This document shows positions 1-64,000 of a stretch of 64,000 nt of DNA, piece after piece. Position numbers and translations under genes: made by a program. Positions within the stretch are counted from its first letter, which is position 1; each line of letters begins with the position of its first letter. The stretch comes from Desulfosudaceae bacterium. GTDB lineage: Bacteria; Desulfobacterota; Desulfobacteria; Desulfobacterales; Desulfosudaceae. The notes under the pieces are model-generated. The model was not told the origin of the DNA. It saw only the letters and a program-made list of their open reading frames with translations, and made no database searches. The stretch lies in NCBI GenBank assembly GCA_963674745.2, contig CAXXDV010000003.1, positions 2,400,001 to 2,464,000 on the forward strand. The letters are read 5' to 3'.

Positions 1-113
1 CCGTCACCCGCCGGCAGATCAAGCACAAGACCATCACGCAGATATTTTTTAAACCAGCTGCCCACATCATCATGGATGTGACGACTCCTGAATAATCGCT
101 TGATCAGACTCAT
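1..113 (-). CDS. 5' part of a probable class I SAM-dependent methyltransferase (runs off window)
   Basis: Manual translation from ATG at 113: MSLIKRLFRSRHIHDDVGSWFKKYLRDGLVLDLPAGDG; VLDLPAGDG resembles SAM-binding motif I. Confidence 0.6.
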   Translation of the reverse strand, partial: MSLIKRLFRSRHIHDDVGSWFKKYLRDGLVLDLPAGD

Positions 114-230
114 CCGGTTTCTTTCTCTCCAGCATTCACTTACAATAAAATAACAAAATAAACGAAAAAACGTGCTTATTATAGGCGGTATGTATAACAA
201 GACTGCAATTGAAGTGTCAATAGGTTAATG

Positions 231-1321
231 GGGACGCCCTTTATATTTTTATATTTAATAATTCAGACAATACAAACCGCTCCTCACAAACGATTCTCTC
301 CCCTTTTCTAACCGCCAGACTCACTGTCGGCACGGCAATTTTAAGGCCGTCAGCGACTTCCGTCATCGACATGCCCAGTTCTCGCACGCTCCAGTAGCAA
401 ACCAGCGCCCGGCCCTTTACGACGATCCTCTCCTTGGACGGCCCGACCAGGGACCGGCCGGGTATCAGGAGCAATTCTGAAACTGCCGCAACGATATCCT
501 TCATCTGAATCCCATTGACGACCATACGGTATCGGTTGTCCATTACTTCCCGGGCGTCTGCCAAAACCGTATTGACGAAATCCCCGTCGCCCAGGATGCG
601 CTCATCGCTCTTTTGAAAGGTACCTGCTTTACGCTGGGAACGGACGGCTGCCCAGCCACCGGCACTGCGCAACAGGCCACCGCCGATAAGCGCCGGTTGT
701 TTGCCCAGTTCCAGGCCTTTAACGACATGTTCCCGATATCGCTTTCGCGCCGTCGCCTGTCGATCACCAAAGTAAGTCAACACCGCTTTTGTGGCCTGCC
801 AGTCATTTTCGTTTTTCCCCAGAATATAACTATGACCGGCAAAACGATATTTATCCAGCGCGGCCATGTCTTTAACCAGCCTGGCTCGCAAAGGATTTAA
901 ATGGATGTATCGTACCAGTTCTTTTAAGTAGACGTCTTCCTGACAAAGAATTGATTTATACCGGTTCTGGAACAAATGTCCGCTTCTGCGATGACGACGG
1001 TTGTGACTGACGGCATAGCCTGTCAGCAAACGCCGCATGACCGAAGAGATCGGCACACTGCCGGTTTTTAACAATAAATGAAAATGGTTGGGAATCAATG
1101 CCCAGGCAAAACATTGGGTCTGAGTTTCTTGAACCAGTTCACCAAGACGCTCTATAAAGTTTTCCCGGTCCTCATCGTCCCGGAAAATTCTGCCGCGCTC
1201 GATTCCTCTGGCAATGATGTGGTGCACCGCACCCGGTGCGTCTATCCTGGCTTGTCTGGGCATATATTATTCGTATCAGACATTGCATCACCTGTAAATA
1301 TAAAAATATAAAGGGCGTCCC
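231..1321. mobile_element. RAYT-like HUH transposase element bounded by perfect 27-bp inverted repeats
   Basis: gggacgccctttatatttttatattta (231-257) is the exact reverse complement of taaatataaaaatataaagggcgtccc (1295-1321); the left repeat overlaps the last codons (NIKI*) of the transposase. Confidence 0.85.
241..1263 (-). CDS. REP-associated tyrosine transposase-like (Y1_Tnp HUH) protein with probable C-terminal HTH
   Basis: MPRQARIDAPGAVHHIIARG start, HUH motif NHFHLLL, HLFQNRYKS and YIHLNP motifs typical of the IS200/RAYT family; C-terminal LGMSMTEVADGLKIAVPTVS is HTH-like. Confidence 0.9.
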   Translation of the reverse strand: MPRQARIDAPGAVHHIIARGIERGRIFRDDEDRENFIERLGELVQETQTQCFAWALIPNHFHLLLKTGSVPISSVMRRLLTGYAVSHNRRHRRSGHLFQNRYKSILCQEDVYLKELVRYIHLNPLRARLVKDMAALDKYRFAGHSYILGKNENDWQATKAVLTYFGDRQATARKRYREHVVKGLELGKQPALIGGGLLRSAGGWAAVRSQRKAGTFQKSDERILGDGDFVNTVLADAREVMDNRYRMVVNGIQMKDIVAAVSELLLIPGRSLVGPSKERIVVKGRALVCYWSVRELGMSMTEVADGLKIAVPTVSLAVRKGERIVCEERFVLSELLNIKI

Positions 1322-1441
1322 TAACTTACCCGGCTTAGCCAGCAAAATTCATATTGAATAATTATTTTCGGTTATGATATTCTTATAATTATCATTGAGA
1401 TCAAAGGGAGCAAAAATAAAAATTATAGGAGTCAGATAAAA

Positions 1442-1645
1442 ATGCCGCAAACAGTCGAAGAAATAACAAAAGCGATCATCAGCCTATCAAAGGAAGATTT
1501 GGCAAGGCTCCGGAGATGGTACGATGAATTTGAAGCAAGACAATGGGATCAGAAATTTGAAGCAGACGCCAAATCCGGAAAGCTGGATCGGTTAGCGGAA
1601 AAGGCGATCAATGACTTTAAATCCGGGCAATGCAGCCAAATATGA
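1442..1645 (+). CDS. Putative antitoxin of a type II TA pair
   Basis: 67 aa, WDQKFEADAKSGKLDRLA motif, AGGAG RBS, ATGA overlap with the downstream toxin. Confidence 0.75.
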   Translation: MPQTVEEITKAIISLSKEDLARLRRWYDEFEARQWDQKFEADAKSGKLDRLAEKAINDFKSGQCSQI

Positions 1646-1899
1646 AACATTTTGCCAACGCAGATTTTTGGGCATGCTATAAAAAATTACCCTTATCCAT
1701 CCAGGAACTCTCCGATAAAAACTTCAAACTCCTGAAAGAAGACTCAAACCATCCTTCGCTGCACCTCAAAAAGGTCAGTCGTTTTTGGTCTGTGAGAATT
1801 GGAATCAAGTACCGAGCACTGGCCGTAGAGATAAACGAAGGGCTCATCTGGTTTTGGATCGGAACTCACGCCGAATACGACAAACTCATATCATCTTAA
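1642..1899 (+). CDS. RelE/ParE-superfamily toxin
   Basis: HPSLHLKKV...WSVRIGIKYRALA...WFWIGTHAEYDKL; likely start ATG 1642 coupled to the antitoxin stop. Confidence 0.8.
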   Translation: MKHFANADFWACYKKLPLSIQELSDKNFKLLKEDSNHPSLHLKKVSRFWSVRIGIKYRALAVEINEGLIWFWIGTHAEYDKLISS

Positions 1900-1991
1900 C
1901 CACGACTTAAGACAACAAAGCCCGTACCCTACTTATTCCCCTACCACACAGGAAAAGAACAAATTTATAGGAAGGGCGCCCCCAAAACGTC

Positions 1992-2339
1992 CTATTTTCC
2001 GTTATAGATTTCTGCAATTTTTTCAACTTCAGGCCGCTCGAAAAGCCTGCCGTTTACATCCATGATCGGGTATTTATACACCATTGTATTTAATCCTGCC
2101 GTTTCCATCCTGGGCAGCACTTCATCAAGGACTTCCTTTTCTTTTATATTCTCATAATAATAAGGGATATCCCGTTCTTCCAGATCGCGTTCCATCTTCT
2201 GGCACCATCCACAGGCAGGGTTTCCGTACAGAATCACATACGGTTCATCATACAACGGTTCCAGCTTATTGCCCGCAAACTGTTGATACCCGAAATAACA
2301 AAGCACAGCCGCTGCTGCTACAAACAAAAGCTTATTCAT
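1992..2339 (-). CDS. Membrane-anchored glutaredoxin-like protein
   Basis: N-terminal hydrophobic segment, CGWC active-site motif, YPIMDVNG; start placed at MNKLL after GGGAG. Confidence 0.75.
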   Translation of the reverse strand: MNKLLFVAAAAVLCYFGYQQFAGNKLEPLYDEPYVILYGNPACGWCQKMERDLEERDIPYYYENIKEKEVLDEVLPRMETAGLNTMVYKYPIMDVNGRLFERPEVEKIAEIYNGK

Positions 2340-2498
2340 GCTCCCCCCCATTCAAAACACTTTTACGTAATATGCAAAATCATAGCTGCTTTCGAAAAAT
2401 ATATGTGAACCGCTCTGGCAGGTTTATCGTTTAAAAAATTTTACGAAAAATCATAAGTGGCAGCAAAGCCATGGAATCATCAGGGGTTGAAAAACATC

Positions 2499-2524
2499 AA
2501 ATATAAAAATATAAAGGGCGTCCC
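2499..2524 (-). repeat. Copy of the RAYT end motif abutting a stop codon
   Basis: aaatataaaaatataaagggcgtccc, identical to 1296-1321, immediately beside the TAG of 2525..3193. Confidence 0.9.
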
Positions 2525-3193
2525 CTATTTGTCCATAGCCTCATTGGCCATACCCAATTTATTGTATAACAATATCAGGTTTTTACGTTTATCGTTGTTT
2601 TCAGGGTCTCTTTTTAAAACATCTTTGTAACACTCAATTGCCAACCCAATATTTCCCATTTTTTCGTATACAGAAGCCAGCACACCATAGCTATTCAAAT
2701 AATCGGGCTCAAATTGAATTGCTTGTTTCAAATGCGCTTCTGATTCTATAAGGTTACCGTTATTATAATAATAGGTTCCCAAGAAATAATGGGCCATTCC
2801 ATTCTTATTATCTAGCCTAATGCTAATCATTAACTCTTCAATTTGTAGTTTCTCTAAATCTTGCATTAAACTCAAATTATCACTAACTTCAACCTCCTTA
2901 TTGTTTTCATTCTTTCCTTTTGAGAAAAAATCATAGAGTTTCAATGCTCTGTTTTTATCGAAAAGCTCTAAATGCTTATAAAAATAAGCAAGGCTTAGAT
3001 TGTAATGAACGATAGCCACCTCAGGATTTATTGTAATTGCCTTTTCATAGACTTCTATCGCACGATCCCATAATCCCTGATGAACAAAATCATTCCCTTG
3101 ATTAAGTAATGCTTCGAACTCATCAGGTGCTGCGTTTAAGCTGGATAGGAAAAAAACAAAAAAGTATAGTATAAAAATACAAAATATTCTCAT
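2525..3193 (-). CDS. Exported TPR protein, putative partner/immunity of orphan CT 3265-3756
   Basis: Signal peptide MRIFCIFILYFFVFFLSSLNA, TPR helices (AIEVYEKAITINP; AHYFLGTYY); lies directly downstream of the orphan CT. Confidence 0.7.
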   Translation of the reverse strand: MRIFCIFILYFFVFFLSSLNAAPDEFEALLNQGNDFVHQGLWDRAIEVYEKAITINPEVAIVHYNLSLAYFYKHLELFDKNRALKLYDFFSKGKNENNKEVEVSDNLSLMQDLEKLQIEELMISIRLDNKNGMAHYFLGTYYYNNGNLIESEAHLKQAIQFEPDYLNSYGVLASVYEKMGNIGLAIECYKDVLKRDPENNDKRKNLILLYNKLGMANEAMDK

Positions 3194-3264
3194 TTCTTTA
3201 CCTCTTTTAAACTTGAAAGAATAACAGAATCCCAAGGATCCAAACAATTATTTAACTTCGTTTA

Positions 3265-3756
3265 TTACTCTAAAGTTAAAGGGTTACAACAATCTTTTCG
3301 ACCTTTAAGTGTTATTTTTTCACATGTTAAATGAGAGCTATGAATATTCTCTTCTCCAGCGGTAACTGTAACATCATGAGGAAATGGCCATGGATCATAA
3401 CAAATAGTTCCAGGTTTTAGAACCCCACATTCTATTTTTCTTTCTTCCTTATAAATTAAATCCATTGCTTCAGCAGAAGAACTTGTATCCGCAGAATACT
3501 TCGTGAAAAATATGATTATGTCAAGACCGTCACCAGGTTGAGCCGTTGGCGTAGAGTCAGCCAAGCCATTGAAATCTTTTGAATTATGTGGGTTATTAGA
3601 CACATATGCATAAGAATTAGTCTTTACTTTGATGACAGAATTAATAATTCTTTGTGTGTAGATCGGATCAACCCTCAGATACCTTCCAACACCCGCATTA
3701 TAGTATCTATGGTAATTATAATGCAACCCCGTCTCTTCATCATAGTATTGGCCCGG
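3265..3756 (-). pseudogene. Orphan Rhs core + C-terminal domain (cassette 1)
   Basis: Frame PGQYYDEETGLHYNYHRYY...RYLRVDP...DFNGL then a unique Cys-rich tail; in-frame TAA at 3796-3798 and no ATG upstream of PGQY. Confidence 0.85.
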
Positions 3757-4160
3757 ATATACTTTGATGCAGGTTACCTCCCGAAGACCTGTTTTTTACC
3801 CCCCTTGTTTTGTTGGTTGTTGGAAATAAAACTGTTCTTTATGGGTTAAAGGGAAAGGGGGTTAAAAGATGCAGAAGCGTATCCATTCTATATGGTCGTT
3901 GGGCAAAAAACCGTCACCCACCAACACAAACAAAACAATTTCTTCTTTTTATATCAAAAATATATCTTGAAATATAAAAATATAAAGGGCGTCCCTAAGT
4001 CCTATATCAGGCCCCGGAGTGGAAATTTGCTCAGAGTGCGTAGAGATCTGCAGTGAAATCGTTCAAGACCACAGGGAACCTAAACCGTAACATGTGGCTG
4101 TCGTGCAAGAAAACCGTCACCCACTAACACACAAGAAACGCATAAAAGCATAGACGTCCA
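3757..4160 (-). repeat. Cassette leader copy 1 (mosaic, includes RAYT end motif at 3970-3995 and second-type end at 4133-4159)
   Basis: Shares gacctgttttttaccccccttgttttgttgg, ggtcgttgggcaaaaaaccgtcaccca and aagaaacgcataaaagcatagacgtcc with the other leader copies. Confidence 0.85.
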
Positions 4161-5495
4161 CTATTCGTTCCCCAACTTGTTGGCTTGGTCCGACCCCGGT
4201 TCCGGTTGGTAATCTCGGACTGGCCAAACATATTGTTCCTCATTAATTTCGACTACATTGCTTTCCCCTCCAAACATCCTTACGGTCCATGCTTCCAATC
4301 TTATGCCTCCCCCATTTATTGGTTTTAAAAATCTAAAGGACGTGCTTGTCCAGTAACTGCCATCGGGTTCTAATAGAAATGGATCACCTGCTGACCATTT
4401 AGAGGTTCCAGATGTATCGGAAAGACAAGGTGAGTGATATGCCATGTTTCTCAAACTTTCCAGTTCAAAAAGATTCGGGAGCCTCCAATCCCCAGTTTTC
4501 GATTGATCTGTCAAGCCGCACTGACCGCTCTGAAGCGATTTACAAAAATCGACAGCTTCATTCCATGGAGCTGGCCCTGTTTCACCTTTTGCAGATCGAT
4601 AGTTGGCTCTTTTTAACCATACCAACCCTGTCAAATTATCAGTTACTGTGCCATTTGAGTTATCCGTAAACCGAGGAAACGGCAATCCCATGCCCTTCTT
4701 TTCATCCCCATCATCACCAGTTCTGTATTTGATTTTCTGCCCTGTCCGCTGAATGGATATAATTGAAGCGATATTGGATTCTTTATCACGAACAGGCCAA
4801 GCTAGACGATGAATACCTTTGTCGAGTGCATTTACGCTTCCTTTAGATATAAAAACATCCCAAGCGCAAGATGGGTCATGCGAACTTGTAGTGCTTGACC
4901 AATAGCCACCAGATAATAGAAAAAACGGATCGCCTTTTTGCCATTGAGAAGTTCCAGACGTATCGGAAAGACTAGGGTCGAGATATGCCATATCCCGCAA
5001 ACTCTCCAATTCAAAAAGATTCGGGAGCCTCCAATCCCCAGCTTTCGATTGATCTGTCAAGCCGCACTGATTGCTCTGAAGGGATTTACAAAAATCGACA
5101 GCCTCATTCCATGTCACCCGGCCTTTTTCACCTGTTGTAGATCGATAGTTAGCCTCTTTCAACCAAACCAACCCGGTTAAAATATCTGTAATGGTTCCAT
5201 TTGAATTGTCTGTAAATCGGGGGGAAGGCCATACAATACCTTTTTTTTCATCCCCATCATCACCAGTTCTGTATTTGATTTTCTGCCCTGTCCTTTGAAT
5301 GGATCTGATTAAAGCAACATTGGACTTCTTTTTAAGATTACTATCTAAAGATTGAATATTGACTGAGTATAGCTGTTTAGAGATTGCGAACCCCGTCAAA
5401 TCATTCCAGGCGGCCCAAATTACGATTGTTAAGGCAATAACCAACATAGATCTCTTTAACAAAAAAGAGAAAGCTTTTTGAAACATTTTCGACAA
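4161..5495 (-). CDS. Membrane-anchored tandem DUF1566 (Lcl C-terminal-like) protein, partner of orphan CT 5519-6175
   Basis: Two RFTDNSNGT..D.LTGLVW...DWRLPNLFELESL...YW.ST...WPVRD domains; 546-bp DNA repeat (4405-4762 vs 4951-5308); N-terminal TM. Confidence 0.85.
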   Translation of the reverse strand: MSKMFQKAFSFLLKRSMLVIALTIVIWAAWNDLTGFAISKQLYSVNIQSLDSNLKKKSNVALIRSIQRTGQKIKYRTGDDGDEKKGIVWPSPRFTDNSNGTITDILTGLVWLKEANYRSTTGEKGRVTWNEAVDFCKSLQSNQCGLTDQSKAGDWRLPNLFELESLRDMAYLDPSLSDTSGTSQWQKGDPFFLLSGGYWSSTTSSHDPSCAWDVFISKGSVNALDKGIHRLAWPVRDKESNIASIISIQRTGQKIKYRTGDDGDEKKGMGLPFPRFTDNSNGTVTDNLTGLVWLKRANYRSAKGETGPAPWNEAVDFCKSLQSGQCGLTDQSKTGDWRLPNLFELESLRNMAYHSPCLSDTSGTSKWSAGDPFLLEPDGSYWTSTSFRFLKPINGGGIRLEAWTVRMFGGESNVVEINEEQYVWPVRDYQPEPGSDQANKLGNE

Positions 5496-5518
5496 TTGAT
5501 TCTCTATGCTCCTGTTGT

Positions 5519-6175
5519 CTATTTACAAGATATATGTTCTTCTTCTCCACAATAGGGCGACAAAAATGTTTTCTGCATCCATTTACCACCACCCCCCATA
5601 CATTCAAATCTTACAGTTACCCCTTCATCTTTGCAACACCCTGTTTGGCAAATTGTATTGGCCTGCTTTATAGCTTTACCCCATAAATCCTCAGCCCCCT
5701 CACCTACATCAACCTCATTATTTGGAAGCTCTACATCTGGGATCGGGGTCTCTACGGTTGTATAGTGTTCCGCATTGCATCCATAGGAAGTGGCGGCAGA
5801 GCATGAATCATTATATACTGTCACGGGAATGTTCGATTGGTCTAACTTTACTTTATCGTCCTGGATTCCTGGATCAGCCACATCCAAGTTGCGGATTCCG
5901 TGACCAAAAAATATTATAACATTACATTTCTCAACCCTAATATAATGAGAACCATCGGCATTCTCATACACACCATATCCTTCACCTGTAGTGCCTTCGC
6001 CCAAAAATCCTGCAGGGTCACTAATGATATTGGGATTATTAAACGCATATAAAAAAAGATTAATCCCTCCATTAAACCCAATCGGATCAACCCGCAAATA
6101 CCTCCCCGTCTTCGGATCATAATACCGCCACATATTATAATGCAGCCCCGTCTCACTATCAAAGTACTGGCCCGG
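5519..6175 (-). pseudogene. Orphan Rhs core + C-terminal domain (cassette 2)
   Basis: PGQYFDSETGLHYNMWRYYDPKTGRYLRVDPIG...NNPNIISDPAGF then a unique Cys-containing tail. Confidence 0.85.
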
Positions 6176-6385
6176 ATATATTCTGATGCGCCTCCCCCCC
6201 GAAAGACCTGTTTTTTACCCCCCTTGTTTTGTTGGCCCCCGGATGAACTTCTTTTTAAAGATATGACAATTTACCATATGGTCGTTGGGCAAAAAAACCG
6301 TCACCCACTAACACACAAAAAAAAAGAAAACGATATAAAAAGAGGTGCTTAACATCGGATAAGTTAATAAGTTAAGGGCGTCTCC
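6176..6385 (-). repeat. Cassette leader copy 2
   Basis: Near-identical to 11408-11506 and 9813-9920; degenerate end motif aagggcgtctcc overlaps the stop region of 6372..7136. Confidence 0.85.
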
Positions 6386-7136
6386 TATTCGTCTCCTGTA
6401 ACTTTTTATTGATCAAATCAAAATATAGCTCGGGAACAGATTCACCTTGGTCCTTGGCTTTTGTTAAATAATTCAATGCTTCTTTATAATCCCCAACATG
6501 ATAAGAACAAACACCCAAATCAAATAAAAAAAAGCTTGAGGATTTACCCCACTTAATCAATTCTTTTAACTCATGCCTTGCATTGATGTAGTCATTATTT
6601 TTTTTATATATCTTTAATAACTTCTCACGCAATACGGTATCAGAAGGATTTATTAGTAAATATTTTTTACAAAATTCTTTTAACTCTTCCTGAGTCATAT
6701 TTGCTTTTAATGATTCTAAATCCTTTTTAGGAAATACGAACACTTCCGTATCACTTCTCATCGTTGAAAGCAACTCATATTGTTTTATACCCTCTGAAAC
6801 ACCTTTTGCCTTAAACACAGCATACATTAAATTATAGTTTAATAAATAGTTATTAGGTTCTATCTTTAGTCCCTCCTCATATATCTTAATAGCATTAACA
6901 AGATCTCCAAGTTTTCTTTCATACAGATTTCCTATTTTAATATATAAATCTATTTTCGTGGGTTTGTATTTTAATGCGTTATTATATTCAAATATTGCTT
7001 CTACAAACCTCTTTTCTTCTTCTAATCGACTTCCTTTCTCAATATACGTCCATTCATCTACATAAGTGTAAGCTTTAGTGCTCGACACAAAAAATACTAA
7101 ACACATTATACTCATTATTAAATATCGTTTTGTCAT
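6372..7136 (-). CDS. Exported TPR protein, partner of truncated cassette 3
   Basis: Signal peptide MTKRYLIMSIMCLVFFVSSTKA; TPR motifs AIKIYEEGLKIEP and LGVCSYHVGDYKEALNYL. Confidence 0.75.
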   Translation of the reverse strand: MTKRYLIMSIMCLVFFVSSTKAYTYVDEWTYIEKGSRLEEEKRFVEAIFEYNNALKYKPTKIDLYIKIGNLYERKLGDLVNAIKIYEEGLKIEPNNYLLNYNLMYAVFKAKGVSEGIKQYELLSTMRSDTEVFVFPKKDLESLKANMTQEELKEFCKKYLLINPSDTVLREKLLKIYKKNNDYINARHELKELIKWGKSSSFFLFDLGVCSYHVGDYKEALNYLTKAKDQGESVPELYFDLINKKLQETNRRRP

Positions 7137-7172
7137 GATAATCTCTCTTTAATAATTATTCTCGCCTTATCA

Positions 7173-7360
7173 TTAAAATGGTATATTATGCTCTTTTTTA
7201 TATTCTTCCGTCACAGGTGGCAATGGATCTAGCACAAGTGTTTCATACTTTTTTTCTGTATTGGCTGTTACAGGATATTCTGTCCCTTTAATTTTTGTGC
7301 ACGATTCTTGAGGCAAGGCAAGATGGCTCAAACATGTTTCCACCCAGCATTCGAATAAAG
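7173..7360 (-). pseudogene. 3' remnant of a probable orphan Rhs CT cut by IS66 (cassette 3)
   Basis: Open frame from the IS end: LFECWVETCLSHLALPQESCTKIKG...KKEHNIPF*, ending 36 bp before the TPR gene; position matches the other cassettes. Confidence 0.6.
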
Positions 7361-7386
7361 GTAAGCGTCAAGTTAACCCCACCCCA

Positions 7387-8979
7387 TCAGGTCGGGGAAC
7401 TCAGAGCGGCTGGATCGAGGTTTTGCGGCAGTAGTTTCTTGTATTCTTCCGGATCACCGTCGATCAGTGGAAGCTGCTCAAAGATATATCGCAAGTACGC
7501 ATAAGGTTCCAGCCCGTTCGCCTTGGCCGTTTCGATCAGGCTGAAGATGGCGGCGCTGGCGGCCGCACCCCGGGGATGCCCGGAAAATAACCAGTTCTTT
7601 CGTCCCAAAACAAAGGGCCGAATGGCGTTCTCCACCAGGTTGTTATCGGGTCGCAGACGTCCGTCCTGAACATAGCCGGTCAGCCGGTCCCATTGGTCCA
7701 GAGTGTAATTGATGGCTTTTCCCAGCAGTCCTTGAGGCGGTGTCTGTTGACTGCGTTTGTCCAGCCACTTTTTAAAAGATTCCAAGATTGGCAAGACCTC
7801 AGCCTGTCGAAGCTCGCGCCGTTGATCCGGGGAAAGTTCCGCTTTATCGGCTCGGCTTTCCACTTGGTACAGTTTGCCGATGAAACTCATGGCCTTTTCC
7901 GCGCTGCCGGGTTTCTGCGGCTTCCCTTTTTTTACCGGCTGACGGGCCTTAATCACTTCATGAAACTTACGGCGTGCGTGCGCCCAGCAGCCGATGTGAA
8001 TAATATTGGAGGCTTGCTCCAGGCTGTTATAACCTTTATAACCATCAGTCTGGATATAGCCCTCGTAGCCGTTTATGAAATTCTTAGGAACCTCTCCGGA
8101 TCGCGTGGGGTGATATTGATAGATCAGCGCCGGTTTATCCGGATCACCTCCGCGGAAAACCCACATATAGGATTTGCTGGTATTATTCCGGCCGGGCTCA
8201 TTCAAAACCTGAACCGTGGTTTCATCCATGCCGATCAATGGACCGGATCGGATCTCTTGGCATAGGCCGTCAATCAAGGGCTGACACCTTTTTGCCGCCT
8301 GAATGGTCCAGTTGGCCATGGTAGCCCGGGGAAGATCGACCCCGATCCGGGTAAACTGCTTTTCCTGGCGGTAAAACGGCAGGCTGTCGGCAAACTTGGC
8401 TGTCAGGATATGGGCTATCAGGCCCGGTGTGGCGATGCTTTGCGGAATAAGTTGCGGCGGTAGCGGCGCTGTCTTGACTGCTCCTTGTTCGGATTCTACG
8501 CCTTCACATTGTTTGCAAGCGTATTTGTATCGAATATGGCGAATAACCTGTACTTTGGCCGGAATAACATCCAGTTTCTCGGAAATGTCTTTGCCGATAC
8601 GGCTCATTTCACAGCCGCAGGCGCACATCTTTTCTTCTTCCGGAATATCGTGAATAACGTCTATGCGCGGCAGGTCATCAGGCAGGGGCTTGCGACCGCC
8701 TTTTTTCCTGGAATGCCCGGTAACCGCTATCTTTTCTTCTTTTTCGTCGGCATCTTCAGCAATATCCTCGGCCTCGTCAAACAGGGTCATCTGCTTGTCA
8801 TCGGTGTCAATTATGTGCTTTTCTGATTTTTTGCCGAACAGCTTGGCTCTTAGAAGACGATTCTGTTTTTCTAAATGCTCAATACGGGTATGCTGAAATT
8901 GAATCAATTCATTGTCTGACTGAATGACTTTATTGAGATCTTTTATGGTATTCTGAAGTTGTGCAGACTCACTGTTCAT
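7387..8979 (-). CDS. tnpC: IS66 DDE transposase TnpC
   Basis: Coiled coil, CACG...CKQC zinc finger, DETTVQV, QTDGYKGY, CWAHARRKF, DNNLVENAIRP, ETAKANGLEPYAYL. Confidence 0.95.
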   Translation of the reverse strand: MNSESAQLQNTIKDLNKVIQSDNELIQFQHTRIEHLEKQNRLLRAKLFGKKSEKHIIDTDDKQMTLFDEAEDIAEDADEKEEKIAVTGHSRKKGGRKPLPDDLPRIDVIHDIPEEEKMCACGCEMSRIGKDISEKLDVIPAKVQVIRHIRYKYACKQCEGVESEQGAVKTAPLPPQLIPQSIATPGLIAHILTAKFADSLPFYRQEKQFTRIGVDLPRATMANWTIQAAKRCQPLIDGLCQEIRSGPLIGMDETTVQVLNEPGRNNTSKSYMWVFRGGDPDKPALIYQYHPTRSGEVPKNFINGYEGYIQTDGYKGYNSLEQASNIIHIGCWAHARRKFHEVIKARQPVKKGKPQKPGSAEKAMSFIGKLYQVESRADKAELSPDQRRELRQAEVLPILESFKKWLDKRSQQTPPQGLLGKAINYTLDQWDRLTGYVQDGRLRPDNNLVENAIRPFVLGRKNWLFSGHPRGAAASAAIFSLIETAKANGLEPYAYLRYIFEQLPLIDGDPEEYKKLLPQNLDPAALSSPT

Positions 8980-9047
8980 AATGGTTTACATAACAAAACC
9001 ATCATGCAATGTCAAGCCTGTTTTATGATTATGTAGTAATTTTTTAC

Positions 9048-9401
9048 TTAAATGACTGTGGAATATTGAAGCCTATCATGTCCCCGAACCTGGGTAATCT
9101 CAAGTCCGTCCAGCAACCACCCCAAACGCCGGGAACCGATCTCCATAACCTCATCATACGACTCTGGCCAGCGAAATTTTTCTTTCTCCAGACGCTTGTG
9201 CCATAGACAAAAACCGTTCCGATGCCAGTATAATATTTTGAGGATCGTTCGACGCCGATTGCAAAAAACAAATAAATGGCCGGAAAACGGGTCAAGTTCA
9301 ATCTGGCCTTCCACCATAATGGACAGGCCATTGATGGATTTTCTCATATCCGTATGACCCATCACCAGAAAAGCCCGCGTTTGGCTGGGAAAGAACATCA
9401 T
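9048..9401 (-). CDS. tnpB: IS66 accessory protein TnpB
   Basis: TDMRKSINGL...LFVFCNRRR..LKILYW..NGFCLWHKRLEKEKFRWP. Confidence 0.95.
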   Translation of the reverse strand: MMFFPSQTRAFLVMGHTDMRKSINGLSIMVEGQIELDPFSGHLFVFCNRRRTILKILYWHRNGFCLWHKRLEKEKFRWPESYDEVMEIGSRRLGWLLDGLEITQVRGHDRLQYSTVI

Positions 9402-9727
9402 CGCCGGTCCACTACTTCCAGAACCTGCTCCAGAACCAACGGCTGAAATCCTTCGGATACTTCTATCCGGTATCGGTTATTAACGACCAGGCTTAACGGT
9501 GCGGACGGCATGGCTTGCGGCAAGGAAATCGGAACCAGGGAGACATCTGATGAAACCGGTTGTTCGAACTTTTTCTTCCAGTACACAAATTGCCATTTAG
9601 ACAAATTGTTTTTTCGCTGATATTCCGTCTGGCTCAGGCCACTGGCCCGCCACATCTGAATATGCCGTTCCCAGAACCGTCGTTTCTCCGCTCGTTCCTG
9701 TTCGCGGTTAATTTTCTTGTTTTTCAT
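9398..9727 (-). CDS. tnpA: IS66 accessory protein TnpA
   Basis: W..HIQMWRASGLSQTEY...QFVYWKKK HTH; ATGA-type overlap with tnpB. Confidence 0.9.
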   Translation of the reverse strand: MKNKKINREQERAEKRRFWERHIQMWRASGLSQTEYQRKNNLSKWQFVYWKKKFEQPVSSDVSLVPISLPQAMPSAPLSLVVNNRYRIEVSEGFQPLVLEQVLEVVDRR

Positions 9728-9812
9728 AATAGCGCCTTTCCGAATTAAATTTTTGGCGCTATCTTGACACGGTCCGCCCGGCTTGTGAAGATGGGGTTAA
9801 TTTGACGCTTAC

Positions 9813-9962
9813 TTTTTTTTACCCCCCTTGTTTTGTTGGCCCCCGGATGAACTCTTTTCTCAAGATATGATAGTTTACCTTAGGGTCGTTGGGCAAAAAA
9901 ACCGTCACCCACTAACACACAAAGAAACCGAAGAAACGCATAAAAGCATAGACGTCCCCATT
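9813..9962 (-). repeat. Cassette leader copy 3 (truncated by IS66)
   Basis: ttttttaccccccttgttttgttggcccccggatgaact...ggtcgttgggcaaaaaaaccgtcacccactaacacac...cataaaagcatagacgtcccc. Confidence 0.9.
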
Positions 9963-9969
9963 AGTCTTC

Positions 9970-10758
9970 CTATTTCTCCCCTAAATATTTCTGAGGCATT
10001 TCGTTAATATCCTTCCTAACGATTTCAATATTAAGGGGCAAAGCAGGCACTTTTATGCTGGACAATGACTTTAGTAAATCCTCTTTTAACTCACGTAATT
10101 TATTATATCTTGATAGGCTAACATTAAATAACAGCTTAGCTTCATCGTTACTATATATATCCGCTGAAGCATAATAATACCTCTTTCTTTCCATTTTATA
10201 TATCATGCAAGTAGCTTTGAGCGACTTAGAATCGATAATATACATACCAATTAATTTACCCACATTAAGGCTCATAAACTTAAAATGCTGATAGGTCCAT
10301 GCCTGTTTATTTTTATTTCTTGCATTAAAGATAGAGATATCGCTTGGGACCGATTTCAGAATCGCCGCTTTTTCTCGGAAGGAAGAGAAACTTATTGAGC
10401 CCCCGCCTTCAATTGTGTCTATCGATTCTTTTTTAGATCCGGTATATGAGACTATGAATGCACCTTTTTCAGAAAAGAAATAAACGCGATCCCCCTCACT
10501 AAATACTTTTTTATATTCCAACTTCGGAACTTTAAAGAAAAATCCGCCAATGTTTAACTCATTCCATTCTTCAGACGTTACGTTTACAGCACTCACACAG
10601 ATTGGAGTTACGCTTAATTGTTCATTTATGTAATCACCAAGCGTTCTCTTGACATGCCAGTTATATTGTAAAACAGGGAAAAAATACCAGATAGAGGCAG
10701 TCAATACGATAGATAGCACCAATGAGAGGCTGATGAACTTTTGATGTTTTATTTCCAT
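9970..10758 (-). CDS. Membrane-anchored hypothetical protein, partner of orphan CT 10832-11407
   Basis: 262-aa AT-rich ORF with an N-terminal TM, directly downstream of the CT. Confidence 0.65.
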   Translation of the reverse strand: MEIKHQKFISLSLVLSIVLTASIWYFFPVLQYNWHVKRTLGDYINEQLSVTPICVSAVNVTSEEWNELNIGGFFFKVPKLEYKKVFSEGDRVYFFSEKGAFIVSYTGSKKESIDTIEGGGSISFSSFREKAAILKSVPSDISIFNARNKNKQAWTYQHFKFMSLNVGKLIGMYIIDSKSLKATCMIYKMERKRYYYASADIYSNDEAKLLFNVSLSRYNKLRELKEDLLKSLSSIKVPALPLNIEIVRKDINEMPQKYLGEK

Positions 10759-10831
10759 AGGATTATTAGCCTAAAATACAACAATACATTTATTGCAAAA
10801 CCGTGACGCAAAATAATGTTATTGCCTTGTT

Positions 10832-11407
10832 TTATTCACAACCAAAAGATTTATATAACTCTTGCGGGAATTCAAAACCCTTTCCTGCTTGGCATTCTGA
10901 CAAAGATTTAACACATTTTTCTCGACATCCTTGTTCATCAAAAGGCGCACTATTATCTAAATAAGCGTAACAACTTCCTTTTGCATTTCTACAGTTCTCG
11001 TTGCATGTTTGTTCAGCAATCATACATGTTGAGGAACGAGACCAAGGCACCTTTGATCCCGCCTTGCAAGCCTTCTCCTGTATTCTCATACTATTACATT
11101 CAGGTGCTTCAGGCACTTCGGACTCCGATGAGTCTTCCTCCTCTTTTTGTTCCTCAAGCCATGGTAAATACTCTAGTTCATATTCAGGTGGCATTAGACA
11201 AGAGGCCCCCCCATTTGCAGTCGGCACACATGTATCTAACCCTAATTGATCAAAGTATCGATTGGGATTATTTAACGCATATAAAAACAAATTAACACCA
11301 CTTGTTAACCCTATCGGATCAACCCTCAGATACCTCCCCGTCTCCGGATCATAGTACCGCCACATATTATAATGCAGCCCCATCTCCTCATCGTAGTATT
11401 GGCCCGG
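10832..11407 (-). pseudogene. Orphan Rhs core + Cys-rich C-terminal domain (cassette 4)
   Basis: PGQYYDEEMGLHYNMWRYYDPETGRYLRVDPIG...NNPNRYFDQLGL then a Cys-rich tail. Confidence 0.85.
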
Positions 11408-11908
11408 ATATATTCTGATGCGAGTCCCCCATAAAGACCTGTTTTTTACCCCCCTTGTTTTGTTGGCCCCCGGATGAACTTCTTTTTAAAGATATGACAA
11501 TTTACCTTTCAAATCAAATGGTCTGTGGCAGTTAAAAAAGAAAACAAATCGGGTGAAAGCGGCTCCAGTATGCCGGAGATGATCTGCTGCCATTTTCTGG
11601 GCAGGCCGGTGTAGATGGTTTTCAGCCGTTTACGACGAGCTTCGTATTCCAGGCAAATATTTTGTACGGCAGGACTCGAAGCCACGGCGGAACAAACATC
11701 ACAACCACCTTACCCGCACGGCTACAGGCGAGGTCGGCCGGCAGAATGGGTGCGCTTCAGGGGGCGTTTTTTTGACCATAAGATTGATCTGCTTCCTTAT
11801 GGTCGTTGGGCAAAAAAACCGTCACCCACTAACACACAAAGAAACCGAAGAAACGCATAAAAAGATAAACGTCCCCATTATCCCTTTGCAAATGTAAAAG
11901 GCGTCCCC
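11408..11908 (-). repeat. Cassette leader copy 4 with a 290-bp insertion
   Basis: Same leader blocks; extra DNA between CCTT at 11505-11508 and CCTT at 11795-11798; end motifs at 11849-11876 and 11890-11908. Confidence 0.85.
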
Positions 11909-11920
11909 AACTTTACAACT

Positions 11921-12265
11921 TTACGTTGGACTAAGTAATCCCATTAAAGAAACAGCAATAAGTAAAATAACTACCACGGCTCTAACATAAGCTCCCATAT
12001 TCTTAAAAAGAACAAAAGGGGGTAGCCATAACCATATTTTTGAATTTATCCCGTCACCAATCATTAACCATAAAGCTAATACAATGCAGAACATCATTTC
12101 AAAAACGTCAAAACAATGCGACTCATAAACCCCTAATAAGAGAATATGTTTATCACGCACAAACCAGTACGAAACAATACAGATTGTAGGATATAAAATG
12201 AAGATTAACATCATTACCACAACCAATGCTTCTAAAGTTGTAGATAAGGCAAGACTCTTTTTCAT
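11921..12265 (-). CDS. Small multi-TM protein, probable cognate partner/immunity of full-length Rhs
   Basis: 114 aa with about 3 hydrophobic segments; first listed ORF downstream of the Rhs gene. Confidence 0.6.
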   Translation of the reverse strand: MKKSLALSTTLEALVVVMMLIFILYPTICIVSYWFVRDKHILLLGVYESHCFDVFEMMFCIVLALWLMIGDGINSKIWLWLPPFVLFKNMGAYVRAVVVILLIAVSLMGLLSPT

Positions 12266-12586
12266 TGTTTAGAGGTACTCCGCTATTAGTGTCCAATTAA
12301 CCTATTCATAAGTCGTATAAATTTTTCTAAGCAAAAGGATGTGCTTCACGAAATCAATATTTAACAATCGACGTCTGTGACACAGTGTTAGAAACGCGAT
12401 AACTTCAAATCTAGATCGCAATAACCGTTAACATCTGGTTGCCATTACCAAAACAGATTACAATAAAAGTTAATCTTCAAAACAATTTGGCATTAAAGAA
12501 ATACCTATTTTACAAACATTCACAAATCACACTTACAAAAGGAAAATTAATAATGGCCCCATCGTTTAAATTTATCCGCATCTGCT

Positions 12587-15500
12587 CTATGAATAATTCG
12601 TGCCCTCTTTAAGCGACCAATGGCCGGTTGTCGTCATAGCGCCAAGATCAAGCCCTTTACTCCATCCTTTGAATCTTAAATAAGCTTGCGGGGTGTTGAC
12701 CCAGAGATGGCCATAACTCGAGCGGACACCTACCCCCCAAGAAGTTGCTCGTCCAAAACCAACGTGCTCCTTTAAAGAGATACAAGGCGTATCAAACCAC
12801 TGACCATCTCCAGATACAATAAAAGTTGGTACATTCTTAAATGAAAAGCCTATCCCTATTCCTACATATTGATAATCACTTCCCTGTATACAACATCTCT
12901 CTGGGTCTGCACGGAGCTCAGCATTAATTACCACACCGCCTGTTTCAATCGTAGCGCCGATAACAGAAACGATAGTCAGCCGCCATCTATCACAGTAACC
13001 GGCTTCACATAGGCCTAAAGAATCAATATTATTTATACTATTATTTGAGGCATAGGCAAAAATACTACTTCCTTTATCCGAATCAACCGGATCAACCCTC
13101 AAATACCTCCCCGTCTCCGGATCATAGTACCGCCACATATTATAATGCAGCCCCGTCTCCTCATCGTAGTATTGGCCCGGGAACCTCAGGTTGTTCTCAA
13201 CCGTATCAACCTCAACCGTTGCCTCCCCAAAGCTACTGTACTTCGCACTCCAGACCACAGCCCCGTTACTTGATGTCAGCTTCTGCGGTGTACCCAAGTG
13301 ATCATTGTGGTAGAAGAAGTAAGTACCACTTTCTCTCATGAACAAAGGATCGGTTCCCCAGGTGCCACCCGGCTGCCAGCCGTAGGTTTTATCCACATTA
13401 CCGTAAGAATCAATTTCAGCTACCAGACCTTCATCACTGTAATGATAGTAAGTCGTGGTACTTCCGACGGTCTTGCTTAATCTTCTGCCAAAGGGATCGT
13501 AATAATAACTGGCAATCAAATTATTCGAGTCGTCTCTGACTTCAGTAAGCCGGTCTTCTACATTGTAGACGTAATTTGTGACAACTCCAGCAACCGTCTT
13601 TTTGATGGTGTTGCCGTTGTCGTCGTACTCGTAAACAGCGTCCCCGGTTGAGTCGGAGGATGACTGAAGTTCGTTGTTGAAATTATAATCCCAATCACTG
13701 GTGCTATCCTCTGTGGTCAAGCGGTTGCCCACGTTATCGTAAGTAAACTCCTCGTCAGTCAGACCGGCGGCTTCGGGGTTGTCAACATCCGTCAACCGGT
13801 GCAGGGCATCATATTCATACCCATAATCCCCGTGCTCGGTGGCTTTGGAAGTGATGTTGTCCATTGTGTCATAGGTGTAGTCATAATTCAACAGGTCGTT
13901 TCCGCCCGGATCTTTGCCGATGATCTGTTTTATCCGCATCAAGGGATCATATTCAAAGGCCCTGGCACCGCCGCCGGGCAGGGTAAAGCCGGCCGGCCGG
14001 TTCCAGTTATAGCCGTTGACGGTCAAAAATCCAATGCCGGCGGGCATCTGAACCCCGGCCAGGCGATTGGCCGTATCATACATGTAGGTGTAAGTGACGT
14101 TGTCCGGGCCGGTAAAGGTTTTTTTAAGGCCGTTTTTTAGATGGGTGTAAGTATTGGTCCAGCTATAAGAGCCGTAAGTAACGGTCTCGCTGGTCTTTCG
14201 GCCGGCGTTGTCGTAGACATACACAGCAGATGTCGTACCGTCATTGTAACCGTCGAGATTACCCGCATCATCATAGGTGAAGCTGACGGTCTTGACCAGG
14301 GTGAGCGATGCGTCATAATAACGGGTTTCATCCAACTGGCCGGCATTATTATAGTCATATTCGGTTTTCTGGTCTTTGGCATCGATCTTTTCGATCAGGT
14401 TGCCCATCAAGTCATAATCATAAGTCGTTATTTCACCTTCGGGCCGGGTCTCTTTAGCCAGCCGGTTGTTGCCGTCATATGCAAACGCGGTGGTATTGCC
14501 CTGGGCATCGGTCAAAGAAGTCATATTATCGCGGTTGTCATAGGCATATGCCGTCTGCCCCTGGTTTGGATCCGTTACCCGGACCAGCCGGTTCAAGGCA
14601 TCGTATTCATAATACGTGATCTGGTTATCTTTGTCTGTTTTTTCGATCAGGTTGCCGGCCGGATCGTATACAAACCGGGTTTCTAAAGTTTCCCCCTCGG
14701 GAACAATCACCTGCTCGGCGATTTTTCTATTGCGTTCGTCATAGACAAAGGCTTTTTCAAAAGTGGGATAAGTGACGCTGATGGGTTGGTCGGCCGTGCC
14801 GCCACACGATGTACAGCCGCCTTCCGAGCTGACGGGATCATACTCGGTGACGATTTCATTGCCGGCAGGATCGATGGTTTTAACCCTTCGGCCGCGAGAA
14901 TCGTAGGCATATTCTGTGATAGCGCCCTCAGAATCAATCATCTTCACCAGTTTGTTGTCAAAGCCGTATTCAAAGGTGGTAATAATATCTTTTGAAGCGT
15001 CGGCCGGGTCCATGACCACGGTCTGCTTGATCATGTTGCCGAGCATATCATATTCAAACAGGGTTTCGGTTAAATCCGGGGCGATCTGCTTTGTCTTTCT
15101 CCCGCCAAAATCATACTCATACCGGGTAACTTTGTGTTCGGGATCTTCGGCGGTAAGCAAATTACCCATAGCATCATACGTATATGTCCAGACCAGGTCA
15201 TCACCATCAGGGTTTTCAACGGTTTTGGTCAGCACATTACCCATGATGTCATGGATAAAACGGGTGGTGACCGCCTCTCCTTCGGCATCGGTGGTGATGG
15301 AAGTCTGGTTGCCGTCGGGATCATAGGTCATGGTGGTAACAATATCAGACGTGCCCAGGATACGGGTTTCAATCAGGTGGCCGTTATTGTAAACGTATTG
15401 GGTGGTCCGCTCTTCGGTTGTGCCCACGGCCTCGGTTTTGCTGGCCCGGTTGCCCTGACTGTCATAGGTATACGCGGTAACAATACCGTTTTCATCAGTC

Positions 15501-18500
15501 TCCCTGATCAACCGGTTCAAGTCGCGCTCATATTGACGGGTGATAAAGGAACCGTCCGGGTACACTTCTTTGATCCGGTTGCCCCATTCATCCTCATACC
15601 GGGTGGTGGTATGGCCGTTCTGGATAATCCGGGTGATGCGGCCCTCTTTTTCCACTCTGAACTGGGTTTCACCGTTGATATCCACCCGCCGGGTATCACC
15701 GTCGGCGTCAAACCAGGATTCCTTGATCTGACCGGAGGTATCGGAAACAGAAGCGTAATATTCTTTTCTGTCTTCAAAATAGTTATAGCCGAATTGTTTG
15801 CTCTCACCATTGATATCGGTAACCGATTTGACCATATTAAAATCGTTGTAGGTGATGGTGTAGGTGGGATCGTCTGTGGCTATATTGATTTGCTTGTTGG
15901 CCGGCAGCCAGACGTTTGTCAGCTTGCCTTCGGCATCATAACCATAGCCGTAAATCATCCGGCTTTCACCTGTATCGCTGACAGAAACAACGGTCTCCAG
16001 CCATCCCTCAGGGGTATAGGTATAGAGCACTTCCCGGTCATAATCGTCCGAAATCCGGATAATCCGGCCGGCCGTGTCATGGTCCAGCCACAGATACTGC
16101 TGGTTGTTTTTATCGGCCAATCCGGCCAGGTAATCACCATTATAAATCAGGTGACGCTGGGGCCCCTTGGCGTCTCCCACCTCGGTCAGACGGCCCTGTT
16201 CGTCGTAAATTTTGTAATCTCCGAACCGGCTCTGCCAGACGAACGTGCCGTCCATCTGCTGGATGATTTTAAAGCTGTTGTTGGTAAACATGGCCAGTGT
16301 GCCGGGGACGACGACGGAACTTTTTTCATATTTAATACCGTCTTTATCGATACTGTCGACCAGCTCGCCGGCATATTCGAGTTCCAGGTCGTACCTGGAC
16401 AGGCCCCAGTCCCATTTTTTGTCGCTGTATTTCCGGGTCAGCTTGAACAGACCGCCGGGCACCTGGATTGACAGGTCAGTATCGTCCCGGTTGTAGGTCT
16501 GGTTCAGCAAATCGACCCCGGAGCCGGTGATGACAAAACGGTGCTTTCTGGTAAAGTCCATTTTCTTGATACAGGACTCGCCGTCCGGATCGGAGCAATT
16601 GGCCGGCGGCGCGCACAGGGCCGCAGTATCCCCGTCGGGCATCAGTTCGTCCATAAACTCCTCAAAATCCTGCTCGATCAATTCCTTGGCTTTATCGAGG
16701 CCCGGGGGATTGTCCGTCGGGACAATCACACAGGTCTGAGTGGCGGGATCGTATTCGACACACACATCCCACTCGGCACAGGATTCAAAACTGGCTTCGG
16801 TTACAACCCCGTTGGCGCATTCAAAGGTATAATCACCTTCTCCACAGATCTTGTTGTGCGCGCAGCACTGTTTCCCGCCAGTACCATCCTGCCCTTCATC
16901 CGCGCCCGGTTTCATGAGGCAGGTAATGCGATAGGGCACCGTAACAACCTGATGGGGCAGAATGCTTTCGGGCACGCCGATGTATTCGACCTGAAAATAT
17001 TTATTACTGACATCGTTCAGACCGACTTCGTCCGCCCGGATCAGGCCGTGGTTGGTCAGGGTTATTTCACCGTTCATGACATCGCCCGTATTCATGTCGT
17101 CGGGGATGTTGATGACGGCCGGGTCGGCCACGACAACCGCGGCCGGGACATTTGTCTCGAAAGTGGCGTTATAAATAATCTCGTATTTGTCGGCAATGGT
17201 GGTTTCCACGACTTCCCACTCAACCGTGACCAGCTGATTGGGGAGAAACACCTCATGTGCCCGGGTGATGCCGGGTTTTACCCAGACCCGGCCGGCCAGC
17301 TCCTGATGGTTATCAGACCTGACCCGGTAGCGGTAACTGCCGACCGGCAGTTCCTGGGACATGGCTTCGCCCTGGGCATCGGTGGTCAGGGTCTCGTCAT
17401 CCCCGGTAGCCTCATTCTGCAGCAGGATTCTGGCATTGGCCAGGCCGTAAATCGGCTCGTTATATTCATCCAGGGTACCGGTATAGATATCGCTGACATG
17501 AAACAGCACCCGCCCGGTAACATCCGTGGTAACGGTAACGCTGAAGGGGACTTTCACGGTCGCATGGTTCAAGCTGGTGATTTTAAGATAAAAAGAAAGT
17601 ATGTCAGGCGTAAAATCGGCGGGCGGGGACAAAACAATGTCTACCTTTGACGTGTCGCCCGGGGCGATGGCGCTGATCTGGGTGGACGAGGCAATATAGA
17701 TCCACTCGGGCGCCTGGCTGCCGACAGCATCTGTATTGATCACGGACAGGATAAGCCCCTCCATGTCGGCATAGCCTTTGTTCTCCAGCGTGACGGATTC
17801 GGTGGCCGTGGAACCCGCATTGAGGCCCGCCTGGATAAAGTCGGGTGTCACCCACAGGGACGGCCGGGAATCGACCAGAGAAAGTTCAACATCCAGGGTG
17901 GTCCAGCCACCGGCGGGGCTTTCGTCGCTGACCAGGCGCAGGGTAAACTCAACATCGGCAGGGCTGTCGCCTTCAACCGTAAAAGAGACCTGGCCCGATT
18001 CATCCGAAATGGTGATGGGATCGCCGCAGATCACGGTTACGCCGGACGGGAGGGTACCATCGACCTCAAACCGCAGGTTGGTGGCGGTGGTAGCGCTGCC
18101 GGCAGTGGCCGCAATGGTCACGGTATGTCCATTCCCCCTGGGGACGGTCAGTTTATAGGAAGAATACTGCAGGTTGACCCGGCTGATGACAAAGGTGTCC
18201 TGCACGGGCCGTTCGGTCAGGTCGGGATGAACGGCGCAGACCTGAAAGGTACCGGCATCGCCGGTGGTGGGCGTAAACAGGTATTCAAAAAGACCGTTAT
18301 CATCGGTATATACCTCGGCCGTCCGTTCAAACCCGTTATTGGAAATCACCACGGTCAGGGGAACGCCGGACAAAAGGACGGGATTGGCCTCGGTTCCCCG
18401 CTCCACGGCCCGGCCGGAGATGGTGATGTCCGTGTCGCCGGTGGCGTTTGCCGGTGTCACCGAGGTGACTTCGCCGATATATGAGGTTTCCGTCAGGGTC

Positions 18501-21500
18501 ACGGGTTTGGACGTACGCATTTCGCCCATGATGACCTGGTCGTCCCGGTTGAGGTGAAAGTATATATGGGCGATGGACAGTATTGCTGTCAGGTTATCCG
18601 GGACGTTGGCCGTCACGGGCAGAACGATGGGATCGGACTCGAATGTCTCGCCCGGGGGTATGCGGACCACGCTGGTGCCGTCGGTCAGGGTGACCACCAT
18701 GGAACCGGTGGCGCATTGGAAATTCTGTGTCGCGACGGGAAGGCCGTCTTCATCTTCCAGGGTGAGGACGATTTCGTCGGAGGGATCGTCACCGGAATTG
18801 CGGGCGCTGACGATTTCGATTTCCTCGGCGCAGGTGTTTTCCAGGCTGAACCTGGCCGCACCTTCGCCACCGCGGGTAAAGGTTTCCGTGGTCAGGCGCA
18901 GGCCCAGCAGACCGTCGCCCACGTCAATCCGGCCGTTTCGGACAATCCGGATGGTTTCATTGTCATCTTCGGTAATTTCGATGGTGGTGGTGATTTCAGC
19001 CAGATCGGGCAAATTTTCATAACCACCGATAATAACGGCAACATCCCTGCTTTCCCCGGCTGCAAGCGAGATCGGAAGAGACTGATGGGATTTTACCGTG
19101 ACGTCGTCATTCAACACGACATCGACCTTAAGCCTGATATTATCGATATCGCCGCCGGAATGGTTACTGACCGTGTAGTTCAGCCCGTTCATGATACCGC
19201 GATCGATCCGGGCGCTTTCTGCCATAGCGGCGGTCACCAGCGGCAGGGTGATGACACGGTCCAGGCTCTCGACCCCGGAGGCGTTCTCCGTCGTCACGGT
19301 ATAGGTACGCTGGTCTTCAGCATAACCCGTATCGGTATAGGTATTGGTGGTAATCAGGGCAGCGTTGAGCGGCTGTTTGTTCGGTTCTTCGCCCAGGTAG
19401 ATATTACACCCGGCAATGGTTCCGGTGGTGGTCCAGGTAATAACCGGATCGGACAGGTCTTCCTGGACGATGTCGATCGAGGTGACCGGCAGCAGGCCGG
19501 GATCCAGGTATTCGTTATTGGACGGTGTGGACAAATTGCCGGCCGCGTCCACGGCCACGATCACGTAGTTGTGCTCGGTCAAGGAGGGGTTGGGATCGAT
19601 GATCGAATTCATGTTCAACGGGATCCCCTGCCTCACAGGTTGCAGGCCCGTGACCGAGGATATTTCGCCGGCGGCCCTGTAAAGAGAGAACGTCACCTGA
19701 TCGGTACCGGTAAAACTCCAGTCGACCTGGATCCCGTTTGGCGTCAGGGTCAATGGCAACAGTGTGGGCTGAACCGGGATGACGGAATCCGAGTTGACGC
19801 TTTGCGCCAGAATTCGCTGATCACTTTCTCCGGTCTCCTCGTTTTCCGTTCTGAGGCTGGTAACGGCATAGTAATAATCTCCGTCCGTGCCGGGCTGGTC
19901 CGTATAGGTCGTTATTCCCGAAGCGACTTCATCAATCTCTGCCAGCGAACCGGTTGTTGTACCCCGATAAATCCTGTAGCCGGAAGCATTTTCCACCGCG
20001 TCCCAGGTAAGTTCAATTTGACCGGCGGGCAGAGCGGTTGCGTTCAGACCGTCGGGCCTTTCCAGCGCCGGCAGGTCGCCCTGATAGACCTCAAAGGCGT
20101 TATCCGCGATGATGATATCTCCGACATTACCCAGGGCGTCAATTCCCGCAAAAGAAAAGAACAGGTCTTCATAATCGGCTGATACCGCCAGTGCCGGCAG
20201 GGTAAACGTTACCTGCCAGGTCTGGACATCGTCCGACTGGGGGGGAACGATTTCATCCGGAACATTCGTCGGGTAAAACGTTTCCGGGGCACCGGAAAGC
20301 GCCCATTCGAATACCGGATAATCGTCTTCACCGCTTTGCGCGACCGGTTCATCCAGACCAAAAACAGCCGTAATCATCACGGGATTGTTGTTATCAATCG
20401 GTACCGCCGGGAACACATCCAGCCGGACCACTTCCGGCCCACGGGCATCGACCAGGATCGACTGATATTCTGTCGGCACGTAGGTGCCGCGGTTGCCGAC
20501 CTTGTCCCGGGCGGAAAATACAGCATAGGTTTCCCCTGAGATTGTACCCGGTTCGATAATAAAATAACCGGTATATTCCGTGTCTGACAATTTGGTCAGG
20601 TCAACCGGTATGAGCACACCGCCGTCAGGCACCATGCTGAAAAACGGCGTGGTCAGAAGGGGTTCACTGACCACCAGCGTCACGTCCACCCGGCCGGGGC
20701 CGAAGGCGCCGTTGTCGGGGTTAACCGGTCCCTGGGGCGTATAGGTTATTTCGAGTGCCTCCGGATCGGTGTCATCGGTTTGAACTTCCACCTGGTTGGA
20801 CAGGGCGCTTTTCGTACCCAGGCTGTTGACGGACGTAATCCGGTAATAATAAAGGCCTTCGTCCGGTGTATCGAGAAACTGAAGAGTGGTCACCGGCACC
20901 GCGTTAACCTTGATTGTTCCGCTGATTGCGTCAAACGGCGCGGTATGGCGGTAAACATTATACCCGGACAGATCACTGGCAGCGCAATTCCAGGTCAAGC
21001 GGGCTTTTCCGTCTTCAAGTGGCGTGGCGGTCAAATGCATGGGCGCGTCCGGGATATCCGTATTCAGAATGACGCTTATGGTATTGCTGTCAACACTCTG
21101 GCCGGCGCGATTGGCCGCCCTGGCTTTGACATTATTTGTTCCTTCGACAGGAAGAGTGGCATTGCCGGAAAAATTGCCGGTCGCCCCGGTTATGGCGGTT
21201 TCCTGCTGGGCAGTGCCGTTGACGTAAAAGGTTATGGTCGAAAGGGGCTCGGCAGTTCCCTTGACGGTTACAACACTCTGGTTGGTGGCATACCCATTAG
21301 ACGGGCTGGTGAATACGGGCGCGTCTGGCGCCGGCAGCGCGACGACAAAATTATAATCCGTAGTCGCTGTGTTGCCGATGGTGTCGTAAACCGTCACCTC
21401 CAGGGTATATGTTTTGTTTTCGATATCTGGGGCCAGCAGGTCAATATTACAGGTATAGACCGATGAATAATCCGTGGCCTGAACAACGGTTGCACTGCCG

Positions 21501-24500
21501 TCCAGCACGGTAAATTCAACCCTGCTGATGCCGGACGCGTCCGAGGCGGTAAGTTCAAAAGCGCCTGATTCGGATATCTGGCCGCCGCTGGTAAAATCAG
21601 CGCCGTCGTATTTAATGGTACCGATTTCCGGCGGGATTATGTCGGCCATGGGCATCACCGGACCGAACGCACTGATAATGTCGTCCTTATATCCGGAAAT
21701 ATTCACCGTGGCCACGGCGAAATAATAATCCTGGCCGTTGGTCAGGCCGGTCACCTGGGCGGAGGTCGCGGTGGTATTCAAAGCCCAGGTCATTTCACTG
21801 ATCGACGCCGGGGCACTGGCTGCCGTACTCTTGTAAATCGCGTACCGTTTAATGGGACTGACCGGATCGCTGTCGTTGACGGTCGGCGCGGTCCAGGTCA
21901 AAGTAACATAGCCGTCATGGGAGTCAGCTGTCTGAATGGCCGGGTTGTCCACCAAGGTGGCGGCATTGATCTGAATACCATTGCTCTGGTTTCCGTCTCC
22001 ATCAACAGCGATGATTTTAAATGTAAAGGACGAAGCCGGTGTCAGCCCGGTGACCTGATAGGGAGGGACCGCGTCTTCGTCGAACAGGCCACCATCAAAA
22101 GAGACCTGGTGTTCTTCAAAATCTATTGATGTTGAAGGGGTCCAGTCAAAGGTCAGGCTGTTCGTCCCGCAAACGGAAACCGTCAGGTTGGTGGCTTCTG
22201 CCGGTGCCCCGACATCTACCGGTGTAGCCGAGGCGGCATTGACGGATGTGTCAAACTGTTCGTTGGCGTCAACCGGCACGACGGCAAAGCAATAGGCGGT
22301 TTCCCTGGTCAGGCCGGTAACGGTGTAAGCGAAATTTCCGGGTTGGACATCGGCAATGGGTGCCATTTCCGAAACATCGGTGGCGCAAGTGGACTCAACC
22401 GGTTCGCTCTGATAAACATCATACCGAATGATATCGCTTCCCTGGGCACCTTCATCATAGGTCCAGCTCAGGCCGACCGTGGTGCCGTCGCCGTTCCCGT
22501 CCGCATTCAGCCCAATAATCTGGGCCGGGACCGTATCATCATAAAAAATCTCTACCGCCTCAGCCGGATCGCTTTCATTACCCACCCGGTCAACTGCCTT
22601 GAACACGAGAGAGTTACTGCCCTCTTCCAGGGTGACCTGATATTCCCAGATGGTTCCCGAAGTATGGCTCACCGCCGGGCTGTCATTCAAATAGATGGCA
22701 TCATAGGCTTCTTTGGTCCCGGTGACGGTCTGCGTGATTGAATTGGTCGGCGAGGTCACCGGGTCAACGCCCGGAACCGGCGGCGGGGTGTTGTCCACCT
22801 CAAAATGTGATTTGTAAATTGGCGACAGATTTCCGGCGATGTCGGCCAGTTGGATGGTTACCGTGTAGGCGGATTCAACAAAAGGCGTGTTAAACGGTCT
22901 GGTGAAGACCCAGGGATTACCGGATGTGTCCCAGGAACCATTAACGGGGTCATCATTCCTGTCGGTAATGGTATACACGGAATCGGCCGTATCCAGGCCA
23001 TCGGCATACTCAATAAACGAGACTTCAACCGTAGACGGGGCATCGGCCAGCTTGAAAAAGGTGTTGTCTGCCGGCGTGATGTTAGTAACAAGCGGTGGAG
23101 GCGTATCAACACAGGGACTGACAGAAGCCAGCGGGTTATCGGCGTTAACACGATCTGTCCCATTGGTGTCAGTACCGTTATCCTCCCACCAGTTGCTTTC
23201 GGCACTGACAATTGAACCAGTCGGATCATTTAAACCAGTCGTATCATTATAAACACCATAGCCGGAATTATTCATTAAATTGTTTTGAGAGATAACGGGC
23301 TGGGCGCCATTTTTGGTATAGATACCGTAGAGATTTTCTATAATATTATTGCATTTGATGACGGCATTGTCACACCCATTACCGTTGGCGTAGATACCGG
23401 AATGGCTGCCGGCACGAATAACGTTGTTCTGAATGGTTGGCGCGGTGTTATTCAGATAAAGGTTGGCATTGTTGGTATGACCACCGTATTCGATGGTACA
23501 GTAATTCAGCTGGGTATCACTGCCTGTATTGCTGGAAAAGTATATCCCTTTCCAGTCTCCATGGCGCTGCGGACTGACGTTGGAAGTAAATATAATATGG
23601 TCATCCTGTTCACCGACAGCTAAAAGCGAGCCCCAGGAACCAGTGCCCGACCCTATCGTCAGGCCCTTACCCGCGTTAAACTTAATGATCGCACCCGGGG
23701 TAATTGTCAGTTTTGCATTACTGTAAATATTTACATTCCCCTGAACAACAAAAGGCAGGTCCTGAGCACTCCAGGTACAGCTTCCTCTGATATTACTGGC
23801 CCTTACCAATATGCCGTCCTCGCCATTACCGGATCCCTGGCTGCCGGTTATTGTATTAATAAATCCTGCGGTACTGACAGCAGCGCCCACATTGTCCTCA
23901 AACAAATTATCAGCTATTGTCGTAGTATAGGCCGTACTGCCTTCACCATTATCGCAATATATACCATCAGACTGGTTATCCATGATCTGGCAGTTAGATA
24001 TTACGGGGTTTGAATGGTATAGGTATATGCCATGTCCACTGCTCTTCCGGACGATGACGTCACCCGTGGTTGTATCGCCTATGGAGAATCCACTAGTAGA
24101 AGAAGCCAGATAGAGGTTGGCATTGTTGGTATTACCGCCGTATTCGATGGTACAGTAATTCAGCTGGGTATCACTGCCTGTATTGCTGGAAAAGTATATC
24201 CCTTTCCAGTCTCCATGGCTCTGCGGACTGACGTTGGAAGTAAATATAATATGGTCATCCTGTTCACCGACAGCTAAAAGCGAGCCCCAGGAACCAGTGC
24301 CCGACCCTATCGTCAGGCCCTTACCCGCGTTAAACTTAATGATCGCACCCGGGGTAATTGTCAGTTTTGCATTACTGTAAATATTTACATTCCCCTGAAC
24401 AACAAAAGGCAGGTCCTGAGCACTCCAGGTACAGCTTCCTCTGATATTACTGGCCCTTACCAATATGCCGTCCTCGCCATTACCGGATCCCTGGCTGCCG

Positions 24501-25951
24501 GTTATTGTATTAATAAATCCTGCGGTACTGACAGCAGCGCCCACATTGTCCTCAAACAAATTATCAGCTATTGTCGTAGTATAGGCCGTACTGCCTTCAC
24601 CATTATCGCAATATATACCATCAGACTGGTTATCCATGATCTGGCAGTTAGATATTACGGGGTTTGAATGGTATAGGTATATGCCATGTCCACTGCTCTT
24701 CCGGACGATGACGTCACCCGTGGTTGTATCGCCTATGGAGAATCCACTAGTAGAAGAAGCCAGATAGAGGTTGGCATTGTTGGTATTACCGCCGTATTCG
24801 ATGGTACAGTAATTCAGCTGGGTATCACTGCCTGTATTGCTGGAAAAGTATATCCCTTTCCAGTCTCCATGGTTCTGCGGACTAACGTTGGAAGTAAATA
24901 TAATATGGTCATCCTGTTCACCGACAGCTAAAAGCGTGCCCCAGGAACCACTGCCCGACCCTATCGTCAGGCCCTTACCCGCGTTAAACTTAATGATCGC
25001 ACCCGGGGTAATTGTCAGTTTTGCATTACTGTAAATATTTACATTCCCCTGAACAACAAAAGGCAGGTCCTGAGCACTCCAGGTACAGCTTCCTCTGATA
25101 TTACTGGCCCTTACCAATATGCCGTCCTCGCCATTACCGGATCCCTGGCTGCCGGTTATTGTATTAATGTATCCTGCGGTACTGACAGCAGCGCCCACAT
25201 TGTCCTCAAACAAATTATCAGCTATTGTCATCGTATACGAACTGCTTTCACCATTTTCACAATAGATACCATCAGACTGGTTATCCATGATCCGGCAGTT
25301 AGATATTACGGGGTTTGAATGGTATAGGTATATGCCATGTCCACTGCTCTTCCGGACGATGACGTCACCCGTGGTTGTATCGCCTATGGAGAATCCACTA
25401 GTAGAAGAAGCCAGATAGAGGTTGGCATTGTTGGTATTACCGCCGTATTCGATGGTACAGTAATTCAGCTGGGTATTACCGCCGGTGTTGCTGGAAAAGT
25501 ATATTCCTCTCCAGTCCCCAGGATTCTGCGGGCTGACGTTGGAGGTGAATACAATATGATTACCCTGCTCACCGACAGCAGAAAGCGTGCCCCAGGAACC
25601 ACTGCCCGACCCTATCGTCAGGCCCACTCCCGCGTTAAACTTGATAACAACACCGGGATCAATGGTTAATTTCGCGTTATTACGTATGGTTACATTGGCA
25701 GTAACAATATAAGGGCTACCGGAGACTGTCCAGGTTGTGCTGGCCGTAATACTTTCACTGACATTTGTGTCAGCAAAAGAAAGATCAGGTATCCCGACCA
25801 GAAACACCGGGAGCATCAGAATAACCATCATCATGCGAATCATGAACTGGTGATTGAATATTTGTCTTTGTCGAACTCCTGGTCTCTTGTCCGTAGTCAA
25901 AGCCGTCATGGGGTATGACCTCACTTGTTGATTATGTTTGGATAACGTCAT
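12587..25951 (-). CDS. Giant Rhs/YD-repeat protein: signal peptide, beta-helix repeats, Ig/FN3-like stalk, YD shell, Rhs core, variable CT
   Basis: Hydrophobic N-terminus ending LSFA-D; repeated 218-aa beta-helix units; FN3-like YYYAVTS motifs; many YxYD repeats; NNLRFPGQYYDEETGLHYN...DSLGL core; true start may be a downstream ATG. Confidence 0.95.
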   Translation of the reverse strand: MTLSKHNQQVRSYPMTALTTDKRPGVRQRQIFNHQFMIRMMMVILMLPVFLVGIPDLSFADTNVSESITASTTWTVSGSPYIVTANVTIRNNAKLTIDPGVVIKFNAGVGLTIGSGSGSWGTLSAVGEQGNHIVFTSNVSPQNPGDWRGIYFSSNTGGNTQLNYCTIEYGGNTNNANLYLASSTSGFSIGDTTTGDVIVRKSSGHGIYLYHSNPVISNCRIMDNQSDGIYCENGESSSYTMTIADNLFEDNVGAAVSTAGYINTITGSQGSGNGEDGILVRASNIRGSCTWSAQDLPFVVQGNVNIYSNAKLTITPGAIIKFNAGKGLTIGSGSGSWGTLLAVGEQDDHIIFTSNVSPQNHGDWKGIYFSSNTGSDTQLNYCTIEYGGNTNNANLYLASSTSGFSIGDTTTGDVIVRKSSGHGIYLYHSNPVISNCQIMDNQSDGIYCDNGEGSTAYTTTIADNLFEDNVGAAVSTAGFINTITGSQGSGNGEDGILVRASNIRGSCTWSAQDLPFVVQGNVNIYSNAKLTITPGAIIKFNAGKGLTIGSGTGSWGSLLAVGEQDDHIIFTSNVSPQSHGDWKGIYFSSNTGSDTQLNYCTIEYGGNTNNANLYLASSTSGFSIGDTTTGDVIVRKSSGHGIYLYHSNPVISNCQIMDNQSDGIYCDNGEGSTAYTTTIADNLFEDNVGAAVSTAGFINTITGSQGSGNGEDGILVRASNIRGSCTWSAQDLPFVVQGNVNIYSNAKLTITPGAIIKFNAGKGLTIGSGTGSWGSLLAVGEQDDHIIFTSNVSPQRHGDWKGIYFSSNTGSDTQLNYCTIEYGGHTNNANLYLNNTAPTIQNNVIRAGSHSGIYANGNGCDNAVIKCNNIIENLYGIYTKNGAQPVISQNNLMNNSGYGVYNDTTGLNDPTGSIVSAESNWWEDNGTDTNGTDRVNADNPLASVSPCVDTPPPLVTNITPADNTFFKLADAPSTVEVSFIEYADGLDTADSVYTITDRNDDPVNGSWDTSGNPWVFTRPFNTPFVESAYTVTIQLADIAGNLSPIYKSHFEVDNTPPPVPGVDPVTSPTNSITQTVTGTKEAYDAIYLNDSPAVSHTSGTIWEYQVTLEEGSNSLVFKAVDRVGNESDPAEAVEIFYDDTVPAQIIGLNADGNGDGTTVGLSWTYDEGAQGSDIIRYDVYQSEPVESTCATDVSEMAPIADVQPGNFAYTVTGLTRETAYCFAVVPVDANEQFDTSVNAASATPVDVGAPAEATNLTVSVCGTNSLTFDWTPSTSIDFEEHQVSFDGGLFDEDAVPPYQVTGLTPASSFTFKIIAVDGDGNQSNGIQINAATLVDNPAIQTADSHDGYVTLTWTAPTVNDSDPVSPIKRYAIYKSTAASAPASISEMTWALNTTATSAQVTGLTNGQDYYFAVATVNISGYKDDIISAFGPVMPMADIIPPEIGTIKYDGADFTSGGQISESGAFELTASDASGISRVEFTVLDGSATVVQATDYSSVYTCNIDLLAPDIENKTYTLEVTVYDTIGNTATTDYNFVVALPAPDAPVFTSPSNGYATNQSVVTVKGTAEPLSTITFYVNGTAQQETAITGATGNFSGNATLPVEGTNNVKARAANRAGQSVDSNTISVILNTDIPDAPMHLTATPLEDGKARLTWNCAASDLSGYNVYRHTAPFDAISGTIKVNAVPVTTLQFLDTPDEGLYYYRITSVNSLGTKSALSNQVEVQTDDTDPEALEITYTPQGPVNPDNGAFGPGRVDVTLVVSEPLLTTPFFSMVPDGGVLIPVDLTKLSDTEYTGYFIIEPGTISGETYAVFSARDKVGNRGTYVPTEYQSILVDARGPEVVRLDVFPAVPIDNNNPVMITAVFGLDEPVAQSGEDDYPVFEWALSGAPETFYPTNVPDEIVPPQSDDVQTWQVTFTLPALAVSADYEDLFFSFAGIDALGNVGDIIIADNAFEVYQGDLPALERPDGLNATALPAGQIELTWDAVENASGYRIYRGTTTGSLAEIDEVASGITTYTDQPGTDGDYYYAVTSLRTENEETGESDQRILAQSVNSDSVIPVQPTLLPLTLTPNGIQVDWSFTGTDQVTFSLYRAAGEISSVTGLQPVRQGIPLNMNSIIDPNPSLTEHNYVIVAVDAAGNLSTPSNNEYLDPGLLPVTSIDIVQEDLSDPVITWTTTGTIAGCNIYLGEEPNKQPLNAALITTNTYTDTGYAEDQRTYTVTTENASGVESLDRVITLPLVTAAMAESARIDRGIMNGLNYTVSNHSGGDIDNIRLKVDVVLNDDVTVKSHQSLPISLAAGESRDVAVIIGGYENLPDLAEITTTIEITEDDNETIRIVRNGRIDVGDGLLGLRLTTETFTRGGEGAARFSLENTCAEEIEIVSARNSGDDPSDEIVLTLEDEDGLPVATQNFQCATGSMVVTLTDGTSVVRIPPGETFESDPIVLPVTANVPDNLTAILSIAHIYFHLNRDDQVIMGEMRTSKPVTLTETSYIGEVTSVTPANATGDTDITISGRAVERGTEANPVLLSGVPLTVVISNNGFERTAEVYTDDNGLFEYLFTPTTGDAGTFQVCAVHPDLTERPVQDTFVISRVNLQYSSYKLTVPRGNGHTVTIAATAGSATTATNLRFEVDGTLPSGVTVICGDPITISDESGQVSFTVEGDSPADVEFTLRLVSDESPAGGWTTLDVELSLVDSRPSLWVTPDFIQAGLNAGSTATESVTLENKGYADMEGLILSVINTDAVGSQAPEWIYIASSTQISAIAPGDTSKVDIVLSPPADFTPDILSFYLKITSLNHATVKVPFSVTVTTDVTGRVLFHVSDIYTGTLDEYNEPIYGLANARILLQNEATGDDETLTTDAQGEAMSQELPVGSYRYRVRSDNHQELAGRVWVKPGITRAHEVFLPNQLVTVEWEVVETTIADKYEIIYNATFETNVPAAVVVADPAVINIPDDMNTGDVMNGEITLTNHGLIRADEVGLNDVSNKYFQVEYIGVPESILPHQVVTVPYRITCLMKPGADEGQDGTGGKQCCAHNKICGEGDYTFECANGVVTEASFESCAEWDVCVEYDPATQTCVIVPTDNPPGLDKAKELIEQDFEEFMDELMPDGDTAALCAPPANCSDPDGESCIKKMDFTRKHRFVITGSGVDLLNQTYNRDDTDLSIQVPGGLFKLTRKYSDKKWDWGLSRYDLELEYAGELVDSIDKDGIKYEKSSVVVPGTLAMFTNNSFKIIQQMDGTFVWQSRFGDYKIYDEQGRLTEVGDAKGPQRHLIYNGDYLAGLADKNNQQYLWLDHDTAGRIIRISDDYDREVLYTYTPEGWLETVVSVSDTGESRMIYGYGYDAEGKLTNVWLPANKQINIATDDPTYTITYNDFNMVKSVTDINGESKQFGYNYFEDRKEYYASVSDTSGQIKESWFDADGDTRRVDINGETQFRVEKEGRITRIIQNGHTTTRYEDEWGNRIKEVYPDGSFITRQYERDLNRLIRETDENGIVTAYTYDSQGNRASKTEAVGTTEERTTQYVYNNGHLIETRILGTSDIVTTMTYDPDGNQTSITTDAEGEAVTTRFIHDIMGNVLTKTVENPDGDDLVWTYTYDAMGNLLTAEDPEHKVTRYEYDFGGRKTKQIAPDLTETLFEYDMLGNMIKQTVVMDPADASKDIITTFEYGFDNKLVKMIDSEGAITEYAYDSRGRRVKTIDPAGNEIVTEYDPVSSEGGCTSCGGTADQPISVTYPTFEKAFVYDERNRKIAEQVIVPEGETLETRFVYDPAGNLIEKTDKDNQITYYEYDALNRLVRVTDPNQGQTAYAYDNRDNMTSLTDAQGNTTAFAYDGNNRLAKETRPEGEITTYDYDLMGNLIEKIDAKDQKTEYDYNNAGQLDETRYYDASLTLVKTVSFTYDDAGNLDGYNDGTTSAVYVYDNAGRKTSETVTYGSYSWTNTYTHLKNGLKKTFTGPDNVTYTYMYDTANRLAGVQMPAGIGFLTVNGYNWNRPAGFTLPGGGARAFEYDPLMRIKQIIGKDPGGNDLLNYDYTYDTMDNITSKATEHGDYGYEYDALHRLTDVDNPEAAGLTDEEFTYDNVGNRLTTEDSTSDWDYNFNNELQSSSDSTGDAVYEYDDNGNTIKKTVAGVVTNYVYNVEDRLTEVRDDSNNLIASYYYDPFGRRLSKTVGSTTTYYHYSDEGLVAEIDSYGNVDKTYGWQPGGTWGTDPLFMRESGTYFFYHNDHLGTPQKLTSSNGAVVWSAKYSSFGEATVEVDTVENNLRFPGQYYDEETGLHYNMWRYYDPETGRYLRVDPVDSDKGSSIFAYASNNSINNIDSLGLCEAGYCDRWRLTIVSVIGATIETGGVVINAELRADPERCCIQGSDYQYVGIGIGFSFKNVPTFIVSGDGQWFDTPCISLKEHVGFGRATSWGVGVRSSYGHLWVNTPQAYLRFKGWSKGLDLGAMTTTGHWSLKEGTNYS
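23460..25640. repeat. Intragenic tandem repeat of about 654 bp, ~3.5 near-identical copies
   Basis: Identical blocks recur at 24032/24686/25337 and 23529/24183/24837. Confidence 0.9.
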
Positions 25952-26050
25952 ATTATAAAAAATTTTTATTTCGTCTTAAATGCGTCGGTACCAGTGTTAA
26001 GAAGGCCAATGGCCTAATATCTCTATTCCCATCCCCACGGTACTTATTCA

Positions 26051-26875
26051 TCAATCACCACAGCTCTTGCATTTACCTGTAAACATCATTCGATCGTCAC
26101 GGGGGGCTCTGGACAAATCCAGGTTATGAAGATATCTGGCGAACCCATCAAGCCCGTCTTTAAGAAAAAACACATGCCTGACACCCGCTTCATGTAACCG
26201 CTTTCTGATGGCTGTGTATCCTTCGCCGGTATCGTTAAACACCAACACGTTATTGGCCGGGTGTTCCTGATTATATTTTTTCAGGATTTCGATTGCGGTT
26301 TCGTCGGCCGGATCAAGAGCGACCGCGTCCTGGAAAAGCGAACCCGTATTTTTACCGGGAGCAGCATTGATTGCTAAAAATGATTGATACTTACTTTCCT
26401 GGTAAACATCAGAGGGTTCCACCATCCATATATCCGATCTGGCAAACACATCACCTGTTAATGAGAAATCCTTCTCCAGCCAGGCATTGATACCACCGCG
26501 CAGGATTGAGACATTAAAGCCCTGCTCTTTGAGTCGCCCGGCTTCCTTTTCTAAAAGGCCGTAATTAAACCCGTTGTTGGTCAGCACCAGCGTGCTTCGT
26601 TTAAAGAACGGCTTGGTCTTGACCGCATAAAGCGGGATATTGATGGCGGAGGTGATGTGAATTTTCTCATAGTCCGGCCGGTTTCTGACATCCACGATCA
26701 GCACTGGTTTTTTCTGTTCCATCTTATGGCGGATCGCATTCGCGCTACGGGTAAAGGTGTAGTCGTGGGTCAGGGGTGCCTGCCCGGTTTTGACCATGCC
26801 GGGTTCAACCGCTGACGCTATAGCCGCGAAACCAAGGATAAAGGCCGTATTTAACAAAAGAATAAATGGCTTCAT
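26051..26875 (-). CDS. Exported rhodanese-like domain protein
   Basis: Signal peptide; LIVDVRNRPDYEKIHITSAINIP and LRGGINAW rhodanese motifs; C-terminal CKSC. Confidence 0.8.
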   Translation of the reverse strand: MKPFILLLNTAFILGFAAIASAVEPGMVKTGQAPLTHDYTFTRSANAIRHKMEQKKPVLIVDVRNRPDYEKIHITSAINIPLYAVKTKPFFKRSTLVLTNNGFNYGLLEKEAGRLKEQGFNVSILRGGINAWLEKDFSLTGDVFARSDIWMVEPSDVYQESKYQSFLAINAAPGKNTGSLFQDAVALDPADETAIEILKKYNQEHPANNVLVFNDTGEGYTAIRKRLHEAGVRHVFFLKDGLDGFARYLHNLDLSRAPRDDRMMFTGKCKSCGD

Positions 26876-26887
26876 TTAAATCGATTC

Positions 26888-29800
26888 CTATGGGGTGACT
26901 TCTTCACCGAACATTTCAATTTCTTCGATGATCATTTCCTGGCCGGCATCCCCGCCGGAGACAAACCAGATGCGTACGTGGCGGTAGGCTGTTTCATTGT
27001 CAAACGCGTAGGCATCCCAGCATCCATCACAACTGTAAGTCTGGTCTTCGGTTGTTAACGTCAGCCAGTCGCTGCTGTCCTTGGCCACACCCGGGCTGGC
27101 GATGTTTGATCCCTGCACGATAAATGTTCCGGGGTCTGCCGTTCCGCCGTATCCCTTGATGCGAATGATGTCCACCGCATATTGTGACGCGCCGAAATCA
27201 ATACTGATCCATTCATTATCGGCCACCGGGTAATTATTGGGACTCCAGGATGTATTTACATCATCGTCAAACGCGTTTTCCTTGAGGCTGTTATATTCCG
27301 AACTGGCTGATACGGTCAGACCGTATGTCAGGTCAACGTTGTTCGGGTTGTCCCAGATTGTCGGATCAGTGCCATAGGTATTTATCTCTTCACCGTCAGG
27401 CAGACCGTCATTATCAGAGTCATCATCGCAGGGGTCTGTTTCCGTTGAATCGACAGTGCCATTCAGATTGATGTCTTCATCACCATCCCAGAGTCCGTCA
27501 TCGTCGGTATCAAAATCATCAAATTCCGTGCAGCCTCTGTCTTCAAGCATATTGGAAAGCCCGTCGCCGTCATCGTCTTCAGACATTGTCTGAGTATCGC
27601 TCCAGGTCCAGGTCGTTACTACATCTCCCTGGGCATCAAGGAACTCGATATATTCAATAAAGTAACTCTCATTAAGGCCAAAGTTATCCGTAACGGTAAT
27701 AACATCATCGGCCGATATCCGGATGATCAGGTCCGTGCCGTCAGCACTGCGGCTCAAGATCACATTTGCTTCTGCCACATCCGAAGTAAATACGATCGTG
27801 TCTGTCCCGCCGGATACGCCATCCTCTGTAATCGTGTCCAGGCCGCATCCCAGGGAGAACCGGTAGGTATCGTTCCCATTATACCCCTTGAGAAGATCGT
27901 TCCCGGGCCCGCCTTCCAGAATGTCATTGCCGTAGCCGTCGCCTCCGTGCAAATTGTCGTCCCCGGCACCGCCATACAACGTGTCATCACCGGTATAACC
28001 GTCCAGCGTGTCGTTGCCATCCCCGCCGTCCAGCGTGTCGTTGCCGATATCACCATACAGCGTGTCGGCACCTGCATCACCATATAACGTGTCATCGCCG
28101 GCATCACCATCCAGCGTGTCGTTACCATCTCCCCCGATCAACGTGTCATTCCCGGCATATCCATACAGCACATCGTTGCCGCCAAGGCCGTCGATATTAT
28201 CGTCTGTATCGTAAAAACCGTGCAGCGTATCGTCTCCTTCGGTGACAACCGGCGGCAGCATGCCGACTACATCAAGGCAGCCCCAGGTCGTCAGTACAGC
28301 GCCTTGTCCGTCCAGGAACTGGATATGCTCTATCTGGCATCCTTCAACACCAAAGTTATTCACCACGGTGATAACATCATCGACCGATATCCGGATGATC
28401 AGATCCATACCGTCAGCACTGCGGCTCAATATCACATCTGCTTCTGCCACATCCGAGGTAAATACGATCGCGTCTGCCCCGCCGTAAGCACCCGTCTCGT
28501 CAACCGTGTCCAGGCCGCATCCCAGGGAGAAGCGGTAGGTATCGTCCCCATTATACCCCTGAAGAAGATCATTCCCGGGCCCGCCTTCCAGAATGTCATT
28601 ACCGTATCCATCGCCTCCGTGCAGATTGTCATCACCGGTTCCGCCATACAACGTATCATCGCCGGTATAACCGTCCAGCGTGTCGTTGCCATCCCCGCCG
28701 TTCAGCGTGTCGTTGCCGATATCACCATACAGCGTGTCGTTGCCCGCACCGCCATTTAACGTGTCATTACCGGCACCACCGTCCAGCGTGTCGGCACCAT
28801 CCCCGCCGTCCAGCGTGTCATTCCCGGCATATCCATACAGCACATCGTTGCCGCCAAGACCGTCGATATTATTATCGTATTCATCTCCGTACAGCGTATC
28901 GTCACCGTCAGTGGCAGCCGGCGGCAGCATACCGATTACATCTAAACGGTCCCAGGTTGTGACCACATCTCCCTGGGCATCAAGGAACTCGATATATTCA
29001 ATATACCAACTCTCATAAAGGCCAAAATTATTCGTCACCGTAATAACATCATCGACCGATATCCGGATGATCAGATCCATACCGTCAGCACTGCGGCTCA
29101 AGATCACATTTGCTTCTGCCACATTCGAGGTAAATACGATCGTGTCTGTCCCGCCGGATACACCATCCTCTGTAATCGTGTCCAGGCCGCATCCCAGGGA
29201 GAAGCGGTAGGTATCGTCCCCATTATACCCCTGAAGAAGATCATTCCCGGGCCCGCCTTCCAGAATGTCATTACCGTATCCATCGCCTCCGTGCAGATTG
29301 TCATCACCGGTTCCGCCATACAACGTATCATCACCGGTATAACCGTCCAGCGTGTCGTTGCCATCCCCGCCGTCCAGCGTGTCGTTGCCGATATCACCAT
29401 ACAGCGTGTCGGCACCTGCATCACCATATAACGTGTCATCGCCGGCATCACCATCCAGCGTGTCATTACCATCTCCCCCGATCAACGTGTCATTCCCGGC
29501 ATATCCATACAGCACATCGTTGCCGCCAAGGCCGTCGATATTATCGTCTGTATCGTAAAAACCGTGCAGCGTATCGTCTCCTTCGGTGGCAACCGGCGGC
29601 AGCATGCCGATTACATCAAGGCAGCCCCAGGTCGTCAGCACAGCGCCTTGTCCGTCCAGGAACTGGATATACTCTATCTGGCATCCTTCAACACCAAAGT
29701 TATCCACCACGGTGATAACATCATCGACCGATATCCGGATGATCAGGTCCGTGCCGTCAGCACTGCGGCTCAATATCACATCTGCTTCTGCCACATCCGA

Positions 29801-32800
29801 GGTAAATACGATCGTATCTGCCCCGCCGTAAGCACCCGTCTCGTCAACCGTGTCCAGGCCGCATCCCAGAGAGAAGCGGTAGGTATCGTTCCCATTATAC
29901 CCCTGAAGAAAATCATTCCCGGGCCCGCCTTCCAGAATGTCATTGCCGTAGCCGTCGCCTCCGTGCAGATTGTCGTCACCGGCGCCGCCATACAACGTGT
30001 CATCACCGGTATAACCGTCCAGCGTGTCGTTGCCATCCCCGCCGTCCAGCGTGTCGTTGCCGATATCACCATACAGCGTGTCATTCCCGGCACCGCCATA
30101 CAGCGTGTCATCGCCGGTATACCCATAAATCGTGTCATTGCCGCCAAGTCCGTCGATGACATCATCCTGGTCGTTATATCCCTGGAGCAGGTCATCGCCC
30201 TCTGTTCCTGTCACAGGCAGCCTGCTTTGCATATCATCCCGCGCCCATTCAGTGCCGCCTGCGAACCGGATCAGTTCGATATGATAGTCGGCGTCACTGT
30301 CAAAATTCTTGTACACGGTTATCTGATCGGTTGTCCCGTCTATAAAGATAATGAGATCGTTTCCGTTCCGGATCAAGGAGACGTCAGCCGGTAATATGCC
30401 GGCCGTAAACTCGATCACATCCGTGCCGTTGCCCGAGGAGGTCTCGTTAATGAGGTCCTGGCCAAAGCCCGGATCAAACAGGTAGGTGTCATTACCCGTT
30501 CTGCCTATCAGGGTATCATTATCAGCACCGCCGATCAGGGTGTCATTGCCGCTATTGCCGTCCAGCGTGTCGTTGCCGGCACCGCCATACAGCGTATCAT
30601 CGCCGGTATACCCATAAATCGAATCATTGCCGCCAAGTCCGTCGATGACATCATCCTCATCATGATAACCGCGGATTTCATCGTCTCCCTCGGTCGCCGC
30701 CACGGACAGAAGCATTGTTTTGATTTCGTCATAGGTCCAGGCCGTGCCGTCAGAAAAATGGATCTCTTCAACCCGATAGTCGGCGTCATTGTCAAATTCC
30801 TCGTTCACGGTGATCTGATCGGTTGTCCCGTCTATAAAGATAATGAGATCGTCGACGTCCCGGCTCAAGGAGACGTCAGCCGGTAAGATGCCGGCCGTAA
30901 ACTCGATCACATCCGTGCCGTTGCCCGAGGAGGTCTCGTTAATGAGGTCCTGGCCAAAGCCCGGATCAAACAGGTAGGTGTCATTACCCGTCCGGCCGAT
31001 CAGGGTATCATTATCAGCACCGCCGATCAGGGTGTCATTGCCGCTATTGCCGTCCAGCGTGTCGTTGCCGGCACCGCCATACAGCGTATCATCGCCGGTA
31101 TACCCATAAATCGAATCATTGCCGCCAAGTCCGTCGATGACATCATCCTCATCATGATAACCGCGGATTACATCGTTTCCTTCAGTCGCCGCCCCGGACA
31201 GAAGCATTGTTTTGACATCGTCATAGGTCCAGGCCGTGCCGTCAGAAAAATGGATCTCTTCAACCCGATAGTCGGCGTCATTGTCAAATTCCTCGTTCAC
31301 AGTGATCTGATCGGTTGTCCCGTCTATAAAGATAATGAGATCGTCGACGTCCCGGCTCAAGGAGACGTCAGCCGGTAAGATGCCGGCCGTAAACTCGATC
31401 ACATCCGTGCCATTGCCCGAGGAGGTCTCGTTAATGAGGTCCTGGCCAAAGCCCGGATCAAACACGTAGGTGTCATTACCCGTCCGGCCGATCAGGGTAT
31501 CATTATCAGCACCGCCGATCAGGGTATCATTGCCGCCATTGCCGTCCAGCGTGTCGTTGCCGGCACTGCCGTAAAGCGTATCATCGCCGGTATACCCATA
31601 AATCGTGTCATTGCCGCCAAGTCCGTCTATGACATCATCCTGGTCGTTATATCCCTGGAGCAGGTCATCGCCCTCTGTTCCTGTCAGAGGCAGCCTGCTT
31701 TGCATATCATCCCGCGTCCATTCAGTGCCGCCTGCGAACCGGATCAGTTCGATATGATAGTCGGCGTCACTGTCAAAATTCTTGTACACGGTTATCTGAT
31801 CGGTTGTCCCGTCTATAGAGATAATGAGATCGTTTCCGTTCCGGATCAAGGAGACGTCAGCCGGTAAGATGCCGGCCGTAAACTCGATCACATCCGTGCC
31901 GTTGCCCGAGGAGGTCTCGTTAATGAGGTCCTGGCCAAAGCCCGGATCAAACAGGTAGGTGTCATTACCCGTCCGGCCGATCAGGGTATCATTATCAGCA
32001 CCGCCGATCAGGGTGTCATTGCCGCTATTGCCGTCCAGCGTGTCGTTGCCGGCACCGCCATACAGCGTATCATCGCCGGTATACCCATAAATCGAATCAT
32101 TGCCGCCAAGTCCGTCGATGACATCATCCTCATCATGATAACCGCGGATTTCATCGTCTCCCTCGGTCGCCGCCACGGACAGAAGCATTGTTTTGATTTC
32201 GTCATAGGTCCAGGCCGTGCCGTCAGAAAAATGGATCTCTTCAACCCGATAGTCGGCGTCATTGTCAAATTCCTCGTTCACGGTAATCTGATCGGTTGTC
32301 CCGTCTATAAAGATAATGAGATCGTCGACGTCCCGGCTCAGGAGTACGTCAGCCGGTAATATGCCGGCCGTAAACTCGATCACATCCGTGCCGTTGCCCG
32401 AGGAGGTCTCGTTAATGAGGTCCTGGCCAAAGCCCGGATCAAACACGTAGGTGTCATTACCCGTCCGGCCGATCAGGGTATCATTATCAGCACCGCCGAT
32501 CAGGGTATCATTGCCGCCATTGCCGTCCAGCGTGTCGTTGCCGGCACTGCCGTAAAGCGTATCATCGCCGGTATACCCATAAATCGTGTCATTGCCGCCA
32601 AGTCCGTCTATGACATCATCCTGGTCGTTATATCCCTGGAGCAGGTCATCGCCCTCTGTTCCTGTCAGAGGCAGCCTGCTTTGCATATCATCCCGCGTCC
32701 ATTCAGTGCCGCCTGCGAACCGGATCAGTTCGATATGATAGTCGGCGTCACTGTCAAAATTCTTGTACACGGTTATCTGATCGGTTGTCCCGTCTATAGA

Positions 32801-35800
32801 GATAATGAGATCGTTTCCGTTCCTGATCAAGGAGACGTCAGCCGGTAAGATGCCGGCCGTAAACTCGATCACATCCGTGCCGTTGCCCGAGGAGGTCTCG
32901 TTAATGAGGTCCTGGCCAAAGCCCGGATCAAACAGGTAGGTGTCATTACCCGTCCGGCCGATCAGGGTATCATTATCAGCACCGCCGATCAGGGTGTCAT
33001 TGCCGCTATTGCCGTCCAGCGTGTCGTTGCCGGCGCCGCCATACAGCGTATCATCGCCGGTATACCCATAAATCGAATCATTGCCGCCAAGTCCGTCGAT
33101 GACATCATCCTCATCATGATAACCGCGGATTTCATCGTTTCCTTCAGTCGCCGCCCCGGACAGAAGCATTGTTTTGACATCGTCATAGGTCCAGGCCGTG
33201 CCGTCAGAAAAATGGATCTCTTCAACCCGATAGTCGGCGTCATTGTCAAATTCCTCGTTCACGGTAATCTGATCGGTTGTCCCGTCTATAAAGATAATGA
33301 GATCGTCGACGTCCCGGCTCAGGAGTACGTCAGCCGGTAATATGCCGGCCGTAAACTCGATCACATCCGTGCCGTTGCCCGAGGAGGTCTCGTTAATGAG
33401 GTCCTGGCCAAAGCCCGAATCAAACAGGTAGGTGTCATTACCCGTCCGGCCGATCAGGGTATCATTATCAGCACCGCCGATCAGGATGTCATTGCCGCTA
33501 TTGCCGTCCAGCGTGTCGTTGCCGGCACCGCCGTAAAGCGTATCATCGCCGATATACCCATAAATCGTGTCATTGCCGCCAAGTCCGTCGATGACATCAT
33601 CCTCATCATGATAACCGCGGATTACATCGTTTCCTTCAGTCGCCGCCCCGGACAGAAGCATTGTTTTGACATCGTCATAGGTCCAGACCGTGCCGTCAGA
33701 AAAATGGATCTCTTCAACCCGATAGTCGGCGTCACTGTCAAATTCCTCGTTCACGGTAATCTGATCGGTTGTCCCGTCTATAAAGATAATGAGATCGTCG
33801 ACGTCCCGGCTCAGGAGCACGTCAGCCGGTAATATGCCGGCCGTAAACTCGATCACATCCGTGCCGTTGCCCGAGGAGGTCTCGTTAATGAGGTCCTGGT
33901 CAAAGCCCGGATCAAACACGTAGGTGTCATTACCCGTCCGGCCGATCAGGGTATCATTATCAGCACCGCCGATCAGGGTATCATTGCCGCCACTGCCGTC
34001 CAGCGTGTCGTTGCCGCCAAGACCGATCATGACATTGTCGGTTGCGTCTCCGGTGAGCGCATCATCCCCCTCGCTGCCATACATTGCGCCTGCAATGACC
34101 GCACCATTGGCATAGTCGGTCAACGATTCTGTTCCGTCACTGATCGTTGCATAAATATACCAGATGCCATTCGATAACCCGGAGACATCCCATTCATATG
34201 TATCATCATCTCCATCCGGCTCTGCGGCAATGCCATTGACGATCAGCGTGCCGTCTTCGCCTGTGTTATCATCATCAAAATATAGAGCGATAAAGGCATT
34301 GTTGTCAGGATCAGAATCTTCCCATTGGATGGTGACCGTATCGCTTACATAAACGTCCTGTGACGGTTCCAGCAGTGTAATTCCAAGAGGACCGAGTAAT
34401 GATAAAACGTATTCTCTGGTCCAGGACGTACCTTCCGCGAATTGGATCTCCTCGACATGATAATTTGGTTCATCACCAAAGAATTCCGCGACGGTTATGG
34501 TATCTGTTCCCGACACTTCAATTAACAAGTGCGCACCGGAACGGGTCAAAACGATATCAGAAGGCAGTATACCGGCGGTAAACTCGATAATGTCCGTTCC
34601 ACCGCCATCCGCCGTCTCGCTGATACTGTCCTGACCAAAACCAGGGGCAAACAAATAGGTATCGTTATCCAGATTCCCCTGCATATAATCATTACCCGCA
34701 CCGCCGATCAGGGTATCGTCATTAACACCGCCATACATGAGATCATCGCCATCACCGCCATAGAGGGTATCGGCCCCCGCGTAGCCGACAATGGTATCAT
34801 TTCCGCCCAATCCGTAGATCACGTCGTCAACAGCATGCGTCCCGTCAAGGGTGTCATTGTTTTCCGTTCCGACAACCGTGCCGATGGTAACCGATCCGTC
34901 CGCGTACACGGTTAAAGATTCTGTTTCGTCACTGATAATTGCGTAAATGTACCAGGTTCCGCCCAAAAGGGCCGGATCGGAGATATCCCATTCATAAGCG
35001 TCTTCCGTGTCGCCGTCCGGATCTTCAAATATGTCTTCCAGATTGATCCGCGTTCCGTTCTCACCTGTATTATCGTCATCGTAATACAGCTCTATGGTGG
35101 CGTTACTGTCGCCGTCAGAATCTTCCCACTGGATGGTGAACGTGTCAGCCGCAAAAACATCATCGGCAGGTTCCGCCAATGTGATTTCAGGTGATGTGCC
35201 TACCCACGAATATTCTCTGACAAAAAACGGCGCGCCGTCCATCCACTCGCTGACTTCGCCGTCCGGATCTTCCGCCAGGGCCCGCCAGAAATAGCGGGTA
35301 TTATCGTCAAGGACTGAAGGAACAACAAAAGACGGCTGGGCGGAAGATCCTTCAAAAACCAGGTCTTCAAATTCGCTGTCCGAATACAGCTCAAAATAAT
35401 AACTTAAAACATCCCCATCCGGATCGATGGCGGGATTGACAGCCAGTTCCGGGGTAAGCGACTGGACCCAGGCGGTATGGCCCGGGTTGTTCAGGGTCGG
35501 TGTCTGGGGCGCCTGATTGATGGGATTGACCAGAAAATTGCCTGTCACCCAGGGGCTGTAAGCGGCCCCGTCAAAAGCACGTGCCCGCCAGAAATAAGTG
35601 GTGTTGCTGAACAGGCCGGTCACATACCAGGCGGTTGAGGCCGTGCCTTCGGAAATATCAGCGGCTGTTACCAGAGTTGAACTGTCAAACGTATTGACCG
35701 TATCGAGCTGGAAGTCGTAGACCAGGGTATTCCCTTCCGGGTCGACCGCGTTGGTAACGACAATATCCAGTTGATGAACAATAACCCTCGCACCGACAGC

Positions 35801-38335
35801 CGGGGCATCTATGGCCGGCGCGCTCGGCGCCTGGTTGGCGGTGGATACGGTAAAGGAACCGGTTGTTGATGTTTCCAGGCCATCGGGGTCGACCGCCACC
35901 GACTTCCAGTAATACGTGGTTTCATCGCTCAGATCCACGTCCACCGTCCAGGCGGTTGTACCATCGGTGCCGGTCAGGATATCCGATACCGAAGTCACCT
36001 GACTTGTCATTATGCTGTCCGAGTAAACCTCGAATCTGTACGTCAGGGCATCCTGATCAATATCACTGCTGTTGGTGACTTCTAATACCGGCGTCATGGT
36101 ATCCACATATGAGCCGACAACCGGGCGGCTGATGTTAAAAACGCCGGGCGCCTCGTTGGCCGTATCCACAAAAAACGTGCCGTATGTCCAGATACTGGAA
36201 GCAGCGTAGTCACAAGACCGGACCCGCCAGTAGTACAGGGTATTGTCGTCCAGAGGGACGGTAACGGGCCAGACCGTGGTGTCAACGCCTTCGGCCACAC
36301 CATGAGCGGCAGCAACCCGGTCGGTCAGCTGCAGGTCCGAGAAAACCTCAAAGTCATAGGTCAGGGTATCACCGTCCGGATCCGTACTGTTGTCGATTGT
36401 CAAAACAGGAGAAAAAACGGTCACGTCCTGCCCCTCGGCAGGTGATACAATGACCGGTGGCGACGGGCCATAGTCTTCCCTGGTGGGATCCGTTCCGTTT
36501 AAATATTCATCAAGATCTAGAATACCGTCACTATCAAAGTCCCCGGTGCCGTCCCGTTCCAGGCTATCATTGAAATATTCCTTTTCCCAGTCATCATCCA
36601 TGCCGTCGCCATCCGTATCGTTTATTGAACGGATTTCAACGGGTACGATCATAACAACCGTTGTGTGCCCGTCACTGGCGCGAAAAACAGGCGCGTAGTC
36701 ACCCGCCTGACCGATTGCGGGTGTCCAGTTGAAGGTCCCGGTACCATCACCGTTATCTATAAAATCAGCGCCTTCCGGAAGATTGGAGGCGGAGAGGGTC
36801 AACGTTTCACCTTCCGGATCGGTGGCGGTAACCGCAAATTCCAACAAATCCCCTTCCACACCTGTCTGCTCGTCTAATTCAACAAAATCCGGTGAGTCAT
36901 TAACAACCGGCGTATCAAACATAACGGTATAATCTCCGGTCGAATCGACATCAAAAAGATTGACGAAATAAGCCCATTCATTTTCAACTTTTTCCTTATA
37001 AAGCCAGATGTTATCAGACTTTATGCGTTTTCCGTCACTGCGGACCGCTTCTGTGATCATTTTGCCCTCTTCAAACGGATCCGGAACACTGACAAAAATA
37101 AATGGGGAAGAAGATGTAAACTGCAGTTTATAGGTTGCCTCGTCTCCTGAAGGATTGGTGAACGATACCGAGGCGTCGGATGAAAGATCGGTTACATCCG
37201 AATCCCAGATCCCGGCCACAGCTTCTGACTCACATACTTTTATAACCGAATAAGGTTCCTCAAAAGATTTAACCAGAAAATCCTTGCAACCATCCCGCCC
37301 GGGCAGATCAACCAGAACGTCCTTTTCCAGCGACATGGCTGTAATACCGTCGATAATAGACGTCACCTGACCGCCAAGCGCCTCCGCATGGGATACACTG
37401 GCGGTAAACTCGGTGAATTCGCCCATCAGACTGCTGATCATCAGCCAGCGACCGACAGCGGCCTCACCCGGCGCGATGTTTCCCAGGTCCACCATCAGAC
37501 TGTTATCCGTAACCGCTCCATTGACTTCCGTGCCGATTATGGAAAATGAGACCAGTAGATCTTGATCGTTGCTGACAATTTTCGGTTGAGCCGAATCGAT
37601 TTTCAGATTGTAGGCGGTATTATTGCCGGTATTCTTGACCCGTACGCCAAGCGTGAAAGGGATTGAAGGTTCAATTACAGGACTTTCCGGAGTGCCGGTA
37701 AAGGGGTCATCACCATAAACCTGTCTTGTTAAAAAGCTGTCCAGTGTGAGTTCCGGCAACGGTTTGACAAAAATCGAATCCGGCTTGACGTCAACAACAT
37801 GTTCTTCGCCGTTGGCACCCATTTTATAGGTCAGCTTGGCTCCGACAAAATAAAGTTTGCCTTCGGGATCATCACCGGCAGAACCTGGAACAGGAATAAT
37901 CAACCAGTGAAAATCAGAAGAAGTCGAAGCCGTGACAGGATCCAACGGCCATGAGCCTCCCGAAATGGATCCAACATTGTTCGAATCCCCGCGAATAAAG
38001 AAGCAGAATTCCGGATCATCCGGGTCTGTGGTCGCATTCGTATCTGTTGTCGCAACTACGGAGGCGCCTTCTTCATCCGTAAATAAAATTTCCACATTGA
38101 GGTTTTCCAGGTCTATATTTGACAGGCCGTTGTTAATACGCATATGCGCGTCAAAAGCCTGGCGTTCCAGGGTCAATTCCTGCCGGATCTCGATTTTAAC
38201 TTTAGCGCATTGAGAATCTTCGGAACCCGCAGCTTGAGTCGAAGTCACCCAAGCTATCATAAGGCAGAAAAAACCAATTAAAAGAACAAACAACTTCTGT
38301 TTCATATTATTGGTTGTGCTCATTCTTTCCCCCAT
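26888..38335 (-). CDS. Giant Ca-binding surface protein: signal peptide, Ig/cadherin-like domains, RTX/hemolysin-type repeats, TSP3-like repeats, probable discoidin (F5/8C) end
   Basis: MKQKLFVLLIGFFCLMIAWVTSTQA (likely start 38305); many GGxGNDTL nonapeptides; DTDGDGMDDDWE; C-terminal AFDDDVNTSW...EWISIDFG...YRHVRI. Confidence 0.9.
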   Translation of the reverse strand: MGERMSTTNNMKQKLFVLLIGFFCLMIAWVTSTQAAGSEDSQCAKVKIEIRQELTLERQAFDAHMRINNGLSNIDLENLNVEILFTDEEGASVVATTDTNATTDPDDPEFCFFIRGDSNNVGSISGGSWPLDPVTASTSSDFHWLIIPVPGSAGDDPEGKLYFVGAKLTYKMGANGEEHVVDVKPDSIFVKPLPELTLDSFLTRQVYGDDPFTGTPESPVIEPSIPFTLGVRVKNTGNNTAYNLKIDSAQPKIVSNDQDLLVSFSIIGTEVNGAVTDNSLMVDLGNIAPGEAAVGRWLMISSLMGEFTEFTASVSHAEALGGQVTSIIDGITAMSLEKDVLVDLPGRDGCKDFLVKSFEEPYSVIKVCESEAVAGIWDSDVTDLSSDASVSFTNPSGDEATYKLQFTSSSPFIFVSVPDPFEEGKMITEAVRSDGKRIKSDNIWLYKEKVENEWAYFVNLFDVDSTGDYTVMFDTPVVNDSPDFVELDEQTGVEGDLLEFAVTATDPEGETLTLSASNLPEGADFIDNGDGTGTFNWTPAIGQAGDYAPVFRASDGHTTVVMIVPVEIRSINDTDGDGMDDDWEKEYFNDSLERDGTGDFDSDGILDLDEYLNGTDPTREDYGPSPPVIVSPAEGQDVTVFSPVLTIDNSTDPDGDTLTYDFEVFSDLQLTDRVAAAHGVAEGVDTTVWPVTVPLDDNTLYYWRVRSCDYAASSIWTYGTFFVDTANEAPGVFNISRPVVGSYVDTMTPVLEVTNSSDIDQDALTYRFEVYSDSIMTSQVTSVSDILTGTDGTTAWTVDVDLSDETTYYWKSVAVDPDGLETSTTGSFTVSTANQAPSAPAIDAPAVGARVIVHQLDIVVTNAVDPEGNTLVYDFQLDTVNTFDSSTLVTAADISEGTASTAWYVTGLFSNTTYFWRARAFDGAAYSPWVTGNFLVNPINQAPQTPTLNNPGHTAWVQSLTPELAVNPAIDPDGDVLSYYFELYSDSEFEDLVFEGSSAQPSFVVPSVLDDNTRYFWRALAEDPDGEVSEWMDGAPFFVREYSWVGTSPEITLAEPADDVFAADTFTIQWEDSDGDSNATIELYYDDDNTGENGTRINLEDIFEDPDGDTEDAYEWDISDPALLGGTWYIYAIISDETESLTVYADGSVTIGTVVGTENNDTLDGTHAVDDVIYGLGGNDTIVGYAGADTLYGGDGDDLMYGGVNDDTLIGGAGNDYMQGNLDNDTYLFAPGFGQDSISETADGGGTDIIEFTAGILPSDIVLTRSGAHLLIEVSGTDTITVAEFFGDEPNYHVEEIQFAEGTSWTREYVLSLLGPLGITLLEPSQDVYVSDTVTIQWEDSDPDNNAFIALYFDDDNTGEDGTLIVNGIAAEPDGDDDTYEWDVSGLSNGIWYIYATISDGTESLTDYANGAVIAGAMYGSEGDDALTGDATDNVMIGLGGNDTLDGSGGNDTLIGGADNDTLIGRTGNDTYVFDPGFDQDLINETSSGNGTDVIEFTAGILPADVLLSRDVDDLIIFIDGTTDQITVNEEFDSDADYRVEEIHFSDGTVWTYDDVKTMLLSGAATEGNDVIRGYHDEDDVIDGLGGNDTIYGYIGDDTLYGGAGNDTLDGNSGNDILIGGADNDTLIGRTGNDTYLFDSGFGQDLINETSSGNGTDVIEFTAGILPADVLLSRDVDDLIIFIDGTTDQITVNEEFDNDADYRVEEIHFSDGTAWTYDDVKTMLLSGAATEGNDEIRGYHDEDDVIDGLGGNDSIYGYTGDDTLYGGAGNDTLDGNSGNDTLIGGADNDTLIGRTGNDTYLFDPGFGQDLINETSSGNGTDVIEFTAGILPADVSLIRNGNDLIISIDGTTDQITVYKNFDSDADYHIELIRFAGGTEWTRDDMQSRLPLTGTEGDDLLQGYNDQDDVIDGLGGNDTIYGYTGDDTLYGSAGNDTLDGNGGNDTLIGGADNDTLIGRTGNDTYVFDPGFGQDLINETSSGNGTDVIEFTAGILPADVLLSRDVDDLIIFIDGTTDQITVNEEFDNDADYRVEEIHFSDGTAWTYDEIKTMLLSVAATEGDDEIRGYHDEDDVIDGLGGNDSIYGYTGDDTLYGGAGNDTLDGNSGNDTLIGGADNDTLIGRTGNDTYLFDPGFGQDLINETSSGNGTDVIEFTAGILPADVSLIRNGNDLIISIDGTTDQITVYKNFDSDADYHIELIRFAGGTEWTRDDMQSRLPLTGTEGDDLLQGYNDQDDVIDGLGGNDTIYGYTGDDTLYGSAGNDTLDGNGGNDTLIGGADNDTLIGRTGNDTYVFDPGFGQDLINETSSGNGTDVIEFTAGILPADVSLSRDVDDLIIFIDGTTDQITVNEEFDNDADYRVEEIHFSDGTAWTYDDVKTMLLSGAATEGNDVIRGYHDEDDVIDGLGGNDSIYGYTGDDTLYGGAGNDTLDGNSGNDTLIGGADNDTLIGRTGNDTYLFDPGFGQDLINETSSGNGTDVIEFTAGILPADVSLSRDVDDLIIFIDGTTDQITVNEEFDNDADYRVEEIHFSDGTAWTYDEIKTMLLSVAATEGDDEIRGYHDEDDVIDGLGGNDSIYGYTGDDTLYGGAGNDTLDGNSGNDTLIGGADNDTLIGRTGNDTYLFDPGFGQDLINETSSGNGTDVIEFTAGILPADVSLIRNGNDLIIFIDGTTDQITVYKNFDSDADYHIELIRFAGGTEWARDDMQSRLPVTGTEGDDLLQGYNDQDDVIDGLGGNDTIYGYTGDDTLYGGAGNDTLYGDIGNDTLDGGDGNDTLDGYTGDDTLYGGAGDDNLHGGDGYGNDILEGGPGNDFLQGYNGNDTYRFSLGCGLDTVDETGAYGGADTIVFTSDVAEADVILSRSADGTDLIIRISVDDVITVVDNFGVEGCQIEYIQFLDGQGAVLTTWGCLDVIGMLPPVATEGDDTLHGFYDTDDNIDGLGGNDVLYGYAGNDTLIGGDGNDTLDGDAGDDTLYGDAGADTLYGDIGNDTLDGGDGNDTLDGYTGDDTLYGGTGDDNLHGGDGYGNDILEGGPGNDLLQGYNGDDTYRFSLGCGLDTITEDGVSGGTDTIVFTSNVAEANVILSRSADGMDLIIRISVDDVITVTNNFGLYESWYIEYIEFLDAQGDVVTTWDRLDVIGMLPPAATDGDDTLYGDEYDNNIDGLGGNDVLYGYAGNDTLDGGDGADTLDGGAGNDTLNGGAGNDTLYGDIGNDTLNGGDGNDTLDGYTGDDTLYGGTGDDNLHGGDGYGNDILEGGPGNDLLQGYNGDDTYRFSLGCGLDTVDETGAYGGADAIVFTSDVAEADVILSRSADGMDLIIRISVDDVITVVNNFGVEGCQIEHIQFLDGQGAVLTTWGCLDVVGMLPPVVTEGDDTLHGFYDTDDNIDGLGGNDVLYGYAGNDTLIGGDGNDTLDGDAGDDTLYGDAGADTLYGDIGNDTLDGGDGNDTLDGYTGDDTLYGGAGDDNLHGGDGYGNDILEGGPGNDLLKGYNGNDTYRFSLGCGLDTITEDGVSGGTDTIVFTSDVAEANVILSRSADGTDLIIRISADDVITVTDNFGLNESYFIEYIEFLDAQGDVVTTWTWSDTQTMSEDDDGDGLSNMLEDRGCTEFDDFDTDDDGLWDGDEDINLNGTVDSTETDPCDDDSDNDGLPDGEEINTYGTDPTIWDNPNNVDLTYGLTVSASSEYNSLKENAFDDDVNTSWSPNNYPVADNEWISIDFGASQYAVDIIRIKGYGGTADPGTFIVQGSNIASPGVAKDSSDWLTLTTEDQTYSCDGCWDAYAFDNETAYRHVRIWFVSGGDAGQEMIIEEIEMFGEEVTP
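27680..34030. repeat. Intragenic near-identical tandem repeats (about 490-bp units; 1344-bp duplication)
   Basis: Identical shadow ORFs at 30662/31154/32135/33116/33608 and 28220/29564. Confidence 0.9.
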
Positions 38336-38412
38336 TGTGGTGGTTTTGTAAAAGGCGGATCAGCCCTTTTATGACCGGATATTCCGGTTGTTTTATAATA
38401 CTAAAGCGTTGC

Positions 38413-39303
38413 TTATGAATTCATCTTAACGGTCACGCCTTCCCCCTGAACGCGGAACCGGTTATATCCCTGCATACTGTTTTGGCAGGTGTCGCTGATG
38501 ATTCTGAAAGCGACATAGTCGTCTGTTTTCTGCATAAAGACACGCGTCTGGGGATCTGCCAGAAGCCAGCGCCCCTGATGATAAAATTCAGCCCAGTTAT
38601 GAAAGTCGCCGGGCGCAAGAATTTTATTTCTCCCGCAAATATATCCGCCCATTCTCCGGCAGGGGATACCTGTTGCCCGGCACAGGGCGGTAAACAGGTC
38701 CATATGTTCGGTGCAATCTCCTGCCTTTCGGGTCAGGGCGTATAGCGCCCCACGTTCATTGCGGATATAACCGGAATTTTGAATATGACCGGCGACAAAA
38801 TTGTGTATGCCCTCGGCCGTATCAACCGCTTCTTTCTTTTTTAATGCCTGCGCCTTTTTAACAACCTCCGGCTGATCGGATTCCACATATTTTTCCGGAT
38901 TCAGGAATTCATCCTGGTTTTTGTTTTGATCAGGCAAACGGTTCTGTTGATTCGAAAGCATGAGATCGGTTTTAATGTTTATAATCCGGGTGGCATATGG
39001 TGGAAGCGTGTCAAATGAAAACCTAAGGATCTGGTTACCCAGAGAATCGATCTCCAGTTCATACGGAAGGGAGGCTTCAATGGCTTTACATAATTGGGTG
39101 CCGGTCTGTTTTACCGGAGCGTATACAAAAAGGCCGGCGTTTTTTATTAACCGGTTTGTCGTATTTTGAACCGTGAAACTGTATCTGATTTGTTTAGGCA
39201 CTGTATAAGAAACAACATTGCTTTTATGTTTAAAATACAGAACAGATCCAGCCGTTAGCACCAAGATCACAGCCAACGCAGACCATAGGGCTGTCTTTTT
39301 CAT
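38413..39303 (-). CDS. Transglutaminase-like cysteine enzyme with N-terminal membrane anchor
   Basis: GDCTEH...ALCRATGIP...HNWAEF...WLLADP give a Cys-His-Asp triad; start MKKTAL after GAGGG. Confidence 0.9.
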   Translation of the reverse strand: MKKTALWSALAVILVLTAGSVLYFKHKSNVVSYTVPKQIRYSFTVQNTTNRLIKNAGLFVYAPVKQTGTQLCKAIEASLPYELEIDSLGNQILRFSFDTLPPYATRIINIKTDLMLSNQQNRLPDQNKNQDEFLNPEKYVESDQPEVVKKAQALKKKEAVDTAEGIHNFVAGHIQNSGYIRNERGALYALTRKAGDCTEHMDLFTALCRATGIPCRRMGGYICGRNKILAPGDFHNWAEFYHQGRWLLADPQTRVFMQKTDDYVAFRIISDTCQNSMQGYNRFRVQGEGVTVKMNS

Positions 39304-39563
39304 TCCCCCACCCTCTAACCAGAACGCAAGTATACGCACAAGATATTGTAATATAGAACTTTTTTTCTCCCCCGAGAAAAATAGATGCGTTTAAGCAACT
39401 AAAGTATAGTTCAAATAATATTTTCAATACTAAGTCAAGAATTTTTTAATCCATTTACCTTGATTCTACTTGAACCGGTACTATTTTTATAAAATTCACC
39501 TTAAAAAACGAACCATTAGTCGAAAGATAAATTTATCGTAATTTTGGGGGATTTTGTACTTTT

Positions 39564-39710
39564 GGGGACGTACTTTTGGGGACGCCTTTAATATTTCTAT
39601 ATTTAGCCCTTGGCAATTCCTCTCTATTGTTACGTATAAAATGGTTATAGAACAATGCTATCTGAAAAAAAAATAATCACCAAATATAAGAATATAAATA
39701 TGGGGTGCCC
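39564..39710. repeat. Degenerate inverted pair of RAYT end motifs (empty, non-autonomous element)
   Basis: ggggacgcctttaatatttctatattta (39578-39605) and aaatataagaatataaatatggggtgccc (39682-39710); extra ggggacg at 39564. Confidence 0.7.
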
Positions 39711-39816
39711 ATATTGTCTACATTTTGCCCAATTTGAATTTGCATAAACACTCTTCCTGCTATATTATTATTCAAAATTTAACCAGAATAGCCGCATAAA
39801 CACATAATAAAAGAAA

Positions 39817-40701
39817 ATGAACCTGTTAATTACCGGTGCCAACGGACAACTGGGAAAAGACTGCCGGACGGTGTTCGGCGGGGCTCATACCTTGACCTGC
39901 GTGGACATTGAAGAACTGGACATCACCCGCGCAGATGACGTGTCGGCCTTTGTCCGCAACATCAAGCCGGGGGTCATTATCAACTGCGCCGCATATACCC
40001 AGGTCGACCGGTGTGAGACAGAGCAGGAACCGGCCCGGGCCGTCAATGTGACCGGCGCCGAAAACCTGGCCGAAGGTGCTGCCGACTGCGGGGCGCTGAT
40101 GGTTCACATTTCAACCGATTATGTTTTTGACGGCCAGAAGGACTATCCGGAAACCTATACCGAAACCGATGCCACCGCCCCTCAGTCCGTCTATGGCCTC
40201 ACCAAGCTGGAGGGGGAGCAGGCCGTCATACGGTGCACGGACAATCACCTGATTCTCAGAACCGCCTGGCTTTACGGGTTTCACGGCCACAATTTCATCA
40301 AAGCCATTCTCAAAAAAGCTCTGGCCGATCCGGAAACGCCGTTTAAAGTCGTCAACGACCAGTTCGGAACACCCACCTGGAGCATGGCCCTGGCCCGCCA
40401 GATCGCCGAACTGATTGATCCGCCGGCCCGGGGGCTGTATCACGCATCGGCCGAAGGCGCCTGTACCTGGTATGCGTTCGCCCGGTATTTTCTGGAAAAG
40501 CTGCAGGTGCCCCACCGGATGGTCACCTGCACCACCGAAGAATATCCCACGCCGGCAAAGCGGCCCCATTGTGCCATTCTGGAGAACCGGCGGCTGGCGG
40601 CTGAAGGACGAAACCGGATGGCACACTGGCAATCGGCTCTGGACGAATATATAAATCAATACGGACCGGCCTTGCTGGATGAATGCCGGCCATCAAATTA
40701 A
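39817..40701 (+). CDS. rfbD: dTDP-4-dehydrorhamnose reductase
   Basis: GANGQLG, NCAAYTQVD, HISTDYVFDG, YGLTKLEGE, DQFGTPT. Confidence 0.95.
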   Translation: MNLLITGANGQLGKDCRTVFGGAHTLTCVDIEELDITRADDVSAFVRNIKPGVIINCAAYTQVDRCETEQEPARAVNVTGAENLAEGAADCGALMVHISTDYVFDGQKDYPETYTETDATAPQSVYGLTKLEGEQAVIRCTDNHLILRTAWLYGFHGHNFIKAILKKALADPETPFKVVNDQFGTPTWSMALARQIAELIDPPARGLYHASAEGACTWYAFARYFLEKLQVPHRMVTCTTEEYPTPAKRPHCAILENRRLAAEGRNRMAHWQSALDEYINQYGPALLDECRPSN

Positions 40702-40715
40702 ACAACGGAATGGAC

Positions 40716-41762
40716 ATGAATCTTTTAGTCACCGGTGGATGCGGCTTTATCGGCACCAACTTCATCCGTTATCTCTTTGACCGACCGGACTTTTCCGGCC
40801 GGATCGTCAATGTCGACCGCCTGACCTATGCCGGCAACCCGGAAAATCTTGACGGCATCGAAGAACAATATCCCGACCGTTATGTTTTCCGTCAGGCCGA
40901 CATCTGTGATATGAAAACGCTGACCCGGATATTCGATGACAACGATATTGACACGGTCTGTCATTTTGCGGCCGAATCCCATGTGGACCGGTCCATCGTG
41001 GCGCCGGACGATTTTATCCGGACCAACATCGTGGGCACCTTCAACCTGCTGGAGATCGCCAGGAACCGGAGCGAAAGACTCAACCGGTTCCATCACATCA
41101 GCACGGATGAAGTTTACGGCAGCCTGGGCAAGGACGGCCTTTTCACAGAGGCCACCGCCTACCAGCCCAACAGCCCCTATTCCGCCTCCAAGGCCGCCTC
41201 CGACCACCTGGTCCGGGCCTATCATGCCACCTACGGCCTGCCGGTCACCCTGTCCAACTGTTCCAACAATTACGGACCGTACCAGTTTCCGGAAAAACTG
41301 ATCCCGTTGATGATTCTAAACGCCCTGGAAGACAAACCCCTGCCGGTTTACGGGGACGGCAAAAACGTCCGGGACTGGCTGTATGTGGCAGATCACTGCA
41401 GCGCCATCTGGGAAATCATCTGCCATGGCCGGGAAGGCGAGACATACAACGTGGGCGGTAATTGCGAAATGGAAAACCTGTCCCTGGTGGAAAATATCTG
41501 TGATGCCATTGACGCCAAAACCGGACGGAAAGACGGCAAGTCCCGGCGGCAGCTGATTTCCTTTGTCAAGGACCGGCCCGGCCATGACCGGCGCTACGCC
41601 ATTGACGCTTCCAAAATCAAGAACGAACTGGGATGGGAGCCGGTAACACCGATTGCGCAGGGCATTGACATGGCCCTCGACTGGTACCTGAACAACCCGG
41701 TCTGGATCGAGCGTGTGAAAAGCGGCGATTACAGGCGTTGGATTGAAGCACACTATTCATAA
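40716..41762 (+). CDS. rfbB: dTDP-glucose 4,6-dehydratase
   Basis: TGGCGFIG, HFAAESHVDRS, STDEVYG, YSASKA, DRPGHDRRYA. Confidence 0.97.
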   Translation: MNLLVTGGCGFIGTNFIRYLFDRPDFSGRIVNVDRLTYAGNPENLDGIEEQYPDRYVFRQADICDMKTLTRIFDDNDIDTVCHFAAESHVDRSIVAPDDFIRTNIVGTFNLLEIARNRSERLNRFHHISTDEVYGSLGKDGLFTEATAYQPNSPYSASKAASDHLVRAYHATYGLPVTLSNCSNNYGPYQFPEKLIPLMILNALEDKPLPVYGDGKNVRDWLYVADHCSAIWEIICHGREGETYNVGGNCEMENLSLVENICDAIDAKTGRKDGKSRRQLISFVKDRPGHDRRYAIDASKIKNELGWEPVTPIAQGIDMALDWYLNNPVWIERVKSGDYRRWIEAHYS

Positions 41763-41769
41763 AAAATCA

Positions 41770-41857
41770 TGATTAAGTGTTTATGTGGTTATGTGGTTAA
41801 GTGATTAAGTGATTAAGTGATTAAGTGGTTATGTGGTTAAGTGATTATGTGATTAAG
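41770..41857 (+). repeat. 11 tandem 8-mers, consensus TG(A/G)TTA(A/T)G
   Basis: tgattaag tgtttatg tggttatg tggttaag tgattaag x3 tggttatg tggttaag tgattatg tgattaag. Confidence 0.95.
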
Positions 41858-41896
41858 GTTTTCCTTAAAAAGGTCAGGGTGTCAATAAAAAGCACT

Positions 41897-41925
41897 TTGA
41901 CCGGAACTGTTGACTTTTGGATAAT
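41897..41925 (+). promoter_or_regulatory. Putative sigma70 promoter for rfbA
   Basis: TTGACC-17 bp-GATAAT, 35 bp upstream of the ATG. Confidence 0.5.
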
Positions 41926-41960
41926 TCGGGCTTTCCCCAAAGCCCTCTTTAGAGGTTAAA

Positions 41961-42854
41961 ATGAAAGGTATAATATTGGCCGGCGGCTCCGGCACCCGGC
42001 TCTACCCCCTGACACGGGTCACCAGCAAGCAACTGCTGCCGGTCTACGACAAACCCATGATCTATTACCCCCTGTCCGTCCTCATGCTGAGCGGCATCCG
42101 GGACATCCTGATCATCTCCACCCCCCAGGACCTGCCCAATTTCAAGGCCCTGCTCGGGGACGGGTCCTGGCTGGGGCTTTCTTTGACCTATGCCGAACAA
42201 CCCCAACCCGAAGGCCTGGCCCAGGCGTTTATCATCGGCGCCCCGTTTATCGGCGATGATCCGGCCTGCCTGATTCTGGGGGACAACCTCTTTCACGGGC
42301 ACAGCCTGCCCGGCATCATCAAAAGGGCCAGTCAAACACCATCGGGTGGCGTGGTTTTCGGGTATCGCGTCAATGACCCGGAGCGTTACGGCGTAGTGGA
42401 ATTTGACGATCAGGGCAATGTCATCGGCATCGAGGAAAAACCGCAAGCGCCCAAATCCAAATACGCCGTGTCCGGTCTTTATGTTTATGACAACGCCGTC
42501 ATTGATATTGCCCGCGGGCTTAAACCTTCCGACCGCGGTGAACTGGAGATTACGGATGTAAACCTGGAATACCTTAAAAGGGGCGCCCTGAAAGTGGAAA
42601 TCCTCGGACGGGGTTTTGCCTGGATGGACATGGGCACCCATGAATCCATGCAGCAGGCAGCCGCATACGTGCGGGCGGTACAGAACCGGCAGGGATTCAA
42701 AATCGCCTGTATTGAAGAAATCGCCTATCGCCTGGGATATATCGACAGCAACCAGTTAAAACTGATCGCCTCGGAAATGGCTAAAAACGACTATGGCCAA
42801 TACCTTTACGAAATCGCTGAACTCACCCCCACGGAACTGGTCAAATGGCTTTAA
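41961..42854 (+). CDS. rfbA: Glucose-1-phosphate thymidylyltransferase
   Basis: [16 protein letters not shown]...[18 protein letters not shown]. Confidence 0.97.
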
Positions 42855-43399
42855 CCATAACCGAACTGTCCATACCCGGCGTCCTGCTGGTCGAACCGCC
42901 CGGATTTAAAGACAACCGCGGTTTCTTCATGGAAACCTGGCACCAGAAAAAATACAGTGCCGCCGGGATCGACAAGCCCTTTGTCCAGGACAACCGCTCC
43001 CATTCGGCAAAAGGGGTTCTCCGGGGCCTGCATTATCAACTGGCCCACCCCCAGGGCAAACTGGTCTTTGCCGTAACCGGTAAAATCTTTGACGTGGCCG
43101 TGGATATCCGTTCGGGGTCACCGACTTTCGGTCAATGGACGGGTGCCGAACTGTCCATGGAAAACCGTCGCCAGATTTATATCCCGGAAGGGTTCGCCCA
43201 CGGATTTGTGGTCCTCAGTGATTTCGCGGATGTCATCTACAAATGCACGGACTTCTATGCGCCCGGAGATGAATACGGCATTCTCTGGTCGGACCCGGAC
43301 ATCGGTATCGACTGGCCGCTGACGTCACCGATTCTGTCCGACAAAGACCAACAGGCGCCGCCCTTGGGCCTGGTTCCAGAAGGCCATCTTCCGGCCTGA
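42845..43399 (+). CDS. rfbC: dTDP-4-dehydrorhamnose 3,5-epimerase
   Basis: [32 protein letters not shown]. Confidence 0.97.
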
Positions 43400-43452
43400 T
43401 GGTTGTGATCGCAGATGTTATATTCTAAAATTTGCATATTAAGGAGGAGGGG

Positions 43453-44040
43453 ATGAAAAAAAACATTGTGTTCCTTACCGGTCTGCTGGTGATCGTTCTT
43501 CTGGCGTCCGGATGCGGCTATAATACCATGCAGCAGAATGAGGAGGCCGTTTTAAAAGCCTGGGGTGATGTCGAGTCCAATTTACAGCGCCGGGCCGACT
43601 TGATTCCCAACCTGGTGGAAACCGTCAAGGGGTACGCTTCGCACGAAAAAGAAACCCTGCAGGCGGTCATTGAGGCCCGGGCCAAAGCGACTTCCGTCAA
43701 CCTGTCGACAGAAGATCTCGGGAATGCCGCTGCCATGCAAAAACTCCAGGATGCCCAGGGCGCCCTGTCTTCGGCCTTATCCCGATTGATGGTGGTGGTG
43801 GAACGATATCCCGACCTTAAGGCCAATGTCAATTTCATGGACCTGCAAAACCAGCTGGAAGGGACCGAAAACCGGATTAACGTGGCCCGGCAGCGATACA
43901 ACAAGGCCGTTGAGACGTTTAATTTTTCTATCCGCAAGTTCCCCAACAGCCTGACCAACAGCCTCCTGCTTCACCTGGAGCGAAAAGAATACTTTAAAGC
44001 CGAGGCCGGCGCCAAAGTCGTCCCCAAGGTAAAATTCTAA
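43453..44040 (+). CDS. lemA: LemA family protein
   Basis: [40 protein letters not shown]. Confidence 0.95.
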
Positions 44041-44051
44041 GGGATAAAGAG

Positions 44052-44969
44052 ATGAACGCTTTCTGCCTCAAGTTGACGATCATCTTTGCGCTTGTTTTAT
44101 CCGTGCTTTTCATCCCGGCAAAAAGCGTTTCAGCCCTTGACGTCCCGGCCCTCTCCGGGCGCGTTAACGATTATGCCGGCATGCTGTCCGGCCATACGGA
44201 ACAGCAGCTTGATACAAATCTCGGGCAACTGGAAAAAACGGATTCCACCCAGATTGTGGTTCTGACCATCCCGTCCCTGGAAGGAGACAACCTGGAGGAT
44301 TTTTCCATACGCGTGGCAGAGGCCTGGGGTGTCGGCCATAAGGGGAAAGACAATGGCGCCATTCTATTGATTGCCAAAAAAGAACGAAAGATACGGATTG
44401 AAGTCGGCTACGGCCTGGAAGGAAGTCTCACCGATATGATCTCGGGTCGGATTATTCGCAATATTATCACACCGAACTTTAAATCAGGCAACTTTGACAA
44501 AGGCGTTCTGGATGGCGTCCAGGCCATGATCGGCGTCGTCAAGGGCAAGTTTAAAGGGCAAAAACCGGGGACTCAAATAAGCGCGTCACCTCCGGACCTG
44601 TTCGGTTTTTTTGTGGTACTGATGCTGATAAATATGCTTGGCAGGCTGCGCCGTTCCGTGGGCACTTTGGCCGGGGGCTTTCTTATACCGCTGGCCGGCT
44701 GGCTGACCTTCGGCCTTAGCATGTTATGGGTCCTGGCCCTGATTCCGGCAGGTGTGCTTTCCGGGTTACTGATAAGCTATATCGGCCGGCCTTTATCCTT
44801 TAGCGATACCACTTCCGGATATTCCCGCCGCGGCGGCGGATATTACGACACCGGTGGATATTTTGGCGGCGGTGGTTTTGGCGGCTATGGTGGCGGTGGA
44901 TTCGGAGGCGGCGGTTTCGGGGGGGGCGGTGGCGGTTTCGGCGGCGGTGGCGCCTCCGGCGGCTGGTAA
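44052..44969 (+). CDS. TPM domain protein with Gly-rich tail (YgcG-like)
   Basis: RVNDYAGML, RIEVGYGLEG, GGGGFGGGGASGGW. Confidence 0.9.
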   Translation: MNAFCLKLTIIFALVLSVLFIPAKSVSALDVPALSGRVNDYAGMLSGHTEQQLDTNLGQLEKTDSTQIVVLTIPSLEGDNLEDFSIRVAEAWGVGHKGKDNGAILLIAKKERKIRIEVGYGLEGSLTDMISGRIIRNIITPNFKSGNFDKGVLDGVQAMIGVVKGKFKGQKPGTQISASPPDLFGFFVVLMLINMLGRLRRSVGTLAGGFLIPLAGWLTFGLSMLWVLALIPAGVLSGLLISYIGRPLSFSDTTSGYSRRGGGYYDTGGYFGGGGFGGYGGGGFGGGGFGGGGGGFGGGGASGGW

Positions 44970-45012
44970 AAATGATTTCGTTCAGAAACATACATATATT
45001 AATGGTTGAAAT

Positions 45013-45666
45013 ATGAAAGACCTGACAAAAATTTTTCTTTCACCAAGTGACAGGGAAAATATTATCAAGGCCGTCAAAGATGCGGAAAAAGAGACTGCCG
45101 GAGAAATCGTTCCAATGATTGTTCCCGTTAGTTACCATTACCCCGTAGCCGATATTGTCGGAGGCGCGGCTTTCGGCTTACCACTGGCCCTGGCAGCCAC
45201 TTATCTGGTCGGTGGCTGGCTGTGGATCGGCACCCAGAATCTATGGCTGTTCCTGGGCCTTTTCGGATTACTGTTCATTGTCTTTCAGCAGACAATCAAA
45301 CGCTCAACCCGGCTGAAGCGACTTTTTGTTTCCGAAAATGAAATGCTGGAAGAAGTTGAAGAAGCCGCTTTTGTTAATTTTTACAAAAACGGATTAAATC
45401 GCACACGTGATGAAACCGGAATCCTGCTTTTTATCTCTGTGTTTGAAAAAAAAGTCTGCATCCTGGCCGATCGCGGCATAGATCAGAAAGTACCGGCCGA
45501 CCAGTGGAACCAGACCGTTGAAACAATCGTTGCAGGCATCAAACAGAATCGTCAGGGAGAAGCCATTTGCGAGGCCATATCCGAAGTCGGACGTCTTTTG
45601 GCCCTCCATTTTCCGGTTAAGCCGGATGACGTGGATGAACTGGACAACCTGGTCGTCCAGGAATGA
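45013..45666 (+). CDS. TPM domain membrane protein
   Basis: AEKETAGEIV, TRDETGILLFIS, ILADRGI, DELDN; usual partner in lemA-TPM operons. Confidence 0.85.
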   Translation: MKDLTKIFLSPSDRENIIKAVKDAEKETAGEIVPMIVPVSYHYPVADIVGGAAFGLPLALAATYLVGGWLWIGTQNLWLFLGLFGLLFIVFQQTIKRSTRLKRLFVSENEMLEEVEEAAFVNFYKNGLNRTRDETGILLFISVFEKKVCILADRGIDQKVPADQWNQTVETIVAGIKQNRQGEAICEAISEVGRLLALHFPVKPDDVDELDNLVVQE

Positions 45667-45689
45667 GTCCTCCTGGGCCAGGCCTTACA

Positions 45690-45830
45690 GGTATTTCAAA
45701 AAATTAGAATTCTTGTTCGAGGTCAAGGCCTGTGAAAATTTTAACCGGGGGAATACATGGATGTATTTCGAGGATTAAAATTTGAGCATAACGCCGACAT
45801 CGGGCCAAAAGGCAATTTTTAAAACTGACC
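45690..45830. repeat. MITE/REP-like palindromic intergenic element
   Basis: Imperfect end IRs; internal aaattttaacc...ggattaaaattt and gaatacat gg atgtattt inverted repeats. Confidence 0.6.
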
Positions 45831-45839
45831 GGATATGAA

Positions 45840-46622
45840 TCAGGTTTTCAGGTAGACGCTGGGTTCAACGAATTTAAAGGAATGCGTCAGGAAACTCAGG
45901 CTTTCAGCACCGCCAATGATCAGATATCCGTTGGGTTTCAATACGCCGTAAATTTTTTCCAGCACTTTCTGCCGGGTCGGGGGATCAAAATAAATCATCA
46001 CGTTGCGGCAGAAAACAATATCAAAGCGCCCGATCGGCATGGCGTCTGTAATCAGATTGTGGTGGTTAAAGGTGACATGCTTCCTGACCTTCTCACTGAC
46101 ATGAACGGTTTTTCGATCTTCATCACCTGATATCTTAAAATAGGCCGTCACCAGTCGCGAATCCATCTTGTCAGTTTTTCCAATCGGATAAACAGCTTCT
46201 TTGGCCTGTTTGAGCATGTTTCCGGACAAATCCGTGGCCAGCACGGAAGGGGCAAACCCTTTTTCCAGACAATCGATCACCACCGAGTAGGGCTCCTCAC
46301 CGCTGGAGCAGGCGGCGCACCAGATATTGGCGGCCGTGTTTTTTTGAAGGTATTTGAAGGATCCGTTCTCTCTGAAAAAAAAGGTATGGGTCGTGGCAAT
46401 GGCATCGATAAATGAGGCCAATTCCGTGGGGTCAGAGCGTAACAGACCCAGATAATCGCTGACCGGCATCATGCCAATTTTTGTAAGCCGCTGATAAAGA
46501 CGCGTTTCTATCAGCCGGTGCTTACCCTTGAGGTTAATGCCCGATTCCCTGTAAGCCAGGCCAATCAGTATGTTATACTGCGACTCGGTCAATTTTATAA
46601 CGGAATCGCCGGGATTATCCAA
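45840..46622 (-). CDS. cheR: CheR-type protein-glutamate methyltransferase
   Basis: TFFFRE, IWCAACSSGEEPYS, FDIVFCRNVMIYFD, GGAESL. Confidence 0.92.
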   Translation of the reverse strand: MDNPGDSVIKLTESQYNILIGLAYRESGINLKGKHRLIETRLYQRLTKIGMMPVSDYLGLLRSDPTELASFIDAIATTHTFFFRENGSFKYLQKNTAANIWCAACSSGEEPYSVVIDCLEKGFAPSVLATDLSGNMLKQAKEAVYPIGKTDKMDSRLVTAYFKISGDEDRKTVHVSEKVRKHVTFNHHNLITDAMPIGRFDIVFCRNVMIYFDPPTRQKVLEKIYGVLKPNGYLIIGGAESLSFLTHSFKFVEPSVYLKT

Positions 46623-46805
46623 CGTCAGCTTAACCTCTCAACCACTTAATCACCTAAAACTTTAAAACCTAAAACCGTTTAAGAAGTAAAAGGGCTGCTG
46701 AGACGGTTTAAGGCCTTGCCCGGTCAGGGCGCTAAGAACAATTAGAATATAAATAGTCTTGCATAAAAAGTCCCGATCTTTTTTACGCAGACCCGAAAAA
46801 ATTTG

Positions 46806-46858
46806 TTGACTTGACCAATCAAACTGATAATATATTGGACGGATGACCGAACAATATA
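46806..46858 (+). promoter_or_regulatory. Putative tetR promoter with overlapping operator
   Basis: TTGACT-16-TAATAT; inverted repeat tatattggacgg-atga-ccgaacaatata (46831-46858, 10/12 arms). Confidence 0.6.
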
Positions 46859-46887
46859 AAAAACAATACCAGACTTGAGATAATATT

Positions 46888-47526
46888 ATGGGTAGAAAAA
46901 GCATGGCGGACGAGCGCCGCCAGGAAATCATCGAAGCTTTTTACTATTGTGTCAATGACGGCGGACTGGCCAACGCGTCCATTCGCAAAATCGCCCGGCA
47001 GGCCGGGGTCCAACCCAGCATCATCCATCATTATTTTAAGGACCGGGATGAAATGATTGAAAATATGGTGGTTTTTTTCGCGGACACCATTTTCGACAGT
47101 TTCATCGAGGAAATGGAGCAGCATGGAAATCCGGAAACAAAATTTTTCAAGGCCCTGGAATTCATGTACAGCCCGGGCATGATTAATAAGGAATACTCCG
47201 GTTTTTTCCTGGAATGTTGCGTAGAAGCACGCCGCAACCCCAAGGTTAAAGCCACTCTGGCCAGAACTTTTCGCCATTTTCGGCAGACCATCATTGCCTA
47301 TATTGAAGAAATGAACATCCTGGAAAACCTGACGAAAACACAGAAAGAAAATTACGCCTCCATGCTTATCGCCATTCACGAGGGGCTGGAGTTGCAGTGG
47401 TATCTAGATCCCAAAGCCGTTTCTCTGAAAAAAGCCACGGCCCTGACCCGCTATGTGATTGACCTGATGATCGCGGACAGTATGCGGACGGCCACCTTAG
47501 AAGCAGGGACCGCATTAACCCGATAA
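46888..47526 (+). CDS. TetR/AcrR (BetI-like) regulator
   Basis: ERRQEIIEA...ASIRKIARQAGVQPSIIHHYFKDRDEM HTH. Confidence 0.92.
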   Translation: MGRKSMADERRQEIIEAFYYCVNDGGLANASIRKIARQAGVQPSIIHHYFKDRDEMIENMVVFFADTIFDSFIEEMEQHGNPETKFFKALEFMYSPGMINKEYSGFFLECCVEARRNPKVKATLARTFRHFRQTIIAYIEEMNILENLTKTQKENYASMLIAIHEGLELQWYLDPKAVSLKKATALTRYVIDLMIADSMRTATLEAGTALTR

Positions 47527-47548
47527 TCCATTAAAGGCCATTTGAAAA

Positions 47549-48667
47549 ATGATTACAGGTATTTTAAAAGAAATCAAACAGGAAGAGCACCGGGTGGCCA
47601 TGACGCCGGCCGGTGCGGAACTCATGCATCAGCACGGCCACCAGGTTCTGGTAGAAAAAAATGCCGGTGAGGGCAGTGGCTATGATGACTGCCGTTACCA
47701 GGAGGCCGGGGCCGAGATCGTTGCAACGGCGGAAGAAATTTTCAACCGGGCCGACATGGTCATGCATGTCAAGGAGCCGCTGAAAAGTGAATACAACCTT
47801 TTGCGGCCCAGTCAGATTTTGTTTACCTACCTGCATTTGGCGGCCAATCAGGAGCTGACCGAGGCGCTGATCAAAAGCGGTGCCGTGTGCATTGCTTATG
47901 AAACGATTCAGAAAGCGGACAAGTCCCTGCCCTTGCTGACGCCGATGAGTGAAGTCGCCGGGCGGATGGCCGTACAGGAAGCCGCTAAATTTCTGGAAAT
48001 TCCCAACGGTGGCCAGGGCATACTGCTGGGCGGCGTTCCCGGAGTCGCACCGGGTAACGTGTTGGTCATCGGTGGCGGCGTAGTCGGTGTCAATGCCGCC
48101 AAAATGGCCTGCGGCCTGGGAGCCAGTGTGACCCTGCTGGATACGGATCTGGAACGGTTACGATACCTGTCTGATGTCATGCCCAAAAACTGCTTTCTGT
48201 TAATGTCGACACCGGCCGCCGTCCGCAAGCTGGTTCCCATGGCCGATGTGGTCATCGGCGCGGTTCTGCTTCCCGGTGGCGCCAGGGCCCCCCGGCTGGT
48301 GACCCGTGACATGCTTAAAACCATGAAAAAAGGGGCTGTCCTGGTGGACGTGGCCATTGACCAGGGCGGCTGTTTTGAAACCTCCCGACCGACGACCCAC
48401 GGCGACCCGGTTTTTATGGAAGAAGGCGTGGTACATTACTGCGTGGCCAATATGCCGGGTGCGGTAGCCAAAACATCCACCCAGGCACTGACCAATGCCA
48501 CCCTGCCCTATGCCCTTGAAATAGCGGACAAAGGTTGGCGGCAGGCCATGAAGGAAAACATGGAAATCCAGTATGGCGCAAATATTATTGAAGGTAAGGT
48601 GACCTGCCGGGGCGTAGCCGACGCCTTTACCATGGAATGCGAATCAATGGAAACGTTACTGTCCTGA
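47549..48667 (+). CDS. ald: Alanine dehydrogenase
   Basis: KEIKQEEHRVAMTP, FTYLHLAA, PMSEVAGR, VAIDQGGCFETS, HYCVANMPGAV. Confidence 0.95.
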   Translation: MITGILKEIKQEEHRVAMTPAGAELMHQHGHQVLVEKNAGEGSGYDDCRYQEAGAEIVATAEEIFNRADMVMHVKEPLKSEYNLLRPSQILFTYLHLAANQELTEALIKSGAVCIAYETIQKADKSLPLLTPMSEVAGRMAVQEAAKFLEIPNGGQGILLGGVPGVAPGNVLVIGGGVVGVNAAKMACGLGASVTLLDTDLERLRYLSDVMPKNCFLLMSTPAAVRKLVPMADVVIGAVLLPGGARAPRLVTRDMLKTMKKGAVLVDVAIDQGGCFETSRPTTHGDPVFMEEGVVHYCVANMPGAVAKTSTQALTNATLPYALEIADKGWRQAMKENMEIQYGANIIEGKVTCRGVADAFTMECESMETLLS

Positions 48668-48769
48668 TAAACCTTCGGATATCCGGGCAGGCTTGTTTGA
48701 TATAGCAGCTGGGGACTGACGCATTAACCGGCAAATGTCCCTCTAAACCTCTAAAAAAGGAGGCTGACG

Positions 48770-49534
48770 TTGAACTATCAATCTATTCTGGCAGCACTTA
48801 ACCTGCAGGCGGTGCTGCCCAACCTCGAGGACATTGTCCGGCATGACCCGTCTGCGGCCGATATCGCGGGCAAAAAAGATATCAGCATTCAGTTTCTGGT
48901 CAGAAACGGTCCGGCCGCCGGTGTTGAATTTAAAAACGGCGCCTGCACCGTCACCAGTGGCAAGCGGGCCGATGCCGATGTAAAACTTTTTTTTACATCC
49001 TGCGACCATTTGAACAAAATGTTCAAGAACCAGTCCAATCCCATTCCGATCAAGGGATTCACCAAGCTTGGTTTCCTGACAAAAGAGTTCACTCAGATTA
49101 CCCAGCGGATGGAACATTTTTTGACCCCGGATGACAAGCTTCTGGAACAGGCGGACTACATGGCCCTTAACACATTGCTGACGTTGAACACGGCCGCACG
49201 GGCCATTTGCATCATCATCCAGGGGGACCCGGCGGCAAAAAATGTGGCCGCCGGTATACCCGATGGGACGATCATGCTCAAAGTGCTTCCGGAAGGTCCT
49301 GCGGCTACCGTTTCTTTCCAGAACCGGCAGGCGACCATGCTCCCGGGAGAAGTTGACAAGCCGTCGGCCATCATGCTCATGAAAGACATGAAGACCGCTA
49401 ATGATCTGTTAAACCAGAAGCTGGACGCCTTTTCGGCCATCGCCCTGGGAGACATCATGATCTGGGGGCAGACACCCATGATTGACTGCCTGGACCTTAT
49501 CCTGGACCGAATCCCGCATTACCTGCAACCATGA
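48770..49534 (+). CDS. Hypothetical protein, possibly tandem SCP2-like domains
   Basis: TTG start after AAGGAGG; DAFSAIALGDIMIWG resembles an SCP2 C-terminus. Confidence 0.6.
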   Translation: MNYQSILAALNLQAVLPNLEDIVRHDPSAADIAGKKDISIQFLVRNGPAAGVEFKNGACTVTSGKRADADVKLFFTSCDHLNKMFKNQSNPIPIKGFTKLGFLTKEFTQITQRMEHFLTPDDKLLEQADYMALNTLLTLNTAARAICIIIQGDPAAKNVAAGIPDGTIMLKVLPEGPAATVSFQNRQATMLPGEVDKPSAIMLMKDMKTANDLLNQKLDAFSAIALGDIMIWGQTPMIDCLDLILDRIPHYLQP

Positions 49535-49563
49535 GTAATGCCTGTATAAAAAGTCAACAATGG

Positions 49564-49687
49564 GATGGCAAAGTAAAAAGCACAAGGTCAAGGCGCGCAA
49601 ATCACGAGGAATGCAGCGTACTAGATCGTACGTGAAATTCCGAGAGATGCAGCGCAACGTAGAGATTGGGCTTTTTACGAAGCCATC
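49564..49687. repeat. 124-bp MITE/REP-like element
   Basis: gatggcaaagtaaaaagc ... gctttttacgaagccatc (15/18 IR); central cgtac-tagatc-gtacg hairpin. Confidence 0.8.
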
Positions 49688-49701
49688 ATGAGAGAGGCAA
49701 C

Positions 49702-50940
49702 ATGAAAACATATACTTTTCAAAAATCAAGAGAACTGTTTCAAAAAGCGTCCCGTCTCATCCCCTGCGGCATATACGGGCACTTCAGTCCGGCGCCGCTG
49801 ATCCCGCCGGAGCATTATCCTTTTTACGCGGAAAAAGCGTCCGGTGCCCGCATAACGGATGTAGACGGCAATGAATTCGTCGACTATATGTGCGCCTACG
49901 GCCCCATGGTACTGGGGTACAATCATGAAGGCGTGGACAGGGCCGCCGCCGCTCAGCGCGAAAAGGGAAACTGCCTGTCAATGCCGTCACCGATCATGGT
50001 GGAGCTGGCCGAAAAACTGGTCGACACGGTTTCCATCGCCGACTGGGCTTTTTTTGCCAAAAACGGCAACGATGTCACCACTTACGCCCTCATGACCGCC
50101 AGAAAAGCCACGGGCAGGAAAAAAATCGTTTGCATCAAAGGCGGCTATCACGGTGTGGCGCCTTGGACGCAAGGTTACGGCCACCATGGCATCATGGAAG
50201 AAGACGGCCGGCATATCATCCGCATTCCCTGGAATGATATCGGCGCCCTGGAAGCGGCTATCGACCGGAACCCGGACCAGATTGCCGGCTTCATGGCCTG
50301 TCCTTATCATCACCCCACCTTTGTGGATAATGAAATGCCGGCCGATGGTTACTGGCAGAACGTGGAACGTATCTGCCGCCGACACGGCATCGTGCTGATA
50401 GTCGATGACATCCGTTGTGGATTTCGGCTGGACATCCGGGGATCAAACGAATATTTCGGATTCAAACCGGATCTGATCTGTTTCTGCAAGGCCATCGGCA
50501 ACGGTTATCCCATCTCGGCCCTGGTCGGTGTCGAGTCGTTGAAAAACGACGCCGCCAAAGTATTCTACACCGGCAGTTACTGGTTTTCGGCGGTCCCCAT
50601 GGCCGCGGCCATCGCCACCATCGACGAGATGAAACGGATCAATGCCACCAAAACCATGCTCTCTTTCGGCGAAAAACTGCGGGACGGGCTGATCTCCAGC
50701 GCCCAACAGCATGGTTTCGACCTGAAGGTTACGGGTCATCCCGCCATGCCCTACCTGCGCATCACCGATGATCCCACCCTCATGCTGCATCAGAAATGGT
50801 GCGGCGAATGCACCCGCCGGGGCGCTTTTTTCACATCTCACCATAACTGGTTTGTATCAACAGCCCATAATGATGAAGACCTTGACCTGACCCTGCAAAT
50901 CGCCGACGCGGCTTTTGAAGCAGTTAAACAGCAATCATAA
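49702..50940 (+). CDS. Class III PLP aminotransferase (GSA-aminomutase-like)
   Basis: DVDGNEFVDY, GGYHG, DDIRCGFR, PDLICFCKAIGNGYP (PLP lysine). Confidence 0.9.
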   Translation: MKTYTFQKSRELFQKASRLIPCGIYGHFSPAPLIPPEHYPFYAEKASGARITDVDGNEFVDYMCAYGPMVLGYNHEGVDRAAAAQREKGNCLSMPSPIMVELAEKLVDTVSIADWAFFAKNGNDVTTYALMTARKATGRKKIVCIKGGYHGVAPWTQGYGHHGIMEEDGRHIIRIPWNDIGALEAAIDRNPDQIAGFMACPYHHPTFVDNEMPADGYWQNVERICRRHGIVLIVDDIRCGFRLDIRGSNEYFGFKPDLICFCKAIGNGYPISALVGVESLKNDAAKVFYTGSYWFSAVPMAAAIATIDEMKRINATKTMLSFGEKLRDGLISSAQQHGFDLKVTGHPAMPYLRITDDPTLMLHQKWCGECTRRGAFFTSHHNWFVSTAHNDEDLDLTLQIADAAFEAVKQQS

Positions 50941-50962
50941 CAACATGACGGAGGCAACGATA

Positions 50963-51799
50963 ATGGCTTTATCACAAGAAGAATTCACATTATTAAATGA
51001 AAAAGCCCGACAGGCCCGAAGGGACATCGTCGATATCACCGGTTGGTCCGGCGGCGCCCATATCGGCGGCGGATTATCGGTGGTGGATATGCTGATTATC
51101 CTTTACTACAAGTACATGAACATCAACCCCCAGCAACCCGACTGGGAGGACCGTGACCGCTTCATTCTCAGCAAGGGTCACGCCGGGGTGGCTTACGCGC
51201 CGGTACTGGCAAGAAAAGGCTACTTTGATTTCGACCTGCTTAAAACCTTCAACAAATTCAAATCACCCTTTGGCATGCACCTGGACGGCGGCAAGGTCAA
51301 GGGTGTGGATGCGTCTACCGGCTCCCTGGGACACGGGCTGCCCATAGGCGTGGGCATGGCACTTGGCGCAAGGCTGCAGAAGAAAGACTGGTGGACATAC
51401 TGTATCCTGGGTGACGGCGAATGTAACGAAGGCTCGATCTGGGAAGCGGCCATGGCTGCCAGTCATTTCAAGCTGACCAACCTGATCACCTTCGTGGACA
51501 AAAACAGGCTGATGATCGACGGCACCACCGAAGAGGTCATGGGCCTGGAGCCCCTGGCGGACAAATGGACCGCCTTCGGCTTTATTGTAAAAGAGGTGGA
51601 TGGCCACAGTTTCGAGGAACTGGCTGCCGCCATCGATTATGCCCACAGTAAACCCGGGCAACCGGTGGTCATCATCGCCAATACGGTTAAAGGCAAAGGT
51701 GTCGATTTTATGGAAAACGAGGTTAAATGGCATTACGGCGGGCTGGATACGGCGCTGCTGGAAAAGGCCCACCAGTCCATAGATAAAATGTACGCCTGA
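50963..51799 (+). CDS. Transketolase N-terminal subunit
   Basis: HIGGGLS, RDRFILSKGHA, STGSLGHG, GDGECNEG ThDP motif. Confidence 0.93.
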   Translation: MALSQEEFTLLNEKARQARRDIVDITGWSGGAHIGGGLSVVDMLIILYYKYMNINPQQPDWEDRDRFILSKGHAGVAYAPVLARKGYFDFDLLKTFNKFKSPFGMHLDGGKVKGVDASTGSLGHGLPIGVGMALGARLQKKDWWTYCILGDGECNEGSIWEAAMAASHFKLTNLITFVDKNRLMIDGTTEEVMGLEPLADKWTAFGFIVKEVDGHSFEELAAAIDYAHSKPGQPVVIIANTVKGKGVDFMENEVKWHYGGLDTALLEKAHQSIDKMYA

Positions 51800-51865
51800 T
51801 AACGGCCGATAATAAATCAGACATGAAATCATCATTATTAAATTTTCAGATAACAGGAGTCAATT

Positions 51866-52876
51866 ATGAGTGAAGGCATCACCTGGACGGTTTATGACGC
51901 GGATACCATGACCCAGGCTGAGATATACGGTCAGGTATTATGCGATCTGGGAAAAATCAATCCGAAGATTGTCGGATTATCCGCAGACCTGGCCAAGTCC
52001 ACTAAAATCGGCCGTTTTCAGGACCATTTCCCGGAACGTTTTTTCAACGTCGGCATCGCGGAGCAGAATCTGTTCGGTGTGGCCGCGGGCCTGGCCAAGA
52101 CCGGCCTGCTGCCGTTCGTATCCACCATGGCCGCGTTTTCATCCATGCGGGCCGCCGAGCAGGTCAGGACCGACATCTGCTACCAGAACCTGGACGTCAA
52201 AATTATCGCCACCCACGGCGGTGCTTCTTTCGGCCAGGCCGGAACCACCCATCACTGCACCGAAGATATCGCCATCATGCGGTCTTTCGCCAACATGACC
52301 GTGATTGTACCGGCCGACGGCATAGAAATGGCCAATGTGGTCAAACAGTGTGTCGATTATCCGGGCCCGGTTTATATCCGTATCGGCCGCGGATTTGAAC
52401 CCCGCCATTATGAAAACGAGGAATACGGATTTACCATTGGCAAGGCCGTGGAATTATCCCAGGGTACGGACATTACCATCATCTGCTGCGGTATCACCGT
52501 GTTCCACGCCATGGAAGCGGCCAAGGTACTGACGGAAGATGACAAGCTGTCGGTACGCGTGCTCAACATGCATACCATCAAACCGCTGGATGAAGAAGCC
52601 GTCATGAAAGCCGTCACGGAAACCCGGCGATTGATCGTCTTTGAAGAGCACAATGTCAACGGCGGATTGGGCAGTGCCGTGGCCGATGTCATTGCGCAAA
52701 GCGGCAAAGGCTGCGCTTTCAAAAAAGTCGGTATTCCGGACTGTTTCTGTGAAGTCGGTTATCCGGAAGACCTTTATACCCACTACCGGCTGGACACGGA
52801 CGGTATCATCGAAACCGTGCGGGAAGTGATGAATATCGAATTTGAAGAGGACGAAGACTGGGAAGACGAGGTATAA
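51866..52876 (+). CDS. Transketolase C-terminal subunit
   Basis: NVGIAEQN, GTTHH, GPVYIRIGR, HTIKPLD, EEHNVNGGLG. Confidence 0.93.
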   Translation: MSEGITWTVYDADTMTQAEIYGQVLCDLGKINPKIVGLSADLAKSTKIGRFQDHFPERFFNVGIAEQNLFGVAAGLAKTGLLPFVSTMAAFSSMRAAEQVRTDICYQNLDVKIIATHGGASFGQAGTTHHCTEDIAIMRSFANMTVIVPADGIEMANVVKQCVDYPGPVYIRIGRGFEPRHYENEEYGFTIGKAVELSQGTDITIICCGITVFHAMEAAKVLTEDDKLSVRVLNMHTIKPLDEEAVMKAVTETRRLIVFEEHNVNGGLGSAVADVIAQSGKGCAFKKVGIPDCFCEVGYPEDLYTHYRLDTDGIIETVREVMNIEFEEDEDWEDEV

Positions 52877-52877
52877 C

Positions 52878-53651
52878 ATGGCGACAGAAAAAGAGCTCAT
52901 GACGTCGAGGATTTTTTTACGTGCCGTTCTGCCGGTGATCAAGGTGCTGGTGGAAGAAGACCCTAAAATCAATAAAAAATTTGCCTCCGTCAGCGCCCGG
53001 GTGCAGTTTGTGGCCAAAGACCCCGCCGGAAGCATCGGTGCCTGTCTGGTATTTGACCAGGGTGATTTTCAGGTCGAGCAGGGCATAACAGACAAGCCGG
53101 ACATCACCTTTTCCTTCGGCAGTGTAGCGGCCATGAATGCCATGTTCGCCGGCAAACCGGCCCTGCCGATGATAAAGGGGTTGTTAAAAGTCGGGCTGCT
53201 GATAAAGGTAATGACCCTGCTGCTGGCTTTAAAACTGCTCATGCCGAACAACCGCCCCACAGACCCTGAAAAAAGACGGCTCAAGGTCAAAATGACCTTC
53301 TACATGATCACCACCGCGCTGTCCCAGTACAACAAAGGCGGAGACCCGGAAATGGTAAAATGGACCGGTTCACAACCGGAGCGCATCTACCAGATCACGG
53401 TTGATGATGATATCGCCGCTTACCTTCGCGTCAAAGCCGGAAAAACCAAAGCCGGTCGGGGAAAATACACCAAGCGACGCCCCTTTATTCACATGAAGTT
53501 TAACGGTGTGGACGGCGCCATGCCGGTCGTCCTGAATGATGTGGATATGGTTACGGCCGTCAAGGAAGGATTTCTGTCGGTTGATGGGCCGCCGGAATAC
53601 GGTCGGGATATCGGTGATTTTATGATGCGCATCCAGAACCTGATTACTTAA
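52878..53651 (+). CDS. Hypothetical protein, possibly SCP2-like
   Basis: Coupled to the transketolase stop; pattern similar to 48770 (DMVTAVKEGFLSVDG). Confidence 0.6.
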   Translation: MATEKELMTSRIFLRAVLPVIKVLVEEDPKINKKFASVSARVQFVAKDPAGSIGACLVFDQGDFQVEQGITDKPDITFSFGSVAAMNAMFAGKPALPMIKGLLKVGLLIKVMTLLLALKLLMPNNRPTDPEKRRLKVKMTFYMITTALSQYNKGGDPEMVKWTGSQPERIYQITVDDDIAAYLRVKAGKTKAGRGKYTKRRPFIHMKFNGVDGAMPVVLNDVDMVTAVKEGFLSVDGPPEYGRDIGDFMMRIQNLIT

Positions 53652-53653
53652 AA

Positions 53654-53829
53654 GGATTCAAGGGTTCGAGGGGGCAAGGGGTCAAGGGGTCAAGGGAAAG
53701 GCTAAAAACAATGAACGGGCGCACACTTGAACGCTCGGTTTATTTCCTGAGTCTTTTTGTGTTTCGTGCATCGGCAGGCAAGTTGCCGCCCCCCCCCTCG
53801 ACCCCTTGAATCCTCGCCCCCCTGAACCC
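53654..53829. repeat. Inverted pair of 8-mer arrays between convergent genes
   Basis: ggattcaa gggttcga gggggcaa ggggtcaa ggggtcaa (53654-53693) vs tcgacccc ttgaatcc tcgccccc ctgaaccc (53798-53829). Confidence 0.85.
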
Positions 53830-53833
53830 TTTG

Positions 53834-55822
53834 TCACCTGGCGTTGGCGACTGCCGTGACTTTTCCATCGGGTGGCGGCGCAAACCCGGCCGAAGTGGTG
53901 TGGTTGATATAGGCCTTGATACCATTGAGGATACCGTCACAGAGGTGGCGTTGATACTCACGGTCCGTCAGGCGACGGCATTCTTCGCGATTGCTGATAA
54001 AACCCGTTTCTATCAGAATGGACGGCATCTGGGCACCGATCAGCACGTAAAACGGCGCCTGCTTGACCCCTTTATCTTTTATTCGCTTGTACCGCTTTTT
54101 CAAATACCCGCATAAGGCACTCTGCACATATCCGGCCAAACGGCTTGATTCGTTAATCTTCGCGTTCTGCATCAGGTCCTGTAGAATCGTCTGCAAATCG
54201 CTGATATTTTTCTGGGAGGTACTGTTTTCCATGGCCGCCACCCGCATGGCATCTTCGTCGGTGGCCAGGTTCAAGATATACGTCTCAATGCCATAAGCGT
54301 CCCTGGCCCGGCAGGCATTGGTATGAATGGAAATAAACAGGTCGGCGTTCTTCATGTTGGCAATCGCCGTACGTTCTTCCAGGGTCAGAAACTCATCCCC
54401 TTCGCGGGTCATAATGACTTCACAGCCCAGTTCATCCCTGATCCGGTCGGCCAGCATCCGGGACAAATCCAGGACGACTTTCTTCTCATGGATACCCTTT
54501 AAATTACCGGGCGCCCCGCCGTCTTTACCGCCGTGACCGGGATCGATCACGATCCGCCTGACCGTCAAGCCCAGCTGTTTTGCCAGAGACGTTTTTCCGC
54601 TCTCCTCTTTCGCTTGCTTCCGGTCGGCGGCCGTCACAGCAGGCACATCACCCTGATCACCGCTGACATCAATGACGACCCTGAAAGGATCCCGCAGGGA
54701 AAAAATTTTATAATTTTCAAAGGATTTAATATCCACCACGACCCGCACGCAGGTATTCGTGTACTGTCCGGCCCGGATATCTTTCAGCAGATTATCGTCA
54801 ATGGTGACCTGTCGGGATAATTCCTGATGAAGCCGGCTGCCCTTTAAATCGATATACAGACGAGGCGGTTTGCCACTGGCAGCGTCTCTTTTTAACAGAT
54901 TATGCGTAAATTCCGCGGGACCGGTCGTGTCGATGACAACACGGGTATAACTGGGATTGGACCAGTAGCGAAGCTCTTTGACAACAACCGTCTGACCTGA
55001 AGTCGACACTTCTGAAACAGGAAATGGCAGGTCCGTGAACCGGTCATCTTCCGCCGACTCAGATACCGGTTCTTTATCAGGCGTCAAAACGCCGGAAACA
55101 CCGGCGCCAGCTAGGGCGTCGGCTGCTTTCTTATGATACGCGCTCTTAGGAAAATCATCGACGACCTTTTGCAGCAACCGGTTCCCCTCGAGCCGGTCCT
55201 CTTTTTTATAGGAATACTTATAGAGCTCACCATAAAGATTACCGGCCATGTACAGACCTGCAGCCGCCCAGGGGCCGTCCGGATCGGACGAATAAACCCC
55301 ATGAAAGGCGTTGATGCAGTCCAGCCAGTAACAACGGTATTTTTTTCGGCTTTTATTTTTGAGCAGTTTCTGATAGCAGGCGTCCGCCTCAAAATATTCC
55401 TTTTTGATCGTCTTAACATCAACCGCCGGACGATTGTGCCGCGGTGCCTTTTCCATCTTTTCAAGTTGGTTTTTGGCCTTGGCACTGTATGCGCTTTTAG
55501 GATAATCGGCAATGATATTTTGAAAAATATCAGAGGCTTTCCGGAGATCGGCGGTCCGACCGGAATACCTGGAAAGTTTCTGATACAAAAGGCCGGTCCG
55601 GTATAAAGCGGCTGCAGCCCATGGGCCGGATGGATCGGCATCATGAACATCCATATAATTGTTAATGCAGTTCAACCAGTAGGACCGGTACCGTTTGTGT
55701 TTGGGGTTCTGATCCAGGTCTTTGGTGCACCTTTCAGCCTCAAAAAAACGGGTTTTAAGGTTCGGGGATAAAAGCGCACAGGAAAACAGGCCGGAAGCAA
55801 GTAAGCAGATGATCACCAGCAC
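53834..55822 (-). CDS. N-acetylmuramoyl-L-alanine amidase with duplicated TPR-like N-terminus and AMIN domain
   Basis: IVIDPGHGGKD, LEERTAIAN, ADLFISIH, QAPFYVLIGAQMPSILIETGF; YTRVVID AMIN-like segment. Confidence 0.93.
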   Translation of the reverse strand: MLVIICLLASGLFSCALLSPNLKTRFFEAERCTKDLDQNPKHKRYRSYWLNCINNYMDVHDADPSGPWAAAALYRTGLLYQKLSRYSGRTADLRKASDIFQNIIADYPKSAYSAKAKNQLEKMEKAPRHNRPAVDVKTIKKEYFEADACYQKLLKNKSRKKYRCYWLDCINAFHGVYSSDPDGPWAAAGLYMAGNLYGELYKYSYKKEDRLEGNRLLQKVVDDFPKSAYHKKAADALAGAGVSGVLTPDKEPVSESAEDDRFTDLPFPVSEVSTSGQTVVVKELRYWSNPSYTRVVIDTTGPAEFTHNLLKRDAASGKPPRLYIDLKGSRLHQELSRQVTIDDNLLKDIRAGQYTNTCVRVVVDIKSFENYKIFSLRDPFRVVIDVSGDQGDVPAVTAADRKQAKEESGKTSLAKQLGLTVRRIVIDPGHGGKDGGAPGNLKGIHEKKVVLDLSRMLADRIRDELGCEVIMTREGDEFLTLEERTAIANMKNADLFISIHTNACRARDAYGIETYILNLATDEDAMRVAAMENSTSQKNISDLQTILQDLMQNAKINESSRLAGYVQSALCGYLKKRYKRIKDKGVKQAPFYVLIGAQMPSILIETGFISNREECRRLTDREYQRHLCDGILNGIKAYINHTTSAGFAPPPDGKVTAVANAR

Positions 55823-55848
55823 CGGTAAATATCTTTTCCTGGTCTTGG

Positions 55849-58500
55849 TCAGGCTTTTAATAATTTTTCCGCCTTCAGTTTTAAGTCATTTAAACAATTC
55901 AAGGCCTCCAGTGGCGTCATGGCCGATATATCCAACTGGGACAATATATCAGCCAGCACGTCAGCGGGAGAATCAAAAAATGACATTTGCACGGGGCCTT
56001 TATTCTTTGACCTGGATTTGATCCCGGAAAGGGACTCAAACCCGGCGTCCCCCTGTTCAATATCGAAAAGTATCTCTTTGGCTCGGGTAATGACCGCTGC
56101 GGGAATACCCGCCAGTCTGGCCACCTGAATACCATAGCTGCGGTTGGTGCTGCCTTCGACCAGTCTCCTGAGAAAAATAATATCATCGTTCCACTCTTTA
56201 ACGGCGATATTAAAGTTCTTAACCCGCGGTTTTATCTCGGTCAGTTCCGTCAGTTCGTGATAATGCGTGGCAAACAGCGTCTTGACCCCCCGGCCGTGGT
56301 GCAGATCATGAAGGTATTCGGCCACCGCCCAGGCGATACTCAGGCCGTCGTAAGTACTTGTTCCCCGGCCGATCTCGTCGATAACAACCAGGCTCCGGGA
56401 TGTGGCGTTGTTAATAATATTGGCGGTCTCTTCCATCTCAACCATGAAGGTACTCTGTCCGGAGGCCAGATTGTCCAGGGCACCGACACGGGTAAAAATC
56501 CGGTCAACAATACCCGTCCGATACTTCCTGGCCGGCACGAAGGACCCCATTTGGGCCAGAATGGCGCATAACGCGACCTGTCGTAAAATCGTCGATTTAC
56601 CGGCCATATTCGGGCCGGTAATAATCAGCAGCTGGTTTTCGGTGTCGTCCAGCTTAACGGTATTGGGCACATAACGTTCGGCCGTCAGCACTTTCTCCAC
56701 AACCGGATGACGACCGTCTTCCATGTATATTTCACCATCGTCCGTAATTTCCGGCCGGGTATAATGGTTGTTCACGGCCACGTCGGCCAAGGCGCAGAGA
56801 ACGTCGATTCTGGCGGCAAAAGCCGCGGCTGCGAAAACATACCGGCTGTTTTTTGCCACCCGGTTACGGATATCGTTGAAAATCGACAGTTCAAGTGCCA
56901 GACGCTGTTCCTCGGCACCTAACACAAGGTTTTCAAACTTTTTCAATTCATCGGTAATATAGCGCTCGGCATTGACCAGCGTCTGTTTTCGGACATAATG
57001 ATCCGGAACGGACGACACTTGAGACCTGGGCACTTCAAGGTAATAACCGAAGACCTTGTTGTACCTCACCTTGAGAGTATTAATACCGGTCAGTTCCTTT
57101 TCCCGCGCTTCCATGGCGGCCAGCCGGTTCTTGCTGTCCCGACTGACGGCAATCAGTTCACGCAGTTCAGGGTGGAATTCTTCGCGGATCAGGTTGCCTT
57201 CCTGAATGGTCGGCGGGGCGTCCTCCCTCAGGGCCGCCTCAAGCAGTTCGGAAATACCGGCCAGCGTTTCCTGCTGGTCCACGCTCAGGCAGTCTGCCGG
57301 AGAAAAAAGCGGGCTTTGAAAAACCGCTAATGTCTCAAAAATAAGCGGCAAGGCTTGAAGGGACCGTTTCAAGGCCACCAGGTCACGGGCGTTGGCCCGG
57401 CCCATAACCGCTTTGCTGGTGAGTCGTTCAAGGTCATATACGGACTTTAAGTGTTCTCTGACTTGCCGCCGGACACCGTCCTTGCCGAAGGCTTCGGATA
57501 CGGCATCATAACGGCCAATGACCTTTTCCGCGTCCATCAGGGGATAGTGCAGCCACTGCCGCAGCAACCGGCTGCCCATGGCCGTCACGCAACCATCCAG
57601 AATTTCGACCAGCGTCCCCTGCCTGGACCCGGTCCGCAGGTTATTAAAAAGTTCCAGATTTCGACAGGTCGTATCATCAACCAGCAGGTAATTATCCAGG
57701 CAATAGGTTTCTATTGCCGTAAACTGGGCGGCATCCTGTTTCTGGGTCTGATGCACATAGGACAGAAGGGCACCGGCGGCGGAGACACCGACGGTCAGTT
57801 TTTCGCACCCGAAGCCTTCCAGCGAACGCGTGGCAAACTGCCGGATCAATTTCTCGCGGGCAAAGGAAAATTCGAACTCGGTATCCGGCAAACAGGATAC
57901 GGCTGTTTCGGAAAACAATTCCCGCACAAAGGCAAAGGCCGCATCCGTTTGGGCGGATTCCGGAAGAATGATCTCTTTTGGGCCGATTCGCAGCAGCTCA
58001 TCTCCCACCGCGCGCTTATCGTTTGATTCACAAAGGCGAAAAGAACCGGTGGAAATATCGATGGCGGAAATACCGAACCTATCGTCCCGACGAAAAACGG
58101 CCAGGACATAGTTGTTGCTGTCCTTTTCCAGCAGTTCATTGTCGATGATCATACCCGGCGTGACAACGCGGACCACTTCGCGGTCGACCAGGCCTTTAGC
58201 CGCAGAAGGGTCCTGCACCTGTTCGCAGACAGCGACTTTGAAGCCGTTATCGATCAGTCGGCCGATATAACCGTCGGCGGCCTTGACCGGCACACCGCAC
58301 ATGGGAATGGGGTTGGGATCGTTTTTATTGCGGGAGGTCAGGGTAATTTCCAGGACAGAGGAAGCGGTTTGCGCGTCTTCGAAAAACATCTCGTAGAAGT
58401 CGCCCATCCGGTAAAACAAAATGGCATCCGTGTACTGTTCCTTAATGGAAAGGTACTGCTGCATCATGGGAGTCGCTGCTACAGAGCCCATCACCGACAC
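55849..58500 (-). CDS. mutS: DNA mismatch repair protein MutS
   Basis: TPMMQQY, FYRMGDFYEMF, ITGPNMAGKST, DEIGRGTST, FATHYHEL. Confidence 0.98.
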   Translation of the reverse strand: MSVMGSVAATPMMQQYLSIKEQYTDAILFYRMGDFYEMFFEDAQTASSVLEITLTSRNKNDPNPIPMCGVPVKAADGYIGRLIDNGFKVAVCEQVQDPSAAKGLVDREVVRVVTPGMIIDNELLEKDSNNYVLAVFRRDDRFGISAIDISTGSFRLCESNDKRAVGDELLRIGPKEIILPESAQTDAAFAFVRELFSETAVSCLPDTEFEFSFAREKLIRQFATRSLEGFGCEKLTVGVSAAGALLSYVHQTQKQDAAQFTAIETYCLDNYLLVDDTTCRNLELFNNLRTGSRQGTLVEILDGCVTAMGSRLLRQWLHYPLMDAEKVIGRYDAVSEAFGKDGVRRQVREHLKSVYDLERLTSKAVMGRANARDLVALKRSLQALPLIFETLAVFQSPLFSPADCLSVDQQETLAGISELLEAALREDAPPTIQEGNLIREEFHPELRELIAVSRDSKNRLAAMEAREKELTGINTLKVRYNKVFGYYLEVPRSQVSSVPDHYVRKQTLVNAERYITDELKKFENLVLGAEEQRLALELSIFNDIRNRVAKNSRYVFAAAAFAARIDVLCALADVAVNNHYTRPEITDDGEIYMEDGRHPVVEKVLTAERYVPNTVKLDDTENQLLIITGPNMAGKSTILRQVALCAILAQMGSFVPARKYRTGIVDRIFTRVGALDNLASGQSTFMVEMEETANIINNATSRSLVVIDEIGRGTSTYDGLSIAWAVAEYLHDLHHGRGVKTLFATHYHELTELTEIKPRVKNFNIAVKEWNDDIIFLRRLVEGSTNRSYGIQVARLAGIPAAVITRAKEILFDIEQGDAGFESLSGIKSRSKNKGPVQMSFFDSPADVLADILSQLDISAMTPLEALNCLNDLKLKAEKLLKA

Positions 58501-58547
58501 ACCCGAACGTTTAACAGTTTACAATCCTCCCGGCATGATGCCGTTCA

Positions 58548-58919
58548 TCAGGAAGAGACCACGGTGCTTTCGTCAACGGTCTCTACGTTTTGCGGCACGG
58601 CTCTAAGCTCGGCCACATCTCTTTCAAGAGCGGTAATCTTTTCACTTGAGTCGGTCACTTCACTGGTCAGCGCCTTTATGGTCCGTCTCGATTGCCAGCG
58701 GCTTCGCAAGGTGGAGATAAAAGCCAGCAGCAGCCCGGCCACAAAGAAAACAAGCAGCAGAATACCATTCTGTATCTCGGGGGTCTGATAGCTGGCAAAC
58801 CACAAATTTAAACCAAACTGATGTTTGACCAAAAGAAACCCCATGTTCTGATAACCGATTATACCAAAAAATACCAGAATGAGAATCAAGATAACCAGTT
58901 TAACCTTTTTCATGACCAC
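58548..58919 (-). CDS. LapA family membrane protein
   Basis: Two TM segments with QN after TM1 and a C-terminal coiled coil. Confidence 0.7.
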   Translation of the reverse strand: MVMKKVKLVILILILVFFGIIGYQNMGFLLVKHQFGLNLWFASYQTPEIQNGILLLVFFVAGLLLAFISTLRSRWQSRRTIKALTSEVTDSSEKITALERDVAELRAVPQNVETVDESTVVSS

Positions 58920-59074
58920 CTCTTTTGCGAGAATTTATTATCCCGACGGGAATCGATCCGGGAAAAAACTCTGGTCGATTTTCGCCTCGGGTTCAATATC
59001 GACTTTAATCTTTTAAACAATATTAACTTTTAGGGAAACCATCAACCTTTTTTTGCGTTCGGGGCAGGCAAGCA

Positions 59075-60250
59075 TCACCCTGGGCCATCCCCTTCCTGCC
59101 AGTCAAGCGTCGGACGCATATCCGGCGGGCACTGGCGGATAAAATACTTGTCGGTCATACCCGCCATGAAATCTCTTACAATCTCGGGCGTTTGATGAGA
59201 TGACAGGTACGATTCGGACATATCTCGCAGAAAATTGGTGAATATGACGGAATCATGATTGACGGTTTCGATATCATTACAGTACCGTTCAAAAAGCATC
59301 ACAAATAAACGGTTAATCGTATCGGAAGCCGCCTTGATCTTCGGATTCTTATAAATACGCTCATAATTAAAGGCTTTCAGCCGGCGCAAAGCATCCGACA
59401 CTTCTTCACTGAAGGCGACGCAGTGATTGTTCATGCTGGTCCTGATAATATCCGTAACCAGTGAATAAACGATCTTGCCGTTGGTGTCGCCCAGTACCTT
59501 GACGCACTTTGCCGGTATGTCCCGGCGGCGGATCAGGTCAAGCCGGATGGCATCTTCAATATCACGCCCGATATAACTGACCGTGTCGGCAAACCGGACG
59601 ACACAACCTTCCAGGGTCATCGGCACCAGTTTTGCTGCGGGATTTTTCTTTTTTTGCGCCATCTCCCGTTCGAGCGTGGCAAAGGTTTTGTCCACTGCCG
59701 GCACAAGGTTGCGGTTATGCACCTCCCCGTCATGGCACAAGATACCGTCCAGGGTCTGCAGACACAGATTGCAGCCTTTGCCTTTCCGCTCAACTTTGTC
59801 CAGGAACTGGACGCTTTGAACATTATGCATGAAATGATCGATACCCGCTTGTTGGCAAAGCCTGGACAGATAGGTTTCGCCCTCGTGCCCGAAAGGCGTA
59901 TGACCGATATCATGTCCCAGCGCGATGGCCTCGATCAAGTCTTCATTCAACTCCAGCAGACGGCCGATCGTCCTGGCGACCCGGGAGACCAGCTGCACGT
60001 GCAGCACCCGGTGCGTGATATGATCGTTCTCGACAAGGTAAAACACCTGCGTTTTGTCAATGTACCGCGTATAGGCCAGCGAATGCAGAATCCGATCCAC
60101 ATCCACGGCAAAAGGTTGGCGATAATCTTCATCTAAAACGGGTTCTTCCCTGCGGCGGGCACTGTCGGCACTGCGGGCGGCAGATGACGATAAAATACAA
60201 CGCTCCCGCTGATTCAGCACATCTCGCATACTGTCCAATAAAGCCGACAT
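59075..60250 (-). CDS. dGTP triphosphohydrolase-like HD protein
   Basis: DRILHS, KTQVF, THRVLH, LGHDIGHTPFGHEGE, DFMAGMTD. Confidence 0.9.
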   Translation of the reverse strand: MSALLDSMRDVLNQRERCILSSSAARSADSARRREEPVLDEDYRQPFAVDVDRILHSLAYTRYIDKTQVFYLVENDHITHRVLHVQLVSRVARTIGRLLELNEDLIEAIALGHDIGHTPFGHEGETYLSRLCQQAGIDHFMHNVQSVQFLDKVERKGKGCNLCLQTLDGILCHDGEVHNRNLVPAVDKTFATLEREMAQKKKNPAAKLVPMTLEGCVVRFADTVSYIGRDIEDAIRLDLIRRRDIPAKCVKVLGDTNGKIVYSLVTDIIRTSMNNHCVAFSEEVSDALRRLKAFNYERIYKNPKIKAASDTINRLFVMLFERYCNDIETVNHDSVIFTNFLRDMSESYLSSHQTPEIVRDFMAGMTDKYFIRQCPPDMRPTLDWQEGDGPG

Positions 60251-60369
60251 ATAATTGTCCTGCCCGGTAGGTTTGATTTGAATTTAACTTACGGGATATT
60301 AAAGGCTAAGAGGGAAAATGTCAAAAACGTTGTTAAGGGAATCTCTAAAAATACCCTTCATTCTTAATT

Positions 60370-62073
60370 TCAGGGCAGATCCGCTGATGAAATACGCACG
60401 CAATAGCCGGGGCCGACAGGGATATCCTTCAAAAATCGCAGCCGGTATTCATCCGGCATCGACTGACCCGGCGGGAGGTTTCCGGTGGCCGGGTCAGGCC
60501 GCTGCAATACCAGAATATGATTATAATATATCTGCTTTAAGCGGCGCAGTTGTTTCACCCGGCGGCGGGAAAAATCAAAACCAACGGATCCCACTTTGTG
60601 AATAGCATAAAAATTGGGACGGTCCGAGATAATCAGCAGCTTCTCCAGGTCCGGGTCATAGTTGGCTTCGATGTAGTCAAGCACCCGGTTATATTCATAA
60701 GTCATTGATTTCCCCTGGACAAGCATCTGCTTTTCAGCCACCGGCCAATAATGAACAAGTTGAACGACCGCCAGAAAGATGATGACGCCCCGCCAGGGAT
60801 TTTTCGTCCCTGGAAAACAACGGCGAACGGCATAAACCGCGGGGACAACCAGGAAGGGCAAAAAAACCATGGCCAGCCGATTATCGATGTCCGTTGCAAA
60901 GTCGCCCCAGTAGAATGCCGAATAAAGAAGAAAAAGCACTGCAGCGCAGAAAAGTCCGTAAAAAACGGCGGACCGGCTGACGTCATTTATGCGATCCGCC
61001 TTTTGGAACGTCCGCTTAACCAAACTGTACATGCCGACCGCGGCCAGAACGAACAACACCGGCACAAAGCCGTAATCTGAATTAAGCCCGGACAGCACAA
61101 ATATATTGGGTTGAAAATGCTGCGCCAGATTGGCCGGACCGAAAAGCTGGTCCGCCACCTGACGCGTATCACCGGCCAGGACCGCTCCGGAAAAAAAATA
61201 AAGGCGACGCTGCCAGATCAGGGGCAGCAACAGGACCGGGCACAAGAGCGTTGGCAGACGATAGCCAAGAATCATGTCCCGGGAAATAAACCTGGGGGCA
61301 AGCACCACCAGTCCGATGATAAAAACAGCTGATTCATAACGGCAGAAAGCCAGCAATACCAGCGACAGGAAAAGGCGTTCAGCGTGCTCAACCCGGCGGG
61401 TTTTTAAAAAGTCATAAAGCATGACCAGCGTGAAGATAACAAAAAACAGATTCACTAATTCAAAACCGCTGGAGGTTCCCCAGATGAGAAAAATCGGGCA
61501 GGCGGCCGTCAGCAGCACCCCGAGGATACCGTAAAATGGTGAAAAAACGCGGGCGAGCAGGACATATATAAAAAACAGGGCCAAAACACCGGCAACGAAG
61601 TTGACGACAAAACCATTGTACGGGCTGTACCCCAGCAGGGCATGAAGCAATGAAACAAAAAACGGGTAACCCGGAGGACGCTGGTCGATATCACCGGCGT
61701 AATCATATTCGCCGTAATCAAGCGCCAGTCCCTGGAGCGGCACGGAAACGGTTTTGTTTTTATGCATGGCCATGGAAACACCGACCAGGTTGGTCTCATC
61801 CGCCAGAATTTTAAACTGCGGCGGCAAGAGATGAAACACCAGTACCATGACCGCGGCGCAAAGCAGCAGCCCGCCGTAATGGGTCTTGACCAGCGTCCTG
61901 ATCCGACCGCCTGCCGTCCGGATGACGAGCCCGCCCCAGAGGACAAACGCAGCCAATACAAAATAGTAGGCGCTGTGATTGAATACCGGCCTCAGCCACC
62001 GGTGTGGGAAAAAAAAACCTGCCGCAAGTGTTGCGGAAACAACAACGACAAAGAATATGATGCGTCTTGCCAT
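60370..62073 (-). CDS. Multi-TM GT-C fold glycosyltransferase (ArnT/PMT-like)
   Basis: ADE acidic loop, RPPGYP, many TM helices. Confidence 0.65.
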   Translation of the reverse strand: MARRIIFFVVVVSATLAAGFFFPHRWLRPVFNHSAYYFVLAAFVLWGGLVIRTAGGRIRTLVKTHYGGLLLCAAVMVLVFHLLPPQFKILADETNLVGVSMAMHKNKTVSVPLQGLALDYGEYDYAGDIDQRPPGYPFFVSLLHALLGYSPYNGFVVNFVAGVLALFFIYVLLARVFSPFYGILGVLLTAACPIFLIWGTSSGFELVNLFFVIFTLVMLYDFLKTRRVEHAERLFLSLVLLAFCRYESAVFIIGLVVLAPRFISRDMILGYRLPTLLCPVLLLPLIWQRRLYFFSGAVLAGDTRQVADQLFGPANLAQHFQPNIFVLSGLNSDYGFVPVLFVLAAVGMYSLVKRTFQKADRINDVSRSAVFYGLFCAAVLFLLYSAFYWGDFATDIDNRLAMVFLPFLVVPAVYAVRRCFPGTKNPWRGVIIFLAVVQLVHYWPVAEKQMLVQGKSMTYEYNRVLDYIEANYDPDLEKLLIISDRPNFYAIHKVGSVGFDFSRRRVKQLRRLKQIYYNHILVLQRPDPATGNLPPGQSMPDEYRLRFLKDIPVGPGYCVRISSADLP

Positions 62074-62089
62074 GATCTTCCGGCTCTTT

Positions 62090-63298
62090 TTAAACCTTAT
62101 TTAAAATTTTATATGCTTTGTCCAGCACAACTTCCGGCTTGATTGCCTCCAGACATAAATTATTGCCGTTGCAGGGAGAATTCCGGTGGTTATATGCCGT
62201 CAGGCAGGGGGAACAGGACCAGCCGGAAAAAAGGTTTACGGCGTTTGGGTTCATGGAACCATACAGAACCGGTGTTTCCGGCCCATACAGAATAATGCTG
62301 GGCAGCGATACCAGGCCGGCAAAATGTCCGGGACCGCCGTCATTGGTGATCAGTAGGCGTGAGAGACTGAATACCACCAGCAGTTCTCGCAGGCAACGGG
62401 TAAAACCGGTCATATCAACAATCTGGCCGGCTGAACCGCATTCAACGATCTGACGCGCCAGCCCCTGATCTTCCGGAGGTCCGGTCACTGCTACCACAAA
62501 CCCTTTTTCTGCCAGAGATCGGGCCACCCGGCAGTAGTAATCCGGAGGCCAGGCCCGTATGGGCAACAGCCCCCCCCCGGGATGCAAAATAACCGGGGAC
62601 GTTTCGGAAATATTAACCAGAGAAAAATGATCCCGTATCCGCGCTACCATCTCTTCTTTCTCGGTTTTCCGAATCTCGATTTGCGGCAATTCGGGCGCCT
62701 GTTCTGAAATCGGGCGTTTACATATGGGTACCTCCGAATGGTCTATGGCTTCTGCCAGGCTGACAAACTGGCGGGCAATATGCAGATAGGGATTATATAA
62801 CACCGGTCGATTGATGAAATCACCCCGGTAAAGCCCTTCCTGGGTATGGCGATGAAAGCCCACCCGAACCGGAGCCCCGGAAAAAAAGGCATAAATACTG
62901 CTGATTCTGGAAAACAGTTCACAGTCAATGACCACATCCGGCCGCTGTTGCCTCATCCTGAAAAAGAACTTCATGCTGTCAAAAACAAGTCCTGAAAACG
63001 ACCGGTCATTTACGGTTTGTATATTGTCCCGTCCCGTTAACCCGATGATATCGATAATTTCAATATTGCGCTCAAAGGTCAGAATATGCAGTGACGCCTG
63101 TGGAAATTTCTCCTGCAATCGTTTGATCATGGGCCAGGTCATGGTCAGGCTGCCCATCTCAGACAGCAGTATGATGAGTATCCGGTTGATCGGCCCACGG
63201 TCGGTATCTTTGCGCCAGATCAATGACAACAGTGACAACAACCGGCATATCAAGGGACCGGCAGTCCGATCAATTATCCGTTGGGTGGCTACTTTCAA
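62090..63298 (-). CDS. Glycosyltransferase family 9 (heptosyltransferase-like)
   Basis: LSEMGSL, LHPGGG...RAWP, ITNDGGPGHFA, YGPE, CSPC. Confidence 0.9.
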   Translation of the reverse strand: MKVATQRIIDRTAGPLICRLLSLLSLIWRKDTDRGPINRILIILLSEMGSLTMTWPMIKRLQEKFPQASLHILTFERNIEIIDIIGLTGRDNIQTVNDRSFSGLVFDSMKFFFRMRQQRPDVVIDCELFSRISSIYAFFSGAPVRVGFHRHTQEGLYRGDFINRPVLYNPYLHIARQFVSLAEAIDHSEVPICKRPISEQAPELPQIEIRKTEKEEMVARIRDHFSLVNISETSPVILHPGGGLLPIRAWPPDYYCRVARSLAEKGFVVAVTGPPEDQGLARQIVECGSAGQIVDMTGFTRCLRELLVVFSLSRLLITNDGGPGHFAGLVSLPSIILYGPETPVLYGSMNPNAVNLFSGWSCSPCLTAYNHRNSPCNGNNLCLEAIKPEVVLDKAYKILNKV

Positions 63299-63313
63299 TC
63301 AACACCTCATTTA

Positions 63314-64000
63314 TCAACGTACAAGTTTATTAAACCACCTGTCATACCCAAGGACAACCAGACGGGTTAAATCCTGTCGGGATAAATCAAGATCGATCAC
63401 CGCCAGGGCCTTTTGGTAACTCCGACCGGCAGCCGGCGTTTCCCCCCCGTGATTCATAGTATAAGCCCTTTTGATAAAAGTCCATGGCCTTGTCATAAAT
63501 GGTATCAATCTGTTGTCCCCCCTTCCGGGCTTTTTCCAGACTTTTGGTCAGCAATGCCAGCGCCTGGGGTATGTCCCCCAGGGCAATTTGGCCGCAACCC
63601 ATGTAGAACCATGCGGCCGGGTGATCCGGTTCCAACAGTGCCGCCCGGTTAAAGGCCTCTTCAGCTTTGGTCCATTGCTGATCAAAGGCCCGCGCTTTCC
63701 CAAGCGTCACCCATAGCGGCGCCCTGTCCGGCCGTATTTCAACCGCCTTTGAAAATTGTTCGATAGCCCCGGCTTTGTCGTTACGAACCGCCAGAACGTT
63801 GCCCAGCGCATGATGCGCCAGATAATTATTTTCGGTCACGGCCAGCGCATGACGATAGAGCGTTTCACTGTCCTGCCATGTCTGAATCTGAAAAAAGGTT
63901 ATGGGTGCATAAACACCGCTAAGCATTACGGGAATAACGATCATCCAGAGCCGTCGGTGAGACAGACCGGCCAGCAACGATTTCAAGCTGAAAACCACCA
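63314..64000 (-). CDS. 3' part of a TPR membrane protein with an apparent frameshift at a G7 run
   Basis: WQDSETLYRHALAVTENNYLAH and TPRs; deleting one G at 63442-63448 joins ORF 63387..63998 to 63314..63508. Confidence 0.75.

Follow-up and report, generated by a model that had tools for sequence, protein, structure and literature searches.

Transposon terminal repeats head the cassette junctions of a proposed tip-displacement array at an Rhs/YD toxin locus of a Desulfosudaceae bacterium

The window, a stretch of 64,000 nt from Desulfosudaceae bacterium GCA_963674745.2 (contig CAXXDV010000003.1, positions 2,400,001-2,464,000, forward strand), contains an Rhs/YD toxin locus with a proposed tip-displacement array. 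Such an array of spare tips downstream of rhs is a locus type already known; the unusual part is that its junctions are headed by terminal inverted repeats (TIRs) of a transposon. Two candidate enzymes for tip movement emerged from the analysis: the Y1 transposase of a TIRtron and the Xer-like recombinases of elements that share the junction sequence. The host genome (G000, 5,546,839 bp) was compared with related genomes (a 41-genome set; 40 relatives), and the interpretation given in the first-pass annotation of the window was partly supported. All array features (main rhs, orphan units and Y1 gene) lie on the minus strand, which also applies to the coordinates below unless stated otherwise.

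The main rhs/YD toxin gene with its attached tip CT1 is an ORF of 4454 aa (12587..25951) with Pfam matches to RHS_repeat (4.7e-63), RHS (2.2e-16), fn3 and Beta_helix. The hydrophobic membrane ORF of 114 aa behind it (11921..12265), which has no match in Pfam or NCBIfam, is a candidate CT1 immunity protein from its position only. The four orphan units reported 3' of the full-length rhs, one of them truncated, were all found, each comprising, in this order, a junction, a core of 92-93 nt (from PGQY), a unique CT and a partner gene. Orphan cassette 2 (10832..11407) comprises a core (11316-11407) and CT2 (ORF 11383..10832), and its partner (9970..10758), a 262-aa ORF with an N-terminal membrane segment, matches no family in Pfam or NCBIfam. 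The truncation is due to an IS66-family insertion (7361..9815; tnpA 9727..9398, tnpB 9401..9048, tnpC 8979..7387; Pfam DDE_Tnp_IS66 8.6e-103, TnpB_IS66 2.1e-39), which is 99.6% identical to a solo copy at C3:1147050-1149504 and took out the remainder of one junction leader (J2) together with the core and the greater part of one CT. The truncated cassette (6372..7343) retains a CT remnant of about 56 codons (7343..7173) and a TPR partner of 254 aa (7136..6372). Orphan cassette 3 (5519..6175; core 6084-6175, CT3 ORF 6133..5519) is followed by a 444-aa partner ORF (4161..5495) with two Lcl_C (DUF1566-type) domains (Pfam Lcl_C 1.5e-44), and orphan cassette 4 (3265..3756; core 3665-3756, CT4 ORF 3726..3265) by a TPR partner (2525..3247) of 240 aa as listed, for which an ATG with a ribosome-binding site near 3193 is the likelier start. 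The cassettes have a G+C content of 28-44% as against 50% for the genome. None of them is shared at the DNA level with the 40 relatives, and leader pieces from the window were found in 6 of these 40.

The core is the sole part shared by the orphan units and the expressed rhs. Its limits, CCGGGCCA to GGGTTGATCC, lie at 13180-13089 in the main gene and at 11407-11316, 6175-6084 and 3756-3665 in the orphans. This layout is like that of the loci described in Jackson et al. 2009 (PMC2935791) and in the account of orphan rhs-CT/immunity modules by Poole et al. 2011 (PMC3150448), where core-bearing fragments come after a full-length rhs, their CTs being unrelated and each having a small gene downstream. 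Circles that integrate into the core and displace the tip had been proposed for the window; the layout fits, since one crossover of a circle within the core would give it, but the idea is not new, since tip displacement via circular intermediates is the model outlined by Jackson et al. Following that model, a crossover in the core would load a new tip and move the old one downstream. RecA-dependent exchange between repeated cores and junctions might suffice by itself, through unequal crossing-over, excision of circles between two cores or uptake of foreign arrays. TIRs, TIRtron, IS66 and recombinase elements would then be passengers that settled in a region that is AT-rich, dispensable and subject to horizontal exchange. 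Such exchange needs just the repeats observed, is the published model (Poole et al. discuss recombination after duplication), and would predict the 98.7% identity between the CT2 core and the main-gene core over 77 nt as the trace of a recent event. We nevertheless consider it somewhat unlikely that this is the whole explanation. In two arrays, homology to the main genes begins at the identical base in 8/8 aligned orphans, and the leader upstream of the core is common to these orphans and absent from the main genes. This sharp 5' core limit, preceded by a conserved non-coding junction, and the fact that the junction opens with a TIR from a transposon and agrees in sequence with recombinase-element borders, set the present array apart from the Jackson and Poole loci. 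The words "transposase" and "insertion sequence" do not occur in the full texts of PMC2935791 and PMC3150448, nor does "integrase" in that of PMC3150448.

The junctions consist of three pieces. A TIR from a Y1 transposon of the TIRtron type stands immediately after the partner gene; next comes p1, some 40-55 nt around GTGGGTGACGGTTTTTTTGCCCAACGACC, and then p2, which spans about 110 nt and continues into the core. Junction J1 (11408..11920) has a diverged TIR-A (11882-11907), a TIR-B-like copy (11849-11876), p1 (11801-11840), what remains of both ends, left and right, of a primase/recombinase element (~11505-11800) and p2 (~11420-11504). In J2 (9816..9959), TIR-B (9932-9959) and p1 (9884-9923) precede a p2 that is cut by IS66 at ~9815. 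J3 (6176..6385) begins with a TIR of a third subfamily (6361-6385), which overlaps the TPR gene's stop codon and has one mismatch to the TIRs of loci L104 and L107, and continues with p1 (6280-6319) and p2 (~6190-6273). In J4 (3757..4160), TIR-B (4134-4159) is followed by a p1 that is truncated (4105-4134) and has an alternative continuation; a solo TIR-A (3970-3995) comes next, then another p1 (3894-3928), from which an alternative middle piece leads up to the core. The leader, previously taken to be constant, is thus a composite of TIR, p1, p2 and alternative pieces. In the genome 15 copies of p1 were found, five in the window, five in a second array on contig C1 and five at other sites, three of which lie behind toxin-partner modules, one behind a 1804-aa ORF and one abutting a truncated ISL3 transposase ORF. 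Four alternative continuations follow p1, namely p2, the element-left sequence "ext", the alternative middle piece and a fourth sequence, which indicates that the 3' end of p1 is a recombination point.

The array ends, as annotated, at a Y1/HUH transposase gene between inverted 26-nt repeats, and this gene is an intact TIRtron (230..1321). Its tyrosine transposase TIRYT (1263..241, 340 aa; Pfam Y1_Tnp 1.3e-10, Bac_DnaA_C 0.0014, the latter below cut-off) is enclosed by inverted TIR-A copies at 1296-1321 and 231-256, with the stop codon inside the right TIR. HUH and YIHLNP were unchanged in 9/9 homologues, DNA homology to four copies in other genomes ended within 3 nt of 230 and 1321, and transposase orthologues in other genomes also carry flanking inverted repeats of the same kind. 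TIRtrons or TIRYTs are described in Di Nocera et al. 2013 (PMC3733652) as Y1 transposase genes of a RAYT-like kind that have terminal inverted repeats on both sides, and correspond to the TnpA_REP subclass 2.1.2 with a Bac_DnaA_C-like tail in the scheme given by Quentin et al. 2018 (PMC6006769). The window copy resembles these descriptions in its HUH and Y---NP motifs, the long C-terminal HTH-like tail, the non-palindromic TIRs beginning GGGG and the small TIR families that occur as singles, dimers or clusters; its TIR head, GGGGACG[CT], is one position off the published GGGGWSAS (PMC3733652). Unlike published TIRtrons, the present family has solo TIRs at toxin-cassette borders, fused to p1, and Y1 genes that recur after rhs-immunity modules. 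"Rhs" has no occurrence in PMC3733652 and PMC6006769, and "toxin" has none in the former and one in the latter. A REP-type RAYT, the identity first assigned to the enzyme, was replaced by TIRYT with unstructured, non-palindromic TIRs, which showed no folding (z -0.8 to +1.2).

TIR-A (GGGACGCCCTTTATAT) has exactly four copies in the genome, at 231(+), 1321(-), 2524(-) and 3995(-), all 26/26 identical (5 copies at <=1 mismatch, 12 at <=2); the four exact copies lie within 231-3995. Neither this motif nor TIR-B is scattered genome-wide. The solo copy at 2499..2524 lies directly behind the stop codon of the CT4 partner, and a TIR-A-like copy whose head carries a 14-nt tandem duplication (39579..39604, plus strand) lies upstream of the operon ending in rhs, beyond the annotated interval. 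TIR-B (GGGGACGTCTATGC...) opens the leader at 4134-4159, 9932-9959 and 11849-11876; the third subfamily, TIR-C at 6361-6385, was missed in the first-pass annotation. Its statement that the transposase end motif marks the cassette borders holds to the extent that every cassette end in the window carries a TIR, but these belong to three subfamilies and are terminal inverted repeats of non-palindromic sequence instead of REPs. Fusion to p1 is seen for all of subfamilies A, B, C and D across G000, G001, G002, G010 and G012, and a fifth variant precedes p1 on a metagenome contig. Inheritance of a single ancestral junction cannot explain at least four subfamilies in this position, which also tells against exchange by RecA alone. 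Moreover, three unrelated partner ORFs end in the same 12 nt, GG[AG][AG]ACGAATAG, at the TIR head; in the CT3 partner this 12-nt stretch, GGGAACGAATAG, abuts the TIR and holds the final three codons and the stop. Together with a TIR at C3:45466 that abuts the truncated ISL3 transposase ORF, these shared ORF ends identify the TIR head as a joining point, again against RecA-only exchange. The TIRs at junction heads thus behave as breakpoints that join unrelated partner genes to the junction.

These features raise the possibility that TIRYT would cut one strand at the heads of co-oriented TIRs and rejoin it, excising a single-strand circle [TIR, p1, p2, core, CT, partner] that re-inserts at another TIR, after which homologous exchange in the core would load the tip. 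By analogy, this would be the HUH-enzyme counterpart of integron attC x attC or attC x attI recombination. The TIRs at all cassette ends (for TIR-A 2499-2524, 3970-3995 and 11882-11907), their fusion to p1 in five variants, the joining at TIR heads and the four identical TIR-A copies, the sole exact ones in the genome, are consistent with it. So are toxin-antitoxin pairs between co-oriented TIRs beside TIRtrons in the window, L044 and L054; the segment between two co-oriented TIR-A copies in the window (1442..2351) holds a glutaredoxin-like ORF (2351..1992, minus; Pfam Glutaredoxin 7.1e-5, NCBIfam Uxx_star below cut-off) and a ParE-like pair (1442-1645 and 1630-1899, plus; ParE_like 1.2e-5). 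On balance we regard this route as unlikely. At C3:1554616-1592060, a region of ordinary genes with a paralogous transposase, 7/7 TIR-B sites have one TIR head that adjoins a co-oriented gene at its 3' end (distance from TIR-B head to gene end -14 to 102 nt), so that the position behind a partner gene needs no cassette-specific explanation and reflects a general habit of the TIR family, as RecA-only exchange with passengers would have it. Folding, a feature of REP, IS200/IS605 ends and attC, is absent from the TIRs, and the available text of Di Nocera et al. 2013 (PMC3733652) and Quentin et al. 2018 (PMC6006769) contains no TIRYT biochemistry. Other, unrelated insertion sequences accumulate in the arrays as well, which counts against the transposase and for the passenger view.

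The association of Y1 genes with rhs bears on the same question. Among 25 RHS-domain matches in the 41 related genomes, five had a Y1 gene less than 4 kb downstream on the same strand, where 0.043 were expected (Poisson P = 1.2e-9; only the Y1 family was counted). A single-strand order of rhs, CT, immunity, (TIR) and then Y1 gene was seen repeatedly, with further cases in G007 (C1:975-985 kb, a teneurin-like YD protein) and at locus L061, and in G017 a TIRtron lies inside an rhs gene. For TIRYT orthologues with 72% identity or more, the gene lies behind a YD toxin-immunity module in all three cases in which the context was usable, and in G037 two paralogous rhs loci with different tips are both followed by an identical 45-nt TIR-bearing sequence. 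This downstream, same-strand excess and orientation bias favour a part for TIRYT over RecA alone. The co-occurrence that the annotation proposed to look for is present near rhs, but seen from the transposase it fades: at TIRYT loci of other species an Rhs gene was found at only 1/79 (flanks up to 8 kb each side, 52/79 with at least 4 kb upstream), so the TIRYT family is not dedicated to rhs. Moreover, the homologous C1 array, which has at least 6 orphans and lies in the host genome at C1:1.408-1.423 Mb, and the congener array G002:C13 carry the TIR motifs without a Y1 gene, and the six Y1_Tnp matches of G000 are all on contig C3. The enzyme would therefore need to act in trans.

The rest of the leader matches the junctions of elements with another candidate enzyme. 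These elements of ~9 kb carry genes for an XRE regulator, for a primase of the DnaG type and for two tyrosine recombinases resembling XerC/D (Phage_integrase) in the order [p1+ext, XRE, primase, two Phage_integrase genes, p2-like, core, CT, partner, TIR+p1], and lie at C3:2707384-2716841, C3:2718433-2720852 and C1:1422644-1426896, the last at the head of the C1 array. In the host genome and three other genera, the element has p1 as its left border, and p2 follows the last recombinase gene straight into an orphan core-CT-partner unit; that p1 and p2 are the two borders in four genera also speaks against RecA-only exchange. G002, G003 and G006 likewise have a recombinase gene followed by a terminator-like hairpin, p2 and the core. 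J1 carries left-end pieces of the element, matching C3:2716698-2716617 and 2716475-2716441, and sequence from just behind the recombinase gene, matching C1:1422416-1422247; recombinase genes are absent from J1 and from the window array. A scar of the same type, 91% identical over 438 nt, lies at C1:1419720-1419283. From these matches we consider it nearly an even chance that cassettes were delivered by recombinase elements and then shuffled and loaded by RecA-type exchange. The elements would bring cassettes by integrating at p1, the recombination module would later be deleted, J1 being such a scar, and RecA-type exchange in core and junction would shuffle tips and put them on the main gene. 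In J2 and J3, p1 is joined straight to p2 with no element remnant; this joint fits an empty site, and the arrival of those cassettes is left unexplained. No product of excision or integration was seen, the public runs covered being contigs only. Delivery by recombinases gives no reason for at least four TIR subfamilies (four genera) and the metagenome variant before p1, nor for the frequent Y1 genes after rhs loci. The direct repeats that bracket the recombinase element are 84% identical over 170 nt and hence not fresh att duplications, and the element ends cannot be fixed within tandem arrays.

The array is integron-like in its co-oriented, promoterless cassettes, each with a short conserved end site, and in that one TIR-bounded segment holds a toxin-antitoxin pair; chromosomal integrons also carry such pairs. 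Unlike integrons, it lacks IntI (on the integron-integrase model, whose cut-off is 265 bits, Xer-like genes elsewhere in the genome reach 107-127 bits), its sites have no attC-like folding, and tips would be loaded by homology in the coding core, not at attI. Like REP/REPIN-RAYT systems, the Y1 enzyme is paired with its own short repeat, and the repeat of the paralogue forms inverted doublets 67 nt apart; unlike them, the repeats are non-palindromic, lack a GTAG tag, number 4 and 22 copies instead of hundreds, and are clustered near the genes or in toxin junctions. Finally, the C1 and G002 arrays resemble, by the layout description in PMC12247911, rAID, the acquired, recombinase-associated system of interbacterial defence of Bacteroidales. 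As far as that description goes, they differ from rAID in that the cassettes keep a toxin tip and core fragment, making them loadable on the expressed rhs, and in having two Xer-like recombinases with a primase, in another phylum, the window array being without a recombinase. The arrays also collect IS66, a 582-aa transposase-like ORF, ISL3 and other transposase-like remnants.

The locus on the minus strand of the window is an orphan-tip (tip-displacement) Rhs array whose junction is unusually well defined, being composed of the repeat (TIR) of a transposase element termed TIRtron and both borders of primase/Xer-type elements. The 4454-aa product of the full-length rhs gene (25951..12587, minus strand) matched the Pfam families RHS_repeat (4.7e-63) and RHS (2.2e-16) and combines beta-helix, fn3 and Ig-like domains with RHS repeats and the RHS core domain. 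It is encoded by the last gene of an operon with a 3815-aa RTX-repeat protein as well as rhodanese-domain and transglutaminase-like proteins. On the 3' side of rhs follow, in order, a membrane ORF of 114 aa, the orphan C-terminal toxin tip CT2 with a 262-aa partner, a junction split by an IS66 element (7361-9815), a CT remnant (the last ~56 codons) with a TPR partner beyond IS66, the orphans CT3 and CT4 (with an Lcl_C and a TPR partner, respectively), a gene for a glutaredoxin-like protein, a toxin-antitoxin pair of ParE-like type and finally the gene of a Y1/HUH transposase (340 aa), 12 kb downstream of rhs. All genes of the array lie on the minus strand except the ParE-like pair, which is on the opposite strand. 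The partner ORF behind each tip (TPR, Lcl_C or without a family match) is a candidate immunity gene, and the G+C content of the cassettes is 28-44%, versus 50% for the genome.

The three intact orphans share with the main gene a core that extends from CCGGGCCA to GGGTTGATCC over 92-93 nt, after which the sequences diverge; the fourth orphan is interrupted by IS66. Ten core/leader sequences were aligned, drawn from the window array and a second one on contig C1 of the same genome. The non-coding leader common to the orphans switches to the core at an identical base in all eight aligned orphans, whereas the two full-length genes have coding sequence in its place. This common core and sharp switch bear out the repeated order of leader, core, CT and partner described in the first-pass annotation. 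The same annotation proposed that circles of such units integrate into the core of the expressed gene and push the old tip downstream. Tip displacement via circular intermediates is described in passages of Jackson et al. (2009; PMC2935791), and passages of Poole et al. (2011; PMC3150448) discuss the loading of orphan modules by recombination; the text of the latter does not mention flanking transposases. The layout agrees with the proposed geometry but, as the model of Jackson et al. is already published, this part of the proposal is not new, and the evidence for the Y1 transposase as the enzyme points both ways.

The junctions between cassettes consist of a TIR, p1 and p2: p1 (around GTGGGTGACGGTTTTTTTGCCCAACGACC) directly follows the TIR, and p2 comes next and runs into the core, with the boundary of p1 and p2 around GACCAT. 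By blastn-short, 15 copies of p1 were located in the genome, five in the window, five in the C1 array and five elsewhere (three behind toxin-partner modules, one behind a 1804-aa ORF and one abutting a truncated ISL3 transposase ORF). Because p1 has four alternative continuations, its 3' end is a recombination point. The continuation named "ext" forms the left end of elements of ~9 kb, which encode an XRE regulator, a DnaG-type primase (885 aa) and two XerC/D-like tyrosine recombinases. Behind the recombinase genes come a terminator-like hairpin, a p2-like sequence, the core, a CT, its partner and TIR+p1. Contig C3 ends with a tandem pair of these elements, and a third heads the C1 orphan array. 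The order of recombinase gene, hairpin, p2 and core was also found in the related genomes G002, G003 and G006, which brings the genera with this order to four. Junction J1 separates CT2 from the immunity candidate of CT1. It retains fragments of the left end of the element and of the stretch immediately after the last recombinase gene, but no recombinase genes, and the C1 array has the same scar. Since p1 and p2 match the element borders and J1 carries their remnants, p1|p2 is read as the attachment region of the elements and J1, from its sequence, as a putative deletion derivative of a primase/Xer element.

The explanation tentatively favoured here is that primase/Xer-type recombinase elements would deliver the cassettes, that homologous exchange would follow delivery and that the TIRs would be co-resident repeats acting as breakpoints. 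Homologous exchange alone, with all mobile elements as passengers, is a possible account, though on the unlikely side. IS66 and other insertion sequences are also found in these arrays, a point against a dedicated Y1 system. Of the three full IS66 copies found in the genome, two sit in cassette junctions, at different points (window 7361-9815 and C3:45462-48083), and the third lies at C3:1147050-1149504. An H-rpt/ISAs1 element occurs at E. coli Rhs loci.

The C1 locus (L001, C1:1404001-1424000) has its full-length rhs gene on the plus strand, converging on a minus-strand orphan array of at least six cassettes, which is interrupted by a 582-aa transposase-like ORF. The p1 copy behind the C1 main gene lies on the plus strand with its 3' end broken off, as if an inversion breakpoint were located at p1. 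The tandem primase/Xer elements at the very end of contig C3 (L004, C3:2705001-2720852) carry one cassette each, with a second YD core type (…GYRYYSAE.GRW…). Junction sequence like that of L004 is present at the end of contig C2 (C2:130385-131627) and in the start region of C3, and the assembly probably breaks within tandem primase/Xer/junction repeats. The Rfam search of L001 and L004 (E <= 0.1) yielded only a sub-threshold psRNA2 match (32.8 bits against a gathering score of 65; E = 1.7e-4), which lies at L001 4674-4847, immediately 3' of the C1 rhs gene. A tRNA or tmRNA as attachment site of the junction was rejected, as ARAGORN predicted none in window 1-30000 and in the extracted loci L001, L004, L005, L006 and L024. 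A metagenome scan for p1 gave two matches, one of them a real TIR+p1 junction; the second, inside a coding region, was taken as chance.

The window transposase matched Pfam Y1_Tnp (1.3e-10), and the motifs NH[FAV]H (HUH) and YIHLNP are invariant in 9 of 9 aligned homologues. Its scores for NCBIfam REP_Tyr_transpos (68.9 bits, cut-off 80) and for Bac_DnaA_C (weak match at residues 255-320; E = 0.0014, 19 bits, cut-off 31.5) were under the cut-offs; a C-terminal extension of Bac_DnaA_C-like or HTH type characterises TIRYTs of subclass 2.1.2. Inverted 26-nt copies of its repeat, TIR-A, bracket the gene at 231-256 and 1296-1321. Comparison with four copies in three other genomes placed the limits of DNA homology at 230 and 1321, within 3 nt; as these limits coincide with the TIR heads, the element is a discrete 1.09-kb unit. 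The 16-nt motif named in the first-pass annotation was confirmed: the 5.55-Mb genome contains it exactly four times, always within 231-3995, as an inverted pair around the transposase gene and as two copies directly behind partner genes. Homologues in related genomes (45-79% identity) each lie between inverted repeats of ~26 nt with a constant head, GGGACG[CT], and a tail that differs by subfamily. In other species, 58 of 79 loci of the family could be tested for flanking repeats; exact inverted repeats of 12 nt or longer were found in 43, with GGGAC or GGGGW in 39 of these 43.

The TIR head of the window element, GGGGACGC/T, differs at position 7 from GGGGWSAS, the majority TIR motif type in passages of Di Nocera et al. 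(2013; PMC3733652). This paper and Quentin 2018 (PMC6006769) describe TIRYTs as RAYT-like enzymes with an HTH tail, non-palindromic TIRs and possible small repeat families. DNA folding of TIR-A, of the paralogous repeat TIR-B and of TIR-B+p1, on both strands, gave no structure beyond that of shuffled sequences (z -0.78 to +1.20), which ruled out a hairpin or attC-like structure of the motifs. The REP repeats of REP/REPIN-RAYT systems are palindromic, carry a GTAG tag and occur in many dispersed copies, whereas the repeats here have no hairpin and are all clustered (4 copies of TIR-A, 22 of TIR-B). By these sequence features the window transposase fits a TIRtron/TIRYT and is not a REP-type RAYT. 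The RAYT identity given in the first-pass annotation was therefore abandoned, the TIRs being non-folding and the enzyme matching both published TIRYT descriptions, and the known REP-nicking biochemistry is not simply transferable.

A paralogous transposase (C3:1589265-1590254, 51% identity) comes with a separate TIR, GGGGACGTCTATG[AC]TTTTATGCGTTTCT (TIR-B). Half of the 22 genomic TIR-B copies (profile search, E < 0.05) start junctions in toxin loci; the other 11 lie within C3:1554616-1592060 around the paralogue, between ordinary genes, as four inverted doublets and three singles. At all seven sites of this region, a co-oriented gene ends at one of the TIR heads (gaps of -14 to 102 nt). A position just after the stop codon is thus a general habit of the family and not specific to cassettes. 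The TIRs of a doublet are 67 nt apart, and the repeats make up a low-copy, locally clustered REPIN-like family within about 38 kb around the paralogue. Extra TIR copies, mostly upstream and co-oriented, were present in the flanks of 23 of 65 TIRYT loci. A TIR-A-like copy also lies upstream of the RTX-rhs operon (window 39555-39604), oriented opposite to the TIRs of the array and with its head (14 nt) duplicated in tandem. Comparable head duplications adjoin TIRtrons in the related genomes G001, G007 and G009 and in a metagenome locus (L111).

Exchange of the cassettes by the Y1 transposase, as proposed in the first-pass annotation, appears unlikely, even though several observations speak for it. 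The window cassettes end in TIRs of three subfamilies, and the cognate transposase of the TIR at 6361-6385 is present not in the source genome (G000) but in the loci L044, L104 and L107. Across G000, four related genomes (G001, G002, G010 and G012) and one metagenome contig, p1 is fused to TIRs of at least four subfamilies and of a fifth variant, a diversity for which descent from one ancestral junction cannot account. Moreover, the final 12 nt at the TIR head are the same in three unrelated partner ORFs, and a truncated ISL3 transposase ORF directly adjoins one TIR; the TIR head is thus a joining point. The 25 RHS-domain matches in 15 of 41 related genomes were compared with the Y1 matches of the same genomes. 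For five of them a Y1 gene lies 1.6-3.3 kb downstream on the same strand, against 0.043 expected from copy numbers and genome sizes, the genomes being kin, the ORFs self-called and Y1 the sole transposase family compared. In G007 the orthologue is preceded by a teneurin-like YD protein and a small membrane ORF, in locus L061 an ORF of 83 aa and then a TIRtron that is duplicated in part lie behind rhs, and G017 has a TIRtron inside an rhs gene with many co-oriented TIRs around it.

However, the C1 array and the array G002:C13 contain TIR motifs but no Y1 gene. All six Y1_Tnp matches of G000 are on C3, and of the 79 family loci in other species only 1 has an Rhs gene in the examined flanks (up to 8 kb on each side). 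The family is also widespread among relatives (matches in 31 of 41, up to 16 per genome), which speaks against a system dedicated to rhs. At DNA level no cassette common to the window and 40 relatives was found (E <= 1e-25), one other species of the genus being sufficiently complete; the matches were confined to the TIRtron, IS66, pieces of the leader and the glutaredoxin-like gene, and the ends of the mobile unit are therefore not readable. It is rather improbable that TIRYT Y1/HUH enzymes would excise and re-insert segments between co-oriented TIRs as ssDNA, as an HUH counterpart of the integron trading Rhs tip-immunity modules and toxin-antitoxin pairs. If true, TIRYT cassette exchange would be the missing enzyme activity for the circular intermediates postulated in rhs tip displacement.

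The two paralogous rhs loci of G037 (L028 1201 and L029 6781) have different tips and partners followed by an identical 45-nt TIR-bearing sequence, beyond which one locus carries a TIRYT and the other a different Y1 gene (39% identity). The duplication in L061 (7084-9030), behind an rhs-immunity module, consists of a TIR with 283 codons followed in tandem by a TIR, the full gene and an inverted TIR.

The array also differs from integrons, in which the integrase IntI lies beside attI and a cassette promoter, since no tyrosine recombinase was detected among the scanned ORFs of window 1-13200, the Xer-like genes of the other arrays score under the integron-integrase cut-offs, and attC sites fold as single strands at cassette 3' ends, whereas the TIRs do not. 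The rAID systems of Bacteroidales, according to passages of PMC12247911, are arrays of orphan immunity genes headed by a tyrosine recombinase, with conserved intergenic motifs. A co-oriented array with a tyrosine recombinase at its head is present in C1 and G002:C13 but not in the window, and the order of recombinase, p2 and core is found in G003 and G006. The word "Rhs" is absent from both Di Nocera 2013 (PMC3733652) and Quentin 2018 (PMC6006769), and "toxin" is absent from the former and occurs once in the latter. Among the matches listed in a literature search whose coverage leaves aside most subscription journals, no paper linking Y1 transposases to rhs tips was found; one paper that mentions both Rhs and REP-associated tyrosine transposases deals with each on its own.

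At the window locus and its relatives the borders are defined, with a TIR at each cassette end followed by a two-part junction matching the ends of primase/Xer elements. Tip change in Rhs and other polymorphic toxins has long been inferred to proceed via circular intermediates, and we know of no enzyme or defined cassette border tied to it; the TIRYT branch of the RAYT superfamily has, to our knowledge, been without a function so far and would gain a possible role. There are two concrete candidate enzymes, Y1 and Xer-like, distinguishable by where circle joints fall, and as the three readings predict different joints, the question is directly testable. Even if the link to Y1 proves incidental, the locus remains a clear example of toxin tips being carried into an rhs array by recombinase elements. 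Ten public runs were listed, and two from the source organism contain 0.95 of the sampled words. The four runs compared consist entirely of contigs broken at repeats, and their joints are short-sided repeat joins or belong to other organisms.

In three unrelated loci, a type II toxin-antitoxin pair occupies the ~0.9-1.2-kb segment that separates the left TIR of a TIRtron from a co-oriented solo TIR: a ParE-like pair in the window (1442-2524), a MazE-type antitoxin with PIN in L044 (7014-7938) and ParE with DUF6290 in L054 (6991-7944). YoeB/YefM pairs adjoin solo TIRs in two further loci, L084 and L107.

Follow-up and report, generated by a model that had tools for sequence, protein, structure and literature searches.

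Terminal repeats of a TIRYT transposase gene stand at the cassette junctions of an orphan Rhs toxin array in a Desulfosudaceae bacterium

In a 64,000-nucleotide stretch of Desulfosudaceae DNA (the window), a short repeat recurs both around a TIRYT gene, that is, a RAYT-like gene with long terminal inverted repeats at its flanks, and at the cassette ends of an adjoining array, in which a full-length Rhs gene and its immunity gene are followed by orphan toxin/immunity cassettes (Table 1). These are known kinds of element in a new and possibly meaningful association, which hints at a role in cassette shuffling but is no proof of one.

The TIRYT gene and its terminal repeats

The gene at 241-1263 matches Pfam Y1_Tnp (41.9 bits, cutoff 23) and reaches 68.9 bits with the NCBIfam RAYT model, short of the cutoff of 80. 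It has at least 8000 homologs, mostly of 340 aa and named RayT or transposase at source, and the HUH motif and tyrosine are invariant in 18 of them. The C-terminus is assigned as a DnaA-domain-IV-like HTH on weak scores (Bac_DnaA_C, 19 bits, below cutoff; DnaA domain IV profile, E 0.015-0.24), and the best Foldseek matches are 4er8 (RAYT) and DnaA DNA-binding domains. A first reading of the letters alone (the sequence-only reading) had taken the motif for the end of this transposase gene, as the perfect 27-nt inverted arms around it confirm, but had called long non-palindromic inverted ends atypical. They are no anomaly: according to the available parts of the literature, they define the TIRYT/TIRtron class, published in 2013 (Di Nocera et al.; PMC3733652) and equivalent to subclass 2.1 of TnpA_REP (Quentin et al. 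2018; PMC6006769), both being delimited by such gene and repeat traits. As in the portions of these accounts available, the protein is RAYT-like but longer than RAYTs, with a Y1/HUH domain and a C-terminal Bac_DnaA_C-type HTH, and the long terminal inverted repeats lie at a fixed short distance from the gene. The repeats start with a G-rich stretch (the published consensus fits at 7 of 8 positions) and also occur as singles, dimers and groups, with few gene copies per genome.

The same arrangement is found across the order. Flanking inverted repeats of its TIRYT loci start with the same box in 21 of 30 cases and inside it in 4 more, and the distance of 31 nt between upstream repeat and start codon is shared by most of these 30 loci. 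The 8-bp internal periodicity noticed in the window is real and is also found ahead of TIRYT genes elsewhere in the order: at period 8, 10 of 28 loci match at 7 or more of 8 positions (shuffle mean 0.14), compared with 0-3 loci at periods 5-7 and 9-11. In a congener whose TIRYT gene is 77% identical in DNA to that of the window, the 18 bases printed past the box are identical to window type I in all four repeat copies, and orthologous genes in other genera have identical repeats at their flanks.

Two TIRYT paralogs (51% identical) are present in the genome, each paired with a repeat type of its own, and repeat copies number about 32. The second paralog has a type II repeat 33 nt before its start codon, and the 37 kb around it hold 12 of the 22 type II copies, 8 of them as inverted dimers; two box-box palindromes lacking 8-mers are found nearby.

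Table 1. Features of the window (positions counted from its first letter)
Feature	Position	Strand	Remarks
Downstream terminal inverted repeat, type I	231-257	+	27-nt arms, 100% complementary to 1295-1321; holds TIRYT stop codon
TIRYT gene, 340 aa	241-1263	-	Y1/HUH transposase domain and C-terminal DnaA-domain-IV-like HTH
Upstream terminal inverted repeat, type I	1295-1321	-	Pairs with 231-257; ends 31 nt before start codon
Decayed type I-like copy and leader stump	1955-1992	-	Read from sequence; directly past stop of glutaredoxin-like gene 1992-2351
Solitary exact type I repeat	2499-2524	-	Abuts TAG stop of TPR gene 2525-3247
Orphan Rhs C-terminal module 4	3265-3726	-	TIGR03696, 42.1 bits; with TPR gene 2525-3247 (TPR matches)
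Solitary exact type I repeat	3970-3995	-	Heads junction of cassette 3265-3726
Type II repeat	4135-4160	-	Abuts TAG stop of Lcl_C-domain gene 4161-5495
Orphan Rhs C-terminal module 3	5519-6133	-	TIGR03696, 46.6 bits; with gene 4161-5495
Type III repeat, box and two identical 8-mers	6360-6385	-	Well-formed third variant among the "degenerate" copies
IS66-family element, three ORFs	7354-9819	-	Pfam matches and inverted repeats
Conserved leader behind repeat	9878-9932	-	Other copies 3891-3928, 4105-4134, 6274-6329, 11795-11849
Type II repeat	9933-9958	-	11 nt past stop of gene 9970-10758
Presumed immunity gene of module 1	9970-10758		Paired with 10832-11383
Orphan Rhs C-terminal toxin module 1	10832-11383	-	TIGR03696 Rhs_assc_core, 56.7 bits
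Type II repeat	11850-11875	-	In junction behind main immunity gene
Decayed type I repeat	11882-11908	-	69%; 13 nt past stop of gene 11921-12265
Presumed immunity gene of main Rhs toxin	11921-12265	-	Position only
Full-length Rhs protein gene, 4454 aa	12587-25951	-	Last 1499 aa: RHS_repeat 249.5 bits, RHS 62 bits

Repeat copies and stop codons

The recurrence first noted is borne out, with four exact type I, three type II and three degenerate copies within 231-11908, and the array copies all face the same way, on the minus strand, which is that of the genes. Each repeat consists of a G-rich box and two tandem 8-mers. The exact type I 26-mer (231-256 on the plus strand; 1296-1321, 2499-2524 and 3970-3995 on the minus strand) has only these four copies across the 5.55-Mb genome; they have 26-29 nt in common, with unrelated flanks. 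The 26-mer has a fifth match at 39579-39604, where 3 positions differ. The 8-mer type of 6360-6385 also flanks TIRYT genes in other genomes. That the recurrence arose by chance or from low complexity in AT-rich intergenic DNA, as the simple, AT-rich tail of the motif might suggest, is refuted by the five type I matches observed against none in 100 shuffles and by the identical repeats at orthologous genes in other genera, leaving it next to no probability.

Contact with stop codons, another claim of the sequence-only reading, holds for six consecutive genes, which stop inside a motif or at most 13 nt before one. The distance from stop to G-rich box is 0 nt at 2525 and 4161, 11 nt at 9970 and 13 nt at 11921. 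In the TPR gene 6372-7136 the reading frame crosses the box and ends within the first 8-mer, the stop at 1992 (of a gene matching Pfam Glutaredoxin) abuts the decayed copy that is the weakest of the set, and the TIRYT gene's own stop (241-243) lies inside its downstream repeat. The four bases preceding the box, often ATAG or TAAT, can themselves provide a stop. Scanning the whole genome for the motif revealed strong enrichment just past stops: 11 of 20 solitary copies start at most 22 nt past a same-strand stop, compared with 6.3% of intergenic positions (nominal binomial p about 6e-9, the copies not being independent).

The Rhs array and its relatives

The proposal that the motif delimits cassettes proved sound, and the cassettes are orphan Rhs toxin/immunity modules, which had gone unnoticed. 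The core end of module 1 repeats that of the main Rhs gene (98% over 93 nt). The IS66-family element sits in the leader of the cassette after module 1, of which a stump (7173-7343) and the TPR gene 6372-7136 are left. Gene 4161-5495 matches Lcl_C with 151.5 bits, and a family search with gene 11921-12265 gave no match. The repeat at 3970-3995 truncates a ClpX-zinc-finger gene remnant (4006-4089, plus strand), an intact homolog of which, matching zf-C4_ClpX, lies at C1:1409827-1410252.

Two sister loci, at C1:1.40-1.42 Mb and C3:2.71-2.72 Mb, and a third in a congener each hold two Phage_integrase genes, adjoining co-oriented cassettes that bear the same junction; the window's own array has no integrase. 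The C1 array also contains a TIRYT stump of 11 codons together with its type II repeat. A genome from another family has an integrase pair, a toxin module and an immunity gene and, 21 nt further on, a repeat of box and two 8-mers, which is unique there (0 further matches at up to 3 mismatches).

The junction module

The repeat forms only the first ~26 nt, at the 5' edge, of a ~90-nt junction module made of repeat and leader, and the last stop of every cassette abuts the repeat because the repeat is this edge. In a blastn comparison of window positions 1-13500 with the genome, recurrence is confined to junction modules and Rhs core ends, the cassette bodies being unique, and homology blocks end at the 5' edge of the repeat (4159-4173, 9957-9975 and 11876-11887). 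The genome has 15 real copies of the leader, and in 14 cases a repeat with such a box, of type I, II or III, stands before it.

The sequence-only reading likened the repeats to attC sites. They do delimit cassettes, but the likeness to attC is not borne out: as single strands, junction modules fold no better than shuffles (z +0.7 to +1.2), and no recombination product was found. Complete junction elements show three hairpins between A and T runs, with compensatory changes in 21 of 60 predicted pairs. Type I is scored as weakly terminator-like, with a small G-C hairpin ahead of a T-rich run (fold z -2.15; 10 of 200 shuffles fold equally well or better), and type II has no hairpin of its own.

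Such hairpins would suit ordinary REP-like passengers that lie behind stops, where they either do no damage or affect the transcript (by terminating it, protecting its 3' end or tuning its translation), and that have no part in array building. REP elements are common just downstream of genes, and a rule cited in a preprint, in its available text, holds that, to regulate translation, a REP must be no more than 15 nt away from the gene before it; here, dimers outside the toxin loci also lie near stops (15, 5, -13 and 38 nt). Free insertion, however, would not be expected to place at least 14 of 20 solitary copies in Rhs-type cassette loci, nearly all with the same leader. A further point against passengers is that this gene order is found again in another family, where it likewise closes with a repeat of this kind. 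With the folding results for type II and the modules added, a passenger role is doubtful.

Growth of the array

The demonstrated identity of gene and repeat, array anatomy and homology boundaries are probably best accounted for by TIRtron end repeats combined with cassette accretion via junction modules. Cassette-wise accretion is plausible because the sister arrays carry paired tyrosine recombinases, and a dedicated recombinase, if any, is likelier to be that pair than the Y1 transposase. The HUH domain would act on the box and the DnaA-domain-IV-like HTH may read the 8-mers. The array would most likely have grown cassette by cassette through junction modules, either by site-specific integration by paired tyrosine recombinases, as at the sister arrays, or by homologous recombination between copies of the junction module and of the Rhs core end. 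The repeats would have been carried along, and the two nearest the resident TIRYT gene may have been converted to its exact type. One congener cassette junction has neither repeat nor leader and bears only a longer Rhs core remnant, so that not every addition depends on the module.

The co-oriented repeats could also be thought of as working sites of the Y1 transposase itself, in an attC-like HUH cassette system. By IS200/IS605-like 'peel and paste', one strand would be cut at two successive boxes and the cassette freed as a single-stranded circle, to be put back beside another repeat. In all copies, conservation between junctions sets in no more than about 12 nt from the box, as it would at the end of a transposon. 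Genes that are unrelated adjoin the repeat at 0-17 nt, and two of them read through the box, ending RRRP and RGRP. The exact copies, whose flanks are unrelated, are found no farther than 3.8 kb from the TIRYT gene, this gene stands at the end of the array as the TIRYT stump stands inside the C1 array, type II copies cluster about their paralog, and the two box-box palindromes resemble footprints or empty sites. Against this, the constant part of the junction is the leader, preceded by three or four repeat types, and junction classes part where the leader ends, about 90 nt away from the box. The unique cassette-end repeat in the other family means that no resident repeat family matches it, and a 99% complete congener keeps junctions and type II dimers while a TIRYT search found none at E <= 1e-30. 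In the available parts of the literature, TIRYT/RAYT genes, with their inverted flanking copies, are regarded as not self-mobile. No circle or deletion joint was seen. A cassette system run by the Y1 transposase is improbable.

Besides the congener junction and the lack of an integrase in the window's own array, other observations fit growth by accretion less well. Neither a recombination product nor cassette polymorphism was seen in the available runs, which are contigs with their joints in repeats. Plain co-duplication of the module leaves unexplained the unrelated flanks of the exact type I copies, whose identity over 26-29 nt points to some activity on the repeat itself, and several repeat types before one constant leader fit functional pairing as well as passive carriage.

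Relation to known systems

The available parts of PMC3733652 and PMC6006769 contain no mention of tandem 8-mers co-varying between repeat types or of a link to toxin cassette arrays, and Quentin et al. (PMC6006769), in the same parts, report that no REP-like sequences were found near subclass 2.1 genes, unlike the family of about 32 copies here.

Orphan Rhs arrays reportedly arise by C-terminal displacement, a proposal said to go back to Jackson et al. in 2009. As described in the available text of Steele et al. (2017), such arrays hold a full-length Rhs gene with its immunity gene and then 5'-truncated toxin modules, each with an immunity gene and a kept core end. Integrases linked to Rhs genes have earlier been noted as possible helpers. 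Unlike in those arrays, each cassette here ends in a ~90-nt module headed by a transposase end-repeat, and the orphans bear a shared non-Rhs leader upstream of the kept core end. Integrons and Bacteroidales recombinase-associated rAID arrays (PMC12247911, available parts) share co-oriented short cassettes with conserved intergenic motifs between them and, as in the sister loci, tyrosine recombinase genes at one end; the window differs in having no IntI-type integrase, junctions that do not fold as attC hairpins, and cassettes that are toxin-immunity pairs sharing a coding repeat, the Rhs core end.

The catalytic fold is that of IS200/IS605, with IS200, IS608 and ISDra2 transposases among the Foldseek matches, but the ends are inverted repeats and not one-strand subterminal hairpins, there is no TnpB, and the genome has only the two diverged gene copies. 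REP/REPIN-RAYT systems, reportedly described by Bertels and Rainey in 2011, likewise have a domesticated single-copy Y1 transposase between inverted copies of its own repeat (4er8 is the E. coli TnpA_REP structure) and inverted doublets clustering in intergenic DNA. The unit here is non-palindromic, by contrast, and the family is small, with many copies solitary and co-oriented in arrays.

The TIRYT gene and its flanking repeats

The protein encoded next to the array (see table) is predicted to contain a Y1 transposase domain, with an HUH motif (H60, H62) and a catalytic tyrosine (Y119) that are invariant in 18 homologs; the NCBIfam model REP_Tyr_transpos scores 68.9 bits, below its cutoff of 80. 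At least 8000 relatives are present in the database. The best 120 of them are nearly all 340 aa long, share 61-82% identity, and are named RayT, transposase or HTH protein by their sources; listed hosts are Desulfosudis, Desulfatitalea and other Thermodesulfobacteriota. Bac_DnaA_C (Pfam) reaches 19 bits on this protein, under the cutoff of 31.5, and PF08299 is precomputed for the majority of the listed homologs. A profile made from the 18 homologs weakly matches DnaA domain IV structures (E 0.015-0.24), and a single-sequence search of the PDB returned only a designed repeat protein (E 0.071). The AlphaFold model has a mean pLDDT of 62 and a poor N-terminal half (only 18 close homologs), with residues 250-335 mostly above 88 except for one 10-residue block at 79. 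Its top Foldseek match is the E. coli RAYT-REP complex (4er8_A, E 0.011); DnaA DNA-binding domains align over residues 250-335 with TM 0.72-0.75, and IS200/IS608 transposases are also found among the best matches. Because Foldseek gave nothing at E <= 0.001, the fold evidence is supportive only. These individually weak lines agree on a C-terminal helix-turn-helix (HTH) of Bac_DnaA_C type, which is, with HTH_23 and HTH_28, one of the types that characterize TnpA_REP subclass 2.1.

TIRYT genes are widespread in the order, being detected at E <= 1e-30 in 116 of the 201 genomes sampled. To our knowledge, the literature assigns them neither a function nor a substrate. One genome of the same genus (G010, 99% complete) has no TIRYT at this threshold, yet it carries type II inverted dimers and box-headed junctions; the repeats may have outlived their gene there, or the gene may lie in unassembled DNA.

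The window gene is flanked by 27-nt arms (231-257 and 1295-1321) that are 100% complementary. The sequence-only reading considered such ends atypical, but passages of Di Nocera et al. 2013 (PMC3733652) describe TIRYTs as RAYT-like genes with long terminal inverted repeats, the whole units being called TIRtrons, so that such ends are the hallmark of a known class and no anomaly. The same passages give a G-rich consensus for many of these repeats, with families occurring as singles, dimers and groups; the window box fits the published eight-letter consensus at 7 of 8 positions. Most TIRYTs belong to TnpA_REP subclass 2.1, with an HTH of Bac_DnaA_C or related type, according to parts of Quentin et al. 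2018 (PMC6006769). Like these genes, the window gene has long terminal inverted repeats in place of REP hairpins. It departs from a strict RAYT by its score below the REP_Tyr_transpos cutoff and its non-palindromic flanking repeats, each of which folds into a 4-bp hairpin only. IS200/IS605 elements are expected to have subterminal one-strand hairpins and multiple near-identical copies, whereas the ends here are inverted repeats and the genome holds two full TIRYT genes (241-1263 and, on contig C3, C3:1589265-1590254), 51% identical, plus a 50-aa fragment.

All three repeat variants (types I, II and III) consist of a G-rich box followed by two tandem 8-mers. Among 30 TIRYT loci fetched from the order, the same box starts the flanking inverted repeats in 21, the repeats begin within the box in 4, and 5 show no repeat or a spurious pair only (in one of the five, a contig end interrupts the locus). 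For 23 of the 25 loci with such repeats, the distance from the inner end of the upstream copy to the start codon is 26-40 nt, and the two ~8-nt units after the box vary in sequence between lineages. An 8-bp internal periodicity had been claimed, and it recurs beyond the window: scored 58-28 nt ahead of the start codon in 28 TIRYT loci, at least 7/8 matches occur at period 8 in 10 loci, compared with 0-3 at periods 5-7 and 9-11, and with a mean of 0.14 loci (maximum 2) in 500 shuffles. In a congener (G011) whose TIRYT ortholog has 77% DNA identity, the 18 bases after the box in four repeat copies are identical to the window type I, and in a genome of another genus a 28-nt identical repeat surrounds a TIRYT gene with 77% protein identity. 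The repeat thus has two parts, just as the protein has two domains, the HTH being the putative reader of the 8-mers and the HUH domain that of the box. This match of a box and two co-varying 8-mers to two domains makes a direct and cheap binding or cleavage test possible.

Copies of the repeat in the window and the genome

Recurrence of type I was confirmed as an exact 26-nt sequence at 231-256 (+) and at 1296-1321, 2499-2524 and 3970-3995 (-). By 100 shuffles, 0 matches are expected in the window. Across the 5.55-Mb genome, in which the window is C3:2400001-2464000, no further exact copy exists, and 8 sites match at <=6 mismatches. Type II copies were located at 4135-4160, 9933-9958 and 11850-11875 (-); 23 genomic sites lie within 6 mismatches, of which 22 look real and one (C1:708133, on contig C1) does not. 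Every array copy sits on the gene strand (-), as had been proposed. Three copies had been called degenerate, which suits 11882-11908, a decayed type I, and 1955-1992, a decayed type I-like copy carrying a stump of the junction leader, but not 6360-6385 (-), a well-formed type III in which the box precedes two identical 8-mers. The 32 copies listed in the genome break down into type II (22), type I or type I-like (7), type III (1) and decayed (2). Twelve type II copies are clustered within 37 kb round the second TIRYT gene; eight of these pair up into four inverted dimers, in which 16 nt separate the arms, and this paralog has a type II repeat 33 nt ahead of its start codon. Chance recurrence is excluded by the shuffles and by the same box in other TIRYT loci of the order. 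The box was also considered as a target-site duplication, which was rejected since type I boxes are inverted, not direct.

Distant from the array, a type I relative with 3 mismatches (39579-39604) belongs to a type I-like inverted pair (39578-39604 and 39682-39710, 77 nt between arms) that forms a small MITE-like dimer between two divergent operons. Palindromes of two abutting G-rich boxes that lack 8-mers occur at C3:1585191 and C3:1587708, in flanks resembling those of neighbouring dimers; these may be excision footprints or empty sites.

The Rhs locus

A full-length Rhs gene with RHS repeats and core is followed by 5'-truncated core-end modules, each with a small gene. All three orphans tested match TIGR03696, and Rhs core-end DNA is repeated at 3661-3816, 6018-6275, 11228-11467 and 13040-13180. 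No family match was obtained for the toxin tips and three small genes of the locus. When 1-13500 was searched against the genome with blastn, each toxin tip and immunity gene was found once; the recurring parts were Rhs core ends and junctions only. Contigs of four sequencing runs compared with 1-14000 gave joints that are short-sided in repeats or contig-derived, none of them informative on excision or polymorphism, and the 21% share of the two sediment metagenomes corresponds to the IS66 copy.

Features of the TIRYT-Rhs region and of the three-hairpin element (bare coordinates, window; L-numbers, fetched loci)
Feature	Coordinates	Strand	Remarks
TIRYT gene	241-1263	-	340 aa; Pfam Y1_Tnp 41.9 bits (cutoff 23)
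Glutaredoxin-like gene	1992-2351	-	last in row; ParE-like pair and TIRYT next
Presumed immunity gene of orphan 3265-3726	2525-3247	-	TPR
Orphan Rhs module	3265-3726	-	TIGR03696 42.1 bits; begins inside Rhs core end
Presumed immunity gene of orphan 5519-6133	4161-5495	-	Lcl_C
Orphan Rhs module	5519-6133	-	TIGR03696 46.6 bits; begins inside Rhs core end
IS66-family element	7354-9819		breaks fourth cassette, leaving stump and TPR gene 6372-7136
Presumed immunity gene of orphan 10832-11383	9970-10758	-	no family
Orphan Rhs module	10832-11383	-	TIGR03696 56.7 bits; begins inside Rhs core end
Three-hairpin element	11691-11800		partial in window
Small gene	11921-12265	-	adjoins Rhs gene in locus order
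Rhs protein gene	12587-25951	-	4454 aa; RHS_repeat 249.5 bits, RHS 62 bits
Three-hairpin element, complete	L029:4622-4898		
Three-hairpin element, complete	L007:8746-9023		
Three-hairpin element, complete	L010:585-861		
Three-hairpin element, complete	L041:16750-17029		

Several smaller features accompany the locus. The ends of the IS66-family element lack matching direct repeats, and a second copy, 97% identical, at C3:45462-48083 also adjoins a type II junction, which suggests either that the IS mediated a deletion or that it prefers junction DNA. A ClpX-zinc-finger gene, whose intact homolog is located in the C1 array, is represented by a 3' remnant (4006-4089, +), the cut coinciding exactly with the start of the type I repeat at 3970-3995. 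Within the Lcl_C immunity candidate, a stretch of ~440 nt is tandemly duplicated with 81% identity (4342-4784 and 4891-5331). A small two-gene pair at 1442-1899 (+), the second product ParE-like (25.7 bits), separates the array from the TIRYT gene, and directly upstream of the Rhs gene, at 26051-38335, lie a giant ORF (3815 aa) and a 274-aa ORF.

Junction modules and stop codons

The junction between cassettes consists of a repeat and, behind a short spacer, a conserved leader. Blocks of homology stop at 4159-4173, 9957-9975 and 11876-11887, that is, at the 5' edge of the repeat or at most ~12 nt beyond. Fifteen real leader copies are present in the genome (4 more pattern matches are spurious), and a box-type repeat (I, II or III) precedes 14 of them. 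Beyond the leader, the copies form a few classes that diverge at nearly the same base. The complete element continues with three hairpins flanked by A and T runs, for which compensatory changes were observed in 21/60 predicted pairs (8 copies from five genomes); it may consist of stacked bidirectional terminators, an att region or an unknown RNA. Rfam returned no family at E <= 1 over motifs, leader or complete junction elements, and a promoter scan found fewer sigma-70-like sites than in shuffles. It seems improbable that the repeats are purely regulatory passengers. A tRNA or tmRNA origin of the junction was rejected, as the only tmRNA reported by ARAGORN is elsewhere and no tRNA is near these loci. 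An IS/MITE-like inverted repeat begins directly behind the three-hairpin element.

An exact box-plus-leader search of 201 genomes of the order matched this genome and one congener only, and the module is on this account lineage-specific; a looser DNA search matched 8/13 genomes of the family, some weakly. No box-type repeat was seen after the orthologous glutaredoxin-like gene of a congener.

Conservation of the junction begins with the repeat, so that whichever gene is upstream ends against it. TAA or TAG occurs within four bases ahead of the box in 13/32 copies, and three genes (2525, 4161 and C1:1414664) use the pre-box TAG as their stop. In two unrelated genes (6372-7136 and a gene of a congener), the reading frame crosses the box and closes within the first 8-mer, giving proteins that end in RRRP and RGRP. 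The frequent contact with stop codons claimed from the sequence alone was recovered genome-wide: 11/20 solitary copies start <=22 nt after a same-strand stop, compared with a background of 6.3%, although the nominal p of ~6e-9 is an illustration and not a test, because the copies share ancestry.

It had further been suggested that the repeats act as attC-style cassette delimiters. With the Y1 enzyme taken as the recombinase, this proposal accounts for the sharp 5' boundary of junction homology and for the occurrence, near the TIRYT gene, of exact 26-29-nt copies whose flanks are unrelated. However, it is the leader that stays constant between junctions and not the repeat, junction classes part 90 nt from the box, and the junctions lack the single-strand folding of attC sites (z +0.7 to +1.2: +0.68 and +1.19 for each strand of 9878-9963, +0.86 for 6274-6390), 143 to 188 of 200 shuffles folding at least as well. 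Taken together, a Y1 recombinase acting on attC-like sites is very doubtful. With regard to the IntI/attI arrangement of integrons, no integrase ORF was found in window positions 1-26000 or in the 15 kb upstream; sister arrays have two Phage_integrase genes and a hairpin spacer.

Sister loci and tyrosine recombinases

At C1:1.404-1.424 Mb, a second Rhs gene is accompanied by five orphan cassettes that share one orientation and have type II junctions; the far end is occupied by two Phage_integrase genes (C1:1422619-1423994). At C3:2.707-2.720 Mb, two tandem units with a primase-like gene between them each contain two integrases, a toxin module, an immunity gene, and a repeat with a complete junction element. 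A congener has the same gene order behind its main Rhs gene, one junction being without repeat and without leader. The hairpin spacer between the integrase and the first toxin module is common to the sister loci and varied in other families. Integrase orthologs with 56-63% identity were found in 4 other genomes (101 searched, this one included). One of another family, G079, has a box-plus-two-8-mers repeat and a hairpin 21 nt after the immunity gene, with two further repeat-hairpin units nearby; its cassette-end repeat is unique in its genome at <=3 mismatches. The integrase-linked loci of G026 and G067 have box-like variants only, with no clear repeats.

Altogether, it is probable that TIRYT end-repeats stand at the head of junction modules and that the array grew through these modules, one cassette at a time, either by the tyrosine recombinase pair or by homologous recombination. 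The ends of the Rhs core would provide the second homology in such additions.

A broader scheme is tentative and rather unlikely, namely that a Desulfobacterota family performs integron-like capture of Rhs cassettes with composite sites, paired tyrosine recombinases and TIRYTs that stamp 3' ends. The composite site would be a TIRYT end-repeat plus leader or hairpin at each cassette end, the recombinase pair would insert cassettes there behind the resident Rhs gene, and TIRYT with its repeat would stamp a 3' end, often including a stop codon, on newly captured immunity genes. If true, this would answer how cassette ends are born.

TIRtrons, REP-like repeat families and Rhs orphan arrays have each been published already. 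Rhs-linked integrases are also in print, as parts of Steele et al. 2017 show, and for immunity genes the nearest integron-like precedent is the Bacteroidales rAID arrays, as described in passages of PMC12247911. In the portions of full-text literature covered, no paper was found that ties repeats of TIRYTs or RAYTs to the borders of Rhs or toxin cassettes. By its fixed position at the 3' borders of such toxin/immunity cassettes, seen in two families, the repeat connects a domesticated HUH transposase with the way interbacterial weapons turn over. If functional, the link would add a mechanism to the 'C-terminal displacement' model and would bear on the origin of integron-like cassette ends; if not, there is still a clean TIRtron and repeat family beside an Rhs orphan array.

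In the second Rhs array, a type II repeat at C1:1411600-1411730 is followed by just the first 11 TIRYT codons, and this site once held a TIRtron that has since been deleted. A mobile module composed of an XRE-type gene, a primase-like gene, two tyrosine recombinases, a hairpin spacer, a 5'-truncated Rhs/YD toxin module and an immunity gene recurs in at least 4 families of the order (C3:2707000-2720852 and C1:1404000-1424000 here, locus L041, and L092-L094 in G079), and resident Rhs genes may acquire new toxin tips through it.

Follow-up and report, generated by a model that had tools for sequence, protein, structure and literature searches.

Orphan Rhs toxin tips joined at a dif-like junction to the end of a recombinase-encoding element in a Desulfosudaceae bacterium

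In a window of 64,000 nucleotides from a Desulfosudaceae bacterium (the whole stretch of DNA that was analysed), a full-length rhs gene is followed by orphan toxin tips that join a common leader at a single nucleotide. We propose that a mobile element with its own recombinases puts new tips into the rhs gene at this fixed nucleotide, the old tip being moved downstream; we give this reading a probability of about 75%. Since 2009, the acquisition of Rhs tips and their downstream pile-up have been ascribed to homologous recombination via an unseen circular intermediate, and the present locus offers a testable alternative that names a site, enzymes and a unit. The proposal is that of a self-replicating integrative element, the attachment site of which would be a conserved coding motif of a toxin gene, so that integration itself would swap the toxin domain in frame. 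If this is true, protein-domain replacement joins the known feats of site-specific mobile elements.

The rhs array and its fixed junction

The array lies on the minus strand. The full-length rhs gene (12587..25951, an ORF of 4454 aa) carries RHS_repeat and RHS Pfam domains in its last 637 residues (5e-24 and 7.7e-17, respectively), and its last 197 residues were matched by TIGR03696 with 66 bits for a cut-off of 32.5. The tip currently expressed as part of this gene covers 12587-13180 and is followed by a small hydrophobic ORF without family match (11921..12265), a putative immunity gene. Leader 1 (11408..11920), delimited by alignment to the other leaders and to an intact element of a relative (G002), is the long form and is composed, in order, of a repeat termed module A (11795-11880), a remnant of the left inner region and the right end of the element (about 11408-11540). 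Orphan tip 1 (10832..11407, 191 aa) consists of the stub PGQYYDEEMGLHYN... and a unique C-terminal domain, and the ORF on its 3' side (9970..10758), also without family match, is another putative immunity gene.

Leader 2 (9812..9969) is cut short of its junction by an IS66-family insertion sequence (7361..9811), recognized by the Pfam matches of its three ORFs and by reading its ends. This insertion sequence has no target duplication, and therefore an adjacent deletion must have taken the junction and most of the tip. A probable 3' remnant of the destroyed tip (7173..7360) was picked out by eye as an open frame stopping 5' of a TPR-repeat ORF (6372..7136, Pfam), the putative immunity gene of the disrupted cassette. 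In leader 3 (6176..6371), module A abuts the right end of the element directly; orphan tip 3 (5519..6175, 218 aa) comes next, followed by an Lcl_C-domain ORF (4161..5495, Pfam) which possibly provides immunity. Leader 4 (3757..4160) contains two copies of module A and another upstream variant before the same last ~55 nt, and precedes orphan tip 4 (3265..3756, 163 aa) and a TPR-repeat ORF (2525..3247, Pfam), again a putative immunity gene. Module A is absent after the latter gene, and orphan tip 4 is probably the oldest tip.

The three intact tips of the window and six more at a second locus of the genome (G000:C1) have the layout of Rhs orphans, namely a piece of core joined to a C-terminal domain of its own, with a small gene on the 3' side. 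Past the conserved stub region, the 11 tips of the genome are all distinct. The G+C content is 30-45% in the cassettes, 52.5% in the core and 50% in the genome.

The motif CCGGGCCA(A/G)TA is present four times in the window, on the minus strand only. In the full gene, at 13180, it follows the core codons ...ctgaggttc, whereas at 11407, 6175 and 3756 it is preceded by ...gcatca(g/a)a(a/g)tatat. The first-pass annotation had already drawn this distinction and had stated that the three intact orphans join the leader at one nucleotide; both observations were confirmed, and the second holds for the six orphans of the second locus as well. All nine orphans start with the P codon of PGQY(Y/F)D, 3' of the common leader. 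When the whole genome was searched for the motif in six frames, 11 stubs were obtained, two in full-length genes and nine in orphans, and the leader join was identical in 9/9 of the latter. In other genomes, leaders joining rhs at variable positions were sought and none was found: 12/12 readable leader-type junctions were at the same nucleotide, eleven of them being fuller than the twelfth, which is a contig start (G003:C183) where 7 stub nucleotides are visible. Together with this genome, the tally is 21/21. Since the leader copies are homologous, these 21 junctions testify to shared ancestry or mechanism and not to 21 independent events, which are far fewer. The join falls between codons (F|P) and therefore an insertion at this point is in frame. 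Ragged orphans keeping 2 to 173 core codons form a separate class, leaderless and found in relatives only; the core fragments of variable length predicted by the homologous-recombination model (Jackson 2009) were not observed among the leader-type orphans.

The junction borders the 6-bp centre of a dif-like site made of a 12-nt arm, a CCGGG(C/A) centre and a second 12-nt arm, a 12-6-12 layout in line with the inverted arms of ~11 nt and the 6-bp centre of Xer/dif-type sites. The left arm corresponds to the last 12 nt of the leader (consensus ATCAGAATATAT) and repeats the QY(Y/F)D codons in inverted orientation, while the centre and the right arm are found in every rhs gene of the clade because they encode the conserved motif. 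In the full gene, the site (13163..13192, attL/attB type) reads AACCTGAGGTTC / CCGGGC / CAATACTACGAT (PGQYYD). The sites of orphan 1 (11390..11419, ATCAGAATATAT / CCGGGC / CAATACTACGAT) and orphan 3 (6158..6187, ATCAGAATATAT / CCGGGC / CAGTACTTTGAT) each show 7/12 inverted-repeat matches, and that of orphan 4 (3739..3768, ATCAAAGTATAT / CCGGGC / CAATACTATGAT) shows 9/12 and forms a hairpin (z = -2.7).

Over 20 junctions, the arm symmetry averaged 7.65/12 in register versus 1.4-3.95 when the arms were slid by 1-12 nt; for core-type left arms (n=8) the mean was 3.4/12. In full-length genes the left arm matches the inverted right arm poorly (1-5 of 12, and 5/12 in the full gene of the window). 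Furthermore, the arm is retained where the remaining leader is unrelated (G158, L119), and the same nucleotide is used by lineages whose leaders have little in common beyond the last 12 nt (G158, Desulfogranum). When six junctions were folded as DNA, z values of +1.44, +0.40, -2.66, -5.16, -1.59 and +0.48 were obtained; no attC-like single-stranded fold emerged, the commonest junction forms folding no better than shuffles.

The leader and the element upstream of it

A stretch of ~55 nt (...CCAACAAAACAAGGGG...) is common to all four window leaders. It reaches the junction in the three intact leaders and is cut internally by the IS66 sequence in leader 2; farther from the junction, at least three variants are combined in mosaic fashion. 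The leader of 150-200 bp initially described as the same in every copy is thus real for leaders 1-3, and leader 4 (before 3756) differs upstream. Some leaders have G-rich, Shine-Dalgarno-like runs and some an out-of-frame ATG.

The leader forms the right end of an integrative element whose genes code for a primase-helicase-like protein and a pair of Xer-like tyrosine recombinases. In the second locus of the genome, and in relatives from several Desulfobacterales lineages, it directly follows this trio of genes. At the second locus, the trio comprises a primase-like protein of 849 aa and recombinases of 331 and 308 aa, with Pfam matches to Phage_integrase, DNAG_N and Toprim. The same order, trio then leader, was found in G002:C13, G006:C36, G003 and G158, and in Desulfospira, Desulfobacula, a Desulfobacteraceae genome and Desulfogranum. 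For both recombinases, the best NCBIfam matches were XerC/XerD models with 228-274 bits, for cut-offs of 279-371, and the residues R..K..HxxR..H..Y, which we take to be the tyrosine recombinase catalytic motif, are visible by eye. In addition, leader 1 matches the intact G002 element in two segments, positions 98-278 corresponding to its left inner part and 393-528 to its right end. No rhs stub was found within the flanks examined for nine related trios.

In G002, the rhs core is followed by tip a, an immunity gene, module A, the trio and the leader, and then by tip b. Similarly, the order in G158 is rhs-like gene, tip 1, trio and leader, then tip 2, partial trio and leader, and then tip 3. 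Both are the nested order expected from insertion of the element into the rhs gene. At the second locus, the trio precedes six leader|tip cassettes on one strand and adjoins pyruvate:ferredoxin oxidoreductase genes; the orphan array is inverted relative to the rhs gene of that locus, so that the canonical order requires one assumed inversion. Among 13 family genomes, no orthologous tips suitable for an occupied-versus-empty comparison were found. In the only runs that hold this DNA, which consist of contigs, neither a circle nor an empty site was observed as a product of recombination.

The limits of the unit can be read from a Desulfobacula contig, part of a metagenome bin in which mis-assembly is possible, where the element is present twice, with 99.987% identity along 7,524 bp. 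The two copies match from the first nucleotide of the stub up to the third one after the leader, thus stopping in the first 3 nt of the centre, and the four flanking sequences are all different. Past the leader, one copy continues with an rhs stub and the other with an unrelated open frame; neither copy is fused to an open upstream gene, and one of them sits in non-rhs DNA, joined at the same leader point. According to these boundaries, the mobile unit therefore comprises the stub, the tip, the immunity gene, the recombinases and the leader.

Insertion at the site and competing explanations

A complete element would begin with an rhs stub that has no start codon (PGQY(Y/F)D...DPxGL) and runs into a toxin tip, and would continue with the immunity gene, a repeat-rich module A region with hairpins, the primase-helicase-like gene, the two Xer-like recombinase genes and the leader. 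In its circular form, the attachment site would straddle the leader-stub joint. Recombination at the CCGGG(C/A) centre, presumably catalysed by the two recombinases with cleavage positions in this site, would then insert the element in frame, the host core reading into the tip of the element. The old tip, from CCGGGC on, would be left behind the leader downstream, and successive insertions would stack the tips. The window cassettes would be elements minus their 6-kb backbone, in which the stub, tip, immunity gene, module A and leader persist. Every window cassette keeps a complete site, and therefore the intact recombinase pair of the second locus could act on these cassettes, which may still be mobile.

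A more tentative extension, which we consider conceivable without favouring it, is that the locus is a working toxin-switching platform. The Xer-like pair of the second locus would act in trans on all leader|stub sites of both arrays, excise single cassettes or runs of them as circles, and re-insert these in frame at the PGQYYD site of either of the two full-length rhs genes. If this is true, a cell line could rotate among at least 11 toxin tips and hand single tips to its neighbours, and the system would be integron-like with a 4,000-residue delivery protein as its 'promoter'.

The first-pass annotation had left the choice between a fixed recombination site and a joint formed once and then reused. 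The fixed site is the better supported of the two, because the same nucleotide is used across lineages with unlike leaders, because the junction borders the centre of a dif-like inverted repeat, because the leader is downstream of two Xer-like recombinase genes, and because two near-identical copies of the element are bounded there on both sides. With a joint formed once, the leader-stub fusion would be a single accident in an ancestral element or cassette, propagated since then only by duplication, by gene conversion and by homologous recombination across the conserved stub and module A; the two recombinases would serve another site and the inverted repeat would be functionless. All leaders are indeed homologous right ends of one element family, cassettes with unrelated tips have leaders in common, and the stub (~100 nt) and module A (~80 nt) could be homology arms around the tip/immunity pair. 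Homologous displacement is clearly also at work in these genomes, since the ragged orphans are present. However, the identical Desulfobacula copies are bounded at the joint amid four different flanks, one of which is non-rhs and thus offers no homology, and the terminal 12 nt of the leader persist, in register with the inverted right arm, in lineages whose leaders have otherwise diverged past recognition. We therefore regard a single accident as unlikely.

Alternatively, the cargo could be the tip that comes after the leader, in a unit made of module A, the trio, the leader, the stub, the tip and the immunity gene, which would insert downstream of rhs operons via another site. The tandem arrays and the layouts of G002, G158 and Desulfospira fit this order equally well, but the Desulfobacula unit takes in the upstream stub and tip and stops 3 nt after the leader, and the post-leader sequences of its two copies are wholly different, which leaves this arrangement very improbable.

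There is equally little to recommend the leader as an expression signal (promoter, 5' UTR or structured RNA) for stand-alone orphan tips, in spite of the conserved non-coding DNA immediately 5' of every tip and of the G-rich runs and out-of-frame ATG mentioned above. In the frame of the tip, stop codons lie 13, 13 and 26 codons 5' of the junction with no ATG, GTG or TTG in between, and one leader copy ends in TAG as its last codon. A structured RNA or promoter, considered at the outset, gained no support: the Rfam search of the leader gave no match up to E = 0.1, RNAalifold returned 0 pairs for 15 leaders, and 18 promoter-like sites were counted versus 24.5 expected. A single such site lay within any leader (leader 2), and therefore none is common to the leaders.

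Finally, an origin of the leader by decay of rhs core coding sequence can practically be discarded: the near copy of the junction reported by the first-pass annotation, ATCCGGGGGCCAA, does exist at 11475, 9848 and 6244, ~66 nt 5' of the junction and preceded by GTTC as in the core, but it is missing from leader 4 and unconserved in the leaders of other genera, and the leader aligned with the sequence that follows the recombinase genes in G002 and G000:C1 and gave no match to the rhs core.

Comparison with known systems

No published description of the proposed tip-swapping mechanism was found in literature searches. Integrons comprise a tyrosine recombinase and a series of cassettes that lack promoters and end in a recombination site, and they have one privileged insertion position that gives expression. 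The second locus is similar in that a recombinase stands beside an array of such promoter-less cassettes, every one of which carries a site. An IntI-type integrase was not detected there, TIGR02249 scoring 109.3 and 132.9 bits for a cut-off of 265 and NF011946 66 and 70 for 435. Unlike in integrons, expression would be obtained by in-frame fusion to a host gene and not from a Pc promoter, and the site has no conserved folded hairpin (z +1.4 to -5.2).

The Xer/dif system and the pdif modules of Acinetobacter plasmids use a XerC/XerD pair and sites with arms of ~11-12 nt and a 6-bp centre, the modules being bounded by such sites. The likeness consists in a two-arm site with a 6-bp centre and, more tentatively, in a pair of recombinases whose best matches are XerC/XerD models. 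However, the recombinase pair is here borne by the element, whereas dif-integrating elements use that of the host; the target is a protein-coding motif of rhs rather than the chromosome dimer-resolution site, and the recombinases score under the XerC and XerD equivalog cut-offs. Phages and islands that integrate in the 3' ends of genes (tRNA genes; icd with e14 and phage 21) supply a substitute end and leave the original one as a fragment. They restore the same product, whereas the substitute is here another toxin domain accompanied by its immunity gene, and integration therefore changes the product.

In the bee-gut bacteria Snodgrassella and Gilliamella, integrase-like genes recur beside Rhs loci (Steele et al. 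2017, PMC5727410). The available text of that study suggests that they might aid the capture of toxin sequences and leaves their role open; the likeness is one of gene context, and the text at hand describes no site, junction or element structure such as those found here.

The rAID-1 arrays of Bacteroidales (10.1101/471110, PMC12247911) are co-oriented, of low G+C content, tied to interbacterial toxins and headed by a XerD-family recombinase, defined as more than 44% identical to the B. fragilis rAID recombinase. Their repeated intergenic motifs were likened to integrons, and the portions of the literature available to us state that the biogenesis of these recombinase-linked immunity arrays is likewise open. 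The array of the second locus resembles them in outline, with at least two co-oriented low-G+C genes downstream and repeated intergenic motifs, the comparison being one of layout and not of recombinase sequence. As far as described there, rAID-1 arrays hold immunity genes only, with one recombinase, in another phylum; in contrast, the present system has two recombinases and a replication-type gene, complete toxin tips, and a site inside the toxin coding sequence.

A further precedent in gene order is Rhs displacement. In the parts of the paper at our disposal, Jackson et al. 2009 (PMC2935791) describe full-length rhs genes with displaced tips behind them, each of which combines a core fragment with a toxin domain of its own and an immunity gene; in their model an incoming circle inserts and displaces the old tip downstream, and they remark that no integrase was known to go with Rhs. 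Strings of displaced tips behind a full-length gene are likewise found here. Unlike in the system described in that text, all core fragments of the leader-type orphans start at one and the same nucleotide, the tips are accompanied by a pair of recombinases, and a dif-like site contains the join.

Orphan junctions at two rhs loci

The motif CCGGGCCA(A/G)TA occurred four times on the minus strand of the window and not once on the plus strand. At 13180, it lies within a 4,454-aa gene (12587-25951, minus strand), after core codons ending in ENNLRF. The product is an Rhs protein, with RHS_repeat and RHS domains (Pfam) and a TIGR03696 match on its last 197 aa. At 11407, 6175 and 3756, the motif follows gcatca(g/a)a(a/g)tatat and opens orphans, that is, rhs stubs without a start codon which run into a toxin tip, of 191, 218 and 163 aa, respectively. 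The join between the stub and the non-coding DNA upstream of it (the leader) falls between the F codon and the P codon of RFPGQY(Y/F)DxETGLHYN. In-frame stops are found 26, 13 and 13 codons upstream of the three orphans, and no ATG, GTG or TTG codon is present between these stops and the junctions. Immediately upstream of the rhs gene, two further ORFs occupy 26051-38335 (minus strand), one of them again giant (3815 aa), the other of 274 aa. At the distal end of the orphan array, the ORF 241-1263 (minus strand) encodes a fusion of an IS200-like Y1 transposase domain with a DnaA-type helix-turn-helix, which also matched REP-associated tyrosine transposase below the cut-off.

When the source genome (G000; 5.55 Mb, three contigs), in which the window spans C3:2400001-2464000, was examined by a six-frame motif search, 11 stubs were detected: the four of the window, a second full-length rhs gene on contig C1 (junction at 1407998, plus strand) and six C1 orphans (minus strand, 1412827 to 1422287). 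All six are preceded by a leader with the same join, the last leader codon being TAG in one of them. The claim of the first-pass annotation that the orphans join their leader at one nucleotide was confirmed for the three intact orphans of the window and for the six of C1. Past the conserved stub region (about 60 aa), the 11 tips had nothing in common, and the G+C content of the cassettes was 30-45%, versus 52.5% for the rhs core.

The leaders and the adjoining recombinase genes

Immediately upstream of the first C1 orphan, three co-oriented genes were identified with Pfam. The product of the first (849 aa) contains DnaG-type primase and Toprim domains, and a Walker A motif was recognised in it by eye; the other two encode tyrosine recombinases of 331 and 308 aa, for which the best NCBIfam matches were the XerC and XerD models, below their cut-offs. 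This trio adjoins pyruvate:ferredoxin oxidoreductase genes, and the C1 leader starts about 200 nt past its last stop codon and extends to the join. The same order (trio, leader, stub) was found in G002, a genome of the same genus, in G006 and in G003 (on two contigs), where the last recombinase shared 84%, 80% and 79% of its amino acids, respectively, with the 308-aa protein. A search of public genomes with this protein as query revealed the same order in Desulfospira, Desulfobacula, a Desulfobacteraceae genome and Desulfogranum (61-67%), and it was also present in G158, from another family of the order (58%).

The trio is more widespread than its association with rhs. With an E-value limit of 1e-60, the 308-aa recombinase was detected in nine of 201 genomes sampled from the order. 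Rhs-linked copies occurred in at least four lineages of a tree of 23 recombinase copies, whose backbone was not resolved. For nine of the copies, the retrieved flanks contained no rhs stub: these are Desulfobacula copy B, the two tandem paralogues that lie at the end of G000 contig C3, three copies in G086, and single copies in G073, G085 and G027. The tandem paralogues (C3:2707400-2720852; recombinase 58% identical; the contig ends within the second) are each followed by two ORFs without family matches, a repeat described below as module A and hairpins; no rhs stub was found in this region.

The leader DNA itself was recognisable in only 4 of the family's 13 species genomes. Across the 201 genomes of the order, convincing matches were restricted to G000, G002 and G006; eight others were 20-36 nt long with E >=0.003. 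An exact 19-nt leader pattern gave 23 single matches in public genome contigs, from unrelated taxa judging by their titles, in a search from which the window's own records may have been excluded, and a gapped 28-nt pattern gave no match in public metagenome contigs.

About 55 nt are common to all four window leaders in the alignment and reach the junction in the three intact ones; about 95 nt are common to leaders 1-3. Upstream of this common stretch, the leaders are mosaics around an 80-nt repeat, here named module A, which is found in the window at 11795-11880, 9878-9963, 6274-6359, 4088-4141 and 3905-3938, and elsewhere in the genome at C3:45506, 2578349, 2707554 and 2716841, C2:130803 and C1:1409783. 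Module A lies downstream of the stop codon of immunity-type genes and is often followed by two long hairpins; it also lies after two family-less ORFs that follow paralogous recombinase trios. It had no Rfam match in a scan of five of its loci; the single hit there, to an IRES model (21 bits, cut-off 40), was set aside as a chance match.

Leader 2 (9812-9969) is cut within its 55-nt common stretch by an IS66-family element with three ORFs (7361-9811). Since the flank past this element is not leader and no 8-bp target duplication was found, an adjacent deletion must have taken the junction together with the greater part of a tip. The same element is present again at C3:45.6 kb, where it is inserted in a module A element.

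The near copy of the junction that had been reported in the leaders was found again: ATCCGGGGGCCAA is present about 66 nt upstream of the join in leaders 1-3 (11475, 9848 and 6244, minus strand), each time preceded by GTTC as in the core, and is absent from leader 4. It is limited to one leader variant of the genus, without conservation outside it, and may represent either an accessory site or what is left of an older one.

The leader was also examined as a structured RNA, for which we obtained no support: RNAalifold predicted no base pair on 15 leaders, and an Rfam scan of window positions 1-14000 was negative. For a promoter, promoter-like sites were not in excess and none was common to the leaders. 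The best sigma-70-like match of the region (6134-6162, minus strand; TTGATA, 17 nt, TATAAT; 11/12) sits in the stub coding sequence of orphan 3, its second hexamer falling on the conserved HYN codons. Several leaders (11433-11390 and equivalents) contain an out-of-frame ATG (cttt-ATG-ggg) that would open a short frame over the junction, 13 codons long by eye; others have CGG in place of this ATG. Finally, leader 1 is a composite, in which positions 98-278 match the region right after the immunity gene of an intact G002 element and positions 393-528 match the right end of that element. The leader is therefore not rhs debris.

A dif-like site at the junction

Twenty leader-type junctions were tabulated, nine from the source genome and 11 from eight other genomes, one being cut by a contig end. 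All 20 have the same layout: 12 nt, a 6-bp centre CCGGG(C/A), and CA(A/G)TA(C/T)...GA(T/C). The 12 nt that precede the join and the 12 nt that follow the centre are imperfect inverted repeats of each other. In register, a mean of 7.65 of the 12 positions matched, with 10/12 for the best junctions (C1:1414451, C1:1422287 and Desulfogranum), versus 1.4-3.95 when the left window was slid by 1 to 12 nt. Where the left side consists of core codons, as in full genes and ragged orphans (eight junctions), the value was 3.4/12. The arm and its position are kept even in G158 and Desulfogranum, where the leader is no longer recognisable except for a short ACAGCTCT stretch in one of the Desulfogranum copies.

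Judged from its sequence, this 12-6-12 arrangement is that of a predicted dif-type site, in which the join marks the left edge of the centre. Folded as single-stranded DNA, the commonest junction forms were no better than shuffles and the folding was not conserved; the junction is thus read as a putative duplex binding site rather than an integron-type hairpin. Between the two possibilities raised by the first-pass annotation, a fixed recombination site or a joint formed once and reused, the former is supported by the conservation of the arm and its position where the leader has diverged, and by the repeated unit described below, which ends there.

The repeated unit and its proposed mode of insertion

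Tandem arrays cannot reveal whether the tip before or after a leader belongs to the element. This point is settled by a Desulfobacula contig from a metagenome bin, which carries two copies (14228-21751 and 3121-10644) with 99.987% identity across 7,524 bp. The identity begins at the first nucleotide of the upstream stub, so that stub and tip are alike in both while the left flanks differ, and stops 3 nt beyond the leader (GTATAT followed by CCG). Past the unit, one copy leads into an rhs stub, the other into a long open frame of unrelated sequence. These boundaries define the unit as stub, tip, immunity gene, inner region, trio and leader; its two ends coincide in their position within the site. 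A spread of the leader-stub joint through homology alone is hard to reconcile with such boundaries. The idea of a permuted unit, with the tip after the leader as cargo, is contradicted, since the unit includes the upstream stub and tip and ends just past the leader.

Neither Desulfobacula copy is fused to an open upstream gene. The left flank of copy B was considered as a divergent leader, an idea which was dropped; it is more like a pseudo-target, CTGATTC joined to CCG, opening a large unrelated frame. At L115:8597-11719 on this contig, the element copy lies at that sequence, where an unrelated open frame of 794 aa or more begins, and looks as though it had inserted at a pseudo-site similar to the left arm of the rhs target.

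The likeliest mechanism, to which we give a probability of about three in four, is that a recombinase-bearing element integrates site-specifically and in frame at the PGQY(Y/F)D codons of rhs; the window cassettes would be decayed derivatives of it. Catalysis by the recombinases, the cleavage points and present-day mobility are inferred. The layouts of G002 and G158 fit repeated insertion. In G002, the rhs core is joined to tip a, followed by an immunity gene, module A, the trio and a leader, then by tip b and its immunity gene; further downstream, a leaderless ragged orphan keeps more of the core. In G158, an rhs-like gene is joined to tip 1 (M23 peptidase), two ORFs, the trio, cargo and a leader, then to tip 2 (DUF5675), an ORF, a partial trio and a leader, and then to tip 3. 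In the window, the succession of tip, immunity gene, module A and leader occurs four times after the core and ends in tip 4 and a TPR gene, after which no module A was found. This order fits four backbone-deleted elements stacked before an original tip. The second locus (C1:1400003-1427124), where the six-orphan array and the trio are inverted relative to the full-length gene, does not directly fit the order of repeated insertion; we infer that a single inversion of about C1:1408700-1427140 would give back the canonical order.

Occupied and empty sites were compared among the 13 genomes of the family, in which no orthologue of the tips flanking the G002 element was found; the flank in G002 shows synteny with a different region of G000 contig C3. 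Three sequencing runs that contain this DNA, available only as contigs, were examined for excision; the joints in them are short-sided or show the letters that distinguish the C1 paralogue.

In a full-text literature search, with subscription journals mostly outside its coverage, no description was found of an element integrating into rhs at a defined site. Jackson et al. 2009 (PMC2935791) describe tip displacement with core fragments of variable length, and Steele et al. 2017 (PMC5727410) report integrase-like genes near the Rhs loci of bee-gut bacteria, leaving their role open. In the rAID-1 arrays of Bacteroidales, whose biogenesis is given as unknown (10.1101/471110, PMC12247911), a XerD-like recombinase is found together with orphan immunity genes and integron-like repeats.
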